A DNA stretch of 64,000 bases from Schizochytrium sp. TIO01 (Eukaryota; Protista; Bigyra: Labyrinthulomycetes), in NCBI GenBank assembly GCA_004764695.1, contig SMSO01000033.1, positions 186,001-250,000 on the forward strand. Direction: 5' to 3'. The position numbers were made by a program, and so were the translations under genes. Numbering within the stretch: position 1 is the first letter of the stretch; every line of letters starts with the position of its first letter. Below are positions 1-64,000 of the stretch, one piece after another. The notes beneath the pieces were generated by a model, which saw nothing but the letters and a program-made list of their open reading frames with translations, was not told where the DNA came from and ran no database searches.

Positions 1-457
1 TTTCCAAGTTGCATACTTTTCTTTGTTTTAAAACAACGAGCTCATTACAAAGTGCAGTAGGTACCTTCCACTTACTATGCTAGATCGTTTAAATCAATAC
101 CCCTCCCCACTGCCCAAATATAATTTTCAAAAAGCAAATTGAGCTTGAGCTTTCGATACTTGTCTTTAAAACAAGACTACACAATACAAAATGGAAATAT
201 GTTTACTGTTTATATATAGGATAGTGTCTTTTCACTCTGGCACTCTATATAGAGAAACTGAGAAAATAGTTTGTAAAGCACATGCCTTCAATTCACATGT
301 CAGCTACCAATCTTGTAATAACTTCAAGCAATTAAAATGATCAGGTGCTATGTTAAGCATGTGTAGTACCGAGAAAACAATACTTAGATATAAATGTGTA
401 CCTATTCTTGGAATCTAGGCTAAACCTATATTCTTCAAAGTGGGGCCAAATAGATAG

Positions 458-2257
458 CTAAGGTTTCCAGTCAAAGATGTGCATAAGACATGCCACCTCA
501 TTGTTTGGCCAGACAGCCCAGTCAGAATCAGCAAAATTAGAAGAGCAAAAGGACCGCAAGTCGTCCACACGAGAGCAGCCTAGAACCATATCTTGTGCTA
601 CAGCATTTGAAAGAATGGCAGAATTGAGAGCATGAACTGCCCACTTCTTTTCCATATGAGATATCTGTGGGTGTGCAATGTACTCCACCAAAGTGATTAC
701 CAAACCTGATTGTTGCGCCAAACTCTGATTACGCAAATGATCACGGCACAACGTAGCAATTGCACGGATTGCAGCAATGCTTCCCTTTGGGGATATCTTA
801 GTCTTCTGCATCGCGCTCATTACAGCAACATTGAGCCCAAATGTTGAACCAACATAACTCATAAACCCGTGGTGCGACTCTTGATGAGGTGCCTCGTACA
901 AAGGATCTGCAAGGCGAGCTTGCAGAACGTCTAAGAGGCTACCAAATAAGCCTGCATCGGCAAGAACATCTTGAACACTCTTGCCACCAAGCCAAGACCA
1001 ATAACATATATTTTTAAGTTGGGAAATCATGGTCACTTCATTGCGCAGTTCAAGAGGATTATTTTCAAAACGCTTTGCGTCTTCGAGATAAGGCGACTCA
1101 TCAGTGCCTTGGTCACGCATCTTCTCACGCCGAGCTTGGTCCAGACGCATTTGTTGAAGACTCAGAATAGACGCAGCTGAACGTTGTGATGAATCTCGAT
1201 CGTTTCTTCTAATTCGCATTGATGCTCGAGAGAACATATCAGCCAATGCACCAGGCATTCCAGCTATATTGGAAGCAATACTTGCACGTGATGCATTAGA
1301 GGCGCCAATACGACTTGGATCCACAATAGAGTTTCTACCCCGTGGACTGAAAAACCCTTTGCTGTTGCGACGCATGGACTGATTCATTGTCATGCTCTGG
1401 GCGTCGTCTCCTAAAGCTCCTGAAGATGGAGAGGTAAGCACTTCGCGAGACAGCTCCCCTCCTACCACAGCCGATGCTGCACTAGCGCGAGAAGATGATG
1501 AAAAGGCACTATGAAGGCGTTGTTTGAAAGCCGATGACCTGCGTCTACTTGGTGAATATACTCCTTCACTATTCTTCTGTTGGATTGTAGGGCTTGATGT
1601 AATATTAAATACATCGCCTTCGCCATTGTTCAGATACAATGATGACTTACTTGTATCTACAGAGAGAGAAGCGGATGCATGCCGCCCTATGTCACGCTCA
1701 GAGCGCTTCCTGGGCTCGGATTCCGAATACAGCGACATTGTCTTGGTACCATTCTTCATAGAGCCAACAGATCGGTTGCTCTCGACAGAACCCCTGCCAC
1801 CACCTTCTATATGACTAACTTTGCGTCCACCCTTTGAACCAGGTAGGGCAAAGCTCTTGTTCATATCTCTGGCTGGTTGAGGAATGTCGATGCTAGAAGT
1901 TGAAGATTGGCGTCTTAAGTTCCACAGTGGGCCCGGATGTTCTGAATCAATTAAAGATTGTGAGGTGCTCTTCTCTTCGGTTTGCTTTCGCTCCAGATCA
2001 TAATCTTCACCATCGTTTAACACTGGCTGAGCAGCACTGAGTCTACCTACAGTCTGAAGGCTACCTAAGTACGATTTTGTCTGTTCTTCTTCCTCGGCCT
2101 CCTCTATATCTGTCACTCGAATATCATTTGGAGCTGGCCTAAAGCTAGCCTGCGTTTCCGTTTCGTCGCTATCAGCACTCGCCTCGGGGATCGGCGCGGC
2201 CTCGGATGACGTACTTGCTACGCCTGAGTACTCTTCGCTGGTTGATAGGTGCGCCAT
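458..2257 (-). CDS. Protein with long Ser/Arg-rich disordered N-terminus and C-terminal armadillo-like helical domain (possibly ARMH2-like)
   Basis: The ORF track gives 613 aa from a GTG at 2299; the first ATG is at 2257 (MAHLST...). The C-terminal ~190 aa has ARM-type helices (AAIRAIATLCRDHLRNQSLAQQSGLVITLVEYI; KKWAVHALNSAILSNAVAQDMV). The ARMH2 resemblance is from memory of its W-x-x-W-x-x-N C-terminus and is unverified. Confidence 0.7.
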   Translation of the reverse strand: MAHLSTSEEYSGVASTSSEAAPIPEASADSDETETQASFRPAPNDIRVTDIEEAEEEEQTKSYLGSLQTVGRLSAAQPVLNDGEDYDLERKQTEEKSTSQSLIDSEHPGPLWNLRRQSSTSSIDIPQPARDMNKSFALPGSKGGRKVSHIEGGGRGSVESNRSVGSMKNGTKTMSLYSESEPRKRSERDIGRHASASLSVDTSKSSLYLNNGEGDVFNITSSPTIQQKNSEGVYSPSRRRSSAFKQRLHSAFSSSSRASAASAVVGGELSREVLTSPSSGALGDDAQSMTMNQSMRRNSKGFFSPRGRNSIVDPSRIGASNASRASIASNIAGMPGALADMFSRASMRIRRNDRDSSQRSAASILSLQQMRLDQARREKMRDQGTDESPYLEDAKRFENNPLELRNEVTMISQLKNICYWSWLGGKSVQDVLADAGLFGSLLDVLQARLADPLYEAPHQESHHGFMSYVGSTFGLNVAVMSAMQKTKISPKGSIAAIRAIATLCRDHLRNQSLAQQSGLVITLVEYIAHPQISHMEKKWAVHALNSAILSNAVAQDMVLGCSRVDDLRSFCSSNFADSDWAVWPNNEVACLMHIFDWKP

Positions 2258-3132
2258 GGAGTTCGAGTCTTGCTTCAATTCAGAAAAGGGGGTGAACACT
2301 GTCTTTTCCTTCTTTGCCTACGCGCCAAGGCTCATTAAATATTCAGTGGTTTCCTCTACGAAAGGGAGCTTTGCTTGGTTTGTTGAACTGGAATAGTAAC
2401 GACGGGCTTTATTGCTGTCTGTATCGACAGTACATTGGGCTTTTAGATGGCCCAAAACATATTATATCATTCAACGGCTCCTTTTATTAAAACCCATTCT
2501 TATTTCCACCTGACCTATATAAGTCTAGACCTTTTTTTCTTCTTTTAAAAAATAATATTTCACTTTAAAAATAATAATTATAATTAAATATTTATTTTCT
2601 ATATATATTTTTAATGTTGGGATTTGATGAAATAAAAAGTTGAGTCGATTCTGTCGTGGTATTGCAATTAGATTTACATGATGCCTATTTGGCGATAACT
2701 AGACCACTTGAATTAAAAAACAAAATAAGAAAGTATAAATCCACATGTTCGACGATTACAGAATGACAAATTGAATCATGACAGAAATCAATGACTTTGC
2801 GCCAATTGCAAATAGAAGTTGAGCCGAGCACTTTTAATTTACATTCATTGCTTTTTCTTCAGCAATAAAAGTGGCTTGGTGTTGACCTCCTATTATTTAT
2901 TTGTTTTGTAATTATTTTTTCATTATAACTTAATTAAATCATGCGGCATAGCATATCTGAATGGTATGATTCACGATATGTGTAGCATACATAGAGGTTG
3001 TCTTTATATTACGTTGCATGCAGCACTTTCAGTACTCACCAACAACATAATTTCCATCAATCATGACTTATATTATTTATATGAATATATATATATATAT
3101 ATATAGTTGGAGACACTACGCCGTGAAAGGCC

Positions 3133-4167
3133 TTACAACGTCCAGCGGTCTGTACCCATAAGTTGATCGAACCAAGGCGTGATGGAAAAGTTGCTCTTAA
3201 GCGTGCGATGATGAACCTCGTGAAACCATACGTTAAAGTCATCATACTTTTGCGTCCATGTAGAAAGTGGACCAAGTAAAGGCATCGTTGGCAATGGCTT
3301 ACCTGCATGCGACGCCATCTCATGCCAGAATACATACGTCGCAATGAGCGCTTGATCAAATTGATCGATGGGACCAACCAATCCCTCATACAAACCACCA
3401 CCGACGAGAAAGGGAATGGAAGCCTCAATGATGAGATCCCACCAGTCAAAATGGTAGTTTGTCGTGATCTGAGTTGCACTATGTTCATGGTGCGTCCGAT
3501 GGTTATATTGATAAACATATTTCATATGAAGCACCTTGTGACCTAGCCAAAAGACAACATCAACCCAGACTCGCATCCAGACAAGACGCATGAGAAATCG
3601 AAGTGGGCGCCAAGGGCCTTCTTTTGCGAGAACCGCCTCTGCAGGCTTTCTTCTGAAGGCATGAACCTGAATCATACCCATGATAGAGTTTGCAACCAAG
3701 TTGCACCTTAGATAGTCCGTTATCGCGTCTCCCGCAGTTCGCGGGAGTCGTTTATCCGAAAAGAATGGAACGTGAGCATAAAGCTTGTTGATCAAAAACT
3801 GGTGCCAGACCACACAACTATCCACCATCACAACATTGGTGGCCATCATTTTGAAAAACGTTAGTGCAAAAGAGTCAGACTGCTTGAGATCCCCAACTAG
3901 TCGAGTTTTAAGTAAAACTGCTGTTAGTACTGAAGCATTCGTGACAAACCAAGAACCAACAGGGTGGTCTTGCCAGCGCTCGGCGCTCGGTCGCCGTTGT
4001 GCTTTGCCCGTGACGCTCACTTCTTCCGCCTCCTTCTTCCGAAGTGCCTTGACCTCTTCAGCACTTCGAAATCCATACGCAAGCGTCGCGACCAAGAGAA
4101 GAGCCGCCAGCTTTTGCTCAGTGGTCTTGGGTGCAAGACCTCGTATCTTTTCCAGCACTGAAGACAT
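3133..4167 (-). CDS. Fatty acid hydroxylase/sterol desaturase superfamily membrane di-iron enzyme, paralog 1
   Basis: 344 aa. His boxes GHKVLH, HRTHHEH, HEMASHAG and FHEVHH; C-terminal NFSITPWFDQLMGTD typical of ERG3/ERG25/CH25H-type proteins; several hydrophobic segments. Confidence 0.9.
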   Translation of the reverse strand: MSSVLEKIRGLAPKTTEQKLAALLLVATLAYGFRSAEEVKALRKKEAEEVSVTGKAQRRPSAERWQDHPVGSWFVTNASVLTAVLLKTRLVGDLKQSDSFALTFFKMMATNVVMVDSCVVWHQFLINKLYAHVPFFSDKRLPRTAGDAITDYLRCNLVANSIMGMIQVHAFRRKPAEAVLAKEGPWRPLRFLMRLVWMRVWVDVVFWLGHKVLHMKYVYQYNHRTHHEHSATQITTNYHFDWWDLIIEASIPFLVGGGLYEGLVGPIDQFDQALIATYVFWHEMASHAGKPLPTMPLLGPLSTWTQKYDDFNVWFHEVHHRTLKSNFSITPWFDQLMGTDRWTL

Positions 4168-5437
4168 TTCTTCAAACAGGTGCGTCCTCGCTCAAGCCAG
4201 AAAACTGCCAGCTGGCACTCACCCCAGCTGCTTCTTCAATCCACCAACCTGCTCCCTCGCGCCCCTGTCTCAGCAATACCTCCCAGTCTCTTCAAGCGGC
4301 CTTCCTCCATCCAGTTGCGGTTCTGTTCGACCTCTGCTCGGAGACCTTCTTTGTCCAGCCAGAACCATCTCCTGCACTGAGTTATAGTCCCAATAGTCTA
4401 TAGTATCCGCACCATCGTACTATCAACAATCCCACCCCCACAAGTGACTTATACGCTGCTCACAACTAGACCAAACAACCGTATCTTCTTTGCTCTCGGG
4501 ACAATCTTGCCGTCGGACACAGCGCCTCGCCAGTGCAAAACCCTCATCCTTAATCATACCCCTTTTTTCAAGGTTCGCGCTTTTGCAATGGCGGCAGTAT
4601 CTTCGTCGATCTTGAGACTCAGGACGAGCGATCTTTAGGCGGCAGGGGAATCAACCAATCAATCAATCAATCGCGAAACACGACCACCATCACGAGCTAC
4701 CTCGAGCGAGAAAGATCTGCACTCCCAGAAGTCCAATGGACTGGTTTTGATTCTGTTTTCCTGTCTTGAGATCAGAAGATACCAGACTCGGATAGTATCA
4801 ATATATATATATATTGATATATCTGAGGAAATGAATGTCCACTGTAAGATAAAAATTAGTGCATTAGGTGCCTTAGGCGCCCGCTATTCAGTGCTAGAGC
4901 GAGGAAGAATGGACTCTGCTTCGCAAATGTTTGCGTTCTCCTGCTTTGGTGTATAGTCCCAAATGCTCGTCGCCTTACGTGGAAAAGGAGAAACCTTAAA
5001 GACGGCGCCTCTGGGTCCGGGCAGATCCAACGGCAGCTGAGCTGGAGAAAAGGCGCGTGGCGAAGAGCAATTTGTTCTGGCGATGGAATGATTATTGGGT
5101 CGTAAAATGCGTGCAGAAACACGCAATGCTCGCGACCGGCGGACTGGAGCTGTCTCTTATCCTGTCTTGATGGGGAAAGCGCCTCCTAGTTTAATGGACA
5201 GGTGCCTTACGCTGGGTTGCATGAAGTTTACATGGGCTTATATATTTGTTAAGAAGAACCAGAGCCTCGTGCTTTAGAAAGGGAAGCGGGAAGTACTTAT
5301 GGTCTTATCCTCGTCAACAAGAAGCCAAAAGGTAGAGGCACGACTATGGAGGTGGCTGAGGAGGACAGCATCCAGATTTCCTGCATCTGATAGAGCTTTT
5401 AAGATAATTAATTATTTTATATTTCCGAAGACGTGAA

Positions 5438-6454
5438 CTAAAGCTCCCAACGGTCCGTACCCATGAGCTGATCGAACCAAGGAGTAATTGACAAGTTATA
5501 CTTGAGCGTGCGGTGGTGAACTTCATGAAAAAAAGAATTGAAGTCGTCAAACCGCTGCGTCCATGTAGCAAGTGGCGCAAGGAGAGGCATGGTCGGCAAG
5601 GGCTTGCCCGCATGCGACTCAATTTCATGCCAAAAAATATAGGTGGAAAGGAGCGACATGTCGAACGGGTCGATAGCTCCAAACGCTTTCTTGTAAGCAA
5701 TAGCACCGAAAACAAATGGGATGTACGCCTCAATAACAAGATCCCACCAGTCAAAATGATAGTTTGTTGTCAGTTGAGTGGAGCTATGCTCATGATGGGT
5801 CCGGTGATTCCACGAGTAGAATTGTTTCTTGTGCAAAACAATGTGTCCTGCCCAAAAAAAGACGTCCACGAACACCCGGAACCACGCAAGGCGAGCAAGG
5901 AAGCGTAGTGGCCGCCAAGGTGCCGTATCCACTCGAAGAGGAGTCTTCTTTTGCATAAAACCGCGTACCTGAAAGATCCCCGTCAACGTCTTCGCAACAA
6001 AGTTGCATTTAAGATAGTCAAAAAGCACATCAAATAACGTCTGCTTGACACGTTTTTCAGAGAAGAAGGGGACGTGGCTATAAACTTTATTGATGAGGAG
6101 CCAGTTAATGGCCATCGCTCCATCGACAAGAACTATGTTTGCACCCCAAAGCTTTGCAAAATTCACTGCAAAAGACTGCGTAGGGTCCATCTCACCTACA
6201 AGTTTGTCTTTAAGGTATACCAAAAACCATACTGATGCGTTCGTAATCAGCCATGAAGCGACTGGGTGGTCTTGAATCTTGCTTGCCGAAGGAGTGCGCT
6301 GCGCCTTTTTCGACTTGGCTGCTTCGATCTCCTGCTGCCTCAGAGTCTTGACTTCATTCGCGCTTTTGAATCCATATGCAAGGGTTACTACCATCAATAA
6401 AGCTGCAAGCTTCTGCTCAGTCGTTTGCATTATCTTTGAAGTAGTGGCCTCCAT
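5438..6454 (-). CDS. Fatty acid hydroxylase/sterol desaturase superfamily enzyme, paralog 2
   Basis: 338 aa. GHIVLH, HRTHHEH, HEIESHAG, FHEVHH, NLSITPWFDQLMGTD; colinear with paralog 1 over its whole length. Confidence 0.9.
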   Translation of the reverse strand: MEATTSKIMQTTEQKLAALLMVVTLAYGFKSANEVKTLRQQEIEAAKSKKAQRTPSASKIQDHPVASWLITNASVWFLVYLKDKLVGEMDPTQSFAVNFAKLWGANIVLVDGAMAINWLLINKVYSHVPFFSEKRVKQTLFDVLFDYLKCNFVAKTLTGIFQVRGFMQKKTPLRVDTAPWRPLRFLARLAWFRVFVDVFFWAGHIVLHKKQFYSWNHRTHHEHSSTQLTTNYHFDWWDLVIEAYIPFVFGAIAYKKAFGAIDPFDMSLLSTYIFWHEIESHAGKPLPTMPLLAPLATWTQRFDDFNSFFHEVHHRTLKYNLSITPWFDQLMGTDRWEL

Positions 6455-8849
6455 TTCCCCCGACGTTTCGCTTCACTGTGTCCTTCACTGACGTTGTTTT
6501 TCAATGTTGCTCCCACAAGAACCACACTAGTCACCGCCTGCTTCTTGATCGGACTTTTAGGATTCAAGATTTGACAATCGTGAAGTTTAGTCTCTATGAT
6601 CGTCAGTCAAAGTCTTCGGGCTTTGCTGTGGCTCTTGGGTCACGCTGTGATAGGCTCGACCTTTTCCGTGCCACCCTTCTGGACACCGTCGGACCGGTGT
6701 CTTCTTGTGATCTAGTTGAGTGAATAAGGAGCAGTCCTTCCTTGCCTGGTGAGTCAGTCTCCCTCGTCCTGTTTAGTTTAAAAGTGAGGCAGCTCACAGA
6801 TGATGACCTCGTGAGGTCCTCACTCACCGCACGGGCTCTGCGCGGGGACACAAGCTGAGGTTTGTCATCATCAAAAGACCAAATCGAAGGATTCTCGAGA
6901 TCATCTTGGAACTACTGTTAAAAGTAAGTAGGTAGGTAGATAGGTAGGTACCTACTAGATAGTTATAGTACAAGTACATGTTCGGGCACGTAAAAATAAA
7001 CTTCCACGATCCAAGTACAAAATCAATGATATGATGGTAAGCTCGCTCAAGGTATCGCTACCTGCTCTTGCTCTTGCTTGCTTGTCTTGTTCATGGATGG
7101 AGCAGCATCCGAGCACAATTGTGACGCTGGAGGGGAGTATTAGCGAGTGAGCAAGAAGAAAAGCTGCGTTAATGCTTCATATTATAAATTTTGCACCACT
7201 CACTGTCCTGTATTGTGTGTATACTGAGGTTCCGAATACAGCTTGCATTGCGCGGGTTGTCTGGGGGTCTCAAAATATGCACAATATCTTGGCTAGTGTG
7301 ACGCCAAAGCTGGTAACGTTAGAATAACGAAAGGGAGACACTAGGCTTTGAGAGGGTCTCGCTAGCAGCACTGGCGTAGGCACATGCGCCTGTCAGCACA
7401 GGCGGAAACGGCACCTTTCGAGCATCCGAAGGATTTTATCCTAAGGGTTTACTTCCATGACTAGCTTAGACAGGTAACAAACGGAATTTATAGTGCCTTG
7501 CAAACTTGGTCCAATGGATTTAAATGATACGTTTTCCTTGAGCAGATTAATCGTTTGTGTTTTTGAGGGCTTTGCGGAATACCTCAAGGTGCAACAGTGT
7601 CTATATCCACTACCATCGCATGGTGCAGTACAACAGTCGTCAAGCTAACTTCAAAATTTAAACTTCACCCAATCAGGCATCCCTCTTCTAGGCTGTCAAG
7701 ACGTTGCGAGTCTAGGGCCGACGCTTTGCTTGTGCAATTCTACCCTTTGAGTAAGATACTCTAGCTTCTTTAGCTTCTGCCTTCACAAGCGCAATCTGCA
7801 AAACATGTATGAAAGCGTATGACTTTCGGCGGCAGTCTGGTCGAGATTTCTTCTGTCACGCCGAAATTCGCCCACATGATTGTTTTATTAGCATTCGCCT
7901 CTGTTGATGCATGTAGTTGCACGGTAGTTTATATCTAGCTTGCCATAGACCCTCTGTAAATCTACCCCTACTTATCACAACTTTCAACAGCTACCTAGAT
8001 GCTTCAAGTTACTTGCTTAAAAAAACTAAAACTAAAAGTCCCCAACAAAATACATAATTCCACCATAAGTATAGCAACTCCAATCATATATTCTCAAGTC
8101 CCTCGTGAGTGTTTAAACATGTCGTACTATACCAGCGCGAGAGACAACGAATCAAATCCGAGCTAAACCTAGACAGCTGCCACTTCAAATCAGGATGCAA
8201 AAGTCTTACTTTGCTGCCAAATGTGGATCATTAATGCACGCTTGCCTGGGCCAGGTATTGTCTATCTGCCGAGCCTCATCGGTATCTTTGGCGCGCATTG
8301 TCTTCCGACACTCGCATTGCCTACAACGCTGAGCATTGCGCAGAGTTTAGAGCCGCCTTATATCTTTGCAGCGAAGGCCCCGAATCTGCCCCTTCTAATA
8401 TATTGCACAGTAGAGTGCATTCAATTAACGCGTATAGAGTTCCGACATTTGCATTGAGTGCAGTACTTTACATTGCGTGGCCCTGTCATAATTGGAAACA
8501 GACCCCCACAACATGTCCTTTCCAATAAATTTGCAGAGATCATTCAACAGCTCAATCCGTTTATCGGCAGGCAAATTAAGCAAAATGGCAACTTGAGAAC
8601 ACGTTCTTATAAGGAAGGCGGCTGTCCCTGAGAAAGTGTGCTCTTGAAGGCCGGCTATTCTCAAATCTTATTCTCAACCAACTAACACGTGACTTTCTCC
8701 TGACAACCTCTGATTGAGTTCGTAATCGTGACGAGGGCTGGAAATTTGCCCGTGCACTCGTCACGAGCAAGTCCTGAACATTTACGCTTAGGCCTGTGGA
8801 CACCTCAGGAACACTTTGGAGTGTATGGAAATAGTTCTGCGTTTTTGTC

Positions 8850-8900
8850 TTAGTTTTAGTTTTAGTTTTAGTTTTAGTTTTAGTTTTAGTTTTAGTTTTA
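8850..8900. repeat. (TTAGTT)n microsatellite
   Basis: About 8 perfect hexamer copies. Confidence 0.95.
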
Positions 8901-10155
8901 TTTTCCAAAATCTACAATTGAACAACCTCGTTCTGCTGAAAGTCAATTCAGAGCGGCGCGACTGTCTCGCCCCAGAAATCTAAATCAAGCACAACTTACG
9001 GATATCTATGGCTTTATTAGCGCACATGATTCAGGTCTGGCTCACTCAGATGTCCCTTGGCCAATGTTCACCTTCATAAAATTTGTGCTGGTCTCACCTT
9101 AGTTGTGCTATACCTTGTCGTACCCAGGCTTTTGTGGGGCTCGACCATCTCCTGTAAATGCTAAATGAAGGGTCTGTCCAGGCACTGCCGAAGAGTTTCG
9201 CATCGATCTCTTCTTCTTGAAAGCAAAGCTACTACGCCAGCATATCGCCATGACCTACGTAGTCTATAAAAGAATCGGCACTCAGTATGTCTGTCCCGCA
9301 GGAGGACTTAGCGGGACATGGCCATGTCCTGTGATAGGCCACGTACAGATCCACCACCCTCTTCCGAGAGCCCAGTCTCCGCGCTGCCGTTTCGAAGCTT
9401 GGCCAGACTGCCACCAGCGCAGTCAGTACGCAGGAAGATTGGCGCCTGGATCCAGCCATTCCCAGGTCCTCGAGAGCAGAGGTAATCATGCAGAACCATG
9501 GAACTTGGAGACCGTAAGACGGCATTCAGGTGATCTTTTCCCTACAGAAGTTGAGGCTGGCTTGCTTTCTGTAAGCCTGCTTGTTGGAATGAGCCCTCTC
9601 AAAAATACACAACGCGGCTGCTGTGCAATCTTAGACCAGGAATCTTGGACCGCGAGGGAAGAAGATCTTTTAGCCTTCTTCTTGCATCGTAGGAATCCGT
9701 TCGTAAGAATGCACCTCAAGGTCTGCAGAGCATTCTCTCAGGATGGACGCGACATGCCGATCATTAGCAGCACGCGCCTGTTGCAGTCAAGTTGGCCACA
9801 GGATACCTCCCGTCGACATCTGCGTTGACGGCGACTCCGTATGCAAGCGCTTTTTATTTTTATTTTATTATTTTTTTATATATTTTTTTTAAAATCATGA
9901 ATTCCGAGTCGTCATTTACACTTTAAAAATGAAACAAGCGATGTATAATATTTAAATATAAATTATGAAGAGAAGCTTGGTGTGCATTTATGACCTGCAG
10001 TTTCCAAGCCCTAGAAGATGGGTTTAGTGACTACGTTTTGGGGTCTGATAAAACTGACACTACTACAACTTGATTCGAAATGGCGGCTGCTTGGCGCCTC
10101 TGCTCCATGCGAAAGCTCTCGAGGCCATTATGTATGTGTTCAGCCAGTTCGAAAC

Positions 10156-10185
10156 CCCTGATTCCCTGATTCCCTGATTCCCTGA
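10156..10185. repeat. (CCCTGATT)n short tandem repeat
   Basis: 3-4 octamer copies; a (GAAAA)n tract follows at ~10250-10284. Confidence 0.85.
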
Positions 10186-11192
10186 ATGAACACTTTCGAT
10201 TCTTTTCGACCATACATATTGAAAACTACAGAAAATGAAGTAGAGAGAAAAAAGAAAAGAAAAGAAAAGAAAAGAAAAGAAAAACAGATTTCTCTAAGTG
10301 TTACTAAAAGAAAAGGCATCCATCCACCCACTCTTAGTGACAGCCTATCCATTTGCTAGACGCTGTCAAGTGGCAGGCTTTTTGGCTCACGAATTTCTTA
10401 CAAACTGATCTTAGGAGGGCGGCCTACAGCCACCTACGCAAAAGCTAGCCAACTACCCACCTGGGCAAGCACACGAATAAAAAGAAGAAGGTGAACGCAT
10501 GAATCCTTGGAGCTTCTACGAGCCAGGTAACAGGTTCTACTGCTACAATAAAGAAAGGTCGAGTTTAATTTAAACCAGGAGAGCAGTCCTGGCAGGTACC
10601 TATGTAACCCTTATCTGTCTCCGCACTCAATTACCCCCACAGAAGAAGAGAAAATGTACGGGACTAAGTACTTATATGACTTGTGTACCCACAGCTACCT
10701 CGGCTCAGCAAAGAGCGATTGCTGCGGCTGCTCAAAGGTTTAGAAGCGCTCAATACTTCTGACTCGCGATGACACGCCGCCTCAAACTCCGTTCACGCTG
10801 AGGCCTCGTCACGTGGAGCTGCTATCCTAGCAGCAGCGAAGGCTTAAAAGATCGCCAAGAACACTCAGGCGTGGGAGAGCACAGCGCTGACCATGGAATG
10901 AAGGAGCTCTTCGGGAATGAGGAGAGATCAAACAGAACCAACGAGCCCGAGCCTCAACTCGAGGAATCCAAAGTTTAGAGCCAAGCAAGCAAGAGGGGTA
11001 CGCGCTCGGCGCTGGTCAGGCTGTGGGTAGGTAGGTACCTACGAGCTAATTTGTATGCGCAGTATTTGGTACCTGGGTAGTAAAGAAGGAAGCCTTCTTT
11101 TGGAAAAACTTCGACTGCAGAAAGAACTCCATGTTTGTTTATTCTATCTAAGCTGTCAGCTTCGCTGTTTCATTATTTTCAAATTGCTTTGA

Positions 11193-11272
11193 TTTGGTTT
11201 GGTTTGGTTTGGTTTGGTTTGGTTTGGTTTGGTTTGGTTTGGTTTGGTTTGGTTTGGTTTGGTTTGGTTTGG
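11193..11272. repeat. (TTTGG)n microsatellite
   Basis: About 16 perfect pentamer copies. Confidence 0.97.
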
Positions 11273-13356
11273 GGTCCAACTTGAAGCCAAATCTGATCTT
11301 GAGATCAAGTTGAGTTGTCGGTAATCTCAGTCACCTGTAATAAGTCGCGGGCTGATTTGGCGGTATAGAGATCTATCGAGGCTTCGGGACGAAATTGAGA
11401 ATGGTAGAATGAGCTTTTCACTTTCACTTTCAGAGCCCTCCCTCCGTGGTCGCACTTTTAGGGAAGCTGTTCTCTTCTTCTCTTTGTTCTTTCTCTCTCC
11501 CTCCATCTTTGTTGCCCATCTTTCTTTAGCTACTCGGTTCCAGTGTACCTTTTAGAGGCGGCATCGCAGTTTCTTAGTTCATCCCTCCATCCATTCCTTC
11601 CTTATTCATTCATTCATTCATTCAGTTCATTCATGTGCGCGTTCTCTCGAAAGAATGAATGGCTGCTCCAAACGAGCAATTTCTTCCTGCAGCCGCGACG
11701 TGCAACTTGAAACTTTGAAGGCCAAGTTCGCTTAGAGCTTTCTGTTTTCAGCCTCCCTCCACTCAGTAAGATTTGTCAGGTCTCCTAAGAAGGATTCCTA
11801 AAGGGTCAGGCAGGCAGAGACGAGCTCTTCTGCACTGCCCACTGGAGGACCGTGCCGTAGAAGGCTGCTACTTTTCACATTGCGATTCACATTACTGTTC
11901 ACATCATTGATGTGAAAGGTAGTAGTAACGCAAGAGAGGTTTTCAACTTTACACTTTACATACATTTTGTTAAAAGAAATTATTATTATATATATGCAAG
12001 TTGAGTGCGATCTTTTGTCTTCAGTAGAAATTAAGAATAAAAAGGGTGATGAAGGAAAGGGATGGACAATGAAGACTTGCACCGAGGCTGTAATTTCATG
12101 GCGCTCGTGACGAACACTTGTCTACTTCCGCTCCCACGTGCTAGGCTGTGGTAGGTACGGCATGCTGACGCGAACTGCTAGCAAACTTAAGATCGGTTGG
12201 CCACCATGGCCTTAACGCGCGCCATCTTTATTTTTTTTATTTTTTTCGCACGTACCTTTTGGACAAACAAGTTTTCAAGATGGAGGCACCCACAGTAGTG
12301 TGCCACTACCATTGCTGAGACCTATGTTAGGACCAAGGTAGTGGTTAGTACTTCTTTATGCTCTCACGTGTCCCCTCCCTGAGCCGCCACCGCCTTCTGA
12401 ATCATCCATCTATTAGCACTGCTGACATGAACCAGAGCCATTGATCAGAGCCAATCGATCAGAAGTTTTACGCCTGGTTCGAAGAATGACTAAATTTTAG
12501 GCGCGGATCTAACAATGAGAGTGTAAGCAGAAAAAGTACACGGGACAGTGTGCTATAATAGTTCTGTTTTCATCTTTTCATTTTTTATATTTTTTTAATT
12601 AACAAATAGGATCTCTTGGTCAAAGCGATGATTCGATTGGTATGAACATGAATCTTTAAAGCGAGATGAACAAGGCGATAAATCATATAATTACTTGAGT
12701 TCCACTAGAGCTTACGAAAAGCAGTCTCTCCCACTTGATAATCAGAGACGTGCACAGGCATTTGAATCGTTTGCGCTCGACGAGGGAGTTTGTGCCAAGC
12801 ACTTTTGCGAAATGTTTTTTTAATATGGGGACGCTGGCTGGGCAGGGAACAACAAGATACAAAACCAATGTCAGAGACCAGGGAAGAGAGAGATAGAACG
12901 AAGCCTAGTAAAATTCCGTGCTCCTGAAGTTGGACGTTCCATATATGAATCTATTGTAGGACCACCCTTAAAAATAAAAAAAAGACATGATCAAAAACTG
13001 TTTCTCAATGTTCTAGTACTAATTTACTTGCAAGCTGTTCCAATGAAAAAAAAAAATGGAGGAATGGACATAACCTTGTTGTCTCCTCAGAGTCAGTGCA
13101 TAGTCTTCGTTTCCAAAGTGATCTTTATGTACTCCTTTAGCATTTTGTACATTAAAAAACAAAACTTAGCTTGTTACAAAAATCTACATTACATCAGAAA
13201 TAAGCAGAGTCGGCAATTAAGAAAGGGAAGGTAGCAAGTGAAAGTCTTGACTGTAAATCCAAAACTTCAATCCCTTGGACCTTGGTCCTCAATCAGACCC
13301 CTTTGGAAATAAGTACTTAATTCACCAAGCGTCAAAGCTTGTGTAGACGTGGTAAC

Positions 13357-16300
13357 ATGATGTTGGCGTCTGCGAGACTTTTGGGTCTTGTAGTAATCAC
13401 GTTTGCTACTCTGGGTAAAGAAGGCTTGCATGTTACTGCACAGCGATCTGACTCGTGTGTAGCAGGGGATAATTTAGTGGTGCTACCAGCAAGTTCCTTT
13501 TGTTCGTCAGAATCACAGAGCTCTGGAACTGAAGCGTCTGTATCCTCTTCCTCTGCAACAACTTCTGAAGCATGCTGTGGTGATCTCAGTGCTGCTACAA
13601 GAACTGATCTACGTTTGTTACAGGACAGCTCTAGCTCTAGCAGTCAATGTCGTAGCATTTCCTTCAGTAGAGGCTTTTGTCCGGAAGATGCTAACTGTGA
13701 TGTAACAGAGACAGAGTTGTATATTGATGTGACATTTAATGCTCAAGACAGCTCGTGTTGCTCTACCTGTCAATGTTGGGGTGATCCTTATTGTGTGGAT
13801 TTCACTGGTCAACGTGACGAGTGGGTGATCTGTGATTCTCGCGACAAGGATACGTGTAATCAGCAGAAAGCTCGCTGTAATACTGAAACATTTGATCACA
13901 ACGGAGAGCAGTGCGAATTCGTCAAAACGTCTAAGCTTCCAGGCGTCTCTGGTAAGGCTTGGCGTGGATGGGAAATTGATGGTAGCCCATGCCAATCTGT
14001 TTCGCTTTGGACTGGTGACACCAGCAAACCTGCCCCGCGAATGATCATGTATTCTCGAAACGGGTTTACCGTCAACCTCATTCTTGGAGAGCGTGGTGTC
14101 ATTACGGATACTGAGATCGTGGATGAAAATAACAAGGTGAACTATACAATCAATGCTGCGGAGTGTCTTGCCTCAAAAAAGGCATCCGTATGGACTGTTG
14201 AGGGTGCAGATGAAATCCCGTCTACATGGACTGTCTCTTCACCAACAAAATATCAGGTACAATGGCAGATCGTATCCCCAGATGAACGTGTATTTCTCAA
14301 TGTAACTTGTGTAAAGCTTTACCAACGCGCACGTCAAGACGTTACGCTAGTTGATGCACAAGAAACAGCTTCGTCAGATGACATCAGTGGCTATTGCCCT
14401 TCTGGTGTGATCTCTGAGCGAGTTGAGGCCGAGGCCAACGGCCAGAAAAATACGCTTAATCGCACGCATAGCTCCCATTGTATCACTGAAGAAATTGGAA
14501 ACTGTGGTGCGGCATGCAAATCATTCATATCTCAAGACTGCCTTACAGAGTATAATTTGGACAGTTATGTCCAATACTGGTGTTCAACGACTGATTTCAG
14601 CATGCTGGAAACCCCACTTACTGCTTCAGCATGCTACAAAAAAATTATGACAGCAAAAAACAATGAAAATTGTGATGCCGCAACGTGGGCGGAAATCATT
14701 TGTTCAATTGATGCTGCACTAGTGGGCACAGATACATACTATGAGAAGTGCCTTTCCACAATCTCAGAGTTTGGGTTTTACCAGTACTATGATGAGCGCC
14801 TTGCAGAGACAAGCCTTGGTCAGTACCTCCCCACAGCTCCTTACGAAGCCACTTCTTGTGGTTCAACTCCTGCAGACTATGATGTACAAACCTCTGACTG
14901 TGAAAGAGGTGCTGCAGTTCAATATTATGACTCAGATACTGAGACGTGGATCGAGGCATTCTTCATCCCGGAATCTAAGCCACCTTGTAGCGGAGGTATC
15001 CATGTTCAGGGCAGCGACTTCCCCCAACTTCTTCAAAACCCCCTCCGTATTTCTCAGTGCTCTGTGATGGAGGCCAAGTGTCAGATTGTAAACAAATGCC
15101 AGCCGGTGTCCGGTTTCGACTTACTACTTAACTTTGCGGCCAGCGCAGCAGCCTGCATCGTTGTTGATAGACCGACCTCTTCTCCAACCGTTTCTCCAAC
15201 CACGTTGGCTCCAGTTGTAGCACCAACCTCGTGCTACACATTAAAATATAAATACACCGGCACTCCAAATAAAATTTACAATGGTGTTTCAGCTGCAGAA
15301 GAGTGTCATTCTCTCTGCCAAAGTGAAGCTGACTTTGATTGTGCTGTATGGTCATGGTTGAAGAAGGGCAAAAAACAATGCTATTTGTGGAAAAGTAGCG
15401 ACAAAACCCTCACAAAGAGCAACAACTGGGTATCAGGACCTGCAGAGTGCCCAACAGATGCACCGACATTAGCAACTTGCTATAGCATTGATACTCTTTA
15501 CAATGGAAAGAAAGCGAAACCTGCCTCTAAAAAGGCTGCGGATTCCAGTGAATGCCAGAGCCTATGTGCAAACCTCTCGCAATGCAAATTTTGGACTTAT
15601 TTTGGCAAACAGAGCAAGTGTCTATTTTTCAAGTCTGTGACAAAGGAGGTATCAAAACCATCTCGCTTCGGTTATATCTCTGGCCCCAAAGGTTGCGTAG
15701 TCCCGGTTCAATCTACTCCTCAACCGACGCCTCAGCCCGCTGATACTGAAAATCAGACACCTGCACCAACACCAACACCCACTATGGAGCCTACAAATAA
15801 GCCCACAAAACGGACGCCGACAAAGAAGCCAACTTCTCAACCTACGCCGGAGCCGACAAAGATGCCCACTCCTCAACCTACGCCAAAGCCAACTCCTCAA
15901 CCTACGCCGGAACCGACAAAGGAACCTACTCCTCAGCCTACGCCAAAGCCCACAAAGGAACCCACGAAGGAACCTACAAATAAGCCCACTCCTCAGCCTA
16001 CGCCTAAGCCGACCAAGGAGCCTACGGAGGAGCCAACAAATAAGCCAACTCCTCAGCCTACGCCTAAGCCGACCAAGGAACCTACGGAGGAGCCTACAAA
16101 CAAGCCCACTCCTCAACCTACACCAAAGCCCACAAAAGAACCCACGGAGGAGCCTACAAACAAGCCCACTCCTCAACCTACGCCAAAGCCCACAAAAGAA
16201 CCCACGGAGGAGCCTACAAACAAGCCCACTCCTCAGCCTACGCCAAAGCCGACTAAGGAACCTACAGAAGAGCCAACAAACAAGCCCACTCCTCAACCAA

Positions 16301-18366
16301 CGCCTAAGCCCACAAAGGAACCCACGGAGGAGCCTACAAATAAGCCAACTCCTCAGCCTACGCCTAAGCCGACCAAGGAACCTACGGAGGAGCCTACAAA
16401 CAAGCCCACTCCTCAACCTACGCCAAAGCCCACAAAGGAACCCACGGAGGAGCCTACAAATAAGCCAACTCCTCAGCCTACGCCTAAGCCGACCAAGGAA
16501 CCTACGGAGGAGCCTACAAACAAGCCCACCCCTCAGCCTACGCCAAAGCCGACCAAGGAACCCACGGAGGAGCCTACAAATAAGCCCACTCCTCAACCAA
16601 CGCCAAAGCCCACAAAAGAACCCACGGAGGAGCCTACAAATAAGCCAACTCCTCAGCCAACGCCGAAGCCGACCAAGGAACCTACGGAGGAGCCTACAAA
16701 CAAGCCCACTCCTCAGCCTACGCCAAAGCCCACAAAGGAACCTACGGAGGAGCCTACAAACAAGCCCACTCCTCAGCCTACGCCTAAGCCGACCAAGGAA
16801 CCTACGGAGGAGCCTACAAACAAGCCCACTCCTCAACCTACGCCACAGCCCGTTGATACTGAAAATCAGACACCTGCACCTACGCCAAAGCCGACCAAGG
16901 AGCCTACGGAGGAGCCTACAAATAAGCCCACTCCTCAACCTACGCCAAAGCCCACAAAGGAACCTACGGAGGAGCCTACAAATAAGCCAACTCCTCAGCC
17001 TACGCCGAAGCCGACCAAGGAACCTACGGAGGAGCCTACAAACAAGCCCACTCCTCAACCTACGCCAAAGCCCACAAAAGAACCCACGGAGGAGCCTACA
17101 AATAAGCCAACTCCTCAACCTACGCCAAAGCCCACAAAGGAACCCACCGAGGAGCCTACAAATAAGCCAACTCCTCAGCCTACGCCAAAGCCGACCAAGG
17201 AACCTACGGAGAAGCCTACAAAAACGCCCACCCCTCAGCCTACGCCTAAGCCGACCAAGGAACCTACGGAGGAGCCAACAAAGAAGCCCACTCCTCAACC
17301 TACGCCAAAGCCCACAAAGGAACCCACGGAGGAGCCTACAAAGAAGCCAACTCCCAAGCCAACGCCGAAGCCAACCCCCAAGCCAACGCCGAAGCCGACT
17401 AAGGAACCTACGGAGGAGCCTACAAAGAAGCCAACTCCCAAGCCAACGCCAAAGCCGACGCCCAAGCCAACTCCCAAGCCAACGCCTAAGCCGACCAAGG
17501 AACCTACGGAGGAGCCTACAAAGAAGCCAACGCCAAAGCCAACGCCAAAGCCAACTCCCAAGCCAACGCCTAAGCCGACCAAGGAGCCTACGGAGGAGCC
17601 TACAAAGAAGCCAACTCCCAAGCCAACGGCGAAGCCGACGCCCAAGCCAACTCCCAAGCCAACGCCGAAGCCGACTAAGGAACCTACGGAGGAGCCTACA
17701 AAGAAGCCAACTCCCAAGCCAACGCCAAAGCCGACGCCCAAGCCAACTCCCAAGCCAACGCCTAAGCCGACCAAGGAGCCTACGGAGGAGCCTACAAAGA
17801 AGCCAACTCCCAAGCCAACGCCAAAGCCGACGCCCAAGCCAACGCCCAAGCCAACTCCCAAGCCAACGCCTAAGCCGACCAAGGAGCCTACGGAGGAGCC
17901 TACAAAGAAGCCAACGCCAAAGCCAACGCCAAAGCCAACTCCCAAGCCAACGCCTAAGCCGACCAAGGAGCCTACGGAGGAGCCTACAAAGAAGCCAACT
18001 CCCAAGCCAACGCCGAAGCCGACGCCCAAGCCAACTCCCAAGCCAACGCCGAAGCCGACTAAGGAACCTACGGAGGAGCCTACAAAGAAGCCAACTTCCA
18101 AGCCAACGCCAAAGCCGACGCCCAAGCCAACTCCCAAGCCAACGCCTAAGCCGACCAAGGAGCCTACGGAGGAGCCTACAAAGAAGCCAACTCCCAAGCC
18201 AACGCCAAAGCCGACGCCCAAGCCAACGCCCAAGCCAACTCCCAAGCCAACGCCTAAGCCGACCAAGGAGCCTACGGAGGAGCCTACAAAGAAGCCAACT
18301 CCCAAGCCAACGCCAAAGCCGACCAAGGAACCTACGGAGGAGCCTACAAAAAAGCATAGTGAGTAG
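13357..18366 (+). CDS. Giant secreted mucin-like protein A: signal peptide, Cys-rich VWD/C8-like head, 2 PAN/Apple-like domains, Lys/Glu-rich Pro-Thr repeat tail
   Basis: First ATG at 13357 ([20 protein letters not shown], signal-peptide-like). [17 protein letters not shown] motif. PAN-like C-x3-C...C-x-x-W-(S/T)...C domains at ~15232-15450 and ~15478-15696. PT repeats run to the C-terminus; no TM helix or GPI signal. Confidence 0.88.
15715..18351 (+). repeat. Coding tandem repeat: 60-bp ([20 protein letters not shown]) units grading into (PTPK)[13 protein letters not shown] units
   Basis: The 60-nt sequence lines from ~16021 to 16800 are near copies of one another; underlying 12-bp P-T-x-x periodicity. 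Confidence 0.97.
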
Positions 18367-19919
18367 CTGAGGAGGAAGCCATCAGAGCCAGCTGGTATTG
18401 TGGATTAAACTCGAACCTTCACTTTAACGAGGTTATCAACCTATCTAAACTGTCACCTCTACTATTTCATCACGACAAGCACGAGCTGTCAAACGCAAAA
18501 GTCAAGGTCAGTGGAGCTGTTTGGGCTATCCATGAAGACTCGGTAGAAAAGACATGAACACACGGGTAACGGCTGTAATCTCTCCATCCCTAATTATAAT
18601 ATAAAGGATTTGATCATATGTTCCTTTCAGTTTTCGATACATTACTTTTTGTGCATTCGGTTGTTGCGTAGGCTATCATAGTCAGTGAGACAACTAGTAG
18701 GCTTATGTCAAATCAAGAAAAAGATTTCAAGCAAGATGAAGTTTGCTGAGATCTCAATCCAAGGAACTAGTTGACAAAACACTGCTAAAACTCCGGGCAT
18801 CCCTTTTAAAAGACCCCATGAACATAGGGCTTGCAATAGAGCAGAGATAGATAACCAACCCTACGTGGCTAAGAGCCAAGAACCAAAAGTGCGATTCGAC
18901 ATACCTAGAGCCAAGTATGATGTAGCTCAAGCTTATGGCTGAAGACGTTGAGTTAATGCAACCCCGTCAGTTTCATTTAATACAGTTAAAGATTGTCTTA
19001 GCCTCCAAATTATTACATGAGTCTTTGAATTCACTTCACAAGGACAGTAGTTTGTAACTCTTAAAATCAACCATCGTAATCCCTTCATCTTCATTTTCAA
19101 CTTCCAGCTGCCCAGGTTCATCCTTGAGCAATGTTTAATTTTTTGTCATTACCTGCAGCATTTGTTATGGGAGCAAAACTTGGACCAAGTTTTGTGTAAA
19201 TAAAGGTATTTAAAGGGTGAATAGCTTCAACATCTTCAAGAATGCCATGTTTGTCTAGATAACCCTTGATGAAAGCAAACTATCTCCACTTACAACCATT
19301 GCTTGGAAAATGATTACTGACGGCATCATTCTCAATTCCCCTGGGGAAACAAAGCGTCGTCGGTTAACTCCGGCACTGTTCCTTCCAAAGACCCTCTAAT
19401 TTCATACCAGGGGCTACAAAACCATTACAGGGATTGACTTGATTTGATGAGGCTTCAGAACTACACATCAAGCTAATGGGTTTTGACCATGCAATAAATG
19501 CGCAATCATTTTTCTAAATAATCTTGGCAAACCTGGCCAGCTCCTTCTTCAGCCAACACAAAGTTGTTACCTACAACTAGTTATCAAGATGTTCGTTACG
19601 ACGGTTGCCTATTCCATTTAATTACTCTTTTAGCAAATTTTAGTCCTGTCCTGAAGACCAACTGAGGTGCTTTTACTGGATGGTTCGCTTTTATGAAATT
19701 AATTGGTTTCTGATTGAGAAGCGACTTGACTTTGACAAAAATGTAATAATAGGCCCAACGTAAACAAACGATTAAAGAAATTAAAATACAGGTCAAACGA
19801 AGCGTTTTACGCTTCAACGGGGCTGAAACTCTGCCGGGTATTGCTCTCGCTCCTTGTATCTGTAGCCCTGCGGCCTCGTGCATGGGCGATCAAGCGTTGC
19901 CATAAACAGTTGTACAGTC

Positions 19920-20095
19920 CTTATCAGGCTCCATGCCATAAGCAATGAGTATCCTGCGAAAAGGTATGCAACGTCTACTGCCATAATCTGAACCCTTGAG
20001 ATGCAAACTTATCAGGCTCCATGCCATAAGCCATGAATATCCTGCGAAAAGGTATGCAACGTCTTCTGCCATAATCTGAACCCTTGAGATGCAAA
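19920..20095. repeat. Intergenic tandem duplication, 2 x 88 bp
   Basis: CTTATCAGGCTCCATGCCATAAGC...CCCTTGAGATGCAAA starts at 19920 and 20008, with about 3 mismatches. Confidence 0.95.
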
Positions 20096-21122
20096 TTGGT
20101 ACTTCTATGTCATTCAAGACATTCTCCTTGTGAGACATACAACGGCAAGGTGCTCTGGATGAGTATCCTATGGCAATAAAAGTTGTTATTCAAGGAGGCC
20201 TTTTCATATCTGTCCTCTTACTCTTGTCCGTGTTTATCCAAACAAGTTAGCTCTCCAAACAATCAAGACTGAAGACTCAACCCAATAATGTGATCAAAGT
20301 GTCTAGGAAAAGCAGCTGAAGGTCGCCACCTGCAATGCATATTTTGAAGCTTATTTTCATGCCCTTCCCACTTTGACGCTTCAGTTGAAGTTTTCAGAAA
20401 GGAATCGCTGTATAGCATAGGGGCTTTTCATAATGTTAATCTTGAATACTTAGTGCCTTCCAATTCTAATAGGCTAGTTCCCCTTTCGTTTCAGTCCACT
20501 TTAATATGCTCGTAGCAGGCGCTGTTCTACAGGGACAAATTGTCGACTTGGGCTGACTCACCAGTGTGCCAACCCGGGGTTTCGATGGCTGGCTGGCTAC
20601 TTGTACTATATTCTGGGAGACACTCTCTAAGATTGGTTTCGACAATACGATGCTACACGAGGAATGGATATTAAAGTCAGAGGAACAGCTTATCAGGCTA
20701 CGAGCCGCAGAGTTCGCACGGAGGTAGTCTAATGTTTTAAAAAGCCAGGAGAACTTTGAACTTCAAGAGCAAAAGCGTTAAACGCATGCGGAGAAAAAAA
20801 GAAAAAGAAAAAAGACTCTGGTTGGTTAGAAGCTTTGTGCAATTTCTTCACCTCTAATTCGCCGCGGCGCCTACAAGTTAATATTGATCGTTACCAACCT
20901 CTCTACGCGGTAAAGGAACCTGTCCCAGAATGTACAATACTTCTGCTGGGTAAGAACCGAGATAACTTTGAAATCAAAGCTTCTGCACTCGTGTCCCTTC
21001 GTCAAGAGAGCACCTAGGTAGAACTACTTAGGTAAGTGTCATCGTACAATTCTATGAAAATAGAAAAGCATGCCTTTCTTTTCATTTTCTCAAGCATTAC
21101 TACTAGGTAGTCTGTTTTTATT

Positions 21123-21183
21123 CTATAAAGTTTCTGTGGTATGTACACCTACCTATAAAGTTTCTGTGGTATGTACACCTACC
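21123..21183. repeat. Intergenic tandem duplication, 2 x 30 bp
   Basis: CTATAAAGTTTCTGTGGTATGTACACCTAC twice, exact. Confidence 0.95.
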
Positions 21184-24100
21184 GCTTCTGTGTACTTCTT
21201 ATCATATGAATTTTGCTGCTTCCAGTTTCGGGTTGTGTATGATCGCAGTTTTCTCCGAAGCGTGTGCTCGTGTTGCAAAGTCTTAGGAGGTTTAACTTTC
21301 CCCAATTTTTTAAACTAAAGTAAGAGCTCTCCACTCGCAGTACCCAGGCAATTAGGTAGTTAGTGCTCGGCCAAAATGAAAAGAAGGAAGCAGATCGGGG
21401 GTGCAAATTCCTTTTTATGTTGCATGGGCCTCCAAGTGCGCCAGACAGTGAATGAATACAAACCCTGGCTGCTTGCTTGCCCGCAGTAATAGAGTTATAG
21501 GTTCTTATCCACAGGTTCCTCTATCTCAATGTGCTCATGCACTCATAGACACTATGGGTCATGCTGGCGCCACCACCACTCTTCGGCATCTTCTCTAAGA
21601 AAACTGGCAGGCAGCCATGCCTTCTACGATAAACCAATCAGAGTACCCTTCATTTCCATTTATCCTAAATTATGACGATCATCACACATCATACTAGAAG
21701 TAGTACCTAGGCAGGTGTTCTTTTATTTTGTTTCTTCTATATAGAGGAGGAAACAAAATAGAAGACACGTCGCTATTTCCCCAAGTAGTTTCCATGCGGT
21801 GCGAATCGTGCAATCATTCAAGTGAAGAGTCAAAGTTAGTGTGCATGAATAGATAAAACCTGCAGACCCTCAAGTTCGCTGAATTCAAGTTTGAACTTTG
21901 CGCAGATGGGGAGCAGCTTAAAGTCTCGACGGGACGCGCGACTTTTGATAATTCTGAAGAAGCCTGGTCTTTTTGGCTCGCTTGGTCGGTACGCCTTTGA
22001 GAGAAAATAAAGGAGGAGAGAAGAATAGAGAGGCATTATTTTCCAGGTCTGGGTTTGAAGGAGCAGAGTGCTCTTTCTTTCTACTGTTAGCTTCTGTAAT
22101 CTTTGCATGATGATGCGGTCTGGACCGCAGTAATTTCATGCAGTATAGCATAAAAGCCATACAGGCTTTTTTAAAAGCCCAATGAAGGAGTGGAAGACAT
22201 TTCAGTCATTCCACGAGAGGCCCTTAAATCATTGGTTTTCTGCAAAAGTAAGGTTCTCCGAAATCCCCCACCGCGTTAAAGAAAGAATGAACGCCTTTCA
22301 TCTATGCTATTTGTCATACAACAACTCATCTTCAAGATTATTCCAAAAAGAAAAATGTAAGCTGCAAGGGCCCTACATTTGATATTCTGAGTCAAGGTGT
22401 AATGATTTTCCTTTTTAATAAAAAATATTAAACATGAACACTAGGTAGTGATTGTGGGTTTTACAGTGTTTTAAACAATTTATTACGTACTTGGCCACAG
22501 ATCCTGAGTTCTAGCAAGACATGGGCTACAATCAAATCACACTTCACGTTGCACTTTGCAGAGAATGCGACATACACCCAAATATCCAAATACAGGACGA
22601 TTTTAGTGATTCGCTATGCAATTGAGTCATAAGCTGCTGCATCATGATGTTTCGTCTCGTGTGTTGAAACCACGAATTAATACTCAAATCAATCACAGCA
22701 CTTTCTTTTTGAAAAGTCTAACAAAAGCAAAAGTCTTTGGCTGTGCCAACTTGCTTCAGCTTACTCCAGGTTCTATGAGCCGGCACATGTTTACGTGATG
22801 GCGAGACGCAAAGAAAAATGATTGTTCCTGCAACACAAGTTTGCTTGCCAGATATATCTTACAGCCATGTTACAATGGCAGTAACATATATGTACAAATT
22901 GGAATGCAGCAATTTGGAACTGGGTGAGACAACTCAAGTGGATGTTGAGATGCTACTACGGTTTGACTTTGAGTACATTAGTATATTTATACTGACTGGT
23001 ACATGTCAATAGCTGCAGTAGTAGCAGGAGGTAGAATAACAAATAAAGATGATTTATTTTGAAATAAAACGCGTTGTCGCTCCACCGTGGCGGTTTCTGC
23101 AGTTTTCAACTTTGATTTCTGACATTATAAAGTTTTTATTTTGAAAACAAAACAAAACAAACTAAAACAAATGCGAATTTGATTTTGCCAGAGTCAGAGA
23201 TTTACCTAAGCTTGTCATCTACCATTCAAATACCAGAGGACACGAAAGTAAATTATGCGGAAACTGCACTCCAGAATCAACATTTGCATTCTTCATAAGC
23301 CGTATAGAGATAGTGTTAAAATTATTATGATTGCATTACTAGTATTTGGGAATTTCGCAAATCAAATTTAATAAAGCGTGCAAGAGCCACATTTTCCTAG
23401 ACTTTAACTTTTACCCAAGAAAAAGGATTGTAAAGAGCAAATTATTTGATTCAAAGTCGCCTGTACACATCTTCTATCTTTTCGGTCAGGCCCGATGGCG
23501 AGGACCCTTGCTGCCGCATAACAGCATGATATCGCATGGGACATAGTCCTATCGGCATTGCATTATGGACAACTTTCGATATGTAATAGTGTAGCCAAGG
23601 TTGGGCTTGGGAGGCCATGCTGCTCCCATCGTCACTTTTCCTCCACCTATCTAGGTGAAGGAAAAAAAGCGACTTGTCCCGATTCCAATTTATTTTCAGT
23701 ATCTCAATTTCCTTTCCCCCCCTTTAAATGGAATATACCAACTTGAAATCCCGAGTATTTCTGCTCCGCACCCTTTTCACCTGCTACAGCAGCAGCAGGT
23801 AGTACCGGCAGACCTTTAGCATACTTCACGCGCAAAGGATCGCCCGACCAACCAACAAAGCACAGCGAACGCGGGACGACTAACTTGAAGCTCGATAGAG
23901 GCTTTATAGCAGACCTAGTCTTCGTCTAATCGAGAGACGAATATGCAAAGTGGTGAGAGATAGATAGAGAGTGAGAGGGAGAAAAGAGCTACAGACTCAC
24001 CGTGTACCAGAATGAATAAAGACAACAAATAAATACACATGGAGAGCACTTGCCCAGGAAGGGGACTTTAAAGGTCGTCCGCATTCTCAGCGGTCGAGAT

Positions 24101-27100
24101 TTACATCTTGGTGATCAACAAGTGTCTTCGAGAACTGAGCTCCACAACGCTTCCTTATTTTCGCTCGTAACTAGTCGAGCACAGATGATGTTTACACATG
24201 GCATTTAAAGCAGTTGGGGATGGCGAATCCTAGGGAAAGGCCCATTCCTTCTTGTACAACTTCGAAATCATACGATACACGAAACGAATGGTTATTTCTA
24301 TTGCTATTCCCATGGGAGCAATACAATGAGAAGCCCGCATCCTTTCAGTTCGCTCGTATTCGCAGTTCGCCACAGCCACCAACCTTTTTCAGGGGACTAC
24401 ATGTACCCAACGTCAGAACTCCAAGTCAGATCGACTACATTGCCCAGTACCAGAGGTCCTCGGCCTTCTTCGGCAGCATTGCTTCGCAGCACTGCTCCTC
24501 CCGATGCTCGGTGTCCTCGGGCCCCGCTGAAGCTCCACATCAAAGCCAATCAGCACAGACCGCCTCCTGGACATCTAGATTGTGCTCAGGGACTATCTAT
24601 TGTACTTCAGCCACATAGAATAAGGTATCGCTGAAGCTGGGATTTAGGCCAGCTGACCTTCGATTGTACTCCACAAGCAGCCACTAACATCAGAAGGAGC
24701 GTACGCCCCTAAGCACCCTTACTCAAATGGGTAGGTAGGTAGGTAGGTGGTGGCTTTTCAAGAAACGATTGTTTTCGTCGGAGGCAGGAAGTTGAGGGCT
24801 CAAGCAATAGCTGAGTTTTGAAGGAAATTCGTCGTGAATTAGGGCCACGCATCGTAGTGACGTTGAACTTTCCGCACGAACTTCACAAAATGAATGGGAG
24901 GTTAGAGGAAAGGTCAAGGCAACTTACTTGCATGTCGCCTAACATTTTATCAAAGGTTAGTATATTATTTTAAAAACAAATTTTCAAAAGTCCCTATTTT
25001 AGCAGAAGCTATTCCTACCTAGCATATTCCTAGAACCTGATTAAAAGAGAGACGGAAGCAAGAGGAAACGACGTTCCTGGGTGCCTGCCTGCCTTTCTAG
25101 CATGGCTTCGTCATACAGAGTCTCGCAGCACGGTCCAAAGATTGCAAGCAATCTCAAGGTCTCCGGATTGCTCAAACATCTAGCAACTAAGCCAGCAAGC
25201 CAGCGAGCAAGCCACCACGCTCAGCGGTAGTGTGTTGAAGACGATGCATGATGGCCATCGCTCTTTTTGCAACGTGTCTGTCTAATTTGCACGTGTGGAC
25301 AAAATGTAGTGCTGAATGTTTTATGCTATCTAGGTACTACTAACATTAAAAGGTTTTTTAATATATAACATAATGTTTTAGGCTTCGGGAAGACCTATCT
25401 TCACAGTAATGTTTCTTAGCTGTATCCTTCTCTTTTGTTCCTTTCTAGTGATAATGAGAGCAAGCATATGGCCGACCACAAATCGACAGAAGAAAGTGCG
25501 AGTAAGCTTTCAACCACAGACTTTCCAGAGGGGTTCTCATCGCAGGGAACGTCGCATGCGCCATGAACGATGAATGTACGCCATTTATTCCATGAGGATA
25601 ACGTTGATTGAATTTCACATTGTCTTAATTTTCATCTACTTCGTTCCGCACGTAAATGAGCCATGTCTGAGATTGTGGAAACGAAGAGGCACGCATGCAG
25701 CTCTCAGCATTCCATGCGCTTATCAGGCATGTTCAAAACCAAGATAGCAAATGATCGAACTCCGGTTTGGAGAGGAAACCGAAGGAAACTGCATTGGGCT
25801 TGGTGGGCTTGGCAACGCAGGCCCGGCCACCACTTTTTTGTTTGACAGGATACAGCTAGTATGCACATTATGATGATTTGGAGAGCTGTCATAAGGAACC
25901 TTTCTGCAAAATTCCTGGGTCGAAAATTTGTAGGGGTGGGCGGAGGATGGGGGGTATCTGAAATCCTATGAAGGCTACAAATCTTACAAGCGAAGTCTGA
26001 AAGTTCAATAAAATTGGTATCGATTGTACAGCTCTCCAAAAACTATCCTCTTCCACTGAGTAGCCAGTGCTCATCATCTCGAAATCGCCGCACCTGAGTT
26101 CTCAAGGCAGCCAAACAAGCCCCGGATTTTCAACAAGGCACCGGTGCTCTGTACTCCATCGTGGTTTTTCACGATGCCTCTACAAATCTGCCACGCCTCA
26201 TTCTGGTCAAGCCGCACTGCGCTCAAAAAAGTAGGTTAGGGAAATATTCTAACTAGACTGCAAAAAAGTTTGTTGTTGTTCCAAACCAATGTTCCACCTC
26301 CTTCCATAAAAGCTTACGATGCCTATAATCCCAGTAACAGTACTCCAACCCCTAAGGAAGTCCACTTCAGCGAGGCTGAAACAGTCACCGAGCTTTGAGC
26401 AAGGAAGGGACCCAAGTGGAAGTCGCTCGGTCCCGTGCTCGAGTGAGCTTGCCCAGTCTGAGACCATTCCCAGGCAGGCAGCAGACCGCCTGAGTCTTCG
26501 AATCGATTCCAGTTTATGCGCTCCTTTTCTGGATTCTATGGCGCTCCAGGTCCAAGTGCTCCGGATCGCGCCGGCGATGGCGATCGTGCAGTGCAGAGAG
26601 GGAGCGTGCCCACCAGTCGCTCTTTTTCGCTCTTTTTTCGCTCTTTGGCCAAGACAAACAGTAGCAGTGCCGCTAGCGACACACATATACAAATTGAATA
26701 GCAATTTTAAATAGAATTGATGATGTTAATAAAAAATAAAAAATACAGTATTCATCCTGTTAATGTTGAGTAAAAAACGACTTATTTATTTCATTATATT
26801 TATTTAAAAAAAAAAAAAAAGGAAAAGAGAATTCCCTGTGTCAAAACTACTACGCAAAACTATAGGGCTTTGTCAGAGAAGGAAGGTTTTTCTTTTCCTC
26901 TTCTTTCTTCAAAAAGAGCGATGGCGACACAGCCAGGAACTCAGGAAGGCTGGCAAAGGAGTAGCTGAACGCCCGGATTCCACGAGCTGACGAGAGCAGG
27001 GCCTTTACCCGGGAGGCCGTCTCGAGAATATTCTTGGAGCTGAGAGTCGCCATCGCTCCCAAGCCGCCCTTTCGCCATCGTCTGAGCTCGGGCTGTCTCC

Positions 27101-28454
27101 AAATTCTGGCCGTACGAACAACGATGGTGCCCCCTTTTTGAGATTCGAATTGTTTTTTTTTAGGTTTCTTTGGTTTTTCCTCGTAACTTTCTATGGTCTC
27201 GTCTCATCACGAGACGTCACGTTCCTCGCTCTTTACTTGGTTTGCCTGTCTCGTCAACACGTGCATAGCCTGTATCATAATTACTGCACCTCCATGGATC
27301 GCTGTCTTTTCGTTTGTCTTTGCATCACCACGAGTGATCACATCTTTTCACTAGCTTTGCTTCTGCGGGGGGTGTTCACCTATATTGTGCATAGTCTGAT
27401 GGGAATGGCACGCCTATTTAAAGCGAGTTTAAACATAGCAGACAGAGACACACACACCTTGCAATTCCTTCTTTTAGCAGCCCACAGCCCCTCAGACAGT
27501 GATTTAGGTGACGCTGTTATAGAGGTGGGAATCTCTCTGAACTTTGGCAATAACAGAAAAAAGAAAAGAGAAAAAAGAGTAACCTTCATGATGACTCTAT
27601 GAATATTTTCTACTGCTAAGGAGTAGTGTAGTGCTAGTATTAGTGTTGCCAGGTATTATAAATAAAAATTAAACGATTTAGATCGAGAGTAATTTGAACG
27701 AGATGAAGAATTCGGGCTGATCGAAACCTAATCTGTAAATTTAAGATCCATGGCAAACAACTCAAAATTTGAGTATGTAGCGCTGCTTGATAAGTTGTCG
27801 ATAGTAAAAAAAGACAGAGCCGGGATCTCTGGAGGATCAAACTGGACTCTCTCCACTACCATCCCATGGTATCGTCATGGTATCGCCATGAGCTTTACGA
27901 GGGATTCTCCCTCTTTGCTTTTACTTAGCCACTCCTCTTTATTAATCAAAACATGAATAACTAAAAATAACTATTTGAAAAGGAGATCTTATACCTACGC
28001 ATTAAAAAAAAATTAGGTTCATGATGAAAGAAGGGCTTTCTTCCAGCCGCTATTACCAATTCCCTTTTACTTGCAGCAGTACCATCATATGTTACCCACA
28101 GCTGCGGCAGTGCTATCAATTTTTGGTAGCATCACACTCCCCTCAGCTATTCCCTTTCTTTCTTTCCTGCTCTTGCTCTGGCAGGACATTCATTGAAGCC
28201 TGGACTTTTCAGAAGGATCTATCGGCGTGAAGAAGAGATCGAATCGGAGACGTTCTGCTCGGTCTGATCGCCTTCGCATCCAACCTGCATGCGGGATTAT
28301 TGCCTCCCAGCCTGCTTTAGAGCATCCGCTTCGAAACGATCGCAGCATTCACTTGGGACACGAGTGTCAACCACACTGGTCACCTCCATTTCTTCTCATT
28401 CAACAAAAAGAACTCGAACTTAATTAAATAAATGTGCGACTGATTCAATGAACC

Positions 28455-28504
28455 AATGAATGAATGAATGAATGAATGAATGAATGAATGAATGAATGAA
28501 TGAA
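28455..28504. repeat. (AATG)n microsatellite
   Basis: About 12 copies; shorter copies at ~11604-11633 (as TTCA), ~28733-28751, ~51785-51803 and ~56010-56043. Confidence 0.95.
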
Positions 28505-29445
28505 AGTGTATGAAGGCTATGAAGCAGAAGCGTCGATCAGAGGACTGACTCCCGCCTCACTTGAAGTCGGCACAGCCATTAATTCGCCAGAGCTCAAGTC
28601 CTCCGGGAGCTACTCGGTCGGGAAGGCGGGCCTTCACGGGAGAGCGAGCTCTGGAAGGCGGCGCTTGCAGGCTGCGATTCAGGCCACATTCGCGCAAGAT
28701 CGCACTTATCAGGAGCGCGAGTTGAAGCACGGATGAATGAATGAATGAATGTGCCTTCCTATTCTAATGAATAGCCAAAGGAACCTGCTAACTTTTAACT
28801 TTACAAATTTAATTTGTAAAATTTAATTTGTAAAATTTAACCAAAAACATTATTTTTATTAAAACCAAATCAAAATGTAGGCACGCAGACATGGCACGGG
28901 AGCTAACGCTGCCAATCACTCGGACTCTCGATGCCGTCAGAGCCGACGATGGCCTTTAGAAAGGAACGATGGGGGAGGTGGACCAGGCTCAAGCTGCCTC
29001 CACGCAGTACGGCCGAGCAGCCAAATGACAGCGGCGAAGGCAATCGGGAGTAAATGTTTGGCACGGATATCGCAAACCAACTTCTCAGAGGAAGTGTGAG
29101 GAGGAAGTGAGAGAGGGAAAGAAAAGAAAAGAAAAGAAAAGAGAAGGGAAGAAAAAGAGAAAAGAGAGTAGGTTCAGATAGTAGTCCCTAGGCCCCAAAA
29201 GTGAGTTAGTGAGATCTGAAAAGAAGAGCTTCCCCTCTAATGACGTAGTAGGCCATAGCACTTGTTAGTGATGATGGGAAAGGAACAAGTTCAAAGATGG
29301 AGGTCCCTTCGCGCGCGTGGAAACCACCAAAGCAAGCAAACCCAAATCATCAACCACAAGCCAGGGAGCTTGAGGTTTGGAGAAGAGTGAAACACAGAAA
29401 TCATCAAGCGGCCTGCCTTGTACGAGCACGGCAGGCGGTAAAGAC

Positions 29446-32400
29446 ATGATGCCACCCGTTAAGACTCTAGCGTGGGGCACAGTCGTGGTTCATATCCTTG
29501 CGCTCCGTGATCAACAAGTCGCAGGCGCAAGACCCGGATCATGTGATGCGACAACAGACACCATTTACATGCCATCTGCTGCATACTGCGAAGACTCTAG
29601 CTCTGGCCTCAGCTTTACAGATGGTGGCAGTACAACAGGGATAAACGAAGCTTGTTGTGGAGACTATGGAACAGAGAGAGATGATATGCGGAGAATCCTT
29701 CAGACATTAGGGAGTGATGAATCTTCAAGGTGCCGAAGCATCGAGCTTGACACAGCCTTTTGCCCAAGTGATTCAGACTGTGTTGTCTCAGAAACAAATC
29801 TCACAATGGATGTAAGCTTTGTGGCAGACGACACATCATGCTGCTCTACTTGCCAATGCTGGGGTGACCCCTTTTGTGTGGATTTTGCTGGCGAACGTGA
29901 AGAATGGGTCATTTGCGATTCGCGAAATAAGAACACATGCAACCAGCAAAGATCAAAATGTAAGAAGCATACTTACGACCATCTCGGAAACCAATGCGTA
30001 TGGGTCAAGAACTCAAAGCTTGTTGGTGAATCAGGATCTACATGGCGTGGCTGGGACCTCGATGGCAGTCCATGCCAGTCCAAATCAATCTGGACTGGCG
30101 ACACAAGCAAGCCATTGCCTGTCATGCTTATGTACTCTAGGAATGATTTCTCAATTTATCTCATACTTGGCGAGCGAGGTGTAATCACGAACACAAAGAT
30201 CGTGACAGCGGATGGAACAAACTACACTCTTAACGCGATGGACTGTCTTGACAACCCAAACTCGACATCTGTTTGGGAAATCGAAGGTACTTCATCGAGC
30301 TTGCCTGACTCCTGGAGCGTGAGTGAACTCTCTGAATATGAAGTGCAATGGCGCATTGCATCTTCTGATGGGCTAGTTTTTGCAAATGCAACTTGTGTAA
30401 GGTTGGCTGAGCGTGCACGCCTTGACTTAACCGTTATTGATACTCAAAACACAAACACCACATCTGGTAGCCCTGCCGGCTACTGCCCAAGTGGTGTGAT
30501 CGCCGAGAAAGCTATTGCATATTCCAAAGGAGAAAAAAATACTCTATCCACAGCACATAGCTCTACGTGTGTTCAAAAGGAAATTGGATCTTGCGGATCC
30601 GCTTGTAAAGCTTTTGTTACGCAAGATTGCCAGGTCGACTACAATCTTGACAGAAACGTCAAATATTGGTGCTCAATTACAGATTTAAGCTACCTTGATA
30701 CTCCCATGTCTGCCGATGAATGTTATGAAGCTATCATGACACCCACGGATGGAGAGACATGCAATGCTGCTGCATGGGCCAATATGATATGTGAAATTGA
30801 TGCAAACCTCGTAGGAACGACGAACTACTATGACAAGTGTTTGTCTACAATCGCAGAATTCGGTTTCTACCAGTACTATGACGAGCGTCTAGCCGAGGAC
30901 CTTACGCCACATCTCCCCACCCAACCATACGGAGCAACATCGTGTGGTGCATCTGTTGCTGATTATGGTCTTCAAACCTCAGACTGTGAAAGAGGTGCAG
31001 CAGTAGAATACTACGACGCTGACCTTGATTACTGGGTTCAAGCATTTTTTATCCCGGAAAGCAAACCACCCTGCAATGGCTCGCTTTCCATTCTTGGCAG
31101 TGAGTACCCAGTGTTACTTCAAAACCCAATCCGTGTTTCGCAATGTTCAGTTCTGGAGTCAAAGTGCCAGATTGAAAATGCGTGCCAGCCTGTGTCTGGC
31201 GTCAACGTTGATTTCTTGTTTTCTGCCTCCGCGGAAGCATGCCCGACCGATGAACGTCCTACCAAAGCACCTACTCCACAGCCTACACTCCTGCCTACGG
31301 CATACCCCACTTCAATGCCTACAATCAGCCCAATTGAAGCCTGTTATCTCGACGACATAAAATACAAGGGTGACCAGATCGGCTCGTATAAGAGATTGAC
31401 ATCGCTTGAACTTTGCCAAGAGTTTTGCTTGTCAAAAGATGCGTGTGAATACTTTTCCTTTTTTGGAAAACGGAACAAATGTTTCATTTATAGATCCATC
31501 ACAGAGGAGGTAGCAGTGTCCGCCTCTAAACTGTACGTATCAGCATCAAAGGAATGCGTTGTGGAACCCTCAGGCGAAACACCTGCACCAACTTTGCAGC
31601 CTACAATTGATCCAGCGTCCTCTACAGGGGCTCCTTCATTAGCACCATCTAACGTGCCCACCTCCAGCCCCACTGATGTTCCCACCTTGGCACCTACCGA
31701 TGCTCCTACACAAGCCCCGAGCGATGCTCCCACATCAGCGCCATCTGACGTGCCAACATCGAGCCCCACTGATGTTCCCACCTTGGCACCTACCGATGCT
31801 CCTACACAAGCCCCGAGCGATGCTCCCACATCAGCGCCATCTGACGTGCCAACATCGAGCCCCACTGATGTTCCTACGCAAGCCCCGAGCGATGCCCCTA
31901 CATCAGCGCCATCTGACGTGCCGACATCGAGCCCCACGGATACTCCTACGCAAGCCCCGAGCGATGCCCCTACATCAGCGCCATCTGACATGCCGACATC
32001 TGACGTGCCAACATCGAGCCCCACTGATGCTCCTACATCAGCACCGAGCGATGCCCCTACATCAGCGCCATCTGACGTGCCGACATCGAGCCCCACTGAT
32101 GTTCCTACGCAAGCCCCGAGCGATGCTCCTACATCCGCACCATCTGACGTGCCGACATCGAGCCCCACTGATGCCCCTACATCAGCACCGAGCGATGCCC
32201 CTACATCAGCGCCATCTGACGTGCCGACATCGAGCCCCACTGATGCTCCTACATCAGCACCGAGCGATGCTCCTACATCAGCGCCATCTGACGTGCCGAC
32301 ATCGAGCCCCACTGATGTTCCTACGCAAGCCCCGAGCGATGCTCCTACATCAGCACCATCTGACGTGCCAACATCGAGCCCCACCGATGCTCCTACATCA

Positions 32401-35370
32401 GCACCGAGCGATGCTCCTACATCAGCGCCATCTGACGTGCCGACATCGAGCCCCACTGATGTTCCTACGCAAGCCCCGAGCGATGCTCCTACATCCGCAC
32501 CATCTGACGTGCCGACATCGAGCCCCACTGATACCCCTACATCAGCGCCATCTGACGTGCCGACATCGAGCCCCACTGATGTTCCTACGCAAGCCCCGAG
32601 CGATGCTCCTACATCAGCGCCATCTGACGTGCCAACATCGAGCCCCACCGATGCTCCTACATCAGCACCGAGCGATGCTCCTACATCAGCGCCATCTGAC
32701 GTGCCGACATCGAGCCCCACTGATGCTCCTACATCAGCACCGAGCGATGCTCCTACATCAGCGCCATCTGACGTGCCCACATCGAGCCCCACTGATGCTC
32801 CTACATCAGCGCCATCTGATGTGCCCACATCGAGCCCCACTGATGCTCCTACGCAAGCCCCGAGTGATGCTCCTACATCAGCACCATCTGATGTGCCAAC
32901 AGTACAGCCAACCTTATCGCCATCGACCTGTACAGACTACACACTAGGTCGATGGACACCAGCCGGATATGATACTATTAAAAATGTCGCCACTTGGGAA
33001 GACTGTCAAGACCTTTGCGATGCAGATTCCGAATGTAATTATTGGTCTTACCATGGCGTAGCAACCAGTAGTAACGACAATTATGGCTACACCTGTATTC
33101 TGTTCAACTCGGTTAACTCTTTGACTCAAACAGGATCTCAGAGCACCTGGTTATCAAGCTGCCCTATAACAGTGACTTCAAGTCCCACTTTACCACCCTC
33201 TACAACGCCCACGTTAGCCCCAAGTGATGCCCCTACATCGGCGCCAACTGATGCTCCCACATCGGCACCAACTGATGCTCCCACATCGGCACCAACTGAT
33301 GCTCCCACATCGGCACCAACTGATGCTCCTACTTCGGCGCCAACTGATGCTCCTACATCGGCGCCAACTGATGCTCCCACATCGGCACCAACTGATGCTC
33401 CTACTTCGGCGCCAACTGATGCTCCTACGGTAGCCCCGTCTGATGCCCCTACATCGGCGCCAACTGATGCTCCTACATCAGCGCCTACTGATGCACCCAC
33501 GTTAGCCCCGAGTGATGCTCCTACATCGGCGCCAACTGATGCTCCTACGTTAGCCCCGAGTGATGCTCCCACATCGGCACCAACTGATGCTCCCACATCG
33601 GCACCAACTGATGCTCCTACTTCGGCGCCAACTGATGCTCCTACATCGGCGCCAACTGATGCTCCCACATCGGCACCAACTGATGCTCCTACTTCGGCGC
33701 CAACTGATGCTCCTACTTCGGCGCCAACTGATGCTCCTACGGTAGCCCCGTCTGATGCCCCTACATCGGCGCCAACTGATGCTCCTACATCAGCGCCTAC
33801 TGATGCACCCACGTTAGCCCCGAGTGATGCTCCTACATCGGCGCCAACTGATGCTCCTACGTTAGCCCCGAGTGATGCTCCCACATCGGCACCAACTGAT
33901 GCTCCCACATCGGCACCAACTGATGCTCCTACTTCGGCGCCAACTGATGCTCCTACATCGGCGCCAACTGATGCTCCCACATCGGCACCAACTGATGCTC
34001 CCACATCGGCACCAACTGATGCTCCTACTTCGGCGCCAACTGATGCTCCTACATCGGCGCCAACTGATGCTCCCACATCGGCACCAACTGATGCTCCTAC
34101 ATCGGCGCCAACTGATGCTCCCACATCGGCACCAACTGATGCTCCTACTTCGGCGCCAACTGATGCTCCTACTTCGGCGCCAACTGATGCTCCTACGGTA
34201 GCCCCGTCTGATGCCCCTACATCGGCGCCAACTGATGCTCCTACATCGGCGCCAACTGATGCTCCCACATCGGCACCAACTGATGCTCCTACATCAGCAC
34301 CTACTGATGCACCCACGTTAGCCCCGAGTGATGCTCCCACGTCGGCACCAACTGATGCTCCTACATCAGCGCCTACTGATGCACCCACGTTAGCCCCGAG
34401 TGATGCTCCCACGTCGGCACCAACTGATGCTCCTACATCAGCGCCTACTGATGCACCCACGTTAGCCCCGAGTGATGCTCCTACGTTAGCCCCGAGTGAT
34501 GCCCCTACATCGGCGCCAACTGATGCTCCTACATCGGCGCCAACTGATGCTCCCACATCGGCACCAACTGATGCTCCTACATCAGCGCCTACTGATGTAC
34601 CCACGTTAGCCCCGAGTGATGCTCCTACATCGGCGCCAACTGATGCTCCTACATCAGCGCCTACTGATACACCCACGTTAGCCCCGAGTGATGCTCCCAC
34701 ATCGGCACCAACTGATGCTCCTACATCAGCGCCTACTGATGCACCCACGTTAGCCCCGAGTGATGCTCCCACATCGGCACCAACTGATGCTCCTACATCA
34801 GCGCCTACTGATGTACCCACGTTAGCCCCGAGTGATGCTCCTACATCGGCGCCAACTGATGCTCCTACATCAGCGCCTACTGATGCACCCACGTTAGCCC
34901 CGAGTGATGCTCCCACATCGGCACCAACTGATGCTCCTACATCGGCGCCAACTGAAGCTCCCACGTTAGCCCCGAGTGATGCTCCTACACAAGCACCATC
35001 TTCTTCGCCAACACCAAGCCCTACTCCGTTGCCAACGAGCAACCCAGCGTCTTCCGCAGGCGATACATCCTCTCCAACGGGCAGCCCAGGCACCTGCTCC
35101 GGGACTACACCTGGACATTACAATGGAAATAATAAGCAACAGCTCAATGATTACAGTAAGATCGAAACCTATCAAGAGTGCAAAGAACTATGCGAAGAAG
35201 ACCCCGAATGCAACTATTGGTCCTATCACGGTGCAGCAGCCAACAATAATGCGGACGTGGGCTATCACTGTCACACCTTTTCTTCTTACCAGAGCTTTGT
35301 CGAAACAGGAGACTCAAGCACATGGGTATCCAACTGCCCTGGCGACCCGGTTCATGGCGGAAGCTCTTAA
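29446..35370 (+). CDS. Giant secreted mucin-like protein B: same Cys-rich head, 3 PAN/Apple-like domains, Ala/Ser/Asp-rich Pro-Thr repeats
   Basis: First ATG at 29446 (MMPPVKTLAWGTVVVHILAL, weaker signal peptide). The head is colinear with protein A ([34 protein letters not shown]). PAN-like domains at ~31342-31557, ~32929-33162 and ~35095-35337. Confidence 0.88.
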   Translation: MMPPVKTLAWGTVVVHILALRDQQVAGARPGSCDATTDTIYMPSAAYCEDSSSGLSFTDGGSTTGINEACCGDYGTERDDMRRILQTLGSDESSRCRSIELDTAFCPSDSDCVVSETNLTMDVSFVADDTSCCSTCQCWGDPFCVDFAGEREEWVICDSRNKNTCNQQRSKCKKHTYDHLGNQCVWVKNSKLVGESGSTWRGWDLDGSPCQSKSIWTGDTSKPLPVMLMYSRNDFSIYLILGERGVITNTKIVTADGTNYTLNAMDCLDNPNSTSVWEIEGTSSSLPDSWSVSELSEYEVQWRIASSDGLVFANATCVRLAERARLDLTVIDTQNTNTTSGSPAGYCPSGVIAEKAIAYSKGEKNTLSTAHSSTCVQKEIGSCGSACKAFVTQDCQVDYNLDRNVKYWCSITDLSYLDTPMSADECYEAIMTPTDGETCNAAAWANMICEIDANLVGTTNYYDKCLSTIAEFGFYQYYDERLAEDLTPHLPTQPYGATSCGASVADYGLQTSDCERGAAVEYYDADLDYWVQAFFIPESKPPCNGSLSILGSEYPVLLQNPIRVSQCSVLESKCQIENACQPVSGVNVDFLFSASAEACPTDERPTKAPTPQPTLLPTAYPTSMPTISPIEACYLDDIKYKGDQIGSYKRLTSLELCQEFCLSKDACEYFSFFGKRNKCFIYRSITEEVAVSASKLYVSASKECVVEPSGETPAPTLQPTIDPASSTGAPSLAPSNVPTSSPTDVPTLAPTDAPTQAPSDAPTSAPSDVPTSSPTDVPTLAPTDAPTQAPSDAPTSAPSDVPTSSPTDVPTQAPSDAPTSAPSDVPTSSPTDTPTQAPSDAPTSAPSDMPTSDVPTSSPTDAPTSAPSDAPTSAPSDVPTSSPTDVPTQAPSDAPTSAPSDVPTSSPTDAPTSAPSDAPTSAPSDVPTSSPTDAPTSAPSDAPTSAPSDVPTSSPTDVPTQAPSDAPTSAPSDVPTSSPTDAPTSAPSDAPTSAPSDVPTSSPTDVPTQAPSDAPTSAPSDVPTSSPTDTPTSAPSDVPTSSPTDVPTQAPSDAPTSAPSDVPTSSPTDAPTSAPSDAPTSAPSDVPTSSPTDAPTSAPSDAPTSAPSDVPTSSPTDAPTSAPSDVPTSSPTDAPTQAPSDAPTSAPSDVPTVQPTLSPSTCTDYTLGRWTPAGYDTIKNVATWEDCQDLCDADSECNYWSYHGVATSSNDNYGYTCILFNSVNSLTQTGSQSTWLSSCPITVTSSPTLPPSTTPTLAPSDAPTSAPTDAPTSAPTDAPTSAPTDAPTSAPTDAPTSAPTDAPTSAPTDAPTSAPTDAPTSAPTDAPTVAPSDAPTSAPTDAPTSAPTDAPTLAPSDAPTSAPTDAPTLAPSDAPTSAPTDAPTSAPTDAPTSAPTDAPTSAPTDAPTSAPTDAPTSAPTDAPTSAPTDAPTVAPSDAPTSAPTDAPTSAPTDAPTLAPSDAPTSAPTDAPTLAPSDAPTSAPTDAPTSAPTDAPTSAPTDAPTSAPTDAPTSAPTDAPTSAPTDAPTSAPTDAPTSAPTDAPTSAPTDAPTSAPTDAPTSAPTDAPTSAPTDAPTSAPTDAPTVAPSDAPTSAPTDAPTSAPTDAPTSAPTDAPTSAPTDAPTLAPSDAPTSAPTDAPTSAPTDAPTLAPSDAPTSAPTDAPTSAPTDAPTLAPSDAPTLAPSDAPTSAPTDAPTSAPTDAPTSAPTDAPTSAPTDVPTLAPSDAPTSAPTDAPTSAPTDTPTLAPSDAPTSAPTDAPTSAPTDAPTLAPSDAPTSAPTDAPTSAPTDVPTLAPSDAPTSAPTDAPTSAPTDAPTLAPSDAPTSAPTDAPTSAPTEAPTLAPSDAPTQAPSSSPTPSPTPLPTSNPASSAGDTSSPTGSPGTCSGTTPGHYNGNNKQQLNDYSKIETYQECKELCEEDPECNYWSYHGAAANNNADVGYHCHTFSSYQSFVETGDSSTWVSNCPGDPVHGGSS
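31650..32900 (+). repeat. Coding tandem repeat (APSD-APTS-APSD-VPTS-SPTD...), 12-bp base period
   Basis: Direct inspection of DNA and translation. Confidence 0.95.
33205..35000 (+). repeat. Coding tandem repeat (APTD-APTS)n, 24-bp unit, with a 312-bp higher-order duplication
   Basis: GCTCCTACGGTAGCCCCGTCTGATGCC recurs at 33421, 33733 and 34189. Confidence 0.95.
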
Positions 35371-38305
35371 AACAGATACCCATCAATGTTTCCAGATGAC
35401 AAAATGAACTGATAGTCTGATTTTAGCAATATTCAATATTGATTTCTTTCCAGTTCTTTGAAAATGATTTGACCTAAATATATACAACATTTCTGAGTTC
35501 AATAAAATTATCGAAATTTCTTAATTAATGGTCAAAATCAGGCATCGATAAACAGTCTGTGTGCACTAGAACATATTAATTCTTCAATTATGTGATGAAG
35601 GTCCTGGAACATTCAGGAGTTGATAGGACTATACAAAAGGATTTGAAGTGCATATAGACAAAGCACAAAAGATAAAGATGCCAAAACCCGGACTAGATGG
35701 TTGAGAAAGCTTGAATTTCCACTACCTTCAACAAGCCTTCCAGCATCTTGCGATAATTTTCTATTCGATCTTAATACCACTTTCGCTTTCAGAAGTTAAA
35801 TGTTTCTAGTTTGATTTCTTTCTAGCTGATTAAATATTAGCATCTCGCCGGCACCGGCGTCTTTAAATCCTTGTAAGTCATTTCTTTAATATCAAAATTC
35901 ATTGGCCTTGTGCCTGCGCCAAATTTATACTAAATAATTTGTTTGCTAAAAGAATGAACTATGCCTGTTATTGGATTCTCGTTTCAAGCTTAGGTCTTAC
36001 TCGATGATTATGTATGCAGCATGAGGGTACTAATGATTGAGTTCTTTCCAATTTTTTAATGAAGAATGCATATATCACTTTCAGAGAGTTACTGAGATTC
36101 GGTATGGATTTACCGTTATTAGGAGATTTTTACCGACTTCTGTGCTATTAACTCTAGCGCGTATTATACTTGGGCTTTCGCAGCACGGTCATGATAGTGT
36201 CGCACTTTACCGCACTTTTGGAGGGACGTGACAAGAACATGACATACCCACTTCCAAAATTATCAATTTTCTTATCGTTCTATCCGAGTTAGTTCTAGAA
36301 AATATTGAGAAAGCCACAAGATCAACTCGATGAGTGGTAATGGATGAGCCACGCGAGCAAGTTTCCCAAGGCTATCCCGCATTGAATTCGTCCCCATCGA
36401 TGCCCCTGTTATCTTTTTTTGTCCCATTTTCTGCGCTGCCTTGTGCAACAACAAGCATAGCGCAGCGTCTTTGGTGGGACAGGGACTGTGTCCCAGACAT
36501 ACAGACTAAGCTCTTTTTCATCCCCTGGGCCATAGTCAAAGATCATGGTCCTAAGAATGAAAGCGCTGCGTTATCTCGTCTGGAGGCTAGTGCTTTTCTT
36601 CGGAACCCCGATCGGAGGGAACAGATTCTCACCTCACCGCCACATAAACTTTCCTAGCATTTGCTTGGTTTAGGCGCTATTGTCCTGACAATGCTTTTAG
36701 TTTAACCCTAGCTCTTAATTTCAGTCTGCACGCGACACCTGTGGTTGTTTAAGTGTCCATGCCTCCACTCACATGCAGGTATGCACTGCAGACCCAGGCT
36801 TTCTTCGGAAAATGGGTTCATGCAACGCATCACCTTGGAGGGAAGCATCATGTGTGGTACCTGCCATGCCTTCAACTTGACAAGTCCTCAACCGCGTCGC
36901 TCCGGCCCACTTGGCCCAATCGAGTCGCCGTCAAGCTTCAGCGTCTTGCGTACAGTCTGGCCTCCAAACCTCTCGTCCACGGAAGTGCGTTTTCGCTCTT
37001 TTCTTTCTAGGCCTGACCTGCGAGCACAGCACTTTTTCTTTTACTCCTTTCATATAATGACGGCTTCTTTTGAATGTCGATTTTTATTTTTTTTAATGAA
37101 ATAAAACAAAGTTATCGAAGAACCACGCTCACGAGGTTAGTCAGGGGTAATGAGTTGAAATCTTGTGGCCACTTGGGCAAACCTCACTCCCCAAACAATC
37201 AATCACTCGTCACGACGAAGAACCGAAGTACGGAAGTGGGTACACCACTCAGGTACCTTTCGAATCCAACTACTACGGCACTCACTCTCTCTCTCCACAC
37301 TGCCTTACAAAGGAAAGAGAGCTAAGAGGCATGCGCACAAAGAGCACTTAAAGGCACAAAGGGACAAAAACGGAAAACAGCGACGGCCCCCCACAGTGAC
37401 ACTTCCGGTATTGCTCCCTCTGATGTGTTTTGTTTTGCTCTTCTTTCCGCATAAGGGAAGAGAGCGTCGCAGTTTTTCGTGAGTTCTAATGTACGTGAGG
37501 CACTTGGGCTCCGACGAGCAGGCAGAGGACAGCACTTCAAGGGCTCATGTCCAAGGAGTCGGTTCGAGTGAACCCGTGGACAAGAGGCTTCCACGGACCT
37601 CTCGAAGGTTTCGCGCAGCTGCATACTCAGGGAGTTTATTGATATTCGATACGTGGGATTCGATGCAGGGCCACACTTGGTCCCAAATAAGGTGAAAATG
37701 GAGGATGAATGAGAAGCGAGAATAAAGTGGAACAACGAAGAGGAAACTACCTGCCGTTTGAAATTAAACACAAACAGAGGTGTCAGATGAGTGCCTAGGA
37801 CTGATTTTTTGGAAATGGGGAGAAGACGAAAACCAAAAATTATGTGGTCCGGTAAAATAATGTGGCGTTGGTGTGGCGTAAGACGTGAGATTGCAAGATT
37901 GCAAGTGTGGCACCAGGAAAGGGACTTTGAAATTGGACCAGGTCTCGGTCTCAAACCTCAGCGTGCCAGAAGCACACGCCATAGTTCTGGGTAATAAACA
38001 TGCTCCTCTAATTAGAAGTTGCCCATTGGCTCCTGAAATAGCTTGAGAAAATCTCCATTAAAGACTTGAACATGTGAAACCTCAATATGAATGTGCATGC
38101 CTTAACTGGCATCTGCGATGAACCAAACCCAAAACTCCAAAACCTGACTTAGAAGAGCTCGACACATACAAAAAGGTTAATCAAATCTGAAGAACTATTG
38201 TAAGCTTGCCCAAGTTCGTGAAAACACTTGCGTCTGTGACTCTCCAGGATAAGTAGATCTGAAAGTAAAATAATACCAAGATACCAAGGCTACGAGCCTG
38301 CCACC

Positions 38306-41300
38306 ATGATCCAAACCAAGGCAACGACACTTGCCTTGGCATTGCTTGCGGCTGTATCATACCTTCAGGAGCTCCCTGGCGCATCAGCCAGACTGTCTTC
38401 ATGCCAAGCAACCACTGATATGATTACCATGCCTGCTAGTGCATTTTGTGAAAGCAGCACTAGCGGATTAAGCACAAGTGCCAGCGAGTTGGGCGTGGGT
38501 GAAGCGTGCTGTGGTGACTTTGGCTCTGAAAGAACCGACCTTCGCCGTCGCTTCTTGCAGGCACTGGGAACAGAAGATCGATGCCGCAGCGTACAGCTGG
38601 ACAGTCCTTACTGCCCGGTTGACTCAGAATGCGTGGTCACAGAGACCAGCCTAACCTTACAGCTTAGCTTTGAAGCGGACGAAACACCATGTTGCTCGAC
38701 TTGTCAGTGTTGGGGCGACCCATTTTGCGTTGACTTCACTGGTGAACGTGACGAATGGGTCATATGCGACTCTCGCGATGGTAAAACATGCAACCAAAAG
38801 AAGAACCGCTGCAACAAGAAGACATTTGATCACAATGGAGATAGTTGCGAATGGGTCCGAACTTCAAAGACAGTTGGTGCATCGGGAGAAACATGGCGAA
38901 GCTGGGATATCGATGGAAGTCCATGCCAATCCACATCAATCTGGACTGGAGATACCAGTAAGCCGCTTCCAACAATGTTAATGTATTCTCGCGATGACTT
39001 TGCTGTTTACCTTGTTTTGGGTGAACGTGGAGTCATTACACATACCAAGATTGTGAGTGGCTCAACGAACTATTCTATCAATGCGCAGGAATGTCTCGAA
39101 AACCCGTCCGAGAGCGCATGGGTTATTGAAGGAGTATCTAGTACCCTGCCTGAATCGTGGACTGTGAACGAATTATCTGAGTACGAGGTCCAGTGGCGTA
39201 TCTCTGGCGACAATGATCACATTTTTACAAATGTATCTTGTATTCAGTTGGCTGAACGTGCTCGTCAAGACGTGACACTTATTGATACTCAGGATGTCAA
39301 TACTACATCAGGTAGTTTGAGTGGATATTGCCCAACAGGAGTCATTTCAGAGCGGGTGGCTGCAGAGGCAAAGGGACAAAAAAATACACTTGCTCGAACA
39401 CATAGTGACAAATGTATGGTACAGGAAATCGGAAATTGTGGTGCTGCTTGCAAGTCGTTCGTTACACAGGAGTGTCAGGTTGAGTACAATCTTGAACGTA
39501 ATGTGGAGTATTGGTGCTCGGCTGTTGATCTTGGCCTACTTTCTACCCCTCTAACTTCCGAAGAGTGCTTTGATATCATCATGACCCCTGCAGCTGGTGA
39601 AACATGTGATGCAGCAGCTTGGGCAGAGTTAATTTGTGACATTGACGCAGCTCTTGTTGGGACTAGTGGTTATTATGACAAATGTCTTACAACTATTGCA
39701 GAATTTGGGTTTTACCAATATTATGATGAGCGCCTGGCAGCTGACCTTCACCCGCGTTTACCAAGCGCACCATATGGAGCTATTTCGTGTGCTGCTTCTG
39801 TTGATGACTATGACATGCAGTCGTCAGAGTGTGAGCGGGGTGCTGCAGTTGAATATTACAGCACAGAGAACGAAGAATGGGTTCAGGCATTTTTCATCCC
39901 CGAAAATCGTCCCCCCTGCAACGGAGAGCTCGTAATTGAAGGAAGCGCATACCCAGAGCTTTTGCAAAACCCAGTTCGCGTGTCTCAATGTTCTATCATG
40001 AGCTCGAAGTGCCAGGTTGAGAACACTTGCCAGCCAGTGTCAGGTATGCAAGTGGACTTTGTCTTTGAAGCTTCAGCTGAAGCTTGCCCTGGAGGAGGAC
40101 CATCAGGCGCCCCCTCAGAATCCCCAACTTTGGCACCTAGTGCAGCCCCAACAGTCAGCCCAACAGGTGCGCCAACAATCAACACTGACTGCTATGTTTA
40201 CGGGAAGAGATACAAAGGCAAAGCATCCAAAAGCTTTACGAAGGTTGATTCGGCTGAAGAGTGCCAAGCTAAATGTGTTGCAGAGACAAACTTTGACTGC
40301 AAGATTTGGTCTTGGCGTCGCAACAATAAACAAAATTGCTTGCTTTGGAAAACCGACAGCCAACCATCTGTTTCAAATAGTGTTTGGGTTCTTGGATCCA
40401 AAGTCTGTTCACCAACCCAGGCACCAACTCAAGCGCCTACGCAATTGCCAACTCAGGCACCTACCCAATTGCCAACTAATACACCTACACAAATGCCAAC
40501 CCTAGTTCCGACTGAAGCGCCTACACAAGCACCGACTGGTGCACCAACACAGGCCCCGACTGGTGTACCAACTAATGCCCCAACACAAGCTCCAACTGAT
40601 GCACCAACACAATCACCAACTGACGCACCAACCCAGTCACCGACGCAAGCTCCCACAAATGCGCCTACGCAATCGCCAACTAATGCACCGACTGATGCAC
40701 CGACTGATGCACCGACTGATGCACCGACTGATGCACCAACTGATGCGCCTACGCAGGCTCCCACAAATGCACCTACGAAGTCGCCAACTGATGCACCAAC
40801 TGATGCACCAACTGATGCACCAACTGATGCACCAACTGATGCACCAACACAAGCACCAACACAAGCACCAACACAAGCACCGACTGAGGCACCAACACAA
40901 GCACCGACTGATTCACCGACACAATCGCCAACTCAAGCACCGACGGAAGCACCGACACAATCGCCAACTATCGCGCCTACAGACTCGCCTATTTCAAGCG
41001 AGGGGACTACAGATGCTCCCACGTCTACTCCTACAGACTCGCCTACAGAATGTACAGATTACACTCGCGGAAGGTACACGCCAAACCCTTATGACGTCAT
41101 CAAGGATGTGACTACATGGGAAGCGTGTGATGAAATTTGCGACAGCGAGTCAGAGTGCAACTACTGGTCCTATCACGGTGATCCTACTGAGAAAAATGAG
41201 AATGTAGGCTATACGTGCGAGCTCTACGATACTGTGAACAAACTCGTTGTAACAGGTAGCCAGAGTACGTGGATCTCAAGCTGCCCAGGTGAATTCACGT

Positions 41301-42793
41301 CAAGTCCTACGCAATCCCCAACTGATGCTCCTACACAGGCACCAACACAATCGCCAACTGAGGCACCGACTCAAGCACCAACTCAGTCGCCAACTGATGC
41401 TCCTACACAGGCACCAACACAATCGCCAACTGAGGCACCGACTCAAGCACCAACTCAGTCGCCAACTGATGCACCGACACAGGCACCAACTCAGTCGCCA
41501 ACTGATGCACCGACACAGGCACCAACTCAGTCGCCAACTGATGCACCGACACAGGCACCAACACAGGCACCAACTCAGTCGCCAACTGATGCACCGACAC
41601 AGGCACCTACACAGGCACCAACTCAGACCCCGACACAGGCACCAACACAATCGCCAACCCAGGCACCGACTCAAGCACCAACACAATCGCCAACTGAGGC
41701 ACCGACTCAAGCACCAACTCAGTCGCCAACTGATGCACCGACACAGGCACCTACACAGGCACCAACTCAGACCCCGACTCAGGCACCAACACAATCGCCA
41801 ACCCAGGCACCGACTCAAGCACCAACTGACGCACCAACTCAGTCGCCAACTGAGGCACCGACTCAAGCACCAACTCAGTCGCCAACTGATGCACCTACAC
41901 AGGCACCGACCCAGGCACCAACTCAGTCGCCAACTGATGCACCGACACAGGCACCAACACAATCGCCAACTCAGTCTCCAACTCAGGCACCAACACAATC
42001 GCCAACTGACGCACCAACTGACGCACCGACTCAAGCACCAACTGACGCACCAACTCAGTCGCCAACTGAGGCACCGACTCAAGCACCAACTCAGTCGCCA
42101 ACTGATGCACCTACACAGGCACCTACACAGGCACCAACTCAGTCGCCAACTGATGCTCCGACACAGACACCAACTCAGGCACCAACACAATCGCCAACTC
42201 AGTCTCCAACTCAGTCACCAACTCAGTCGCCAACTGATGCACCGACGCAGGCGCCAACTCAGGCACCAACTGATGCACCAACACAATCGCCAACTGATGC
42301 ACCGACACAGACACCAACTCAGTCGCCAACTCAGTCGCCTACTCAGACGCCGACTCAGGCACCAACTGATGCTCCTACACAGGCACCTACGCAGGCACCA
42401 ACTCAAGCACCAACACAATCGCCAACTGATGCCCCAATTTCGAACGAGGGAATTACGGATGCTCCTACAGCAGCCCCAGCTTCAAATGAAGAATTAACAG
42501 ATGCTCCCACGTCTACTCCTACAGACTCGCCTACAGAATGTACAGATTACACTCGCGGAAGGTACACGCCAAACCCTTATGACGTCATCAAGGATGTGAC
42601 TACATGGGAAGCGTGTGATGCCATTTGCGACAGCGAGTCCGAGTGCAACTACTGGTCCTATCACGGTGATCCTACTGAGAAAAATGAAAATGTAGGCTAT
42701 ACGTGCGAGCTCTACGATACTGTGAACAAACTCGTTGTAACAGGTAGCCAGAGTACGTGGATCTCAAGCTGTCCTGATTTTGATCTAGACTAA
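38306..42793 (+). CDS. Giant secreted mucin-like protein C: same Cys-rich head, 3 PAN/Apple-like domains, Gln/Ala/Asp-rich Pro-Thr repeats
   Basis: 1495 aa with a clear signal peptide (MIQTKATTLALALLAAVSYL) and WGDPFCVDFTG. PAN-like domains at ~40190-40408, ~41051-41284 and ~42539-42772. Confidence 0.9.
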   Translation: MIQTKATTLALALLAAVSYLQELPGASARLSSCQATTDMITMPASAFCESSTSGLSTSASELGVGEACCGDFGSERTDLRRRFLQALGTEDRCRSVQLDSPYCPVDSECVVTETSLTLQLSFEADETPCCSTCQCWGDPFCVDFTGERDEWVICDSRDGKTCNQKKNRCNKKTFDHNGDSCEWVRTSKTVGASGETWRSWDIDGSPCQSTSIWTGDTSKPLPTMLMYSRDDFAVYLVLGERGVITHTKIVSGSTNYSINAQECLENPSESAWVIEGVSSTLPESWTVNELSEYEVQWRISGDNDHIFTNVSCIQLAERARQDVTLIDTQDVNTTSGSLSGYCPTGVISERVAAEAKGQKNTLARTHSDKCMVQEIGNCGAACKSFVTQECQVEYNLERNVEYWCSAVDLGLLSTPLTSEECFDIIMTPAAGETCDAAAWAELICDIDAALVGTSGYYDKCLTTIAEFGFYQYYDERLAADLHPRLPSAPYGAISCAASVDDYDMQSSECERGAAVEYYSTENEEWVQAFFIPENRPPCNGELVIEGSAYPELLQNPVRVSQCSIMSSKCQVENTCQPVSGMQVDFVFEASAEACPGGGPSGAPSESPTLAPSAAPTVSPTGAPTINTDCYVYGKRYKGKASKSFTKVDSAEECQAKCVAETNFDCKIWSWRRNNKQNCLLWKTDSQPSVSNSVWVLGSKVCSPTQAPTQAPTQLPTQAPTQLPTNTPTQMPTLVPTEAPTQAPTGAPTQAPTGVPTNAPTQAPTDAPTQSPTDAPTQSPTQAPTNAPTQSPTNAPTDAPTDAPTDAPTDAPTDAPTQAPTNAPTKSPTDAPTDAPTDAPTDAPTDAPTQAPTQAPTQAPTEAPTQAPTDSPTQSPTQAPTEAPTQSPTIAPTDSPISSEGTTDAPTSTPTDSPTECTDYTRGRYTPNPYDVIKDVTTWEACDEICDSESECNYWSYHGDPTEKNENVGYTCELYDTVNKLVVTGSQSTWISSCPGEFTSSPTQSPTDAPTQAPTQSPTEAPTQAPTQSPTDAPTQAPTQSPTEAPTQAPTQSPTDAPTQAPTQSPTDAPTQAPTQSPTDAPTQAPTQAPTQSPTDAPTQAPTQAPTQTPTQAPTQSPTQAPTQAPTQSPTEAPTQAPTQSPTDAPTQAPTQAPTQTPTQAPTQSPTQAPTQAPTDAPTQSPTEAPTQAPTQSPTDAPTQAPTQAPTQSPTDAPTQAPTQSPTQSPTQAPTQSPTDAPTDAPTQAPTDAPTQSPTEAPTQAPTQSPTDAPTQAPTQAPTQSPTDAPTQTPTQAPTQSPTQSPTQSPTQSPTDAPTQAPTQAPTDAPTQSPTDAPTQTPTQSPTQSPTQTPTQAPTDAPTQAPTQAPTQAPTQSPTDAPISNEGITDAPTAAPASNEELTDAPTSTPTDSPTECTDYTRGRYTPNPYDVIKDVTTWEACDAICDSESECNYWSYHGDPTEKNENVGYTCELYDTVNKLVVTGSQSTWISSCPDFDLD
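40410..41048 (+). repeat. Coding tandem repeat (APTQ/APTD/SPTD)n
   Basis: 12-bp units such as GCACCAACTGAT and GCACCAACACAA. Confidence 0.95.
41300..42440 (+). repeat. Coding tandem repeat (SPTD-APTQ-APTQ)n
   Basis: 12- and 36-bp periodicity visible in the DNA. Confidence 0.95.
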
Positions 42794-42955
42794 ATTCTCT
42801 AATAAAACGTTATTCTAATTCACAGCTAGATATTACGGCATTTTGCAATCATGTTCGCCTTTGTCCTTGATATGCGGCATACATCAAGGATGGTCAAACC
42901 TTTAGTAGTGGGCTTGGAGATTTTCACCTTAACTTCCATTTACATTGGGCAATTT

Positions 42956-43984
42956 TCACAGATCCCAGCGGTCGGTTCCGACAAGCTGATCAAACCAGGG
43001 CGTAATTGAATAGTTGCACTTGAGTGTACGATGATGGACCTCATGGAACCACGAATTAAAGTCGTCGAGTTTCTGTGTCCATGTAGAAAGTGGTGCCAAC
43101 AATGGCATGGTCGGCATAGGCTTGCCAGCATGAGACTCAATTTCATGCCAGAATGCGTAGCAACCTAACAAAGCCAAATCGAAAGGTTCGATAGGTCCAA
43201 AAGCTGCTTCATAAGACATTTTGCCGATGAGAAAAGGGATATATGCTTCGGTAAGAAGGTCGTACCAGTCAAAGTGGTAATTTGTTGTAAGTTGGGTTGA
43301 GCTGTGCTCATGGTGCGTGCGATGACCCCAGGAATACACACGTTTGTTGTGTAAGATGTAGTGACCAGCCCAAAAGAAAGCATCAATAGAAACCCGCTGC
43401 CAAGCAAGACGAGCAAGAAAGCGTAAAGGGCGAAAAGGTTGACCAACAGAAGTGCTTGGTGCACGCCCGAGGCGGGCTACATCTCTATGATAAAGGGCGA
43501 CCTGACCAAGGCTCGTGATTATGTAGACAATAAAGTTACACTTCATGTAGTCTGTGAATACCTCCCAAGGTGTCTGTTTTACCCGCTTCTGCGAAAAAAA
43601 GGGCACATGGGAGTAGAGCTTGTTAATATAGAGCCAATTCATTGCCATCGCGCCGTCCACCATGATCATATTGGCAAGTGTGTATCTGATGAAGTTCTTC
43701 CAAAAGGGCCCCTTTGGTTTGAGTTCACCTAAGATTTTGTACTGGACTGTGACAAGTGACCAAACTGTAGCGTTGGTTAAAAACCAAGATGCTACAGGAT
43801 GATCTTGAAACTTCTCTGCCGATGGCGTTCGCTGCGATTTAGTTGCAGTTGCAATTTCCTTCAATCGTGAGGACTTCACTTGATCTGCACCAATGAAACC
43901 ATATGCCATGGTTGCAACCATAAGGAGAGTACCAAGCTTTTGTTCTGTAGTTCCCGTCATCGGGAATGTAGAAGGTTTCTCCAT
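42956..43984 (-). CDS. Fatty acid hydroxylase/sterol desaturase superfamily enzyme, paralog 3
   Basis: Likely ATG at 43984 (MEKPSTFPMTGTTEQKL), matching the TTEQKL start of the paralogs; the ORF-track extension to 44122 uses a non-ATG start. GHYILH, HRTHHEH, HEIESHAG, FHEVHH, NYSITPWFDQLVGTD. Confidence 0.9.
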   Translation of the reverse strand: MEKPSTFPMTGTTEQKLGTLLMVATMAYGFIGADQVKSSRLKEIATATKSQRTPSAEKFQDHPVASWFLTNATVWSLVTVQYKILGELKPKGPFWKNFIRYTLANMIMVDGAMAMNWLYINKLYSHVPFFSQKRVKQTPWEVFTDYMKCNFIVYIITSLGQVALYHRDVARLGRAPSTSVGQPFRPLRFLARLAWQRVSIDAFFWAGHYILHNKRVYSWGHRTHHEHSSTQLTTNYHFDWYDLLTEAYIPFLIGKMSYEAAFGPIEPFDLALLGCYAFWHEIESHAGKPMPTMPLLAPLSTWTQKLDDFNSWFHEVHHRTLKCNYSITPWFDQLVGTDRWDL

Positions 43985-45700
43985 TTTAACAATGTTTCTT
44001 CGTACTTTTTGTAAGTTCAGAGATACTCCCAGTGATCTTGTCCTGTGGAACAATGTTGTTAACTGCCTTAGTGAGATACGTTCTAAAGCTATGGATCCTC
44101 CTATGCTTAGGTCCTGAAACAAATTCTGCTTTCAAGAAAATCTGCAAGACCTCCTGTCGTTTCTCGTTGTACCTTTCCTAACTCAGAAACTGCGAGCGCC
44201 AACTTATGTAAGGTCGCAAAGTTTCTACGCAATCCAGCAGTACTTCCTGGGCTCAGAATCACAGCTTCGGAGATCGCTTTCCCAAGCGACGTCAGTTCTT
44301 CCTCACCAACCCAGGGCCTGGCTGCTCTCTTGTTTCCAAAGCCTGCCTCCGTCTATAGTCGAGTCCACCGCTATGCCTGCAATGTAGTTCTCAAAAGCAG
44401 CTCCACTCTTCAAGCAGCTCCACCAGGCGAACCTGCCGCCTCGACGTGACCGTGCCTCCACGAAAACGGGTTTGCTCTCCAGCAGCCTTCAATCAGTACA
44501 CCAAAGCCTTCTTGGACACAGGCAAGTTCCCTTCAAGTCAATCGAATTGAACATTGATTGTCATTGCAATCGCAATGTCATCAGGTACGCAAGGACCTAA
44601 GCCTAAGCACCTCCTAAGCCTGCTTAGTCGCTTTCGAGATTACCACACCACTTTGTGAATTTACATCAAAGACTTCACACATAACGCCTAAATCCGTTGC
44701 CAGCCGCCGCACCCACTCAGACCTTCGCTGCTAAGCTCTGCTGCAGTGGCCACGGATGCTTGCAACCTCGCGACGGCTGAGATTGGTCTGCTCCAGCATT
44801 GGCAGGGAGTGCTGCTCTTCTGCTCGGCGAGGAATCCTCAGGGGAAGAAGCCATGTAGAGTCGCTTTCATTTGGTAAGAGTGAAAGGAAGTGGAAGTGTC
44901 TCCCTTGGGACCATGATAGCAACTCCGTGGACGGAGTGCAATTTAGGGCTAAACTTGGCATCGATCAAATTCTGATGTTTGTCAAACTGAAGCGACTCAG
45001 GTTTATTGACGGGTTGTGCTGTATGGAGCAGCACAGAGAAAGCAATGGTGATTGGGGGGGACTCAATTTAACAAAGGTTGGGGCAAATTTGCATGGTCGT
45101 TTGTAAAGAAATGAGGAATAGAAAGCAAGGACTGGGAAAACCAAACCTCAAGTAAATCTCAAGTTTCGGGTCTGATGTTTAAGTGCAAGGACCTTGGAGG
45201 AAATCCTTACTCGTGGACCTGTTGCCTCCGCGTTATTCAACATAAAAGACACCTTCTTTTACGGGATCGAGGCAAATTAAAGAAATAGCCTGTGTCAAGA
45301 AATCCTTTTGCGATCTCACACCAGCACAGTAGAAAATTATAGTGCACTCTTAAATAGGTATGCATGTATTTATGATAATCTAGCACTCTATTCGGATGGT
45401 ATGGAGCATGCATGAATTACTGGCCGGAGGATATATAAGCATTGGCATCAGCTCCCTTCACTCCTCTGCGTTAATCATTTTAGTGGATTGGTACCCAGGT
45501 CCGGAGCACTCCTCTTTTAGAGGAAATTCTTAAAGGAATGAATCTGTCAATCAAACGCGCACTATTGTACTACTCAGAGTCTAGATTTGATATAAGACAC
45601 GATGATTCCTGAAATTATACCAGATCTAAAACCTTTGCCTCCTTCTTGGTTTCATGTACTCGAAGCGAGAAATTTGATGAAAAGCCTTGACATCTTCCAT

Positions 45701-45726
45701 TAGGTAGGTAGGTAGGTAGGTACCTA
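45701..45726. repeat. (TAGG)n tract ending in the palindrome TAGGTACCTA
   Basis: Same motif at 6928-6955 and 11026-11042; (GGTA)n without the palindrome at ~24730-24748. Confidence 0.85.
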
Positions 45727-46494
45727 GGCTAGCTACGAAAAACAACTTCATTATCGATCTCGACTCGCAACATATCTAGATAGGCAGCTCAAGAAAGCTC
45801 TTTAAAGTGCTCTTTCGCAATCCGCACGTACTTGAAAGCTCTCTTCTAGGTTCTTTGGAGCTGCATTTCTAAAGCGGTCGAGTAAGTACATCCGTAACAA
45901 CATACATAGCAAAAAGAGGACCAACTTTATTAGCCCACTTAACGACGGTTTGACTAACTCTTAAACCTTAAGAAGAATATCCTATAAGGCGCTAGTGATT
46001 ATACTTTCATAAAGTAGGATTGAATGAATACCATATGAATACAGTGCGTCAATCAAAACATCCAAAACACGAGAGGCTTTTCGCGTATCTGCGAAAGCGT
46101 CGTAGCCAGCCAGCCTGCTGGACCACAACTCGATACCTAGTCAGCGTTTAGTCATCCATCGCTGCGTGCAAGCAGTGGTCTATTGTTGATCAGCGTGTTG
46201 CTCGGTGGCTTTCTTCTGTCTTGATCGGCGCTAACCAGCGTCAGTTTTTCTCTTTTGCGGTTTTCCCAGTACAACTTAACTTCGCTGTCGTCTCGTTCAC
46301 CAACAACCTTTCCTCCAAGGCTTCTGACGTTTTACGCAAGCCTCGTCGCAGTTTGGTTCTGCTTCTGATAACCAAAATTTAAAGTTCAAGACGACCAGTC
46401 GTTCTTGGATTTGAGGTTTTCAGGTTCTCAGGGTTTCGTCTTTTTCTAGTAGCACTGTCTACATTTCGTCTTCACATTTGATAAGAATAGAATC

Positions 46495-48249
46495 ATGATG
46501 CGACCTCCGACGCGCGTGAGACGCCCTGGCGAGAATACCGCTCGCAGGGTACCCTCATCTTCTTCAGGATCAGCTCCTGTGTCTGTTGCTTCGACATCGT
46601 CTGCTTCCGCATCACAACCTCCTGTGCCAGCAAAAAGCTCGAAAAGGTTGCCAGGTTCAAATTCTGTAGCCCCGGTCTCAAGCTCAACAGAAGCCCCAAC
46701 AATACGTCCTAAGGCCTCGAAAGTTGGAGGACCAAACTCAAAGATAAACTTGGCGGGGTCCTCTAGTTCTAGTGAGGCTAGCAAAAAACCTAAATTTACG
46801 TTGCGTACAAGCCATGCATTGGCCAAATTTTCTCCGGATGGCCGACTTGCGGCCTTTGGCAGTGGAACTGCAGTTGTTGTAGTTCGGGTGCCCTCCCTTG
46901 AACATGGCACGGGGAATGAAGGTGGTGGATTCAAGGTTGTGCGTCGTTTTAGCTGCATGGACAATGTCGAGGGTATTGACTGGTCTCAGGACTCCACAAT
47001 GGTCATGTGTGCTCAGTACAAGCGTTCCCAGGTTCAAGTGTTTTCTGTTGAGGATAGAGGATTTAATTGCCGCGTTTCAGAAGGCGTGGGTGGTCTAGTT
47101 TATGCCACTTTCGCACCAGCTGGGCAGCACCTCATCACAGTTGCAGATTTTCAGCTTCACTTAAGTGTATGGTCTCTTCCAGACCAGACCCAACGATGCT
47201 TCATGAACCCCAAGCTTACGTCTGCGCAGGGTTTCAGATTTTCTCAGGATGGCCAATTTATGGCTGTGGCACATCGCCGCGAATGCAAAGACAGTGTTGC
47301 TGTTTACAGTACGGCTAAGGGTCGATGGGCCAAATTGCAGCACTTTACAGTGGCTACCACTGATTTAGAGGAGATTGCTTGGACTGCAGACAATGACGGT
47401 ATTATTGTCCGAGATTGCCCAATTCAGTACCGATTGCTCGTATATAACCCGGCAGATGGAAGCCTCCTCGCGCGCTACTGTGCTTATGAGCACGCCCTCG
47501 GTATCAAGACCTTGTCATACGCCAAGTCATCAAAACTTGCCGCTGTTGGCAGCTTTGATCAAGTCTGCCGAATTCTCAACACAATGACATGGAAACCAAT
47601 TGCAGAATGTGAACACCCGAACTCCATCGTTTTGAAAAACTCTGGAATTCGCTGGATCTCGCAAACACCTACCGAAAATGATGCTTCTAATATGAACAAC
47701 TCCCAGTCCGCTGTGCATGGAGGTTTACCTAGCACCGCAACACACAATGGAAATACTGCTGTCAATAATAGTATCGTTAATTCACTCGGGCAAGCTATGG
47801 TGCCTTCCACAGGGCATGGTGGTGTCCACAAATTTGCTGTTGTGAAACCAGACCCGAAAAAGGCAATTCCCAAATCTGGTATTGGACTCATGGCTTGGAG
47901 CTTTGATGGTCAATACCTTGCAACTCGTGACGATCAAAAACCGTTTGTTGTGTGGATATGGAAGGTTGATATGCTTAAACCCTTTGCAATTCTGGAGCTT
48001 GCATCGAAAGTGAATTCATTCAAGTGGGATCCTTGCCGTATTCGCCTTGCTATTGCTTCAGGGGAACCGACTGCTTATCTTTGGACCCCAGAATGTAACG
48101 AAGCTCTTATCTCTGCTTCGGCATGGTCAGCTCAACCCGCAGAAGAACCAGTCTGGAGTGAACCTGTGCTCGGTGTAAAGTGGAGTTCCGGTGGTGATGT
48201 GCTTTTGCTCTTGTCGAAATCTCAGTCAGCCTTTGCTCTAGTCAACTAG
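46495..48249 (+). CDS. WRAP73: WD40-repeat protein WRAP73/WDR8 (centrosome/basal body)
   Basis: WSQDSTMVMCAQYKRSQVQVFS...CRVSEGVGGL...HLITVADFQLHLSVWSL, HRRECKD, AYEHALGIK, AVGSFDQVCRILNTMTWK and WSFDGQYLATRDD match the WDR8 family pattern as I recall it; Ser-rich N-terminal extension. Confidence 0.88.
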   Translation: MMRPPTRVRRPGENTARRVPSSSSGSAPVSVASTSSASASQPPVPAKSSKRLPGSNSVAPVSSSTEAPTIRPKASKVGGPNSKINLAGSSSSSEASKKPKFTLRTSHALAKFSPDGRLAAFGSGTAVVVVRVPSLEHGTGNEGGGFKVVRRFSCMDNVEGIDWSQDSTMVMCAQYKRSQVQVFSVEDRGFNCRVSEGVGGLVYATFAPAGQHLITVADFQLHLSVWSLPDQTQRCFMNPKLTSAQGFRFSQDGQFMAVAHRRECKDSVAVYSTAKGRWAKLQHFTVATTDLEEIAWTADNDGIIVRDCPIQYRLLVYNPADGSLLARYCAYEHALGIKTLSYAKSSKLAAVGSFDQVCRILNTMTWKPIAECEHPNSIVLKNSGIRWISQTPTENDASNMNNSQSAVHGGLPSTATHNGNTAVNNSIVNSLGQAMVPSTGHGGVHKFAVVKPDPKKAIPKSGIGLMAWSFDGQYLATRDDQKPFVVWIWKVDMLKPFAILELASKVNSFKWDPCRIRLAIASGEPTAYLWTPECNEALISASAWSAQPAEEPVWSEPVLGVKWSSGGDVLLLLSKSQSAFALVN

Positions 48250-48725
48250 CTTATGTTAGCAATTGTCAATATGCTGGACTAGCTAGATAGACGCTATATT
48301 ACCATAAACTTAGCTTCAGGCATCTCTCGGCTGCTTGTTTGACCCTTTGAACCTGTGCATTAATTATATCTCCTTTGCTTCTAACTTTTCTTTTTGTCGA
48401 AAGTCTTCACTGTGTAGATTCATTTGTCTACGCCTTGACACACACACGCATTAAGCTGTTAGTTAAAGAGATTCCATCTTGGTTTTATTTTTTTAATTTT
48501 ATAAATCTATCATTTTACGGTTTTCGAGTTGGTAATATTCCGAATGTGCGATGTTGCAGATAAAATAGTGCCAATACGGGACGGTGCAACTTGAAGCTGT
48601 TTAATTTTCCAATATTCTTGCTCTCCTTGACTTGTTTATGAGACGAGGTTGCAGGGTCACGTGGAAGAAATCACAGATTGATATCGTATATGTGTTGTGT
48701 TTGCCACACTGTTGGTACAGTCTTT

Positions 48726-50246
48726 TTACTTCTTCTTCTTGCTTGCCTCTTCGGCGGCCCTCGCGGCGGCAACCTGCAGTTCAGACGAAATCGCAAATTT
48801 GCGAGGGGTGTCACCGCCATTGCTGCGCCAACGAAGAAGGGAGCCAAGGTTAAAGATGAACCACACAAAGTGTACCCAGACAATCATGGTCTCAAGCACG
48901 GGTGCAACGAGGCTCGCTGGGAGAATAGGTCCATCGCCAGGGAGGTGCTGTTTGGACAGAGACGCAATGTATTTGTCAGCAGTACTCTCCGTGTATGGTA
49001 CAGTGGTACGGTTGAAACCAGCAAGGCCCCAGCATCCATTGCAAATGCCAAAAGCATTCTCGAAAACGCGGGCTCGAAGAAGCGTGAGGAACGTGGTGAC
49101 CATAGCAGGGACCAAGTAGTGAATCGCAGCGCCACAGACCGAGCGGTATGATGAGTTGAGGGTCGATACGATGGCTTCAGCAGAGAACTTGCCCTTCTGC
49201 GTCAGCATGTATTGTACTGTAAGATACGCAGAATCAGAGTATCCCTGCATCATTCGCGGGAAAAGGTAAAGGCGAAGCGCACAGGAGAAGATCGTAAGCC
49301 AGAAGCGAATGCGTTCGTACGTGGTGCGGTCTCCATTGAGCACGCTAGTCACGATAGGCTGAGTAGTAAGCGGCTCCACATAGGCGAGGACCACAAAAAG
49401 CGGCAGGACAAAGTTGAGGTGGAAGAGGAAACGCGTGCCAAAAGTTGGCTTGAGCATGTTTGTGACGTGCTTCTTGCGGTCAGCAAAACCCACGGTTTCG
49501 TGGTACACGCGAGCGAATCGGAGGGCTGGGAGAAAGGTGACGTAAGCAAAGAAAGCGCCAAAGAGGCAAAGACCGAGGTTGATGCTCCACCACAACTCGG
49601 TATGTGCGTCGGAGGGGATAAGCTTTGAGTCCTTGAAGCCACGCTCAAACTTGAGGTCAGGGAAGACCTCTGCATCAGAGATCATACCGTTGAAGACCAT
49701 GCAGGCGAAGAAGGCTAGGATCGCGAAGGCCACTGAGTACTGTTTCTCGCCCTCGCCGGCAGCCTGCAAAACCTGGCCGATGATGCCCATATCAATGAGC
49801 ACGAGAGCCAAAATCACCAACGTTGTAGCAGTTTGAGGGCCACGAAGATTGCCACCCCAAAGCAGGCAGTATGCAATCTCGGACATGATAAAAGAACCGA
49901 GAGCCACGACGCCGAGGCCAGCAACCATGTCGTATTGCGGGTAGAAAGTCAGGTGGTTCAACTTCATCTGCACTTCATAAAACGGAGAGCTTCCAGCACC
50001 AGATGCAGATGTTGCGGCAGCATTTTCTTCAGTCTGGCGAGACTTTTTACCCTTCTTGCTCTTGCGAGTAGTAGCTTCGCGTTTTGCAGCTCCAGACCTA
50101 ACGGCATCGCTGAGCTGCGCCACATCACCTGGAATGAGCGTGGCCAATGAGCCAAGCCACCAATTGCCGATTTGGATGACTTGCCTGCGACTGAACTGGA
50201 AGAGTGCCAGCAAAATCAGCAGTGAGTCGAAACTCAGGAGCGCCAT
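48726..50246 (-). CDS. TMEM161: TMEM161 family multi-pass membrane protein
   Basis: 506 aa with multiple TM segments, a basic N-terminal loop (KSKKGKK), HLTFYPQY, TFLPALRFAR, LFHLNFVLPLFVVLAYVEP, YERIRFWL...LRLYL...MQGY and YRSVCGAAIHYLVP, all resembling TMEM161A/B. Confidence 0.8.
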   Translation of the reverse strand: MALLSFDSLLILLALFQFSRRQVIQIGNWWLGSLATLIPGDVAQLSDAVRSGAAKREATTRKSKKGKKSRQTEENAAATSASGAGSSPFYEVQMKLNHLTFYPQYDMVAGLGVVALGSFIMSEIAYCLLWGGNLRGPQTATTLVILALVLIDMGIIGQVLQAAGEGEKQYSVAFAILAFFACMVFNGMISDAEVFPDLKFERGFKDSKLIPSDAHTELWWSINLGLCLFGAFFAYVTFLPALRFARVYHETVGFADRKKHVTNMLKPTFGTRFLFHLNFVLPLFVVLAYVEPLTTQPIVTSVLNGDRTTYERIRFWLTIFSCALRLYLFPRMMQGYSDSAYLTVQYMLTQKGKFSAEAIVSTLNSSYRSVCGAAIHYLVPAMVTTFLTLLRARVFENAFGICNGCWGLAGFNRTTVPYTESTADKYIASLSKQHLPGDGPILPASLVAPVLETMIVWVHFVWFIFNLGSLLRWRSNGGDTPRKFAISSELQVAAARAAEEASKKKK

Positions 50247-52071
50247 GATCTCAAAGCTTGGGGGGTGCTCTTCTTCTAGGCCGCCGTGCGATGATCCTTT
50301 CTCGAGTTTGTTCTCGTCTCAGCAGAGCTCTCGCTCAACTTCAACGGAAAGTGGACTGTAAGAACAGCTTATGGAGGGCGCAATAGACTCACGTCTATCT
50401 TCGCGTCAGCCTCAGTATTGTCAACTGCGGTCGAAGCTTTAATCGAGGAGCTCCGTCTCGATCGAGGTCTGTGTGACGATGATTGCTTTTTCGATCATCT
50501 TCAAGAATAGTAATCCAATGAAACAATTCAACGCAAGGCAAAATCCAAACATTAAGGACCCGGTGTATCCCACAAGAACACGTGCATGAAACTCCCACTA
50601 CTGTTATAGTTTCAGCTGTATGGGTGCTACCCACTTGCATTGCATTTGTCTTCCCATTTTAAGTTCGGTAGGGCAAAAAAATCGCCACGAAGCAAAAGCA
50701 AACAAGCAAAATCGCAAATGGGATAGCTCTGCGCAGAGAGCATCCAGGTTGGACCTCGGCGACTCACAAGTTCTAAGACGACATCTTGTCGAGGTTCCGA
50801 ACTTTCTTCGCACTGGCAGAGTGAATGATGTCCTGGTTGTTAATTTCTCTTCTTTTATTGCGTTCACACATTATGATTACTTTTAGTGACGATGATTTAT
50901 AATTGTTATTTTTTAAATCAAAAATTACAATAGTAATGATAATATGCCCAATAATAGTCAGTATTATCATGGCAGATCACAGCTTTTAGTTAGCTACAGG
51001 TCCCTCGTTCGAGTGTTTTTGGTTGCTATTTGTTTCAAGGAGTCAGAAAAAGTGCACGTGAGACGCCTTCAGAGGTTGTTTTACTCTGCTTTGCGTTGCT
51101 AGCCTAGCTTTACTTTTGTTTTTTTGGCGCTCTCGCTACCGCCATCAGGTGCTTCTGTTCTGGTTTCAGAACTCTATTTCAGAGGACAGAAGGTCAAAGC
51201 TTTGTTGTTATCTTATATATCTTATATATCGATGATTGAGGACAATGGAGCAGATTATCAGTGCTGATGTGGCTTCGAATTATCTTATTTCTGAAACCCT
51301 CTTTTCTCAAAAAGTACCTATACGTGGAATGCCGCTGGGGTAGTGGGCTTGAGCGCTTAGCGGTGATCGCCGAGAACCTCCTCTTCAGCTTTATGCAAAG
51401 GAAGCACCTATGCTAGATGACGTAGAACACGGTGATTACAGAGGCCTCACAATGTGCCTCTGGTTCATTCAACACCAAGAGTAACTTAGTCGGAGTGTTA
51501 AATTAATATATTTATCAGCGAGCACTCTAGGTTCCTACTACTTGGGGAACAAAATATGTCTCTTAGGTGCTAGCTTGCCTGTTTGAGTCGACGATTAAGA
51601 TTATCAAGTTTGTTTTTGAAGACGAATGGCGCCAGAAGGGAGGGCACAGGTGGAGCCAAATGCACAATTTCAAAGAAACTAAGCTTGAGGCAAACGTGGA
51701 AAATATTTAATCTTGGCGTGATCAGTCCTTGAAGAAATGAATATTTTTATGTTGGTTGGTGTTATGAGATTTGTTTGGGGATGATGAATGAATGAATGAA
51801 TGAGTTAGAGCATGAACGAATTTACGTCGAAAGCTAGTACAAATGTACGGCTTCTGTTGGTGTGGAGTCCAAACAGAAACAGCAAGAATTAAGAAACTCA
51901 TGAAGAAAAGGGCGGTACATCGAGTGCCAGGAAAAATGGAAAACGAAGGTCATGGACTTCATCCTTGCATGCACCTTGAGAATCGAAAAGATTGAAACAA
52001 AGGAGAAAAGGAGGACTCTCTTTTGGTTGGATCTGAAGCCACCGTAATTGAGACAGAAAATAAGAAAGCGT

Positions 52072-55000
52072 TTACCGCGACGGCAACTGCGCACTTTGAC
52101 GTTGGCAGTTACCAATAAATTCGTCATAGGAGAACGAACCGCCAGGAAAAGAGGCCCGGTCCTCGACCAGGAACCAGCGGAAGCGAGTCTCGAGCGGATC
52201 GCCCTCCTTGATGACATGGATCTGCTGAAAGGTTCCCTTGCAATTAGCACGCAAAGCATCAACAATGTTGCAGATGCGTTGCTTCAAATCATTATCATCG
52301 GGTTGCCTCTCGACGCGGAGCACCCCACCATCGATGCCATCTAAAGTAGGAACACCAAAAAGAGACTGCACCAAACGAGGATCAACACCTCGGCCGACCC
52401 AGAGCAAAAGCTCGAGGCCGTTATCAAGCAAGAAGACACCGCTAGAGTTAAGGCTGCCAGCCGACAAGTTAACTAAACGGGGCAGCTTAATCCGCTGGTT
52501 TTCACCATAGCGCATAGTACCAGCCTCCTCGGGGGCTCCATTGTTATTAGCAGGGACAGCGACAGGGCGACCAGCATCGGGGGTCATCGAGTGAAGCTCA
52601 TAAAGGCGCGGGTAGAGGAAGAGAATGCAGTTCTTCAGTGACATACGGTTCACACAATGCAAGAAGTTGACACGCTCATCAAATCCGACCTGTTCTCCAC
52701 CACGAAATGCGGGGCTCTTGATCATAGCCATTGCATACAGCGGAAGCAGAGAAATGCTCTCCGGAAGCTGCGCTCCGCCCTGCTGTTGCTGAGGCATCTG
52801 TTGCTGGTGCGAAGGAGGCATCATCATAGAGGGCGGCTGGCCGTAAGGCGTACTGTTTCCTGACAACTTACTCGCGCGCAGTACGTTGACAGAGAAGTTC
52901 TGAAGCTTATTTCTGACTTGGATAAGACCAAGCTGGAAAGCTTCGGTGGATGCCTTTTTCGCAACAAAAGCCGCGATGGCATCCTGATTTGCAGACGAAT
53001 GGAGATCAGAGACGGTCGAGGTGACTGGAACCACCGTGGTCAAGACCCTAATGCGACGCTGTCCATTCGAGTTGGTATACAAAAGTGCACCCTGAAGCGT
53101 GATAACGCCTGAGGCGACCATTTTCTCCTGGTGACGGAACTCCAAGGCATAAGTGGCATCTGCGTCGCAGGTCGGAAGCTGCATAAGATCAGCACCTCGC
53201 AGCTGAAAGTTGCCGTGAAATCCTGAAACACGCACACCGTTTGAGGCACGGAGACGAAAGACAGCCTCCCAAGCCGTCTCACGCGCCAGAGTACGCCGGA
53301 CATCAGCGCCAAAGGCCTTGCCGTGTCGCTGGCTGGAAAACCGAGGGTAGAAGTGGAGCTGGCCGCCAGTATTTTTCGCGAGCGAGTGCAAAGATGCAAC
53401 GTCGCAATACGCTGTGGGCGTGAGGAAGAGTTCAATTGATACCTGGTTCTTACCCATTTCGTTTACAGTGTTCTGGTAAAAAGCATCCGCGGTCTGAAAA
53501 AGGGTGTGCTCTTTGTCGGTGCCCAGGAGCCGCATGTTCTCGCGGTGCGTGAGTTTACCAAGACCTAACGTCGGGAGCTTTGACTGGAACACAAGCATCT
53601 TGCCACCGATATGCACCATTACGCGGTAAGCTGCTTGGATTGCGGACCCCGATGCGATGTCATGGGTGTGACTCTTGGAGTGGATGCGAGGCAGTGAGTC
53701 AAGAAGCATTTCAAAGACTTCTCTCGAGTCTGCCAGGTTGACCAGGAGGTCCTCAGGGCATGGTAGGAAGAGTTCATCGAGGTCGCTTACTACAAACATC
53801 TTGGGCTGCGAGAGATTGCTGTTCAAGCTATAGAACTGCACCGCGTAGTCAAAGGTGATGAGACCCACTTGAGTTCGCGGTGATCCTGGGAGCTTGTCGA
53901 GGCTGTCGCGAATCGCCTGCACGGCGCACGCCAACATCCCCGACTGTACTGCTTCGTACGAGACGTCAAGGACGAACATGTACACTGGTGCTTGAGGTGG
54001 GCGCACCATGTATTCTGACGGTGCCATGATCTCAATGCATCCTTCGTGCAGTTCCGGGTGCTCCATGCGGTCTGCACGCTGGCCGTTTGCGTCGAGGTGC
54101 GAATAATACTGTGACCCTGTTTCGTTGTCACGATGGCACAGATTACACTTCCACTTGCGTCCATTCTCAAGCCACGTGACGAATGGGTTGATGTATGCTC
54201 TGCATGCGCGGCATCTCACAACGCCCACAGAGCCAAAATTTACCACAGGGGGTTCCTTTCCCTCAGGATGTTCTGCTAAGGGTTGAATGACACATCCCGT
54301 GGGAAGAGCAGCTTGTTCCGAAAGCGCATCAGATGCGGGAAACTTGGACATTGTCGGCTTTAACCACACAGGATCACACATGGCAGCAGGATCAAAGTAA
54401 GTTTGCTGCTGTTGTTGCTGTTGCTGCTGCTGCTGTTGCATTTGAGGGGGGCGGCCTTGCATGCTTTGCTGGGGTGGGTACATGTTATTCATTTGGCCTT
54501 GCATTGGTGGTTGTGGCTGTTGCTGCATTCCCATTTGGGGGGGAGGAGGCATGCCCATTTGAGGGGGGGGAGGCATGCCCATCTGAGGAGGAGGCATGCC
54601 CGTCTGGGGCGGCGGCGGCATGCCTCCGAACTGTGCTGGGGGCCTGGGTTGCATTGCAGGTGCTTGTTGTTGAGGTGGCTGCTGCTGATGTTGGGGCGGA
54701 CGCGGAGGGAATTGCGGCTGCTGTTGCTGCTGAGGCGGCTGCTGCTGGGGCATTCCAGGTCTCGGTGGTTGTGACGCAAAGCTAGAGGCTGAAGGTGGCC
54801 TCTGCGGCATGCTCTGCGGCGGCTGCTGCTGCGTATTCGGTGGCAGTGGCGGTGTCGCTGAACTGGAAGCTGTGCCGGGTCTCAGAGACATGTTGTTCAT
54901 CTGCTGGGTTAAACCCGCCGTGGCGTTGTTCTGCGGCGTAGGGAATCCTCTTGCTGGGCTGTTTCCAGAAGCCGGGGGGGGCGTGGGGTACCCTCTAGGC

Positions 55001-55434
55001 GCAGGAGAAGGAGCACCGTTGGGCACAGCGCCATTGGCGCTTGGAGAGGGCTGACCAGGGTAGCCTCGTGCAGGACTAGCAAAACCCATGGGCCGGGGAG
55101 GTCCGCTCACGTTCGAGGATGAAGACGAAGAGGATACCTGTCGCGGAGGCATGCTTGGGCTACTGTTGTTTGGTGCTGCTGGCGCCGACGCCGCAGGATA
55201 TCCCCGACCAGGGGCAGATTGAGGAGCTGCTGCTTGAGGGTATCCTCGACCTGGAGACTGCTGAAGATGCTGTTGTTGCTGCTGAGGATATCCTTGTGCA
55301 GGTGGTTGCTGCTGCTGTTGCTGAGGATATCCACGTGCAGGAGGCTGTTGTTGCGGCGGCTGAGTTTGGAATTGCTGCTGTGGCGGGTAGCCCCGAGCAG
55401 GTGGAGCTTGTCCGGGATACTGGTTTGGCTGCAT
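52072..55434 (-). CDS. SEC24: COPII coat protein Sec24 (SEC24A/B-like)
   Basis: Pro/Gln-rich N-terminus, zinc finger RCRACRAYINPF...WKCNLC, trunk PSEYMVRPPQAPVYMFVLDVS, WEAVFRLRAS, LLYTNSNGQRRIRV, gelsolin-like C-terminus, LVEDR...SYDEF. Confidence 0.97.
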   Translation of the reverse strand: MQPNQYPGQAPPARGYPPQQQFQTQPPQQQPPARGYPQQQQQQPPAQGYPQQQQQHLQQSPGRGYPQAAAPQSAPGRGYPAASAPAAPNNSSPSMPPRQVSSSSSSSNVSGPPRPMGFASPARGYPGQPSPSANGAVPNGAPSPAPRGYPTPPPASGNSPARGFPTPQNNATAGLTQQMNNMSLRPGTASSSATPPLPPNTQQQPPQSMPQRPPSASSFASQPPRPGMPQQQPPQQQQQPQFPPRPPQHQQQPPQQQAPAMQPRPPAQFGGMPPPPQTGMPPPQMGMPPPPQMGMPPPPQMGMQQQPQPPMQGQMNNMYPPQQSMQGRPPQMQQQQQQQQQQQQTYFDPAAMCDPVWLKPTMSKFPASDALSEQAALPTGCVIQPLAEHPEGKEPPVVNFGSVGVVRCRACRAYINPFVTWLENGRKWKCNLCHRDNETGSQYYSHLDANGQRADRMEHPELHEGCIEIMAPSEYMVRPPQAPVYMFVLDVSYEAVQSGMLACAVQAIRDSLDKLPGSPRTQVGLITFDYAVQFYSLNSNLSQPKMFVVSDLDELFLPCPEDLLVNLADSREVFEMLLDSLPRIHSKSHTHDIASGSAIQAAYRVMVHIGGKMLVFQSKLPTLGLGKLTHRENMRLLGTDKEHTLFQTADAFYQNTVNEMGKNQVSIELFLTPTAYCDVASLHSLAKNTGGQLHFYPRFSSQRHGKAFGADVRRTLARETAWEAVFRLRASNGVRVSGFHGNFQLRGADLMQLPTCDADATYALEFRHQEKMVASGVITLQGALLYTNSNGQRRIRVLTTVVPVTSTVSDLHSSANQDAIAAFVAKKASTEAFQLGLIQVRNKLQNFSVNVLRASKLSGNSTPYGQPPSMMMPPSHQQQMPQQQQGGAQLPESISLLPLYAMAMIKSPAFRGGEQVGFDERVNFLHCVNRMSLKNCILFLYPRLYELHSMTPDAGRPVAVPANNNGAPEEAGTMRYGENQRIKLPRLVNLSAGSLNSSGVFLLDNGLELLLWVGRGVDPRLVQSLFGVPTLDGIDGGVLRVERQPDDNDLKQRICNIVDALRANCKGTFQQIHVIKEGDPLETRFRWFLVEDRASFPGGSFSYDEFIGNCQRQSAQLPSR

Positions 55435-57931
55435 CCTGTCTGCGCTCGCTGTTATTGGTTAACACAAATTAGATGAGTAGTAGTTGATTGACTACAAGGA
55501 GCGCGAGCTCTGTACCAATAAATCAGACTTGACACCACGTCAAGAGGCCTGGTTAATTTGTTGCACACACAAGCTAAATACGACCACGTAGTCTTTCTCC
55601 AACGTATCAATATGATAAAATTTGGCAGATTGACGAACAATAGCTTTGGCAGCCTTGAGTATTAAGCTACTGGTTGTGTTTGTGCGCTAAAATACTTTAG
55701 TGAACCAATGCCACGCACGGAGTCCGTATCGAGCCTGAAAATCTCGACCTACTCTAGATACAGATGAAATATGACGGATATACAGCTGTTGTGGTCGCTG
55801 TCGCTGTTGCTGTTGTTGTCGCGCCTCTCGACTTTGCTGGGCCTTACGAGCAAGAAAACCTCGAACTCTGCACGTCTGGGCGGACAGCTGCTCTCGACTT
55901 TCTGATTTCCAGCCCAATCTCGCCTCGAGCTTCTTACGCCGCGAGTTTAACTCGGTGAGTCGCGGTGACGTGGAGGTGACCTCCAAAAAGAAACAGTGAA
56001 CAACAGAAGAATGAATGAACGAATGAATGAACGAACGAATGAAAGAAGAATGAAAAACTGATCAGACGCCGACCAACGTCCAAGCCAGCAACGGACGGCC
56101 CACGCGTTCGGGTTCTCGCCAGAGCTTCGAACAGCACACGCAACAACCCGTTTCGTGCACCGCTGCCACTTCCAGCAGAAGGAGCAATGAAAGAGCTGCC
56201 GCAGCAACCGCTCTGCGGCGATATGCTCGCCCTCACTCGATCTGCTGACCTCTCTATTCTCTTTGCACATCTCTTTATTCTTCTCCTTTCTTCTCTTTAG
56301 CATTATCTGTTTTACTCAAGATTATCGTCCATATTACTGATAGGACCATATACCGTCACTGTAGGCGCACATAGAACTATGATGGGATATCATATCTCAT
56401 TCATTGTTGCAAAACTTACTATGAGAGATAGCGTGGTAACATGATATTTAGCAGGCAGTCAGTCGCTGTTATGACGATTGATTCATTGCTTGCTTGCTTG
56501 CTTCATTGATTGATGGGTTGATGGATGGAGTGGCTGTCAATCTTAGCACCACGGCGGAGACCCCGCTATCCACTACAAATTGCAGGATTTGCAAATACTT
56601 GCAGGCTGTTGAACTACTCTGCGTCAAGATAACCGTGTTTGTCAAAATCAAGTTGGATATTGTAATTATGCCAGAAGGCAGTCTTATTGTTATCAGTAGC
56701 ATTAACATTAGCACTTGGGCAGCCCCTTTTTTTCTATGGCCCTAGGCCTTCGCAGTATTACATAAGTACTGCTATTCCTCGTTAGGAGTCGATAGCGCTC
56801 GCTAAGGATGCCGCAGCTTGCGTTCCATAGTTAGCGTTCCATCTGCGCTTGCTAAGTGCATCAGTTCTGTTCTCTTTGAAGCGCCACAGTAACGGCTGGG
56901 TTGTGTTCCAATTATGTTCTTTTTGTGGATGGCGGTGTTCGAAGAGACACCTATAGATGGCAGGCAGTACTGAGGGCGAAGGCGACGGAACATAAGGCTG
57001 GGCTTGACGATTGTCACGCCATCACAAAGCGTGTCTTGAGCGTTGTGCGTTGCGACATTGGTTGGAGGGTTGTTTATTGGCCATGAAGTTTGACTTAATT
57101 CTTCGTGTATTGTGGATCGTGGAATGTCCGTACTACAAATGTCGGTGCTGACGGAGGTCACTTGGCTAGCCAGCTGGCTGGGAGGTAATGTTAGGGCATG
57201 GTGAAATTTGAGACACATTTGCGTTGAAGGACCCTTGAAAACTCATGAACTGGGTCACTTGTGCATGTGGATTTGCTTGACTTTAGGTCTCCTCGGGTAG
57301 ATTTTTGTCTTCATCAGTATCAACAGCTAGCTCTTATACGAGTGCGTCCATATACGAATTTCAACTGAAATTCTCGGCGAGCCTCTCTAAACACTTGACA
57401 GTTGTGCCAATGAAACCTCTGGCCAGAGGAGGCAATTGGATGGCAATACTGCGTTTCACCGCTTTCCTCAATATGGCACTTGAATACTTTGGATGCACTG
57501 ACTAACTAACTAATTAATTAGGTACTTAATTTTTAACTACAACCAACTAACTAAATAAGTAGCGAGCTTACTACTGGACAGCGTAAGAGTTATTCACTGC
57601 CACAAGCAGGCAGTGAGTGCTTCGACTCATCTGGTTTGCTCCGGGGCCAAACCCCGAACTAATTCCATCAGAACTTCTGTTGCAGCGCACCTGGACAAGT
57701 GTCCGGAGCCCTTGTTGAGCAGATCCTGGTTGCACTTAGTGAGAGCATAGAGCTTTGCTTGAGGCAAGCAAACGTCGGTCTTGTTTGCGAAGATATTAAG
57801 CTTGATCTTCGCATTAAAGGGTTAGCATCAGAAGCCAAACTTGAGGACAAACTAACCTGAAGCCAAACTTTTGAGCGTGTGTTATTTAAGAACTTGCTAC
57901 AGTCGCAGTTATAGTATATTAAAATTTAAAA

Positions 57932-58486
57932 ATGGACAAGTACTCTCGTGCCGTGCAGGACCGCCTGGCCTCTTCTCTTCCTGAGGGCAGCGAGCGGGAC
58001 CGTGCGGAAGCGTGCTTCAAGACCAACAGCCGCTGCTTCCCTGAGGTGAGCAAATGCATATCTGCCAACGGAGTCTGCGGGCGTCGCCGCTTTTTGAAAG
58101 GCGCCCGAGAGGCCTGTGGCCCTATTGCCACTCAGGAATTCAAGAACAATGCAGCGTACTGCCAGACACAATGCGAGGCCACTATCCTCGGCATGAAGGG
58201 CTCTACATTGGAAATGCAGCGCAAAGTGCATGGCGAGGAAGCTGCACAGGTCTTCGAGACTCCCAAAGGACGTCAGCCTCCCGACACCATCAAGTCTCCA
58301 GAGAAGATCAAGGAGTGGGGCACTTGTGTAACGGCATGCCAGACCAGTAAGGCACTTGAGTCCGAAGCTTACAAGGACTGCTTCGAGACCTTCCTGCTCA
58401 AAGCAATGTCAGACTGTGCCATCGAGAAATGCCGCGACAACGTTATGGCATGTAAGGCTAAGCGCTGCGACCCGCTGGCCGAGTAA
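57932..58486 (+). CDS. Small Cys-rich hypothetical protein (184 aa, 14 Cys)
   Basis: ATG in an A-rich context (AAAAATGG); coding-like GC against AT-rich flanks; no recognised family and no signal peptide. Confidence 0.7.
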   Translation: MDKYSRAVQDRLASSLPEGSERDRAEACFKTNSRCFPEVSKCISANGVCGRRRFLKGAREACGPIATQEFKNNAAYCQTQCEATILGMKGSTLEMQRKVHGEEAAQVFETPKGRQPPDTIKSPEKIKEWGTCVTACQTSKALESEAYKDCFETFLLKAMSDCAIEKCRDNVMACKAKRCDPLAE

Positions 58487-60292
58487 GATATGAGCCTCGT
58501 CCAGTGAAACAACTCTAGATTGACTTTTTTTGTACTACCAATTTTTCCTGACATAATAGAATCAACACTCTTCGCATGAGTATCCCAGGCAAAGCTAAAA
58601 CTCGCGGCTTGTTGGGCAACCTACTAAGGGCCTATTTATCGCACTTCGTTCTGCGCAAGATTTTAGTACGGAAGATTTATTCTTGTATACTTTTGCTCCT
58701 CATTAGAGATCTAGAGCGCCTTTAAAAGACTCTTAAAAGTTTCATGCGGTTGTTCAAGCAACCGGAGTTGCAATTACTATATAGTGTTCTACAAGCCACC
58801 GCCGCGTGCTTCTTTGAAATCTTTTTACTGCGCAACTATGTTCGTTGATGGGATTTCGAGACTTGAAATCTATGCATGGGACTTAGAAATGACAGCGTAC
58901 AAGGGAAGCGGAGAGACAAAGACAAATGTTTAGGAAGGAATGACAATCAAATACTCACAGCTCATTAAATCTAAGCATGATTTGATGTGCTTAAAATTTT
59001 CATGATTGTCTTATCATGTGATATCTGGTGACAAGAATCGCACCATTTTTCTCGTTTGATTTAAATCTGACTGCAACCTTCTTGATATTCATCTGAGTCC
59101 TACTTAACTTTGGTTGGAAAGAGATGTCTTGGCAAGACGAGACGATCTCATTGACAGCTCAAACTTCTCAAAAAAAGAAAAAAAGAAAAGAAAACAACCT
59201 TCTGCAAAATTAGAAAGTAAAATTTAAATGAACCGGTGAAGGCTTCCGTTGCCCATCTTTGGCTGGTTTTTGAGGATAAGTTTGTTGCTTTCTTCATAAG
59301 AAATCTTACATTCTTCTTTATGATACTTCTCTACAACGCTTTGTTCCCCATCATCTTCACCGCTTTAAATGATTGAGACTTGTTCTTATCGCAAGACAGT
59401 TTCCCACTGCTGAATATGATCGGGTTGACTGCGAGATGAGGGTAGTGCTGTATTTGTTCTTTGCCTTAATTAAAAGTCTCTTGAAGTTCAACTGCGATTG
59501 GATTCTATCTCTGATCCAAGGTTCTTTCTTTAATTATAGAACAGTACAATAGTCAAGGAAACATATCTTTCTTAAACATTTGGATCATGTAATCAGAGTA
59601 TAATATTCTTGAACCTCAAGCATGGATGTGACCCAACGAGTTCTATATTTCCAAACTCAACATCCAATTCCGGCTATTCTAGGTCTTTTCTCTGTATACC
59701 ATTCGAATATTCGCCCTTAGCCAAATAAAAGCATTAGACCTATCCTACACCACTAACGCTAATAGCATACTTTTACTACTATTGTTCATCGAGCTCAGGT
59801 TTTTTTCCTGCCAGCTTACTTTCTCAGAAACTTGCCGAATGGCTTGTCGGACTGAAGATGCAAAAGTATTGAAGTTCTCTAGCTAGACAATATATATCAG
59901 AATTCATAACACACCACCCTCAAAGCAACTAAACGCTCATCTCAAGGTTCATTCCTTGCAGTCCCTTGGTATTACTACGCCCGATTTAATTCTATGATTC
60001 TACGTTCCTAGACTAGACGATCAGGATCTTCAAGTCGCAAGTGACTTAAAGTCAGTCAGCTCCCCCCTCCCTTATATGATATAGGGAGCTCTGTGGGACT
60101 CAATGATCGGAACGTCTTTGGTTAAAAATTAGGATTCCCAAATCATAACTTGAAGGAAAGGACTCATCAAACTCACAATACCTTGGAGCTCTCCTCCAAC
60201 CTCACGAAACCTTACTTGGGCTTTCAACCACCGTGTGCTTGGGGTTCGATAACACCTGCCTTAGGTCAAGTTACTCTTGCTGTTGCGTTAAG

Positions 60293-61240
60293 ATGCAGGA
60301 TTCTCGCCGATTCGCGCGGCGTGCTGCCGTTCTGCGCCAGCACCTTGTGGCACCTGCTTCAATCGAAGCCGATATGGAGGGGATTTTGAGAAGTGAAACC
60401 TCTGCAGCTCTTGATGCGGAGGCCGAGAAGGATGTCATTACCTACAAGGTGTTGGACGGCGGTATCGGACTCGTGACCTTGAATCGCCCCACGCGCCTCA
60501 ATTCGCTCACGAACGAAATGCAGGCACTCTACTTCGACATGCTCGAAAAGGCCGCTGCTGATGAGAGAGTTCGCGTCATTGTTGTTACTGGAGCTGGTCG
60601 TGCATTCTGCGCTGGTGCGGAGATGGAATTGCTTAAAACTATTGGAAAGTCTGACAGCACCGTTGCTTCCAAGCCTCGCCGCAGCCTCAAGCAATCCCAG
60701 GCCACACGGATTCCAAAGCCCATTATCGCTGCTATCAATGGCCCTGCTGCGGGTCTTGGGTTTGTGCTTGCTATGCATGCGGACATTCGCTTCACCACAT
60801 CCAAGGCTAAGTTTACCTCGGCATTTGCAAAACGTGGTCTTGTGGCTGAGCACGGAAGTTCGTACATCATGCCTCGTGTGGCAGGCGTATCAAATGCCTT
60901 GGACATCTTGCTTTCCTCGCGTGTGTTTCTCGGTGATGAAGCCAAGGAGCTTGGCATTGTTTCGCGCGTTTATCCAGATGCTGACGCACTTATGAAGGCC
61001 ACTCTCGAGTACGCTCGGGAGATGGCTACTTGGTGCTCGCCAGCATCCATGGCGGAGATGAAGCGCCAGGTCTACGAGCACCTAGATCAGGACCAAGATT
61101 CCTCTTATACTGTGTCTGATGACCTCATGAAGAAGTCCTTCCAGCACCCGGACAGCAAAGAGGGTGTTGCAAGTTACGTGGAGAAGCGCGAGCCTACTTT
61201 CCAAGGCCTCAAAGCTGGATTTATCCGTGATCAAAAGTAA
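60293..61240 (+). CDS. Enoyl-CoA hydratase/isomerase (crotonase superfamily) with putative N-terminal PTS2
   Basis: First ATG at 60293. VTLNRPTRLNSL, VIVVTGAGRAFCAGAE, PKPIIAAINGPAAGLG, FAKRGLVAEHG, EGVASYVEKREPTF. Confidence 0.95.
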   Translation: MQDSRRFARRAAVLRQHLVAPASIEADMEGILRSETSAALDAEAEKDVITYKVLDGGIGLVTLNRPTRLNSLTNEMQALYFDMLEKAAADERVRVIVVTGAGRAFCAGAEMELLKTIGKSDSTVASKPRRSLKQSQATRIPKPIIAAINGPAAGLGFVLAMHADIRFTTSKAKFTSAFAKRGLVAEHGSSYIMPRVAGVSNALDILLSSRVFLGDEAKELGIVSRVYPDADALMKATLEYAREMATWCSPASMAEMKRQVYEHLDQDQDSSYTVSDDLMKKSFQHPDSKEGVASYVEKREPTFQGLKAGFIRDQK

Positions 61241-61972
61241 ATTGGCTACTGATACTGAATGGGGAAACTTTTTTTTTCGTACATTTATTTTGCCGACATG
61301 AGCTGGGGAGGGGCAGTATCACCTTAAATTCGATGCCAACGTTCTACCCTACTATGGAATCTTTTTTATTGAGCCAACTGGCAGAAGTTATTTTTAAAAT
61401 TAAACATAAAATATTTCCAAATATGGTCGTTCTTGTAGGCTATTCATCGTGCCATCCTGACTGCACGACATTACTTACTGCATATCTTATTAGCTGTATC
61501 GCAAATCTGCTGTTGGGTCAATCAATCAACGTGCACGGTATGTGAAAAAAAGATTAGTAGATAAAATCTTAAATGAAATAGACAACAGGAAAACTGAATA
61601 CTCATAGAATGTATGTGAGCTGATGTGCCTGGTTTTTGTATATTGAGCGATCGATCTTAAATACGAGGTTCCGTTATTTATAGCTGCGGAGCACCAACAC
61701 AAATCCTTGATTGGGCTAGTGCCAAGAGGTCGCTACTCGTCAATATTTTATTGCAGGAAAAACCTAGGGGAAATTAAGAAAAAAAATTGGTGTTAGCAAC
61801 AGGTTTCCTTTCCTCTTTTATGCGACCAAGAAGAAAAGTATGGTGTAGGCGTGGACCAATGGTATATATATAGCATGACCATTTCGCATTTGGGGAGAGG
61901 AAGAAGACAAGAAATAAAAGGTGATTTTGAATTTTCCAGCCTCTGTTATGCACGCAGCAATGCAGGCAGCAT

Positions 61973-64000
61973 CTATTCTTGGTCTTCATCGGCTACTTCT
62001 TCATCCTGGTCTTCCTCGTCTCCCTTTGGGTGCATGAGCCCTTCCAAAAGCTCATCGAGGATTTCATCTGCAGATTCCAAAGTTGCAGGAGCAACCGCTG
62101 TGGCTCCAGAGGAAGAGGCTTCTGCTTCAGCTTCTTCGGTCTCTTCCTTTGTTGCTTCGCCTTGTTTGCCCTGGCCATGGTTTTCATCAGTAGTTACTGC
62201 TATAGATGCAGCCTCTGCAGAGCCAGATTCATCCGTCCCGCCAGCAGTTTTGACCTCATCGCTCTTTTCAGTGTCGTCCGCATTTTCCGATCCATCCTTG
62301 CTGTTATTGTTGGTTTCACCGGCCGCGTCAGCTGCAGAGGCGGCCAAGGCCGCTCTACGTTGATCTTCAGAAACGAGGTTATGCACAAGAGGTGGAAGCC
62401 AGAACGCAAGCGAGCGTCGCACCTTCTCTGCATAAGTGCATGGTTCTTGGCCTGGAAGGCTGCGCCATACTTGACTGAAGTCTACGGCAGCGCAACTGGA
62501 TTGGTCCTTCTCCTCCACCAATGTTTGCATGCGCTGGCGGGCTTCTGAGGGGAGGATGCTATCGCATACCAAATCTGCCTCAATCCGTTTGGCGGTCTTG
62601 GTCAGTGTAGGTGATTCAACATAGAACCAAGAAAATTGAGAGCGGTTACTCTGCGGAAGGCGAAGGTCATACGGGCTAAAGATGAGACCAAGGAAAGGCT
62701 CAAGGTTGGAAGGTCCGTCACGGAAAAGAGCTTGGTAGTTGGCCTGGTTTGCTACATCACACTGGCTAGGAACTGGTTCAAACGTAGGATGACTATGATA
62801 CCAACCAACCACAGTGAGGCCATCCTTTTGAATAGCCTCTCGCAGGTTCACCTCTGTCATTGGATCCATTTCACATTCTGTGGCTCCGTCAATCATGGAG
62901 CGGCCCGGGTAAGCGCCCTTGATCTCGATACTAAGCTTTTCTGCATCAAAAGTACCTGCCAAAAATCCCATTACCTCTGAGGTAGATAAGTGCGCATGAA
63001 GGTCGACTGTTGCGTAGACACTAGAATGTACCTTGACGTGGAAAGGTTGGGCCCGCGGGCCACTTGCAGGTGGGCCCTGATACTGTGACACTGGAACAAA
63101 CTCAAGAGCTTCGGAAGGCGCTTGAATGAACCGAGTTGCGGTACGCCGGCGCGAGCGATTACGAGAGTACTCTGTGCGACCGTCCGAGCCATAAACTTGC
63201 TGTTGTTTTGCCTGCTGCTTTTCCCAGGCATCTTGCTTCCTTTTAGCCGCAAGGCGTCGTCGTTCTTCAGCAGCCCCAGTGGGTCCTCTACTACGTGCCC
63301 TGCCGCCGCTGCTTGGGGTACCTTTGCCTCCGTCTTCACCATCGTCGCCATCATTGAAGCTTTTATCAACCTTTTGGCCAAGTTTGATGCCCTTGGCCTT
63401 CATACGGGCAAGCAAGACATCGTTGCGTTGACGAGCAGATAGAGTAGATAGGTCAGCAGACTCGTCCATGATATCGAATCCTTCCGGCAATCCGTCGATC
63501 TGAAAAAGCTGGGGATTTTGGGTCTGAGGGCTACTGGTGGCCTCACCCGAGTCAGTGTTAGAAGAAGATATATTGGAATCCAGGCTGGTTTTATCTGTTT
63601 GCGATTCTCCATGGCCTGGGCAGCATGGACGAGGGGAGGAGGGAATTTTCGAGGCAATCTTTGTAGCTTCATCATCTTCCTTTTTCTCCACGGCGGCATT
63701 ATCCTCCGTCGTTGACAGGGTTGCTGACACATCACCAGTAGGGTTTTCTGTATTCTCGGTCTTGACACCGTCTTGGTCACTGGTGTCCATTTTATCAGAA
63801 GCTGCGTCCACGTGTTGGTCATTCTCTGATTGCTTCTCCTCAACCTTTGGTGTGGTGCCACTAGTAACAAGGGCGTCATTAACAACAACAGATTCATCAG
63901 TTGTATTTACTGGTTCTGTTGCGTTTTCAACGGCCTCCTGTTCTCCAGCAGCTTCATCTTGGGCCTTGGCTTTGGCAACAGCTGTGCCTCGTACAGACCT
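61973..64000 (-). CDS. MPN+/JAMM metalloprotease domain protein (MPND/MYSM1-like), 5' end outside the window
   Basis: DLHAHLSTSEVMGFLAG...CEMDP...VVGWYHSHPTFEPVPSQCD has an intact JAMM motif (E...HxH-x7-S-x2-D). I read the frame upstream of 63811 codon by codon and it stays open to 64000. Confidence 0.88.
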   Translation of the reverse strand, partial: RSVRGTAVAKAKAQDEAAGEQEAVENATEPVNTTDESVVVNDALVTSGTTPKVEEKQSENDQHVDAASDKMDTSDQDGVKTENTENPTGDVSATLSTTEDNAAVEKKEDDEATKIASKIPSSPRPCCPGHGESQTDKTSLDSNISSSNTDSGEATSSPQTQNPQLFQIDGLPEGFDIMDESADLSTLSARQRNDVLLARMKAKGIKLGQKVDKSFNDGDDGEDGGKGTPSSGGRARSRGPTGAAEERRRLAAKRKQDAWEKQQAKQQQVYGSDGRTEYSRNRSRRRTATRFIQAPSEALEFVPVSQYQGPPASGPRAQPFHVKVHSSVYATVDLHAHLSTSEVMGFLAGTFDAEKLSIEIKGAYPGRSMIDGATECEMDPMTEVNLREAIQKDGLTVVGWYHSHPTFEPVPSQCDVANQANYQALFRDGPSNLEPFLGLIFSPYDLRLPQSNRSQFSWFYVESPTLTKTAKRIEADLVCDSILPSEARQRMQTLVEEKDQSSCAAVDFSQVWRSLPGQEPCTYAEKVRRSLAFWLPPLVHNLVSEDQRRAALAASAADAAGETNNNSKDGSENADDTEKSDEVKTAGGTDESGSAEAASIAVTTDENHGQGKQGEATKEETEEAEAEASSSGATAVAPATLESADEILDELLEGLMHPKGDEEDQDEEVADEDQE

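Follow-up and report, generated by a model that had tools for sequence, protein, structure and literature searches.

The window, a stretch of 64,000 nucleotides from contig SMSO01000033.1 of Schizochytrium sp. TIO01, contains three intronless genes, co-oriented on the plus strand, each of which forms a stop-free open reading frame over 1500–2000 codons when counted from the first ATG. Gene 1 (13357..18366, 1669 aa) encodes a signal-like N-terminus, a Cys-rich head, two PAN/Apple modules and a Lys/Glu-rich Pro-Thr repeat tail. Gene 2 (29446..35370, 1974 aa) is arranged in the order signal-like N-terminus, head, PAN1, PT/S/D repeats, PAN2, PTDA repeats and PAN3, and gene 3 (38306..42793, 1495 aa) in the order signal-like N-terminus, head, PAN1, PTQA/PTDA repeats, PAN2, further repeats and PAN3. 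A first-pass annotation had described three co-oriented single-ORF genes of ∼1500–2000 aa sharing a Cys-rich head of ∼600 aa, 2–3 PAN/Apple-like domains and long Pro/Thr tracts, with no TM helix or GPI signal, and it was borne out in each of these particulars.

Termini, repeats and PAN modules

The N-termini of all three proteins were signal-like, with a 10-aa Kyte-Doolittle window of 2.2–2.8, as were those of 47 of the 75 full-length homologues (10-aa window, Kyte-Doolittle ≥2.0). Windows of 19 aa exceeding 1.6 were restricted to gene 1, namely its N-terminal signal-like segment and a borderline segment in its head (aa 584). As the C-termini are hydrophilic, no TM or GPI-type tail was found in any of the three proteins.

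The Pro/Thr tracts consist of in-frame tandem repeats with periods of 12, 24, 36, 60, 72 and 96 nt, all multiples of 3 (Tandem Repeats Finder), and match Pfam PT. PT(K/E) repeats occupy 15839..18355 of gene 1 (plus strand; periods 60, 96 and 180 nt; Tandem Repeats Finder and translation). The first PT-rich array of gene 2 (31801..32885; periods 72/144/216 nt) produced the highest Pfam PT score, 82 bits, while in the second (33216..34989) a 72-nt unit (APTDAPTS) is repeated 24.6 times. Gene 3 carries arrays at 40488..40953 (Tandem Repeats Finder) and 41318..42427 (periods 12/36/48 nt). Outside the heads the proteins contain 19–31% Pro and 25–34% Ser+Thr, so that long PTS tracts of the kind found in gel-forming mucins are present, and the net charge of the tails is +67 in gene 1, −146 in gene 2 and −68 in gene 3. 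Owing to the repeats, ORFs also stay open on the antisense strand and in other frames, such as one of 901 aa on the minus strand at 15652–18357.

Six-Cys PAN modules number two in gene 1, three in gene 2 and three in gene 3, and they contain every Cys located C-terminal of the heads. Pfam PAN_1 (PF00024, cut-off 21.4) gave scores of 38, 29.6 and 51.6 bits and PAN_4 (PF14295, cut-off 27) gave 28.8, 29.1 and 31.5 bits. The two modules of gene 1 are adjacent (15232..15696; aa 626–698 and 708–780, six Cys each; PAN_1 51.6, PAN_4 31.5 bits). In gene 2, PAN1 (31342..31557) scored just below the PAN_1 cut-off (E 4e-4, 20.6 bits) with the six-Cys pattern intact, PAN2 lies at 32929..33162 (PAN_4, 28.8 bits) and the C-terminal PAN3 at 35095..35337 (PAN_4, 29.1 bits). 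In gene 3, PAN1 (40190..40408) scored 29.6 bits with PAN_1; PAN2 (41051..41284) and the C-terminal PAN3 (42539..42772), which are 98.9% identical, fell below the PAN_4 cut-off (E 3e-5, 24.3 bits and E 2e-5, 24.8 bits respectively). The three modules with sub-cut-off scores are nevertheless paralogous to the remaining PANs by tblastn. As a binding module, PAN is frequent in Schizochytrium sp. TIO01, with at least 56 matches genome-wide.

The Cys-rich head and its family

The heads are 56–67% identical pairwise over ∼600 aa; each has ∼570 aa and 36 Cys, an even number, and no free Cys is therefore evident. They are located on the plus strand at 13444..15156 in gene 1 (571 aa; alignments A2, A3 and A5), 29530..31242 in gene 2 and 38390..40087 in gene 3 (566 aa, the sequence modelled). 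The head motifs quoted in the first-pass annotation were present, the GDP motif, which ends in (Y/F)CVDF(T/A)G, at aa 129–151 and GYCP(S/T)G ∼205 aa further on, where about 200 aa had been given. In gene 1 the GDP motif block (13756–13809) and GYCPSG (14389–14406) fall within a VWD-fold part at ∼13744–14415. The corresponding part of gene 2 is found at ∼29827–30504 (GDP motif block 29839–29892) and that of gene 3 at 38678–39349 (GDP motif block 38690–38743, GYCPTG 39323–39340).

Across the 71 head domains of alignment A3, 21 columns were invariant. C-x3-GDP and the Phe at +7 were present in all 71 and Gly at +9 in 54, giving a consensus of [SA]-F-[DN]-G with spacing equal to that of the canonical GDPHYxTFDG. 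Of the 71 domains, 12 carry the His of GDPH; the three window genes all lack it and have F or Y at this position, where the family as a whole has E, H, F, L, R or N. G-[FY]-C, close to the end of the VWD part, was invariant across the family alignment, and an additional Cys pair brackets GDP in about two thirds of the domains (49/71).

Pfam VWD (PF00094) matched neither the three heads at E≤1 nor their isolated VWD parts at E≤10, and neither VWD nor C8 was matched by any of the 71 A3 members at E≤0.1 or the 50 remote A4 members at E≤0.01. PDB profile searches with the head were empty, as was a six-frame VWD search of the genome, a weak search since the controls also gave nothing. One of the 50 remote relatives matched Pfam RGM_C, a VWD-type domain (E 0.002).

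An AF2 model of the gene 3 head (m61717c141584), built from an alignment of 71 sequences, had a pLDDT of 85.4 and a pTM of 0.82. Fold searches assigned model residues 99–315 to the VWD beta-sandwich. The top Foldseek matches in the PDB were MUC2, MUC5AC and MUC5B, with VWF further down (E down to 3e-6, ∼370 columns); the structural alignments start at the GDP motif (model residues 99–103), and those of ∼370 columns pass co-linearly through the helical module that follows. The best single structural match was Cypridina luciferase, an enzyme, and hence a role in assembly does not follow from the VWD fold as such. Among the language-model neighbours of the head and helical part were VWD, VWFD, VWD+C8 and C8 clusters, with scores of 0.75–0.87 that serve as leads only. 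As modelled, the head has at its core a VWD beta-sandwich so divergent that sequence databases do not recognize it.

The helical module (model residues 313–455) consists of eight helices over ∼140 aa and contains 10 Cys, of which six are family-invariant. Its position, the co-linear Foldseek alignment and the weak language-model leads make it plausible that this is a C8 domain; it is roughly double a C8 domain in size, and Pfam C8 did not match the isolated part at E≤10 or any of the 71 A3 members. The first-pass suggestion of divergent VWD-C8 mucin analogues was upheld by the modelling for VWD, with C8 a plausible candidate; the polymer formation, adhesion and ectoplasmic-net matrix that it proposed are putative. 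Model residues 1–97 and 470–566 form a beta-rich part, and these N- and C-terminal segments may close into one extra beta-sandwich. Pfam detected none of the modules TIL, E, CK and VWC, the last two having been looked for in head-plus-proximal constructs. If the model is correct, the fold used for assembly by animal mucins and VWF is present, unrecognized by sequence, in predicted secreted, mucin-like proteins of a thraustochytrid.

With a head profile, 56 or more copies of the domain were recovered from this genome, the majority in double-head proteins in tandem arrays, and a search for taxonomic range recovered 123 proteins among 1.84 billion representatives. The named relatives were mostly labyrinthulomycete 'hypothetical proteins', QPX was among the organisms with family members, and several relatives were ORFs in the transcriptomes of Thraustochytrium sp. 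LLF1b and Mucochytrium quahogii; no named diatom sequence occurred among those of the 123 matches with a checkable source. By sequence, the head is a member of a large unannotated protist family, and only the PAN-tailed architecture, found in these three genes alone, is special to the locus, which goes beyond the first-pass description.

Strain differences in gene 3 comprised 15 synonymous and two non-synonymous changes, a ratio indicative of purifying selection. Taken with the 56 genome matches and 123 representatives, this bias places the observation far beyond chance. Gene 3 was covered by contigs of four public runs, one of which begins at 38232, 74 nt 5′ of the ATG, and one run (X6) carried a 24-nt in-frame deletion at 40458, directly upstream of the first PT array. 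Depth steps of 3–26 fold relative to the neighbouring gene, and contigs ending at the gene edges, suggest that these runs are RNA, although this is a guess. Among the public runs listed, 24 from 12 studies had contigs of the whole stretch or part of it.

Possible roles outside the cell

These data appear to favour, with somewhat better than even probability, an interpretation in which the three paralogues are secreted, mucin-like modular glycoproteins acting outside the cell, and we infer a role in the extracellular matrix, coat, mucus or an adhesive. On this interpretation each protein has a signal peptide followed by a disulfide-rich globular head with a VWD core, a helical Cys-rich module in the C8 position, and PAN/Apple modules spaced along extended Pro/Thr rods, the repeat number of which varies between strains. 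The proteins are probably heavily O-glycosylated, and the PT rods would then act as glycosylated spacers, while the PAN modules may bind glycans or proteins. Through the VWD head the proteins may associate with one another or attach to further components of the matrix, a part that VWD assemblies play in mucins, VWF and zonadhesin, and the polycationic tail of gene 1 could interact electrostatically with the polyanionic ones of genes 2 and 3. Counting against a polymer is the lack of multiple N-terminal D assemblies, TIL/E modules and a CK knot, the polymerization modules of animal mucins and VWF.

A bolder form of this interpretation, which we consider improbable, is that thraustochytrids independently built a gel or glue by combining an assembly head of cryptic VWD type with lectin-like PAN modules and PT rods that bear glycans. 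The heads would associate with one another, or be cross-linked once the invariant, disulfide-clamped Asp-Pro bond had been cleaved, and the oppositely charged rods of gene 1 (+67) and of genes 2 and 3 (−146 and −68) would condense like a complex coacervate. If this were true, it would supply the mucus, wall or adhesive material of thraustochytrids with its protein backbone, as in the QPX mucus that is associated with virulence.

It is possible, though not likely, that the proteins are secreted or surface-located but monomeric, with a VWD-like head that binds a ligand or acts in catalysis, on the pattern of RGM, vitellogenin and Cypridina luciferase, rather than serving assembly. They would then be lectin-like sensors, adhesins or scavengers in which, for example, PAN and head bind prey, detritus or microbial glycans. 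Such a role is consistent with the lack of TIL/E or CK modules and of an odd cysteine, with the diversifying tandem arrays of the family, a pattern also known for recognition proteins, and with the frequency of PAN as a binding module in this genome. However, very long PT rods with repeated PAN are more typical of matrix, mucin and adhesive proteins than of soluble binders, a catalytic motif is neither known nor detected, and selection on gene 3 is strongly purifying and not diversifying.

More doubtful again is that these are structural glycoproteins of the cell-wall scales, of the hydroxyproline-rich type, and not a mucus-like secretion. The walls of thraustochytrids consist of scales that derive from the Golgi and contain protein and sulfated polysaccharide, in which head and PAN would anchor the protein, PAN/Apple being carried by the oomycete wall lectin CBEL. 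The prolines of the PT tracts would be hydroxylated, and the tracts would carry arabinose or galactose, as do the HRGPs of plants and algae. The Pro content of the tails and their strict P-T-x-x periodicity agree with this, yet there is no wall-anchoring motif or GPI signal, and the extensin-type SPPPP and YxY cross-link motifs are absent from the three translations. That the ORFs are non-functional, either chance frames kept open by low-complexity repeats, as repeats here do in antisense and other frames, or decaying pseudogenes, is effectively refuted by the conservation of the non-repetitive 570-aa heads, the absence of stops, the confident head fold, the synonymous bias and the contigs from the 24 public runs listed.

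Comparison with known systems

The secreted, mucin-like proteins proposed here resemble the D assemblies of MUC2, MUC5AC, MUC5B, VWF and FCGBP in that the VWD part of the head starts at a Cys followed by GDP-x4-F-x-G, a helical Cys-rich module occupies the C8 position, and the proteins, with signal-like N-termini, bear long Pro/Thr/Ser tracts. The VWD part ends in G-aromatic-C in place of the GLCG of mucins. Unlike the D assemblies of mucins and VWF, the head shows no similarity that Pfam or profile searches of the PDB can detect, GDPH has lost the conservation of its His and about two thirds of the family domains have the extra Cys pair around GDP. The VWD-C8-TIL-E order is replaced by a double-sized helical module with no TIL, E, VWC or CK, the head has additional N- and C-terminal beta segments, and the PT tracts are interspersed with PAN modules. 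Each protein has one head as against D1-D2-D'D3; those of genes 2 and 3 end in PAN and that of gene 1 in PT repeats, as against the cystine-knot of gel-forming mucins.

Cypridina luciferase and RGM are likewise Cys-rich secreted proteins, RGM_C being the domain matched by one remote family member, and the luciferase has two VWD units, as in the double-head relatives. In contrast to the three proteins, the luciferase is an enzyme and RGM a GPI-anchored signalling ligand, and neither has PT rods or PAN.

In related lineages, six-Cys PAN/Apple modules serve for binding outside the cell in wall or adhesive proteins, namely oomycete CBEL and apicomplexan micronemal proteins, where they are paired with CBM1 or other modules. 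To our knowledge, no protist PAN adhesin of this kind has a VWD-like head or kilobase-scale PT repeats.

The GDPH domain of diatoms was reportedly defined by Lachnit et al. (2019). Its Gly-Asp-Pro-His motif is conserved, whereas in the head family GDP is invariant and the three genes have F or Y as fourth residue; the two were compared by motif only. The diatom proteins are recognized as vWD by InterPro (PMC7335047), while the three heads are not. PAN modules, present in all three proteins, are not reported in the published descriptions of diatom vWD/GDPH proteins that were considered. Diatom VWFD clusters were among the language-model neighbours of the head, a weak resemblance at the level of a lead, and the GDPH/vWD proteins of diatom adhesive trails (Ac629 of Amphora coffeaeformis and the vWD family of Seminavis robusta) share with the three proteins a stramenopile origin and a secreted, modular, PTS-rich character.

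Three genes, their modules and their surroundings

Genes 1, 2 and 3 lie on the forward strand at 13357-18366, 29446-35370 and 38306-42793 and are stop-free over 1669, 1974 and 1495 aa respectively from the first ATG. The first-pass annotation had claimed three co-oriented single-ORF genes with a Cys-rich N-terminal head (~600 aa), two to three PAN domains and Pro/Thr tracts; ORF analysis, Pfam and the repeat periods bore this out, and the head motifs it quoted were found where it had placed them. Each head spans ~570 aa and contains exactly 36 Cys, with pairwise head identities of 56-67%. Six-Cys PAN/Apple modules number two in gene 1 and three each in genes 2 and 3; several exceed the gathering cut-offs of Pfam PAN_1 and PAN_4, and the modules are separated by long Pro/Thr-rich (PT) tracts, which in the DNA are tandem repeats with every period a multiple of three. 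All three proteins begin with a hydrophobic, signal-peptide-like N-terminus (best 10-aa Kyte-Doolittle window 2.2-2.8), outside which a hydrophobicity scan of the translations detected nothing that could serve as a TM helix or GPI signal, as had also been claimed. The net charge of the non-head part is +67 in gene 1 (15700-18366), which is Lys/Glu-rich and polycationic, and -146 in gene 2 (31560-35090) and -68 in gene 3 (40410-42530), which are Asp-rich and polyanionic.

The second and third PAN modules of gene 3 (41018-41287 and 42506-42790) share 98.9% protein identity, which indicates a recent event, either duplication within the gene or gene conversion. Short-read contigs from two runs jump between these two modules ('goes back 1494'). 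Long antisense or alternative-frame ORFs, of up to 901 aa, overlie the PT repeats on the reverse strand at 15652-18357, 31488-32840, 33138-35093 and 41300-42190; these are by-products of repeat composition and not genes.

The 11 kb gap between genes 1 and 2 (18400-29400) contains no ORF longer than 154 aa, and tblastn detected no further or decayed head or PAN copy within it. It holds an 88-nt two-copy repeat (19920-20095) and may contain spliced or non-coding genes. Three paralogous ORFs of the FA_hydroxylase superfamily (Pfam FA_hydroxylase, E ~1e-11) are located on the reverse strand at 3133-4167, 5438-6454 and 42956-44122. Other neighbours are ordinary eukaryotic housekeeping genes, encoding a WD40 protein (46495-48249, forward), a TMEM161-like protein (48726-50246, reverse), a Sec24-like COPII subunit (52072-55434, reverse), an enoyl-CoA hydratase (60233-61240, forward) and a JAB/MPN protein (61973-63811, reverse).

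Gene 3 was covered by contigs from four public sequencing runs belonging to four studies; one run was identical to the window and the other runs differed by ~1%. Seventeen coding differences were listed for run X1, 15 synonymous and two non-synonymous, and the 906 nt 5' of the ATG carried 20 differences, about the same number as 2.4 kb of coding sequence. The head profile additionally matched 123 proteins among 1.84 billion cluster representatives. The trio are real genes under constraint. An origin of the ORFs as artefacts of the repeats was rejected, in view of the conserved non-repetitive heads, the stop-free frames, the confident head model and the synonymous excess in gene 3. In run X6, labelled as another strain or organism, gene 3 is shortened by an in-frame deletion of 24 nt at 40458, just upstream of its first PT array. 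In-frame length change is the expected behaviour of a mucin-type variable repeat, and this indel points to repeat-number polymorphism. That the four runs represent RNA is a guess, and it was drawn from the size of their contig sets (30-47 Mb against the 64-Mb genome), from steps in contig depth, the fatty-acid-hydroxylase gene that borders gene 3 on its 3' side reaching 3-26x the depth of gene 3 across the four runs, from the recovery of that neighbour as a discrete ~1.8-kb contig in 4/4 runs, and from a contig of one run that begins 74 nt before the gene 3 ATG. On the same grounds gene 3 would be transcribed, and its expression is probable.

Predicted fold of the head

Sequence comparison did not place the head in a known family. 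Pfam VWD, C8 and TIL gave no match in the three heads, in the 71 members of the family alignment (E<=0.1), in 50 remote relatives (E<=0.01) or in the isolated VWD and helical parts (E<=10). Neither the head profile (built from 3 or 71 sequences) nor a profile restricted to the VWD part (41 sequences) retrieved a relevant match from the PDB sequences, and no match came from a six-frame genome search for Pfam VWD and C8, a weak negative as the controls were equally silent.

AlphaFold2 supplied with the three window sequences alone gave a model with a pLDDT of 32.6, which was set aside; with the 71-domain alignment, the gene 3 head (566 aa) was modelled with a mean pLDDT of 85.4 and a pTM of 0.82, and 308 of its residues reached a pLDDT of 90 or more. 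The first-pass annotation had described the head as VWD-like and named AlphaFold and Foldseek as the check, and this route recovered a VWD fold on the predicted model: the top Foldseek matches in the PDB were D assemblies of MUC2, MUC5AC and MUC5B together with Cypridina luciferase (E down to 3e-6, probability 1.00, ~370 columns); the D assemblies of VWF came further down the list. A second structure search, independent of Foldseek, in which the model was aligned to 48,161 representative chains, scored Cypridina luciferase at 12.2, MUC5B at 11.5, VWF at 11.3, MUC2 D3 at 11.1, MUC5AC at 10.3, FCGBP at 9.6, the MUC2 C-terminal D4 at 9.4, RGMB at 8.7 and vitellogenin at 8.6.

The structural alignments begin at model residues 99-103, which is exactly the CC-x-x-C-x-C-W-GDP block. 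The G, D and P of this block and a Phe seven residues past the Gly are invariant in 71/71 family domains, and the consensus then reads [S/A]-F-[D/N]-G. These residues are spaced as in the canonical signature of VWD domains, GDPHY-x-T-F-D-G, and in the place of the GLCG that ends a VWD domain the family has an invariant G-[F/Y]-C (model residues 312-314). Pfam RGM_C, a VWD-type domain, gave a sub-threshold match (E 0.002) in one of the 50 remote relatives. From the predicted model, the motif spacing and this single sub-threshold match, we conclude that model residues ~99-315 are a genuine VWD domain, though one of extreme divergence.

Model residues 313-455 form eight predicted helices with 10 Cys, six of them family-invariant, and lie where D assemblies have C8. 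A C8 domain had been claimed to follow the VWD part, and the long co-linear Foldseek alignments through the module are compatible with C8. The module has double the size of a C8 domain and no C8 model matched it; its identity with C8 is no more than plausible. Language-model neighbours of the helical part alone included clusters annotated as diatom "VWFD domain-containing" (0.87), VWD+C8 (0.77) and C8 (0.75), scores that are to be read as leads.

The head family in the genome and beyond

The head profile detected at least 56 domain copies in the same genome (64 Mb, 37 contigs), the majority of the 56 matches being pairs within ORFs of ~1150 aa (double-head proteins). Tandem arrays of these were located at C32:1.79-1.89 Mb, C32:2.24-2.26 Mb, C36:3.53-3.58 Mb and C4:0.216-0.234 Mb (C denoting contigs of the genome). 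Domains from these arrays are included in the 71-domain alignment and the model, and the fold assignment therefore covers them too. In a quick maximum-likelihood tree with SH-aLRT support, the three window heads and one paralogue from contig C13 formed a clade (99%) whose sister group (100%) was made up of the N-terminal heads from double-head proteins on C36 and C4, and the C-terminal heads formed a separate clade (100%). A co-varying Cys pair around GDP (C-x-GDP-x-C) is present in 49/71 domains; it is carried by N-terminal-type heads and lacking in C-terminal heads.

Among the paralogues, the C13 gene (L004:1303-4578, corresponding to G000:C13:4818611-4821886) stands closest to the trio, its head being 58-63% identical. 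Behind a PTDA repeat tract it has, in place of PAN, the first part of a VWA domain (D-x-S-G-S; DIFWIVDNSGSI), after which the ORF stops, possibly at an intron; Pfam VWA matched one of the 50 remote relatives scanned. PAN_1 has at least 56 matches in the genome and shares an ORF with a head only in the three window genes, PAN was not found among the seven long and 50 remote relatives scanned, and a collection of 5.8 billion proteins contained no relative above 37% identity to the trio. These comparisons of sequence suggest that the head-PAN-PT architecture is specific to the window locus and its strains, as it appears to be.

All named relatives are annotated as "hypothetical" or "uncharacterized"; they come from Hondaea fermentalgiana, Mucochytrium quahogii (QPX), Thraustochytrium sp. 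LLF1b (transcriptome) and two records of Durusdinium trenchii, giving a named range that is mostly labyrinthulomycete. The members from D. trenchii, a dinoflagellate (P0007 and P0060; CAK9026336.1 and CAK8991180.1), lie on short contigs of 3.9 and 9 kb; either the family ranges more widely among taxa, or that assembly is contaminated with thraustochytrid DNA. Metagenome and Logan homologues are many and include a GDPH-bearing, AT-rich-looking clade.

Proposed function and relation to known systems

The trio proteins would be exported and their PT tracts O-glycosylated into stiff rods; at the ~0.25 nm per residue usual for mucin domains, the ~840-880 residues of the gene 1 tract would extend to some 200 nm. 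The PAN modules may bind glycans or proteins, and the head may let the proteins self-associate or dock, a role that VWD assemblies have in mucins, VWF, zonadhesin and the trail proteins of diatoms. The opposite tail charges (+67 against -146 and -68) would suit a matrix or glue, and oppositely charged rods encoded in adjoining genes recall coacervate-forming marine adhesives. We consider it reasonably probable that the trio are matrix or adhesive mucin-like proteins. TIL/E, CK and multiple D assemblies are absent from these proteins, and the animal polymerisation mechanism is therefore not simply transferable. Cypridina luciferase, the top structural match, cautions that a VWD fold need not mean assembly. 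A monomeric binder or sensor is an unlikely reading. Wall structural proteins of the HRGP type are more improbable still, and that proposal overlaps with a matrix or adhesive role.

The window locus encodes mucin-like proteins with a Pfam-invisible head that has a VWD fold on the predicted model, and we would classify the finding as a cryptic branch of the VWD superfamily with a new domain architecture, which widens the known range and sequence space of that superfamily. The family alignment could seed a new domain model. Thraustochytrids matter in ecology, in aquaculture disease (QPX) and in biotechnology (DHA), and the trio are candidate protein components of their uncharacterised extracellular matrix, wall scales or mucus; through them, knockouts and proteomics can put the adhesion and matrix biology of these protists to the test.

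In animals, VWD assemblies drive the polymerisation that underlies mucus and blood clotting, and outside animals they are documented mainly from diatom adhesives. In full-text searches no VWD-like, mucin-like or secretome protein of this kind was found described for thraustochytrids or labyrinthulomycetes, and for the virulence-associated mucus of QPX only a glycoprotein content is stated (PMC3775781). Proteins of diatom adhesive trails have PTS tracts alongside a GDPH domain described as "diatom-specific", and vWD is the annotation of many of them (10.1101/2023.03.06.531300; PMC7335047; PMC8027222); they are the nearest stramenopile precedent for the trio. The diatom proteins are recognised by databases and retain the His of GDPH, whereas the head family is unrecognised and mostly lacks it, with His in 12/71 domains and in none of the trio, and the PAN modules are a feature of the trio.
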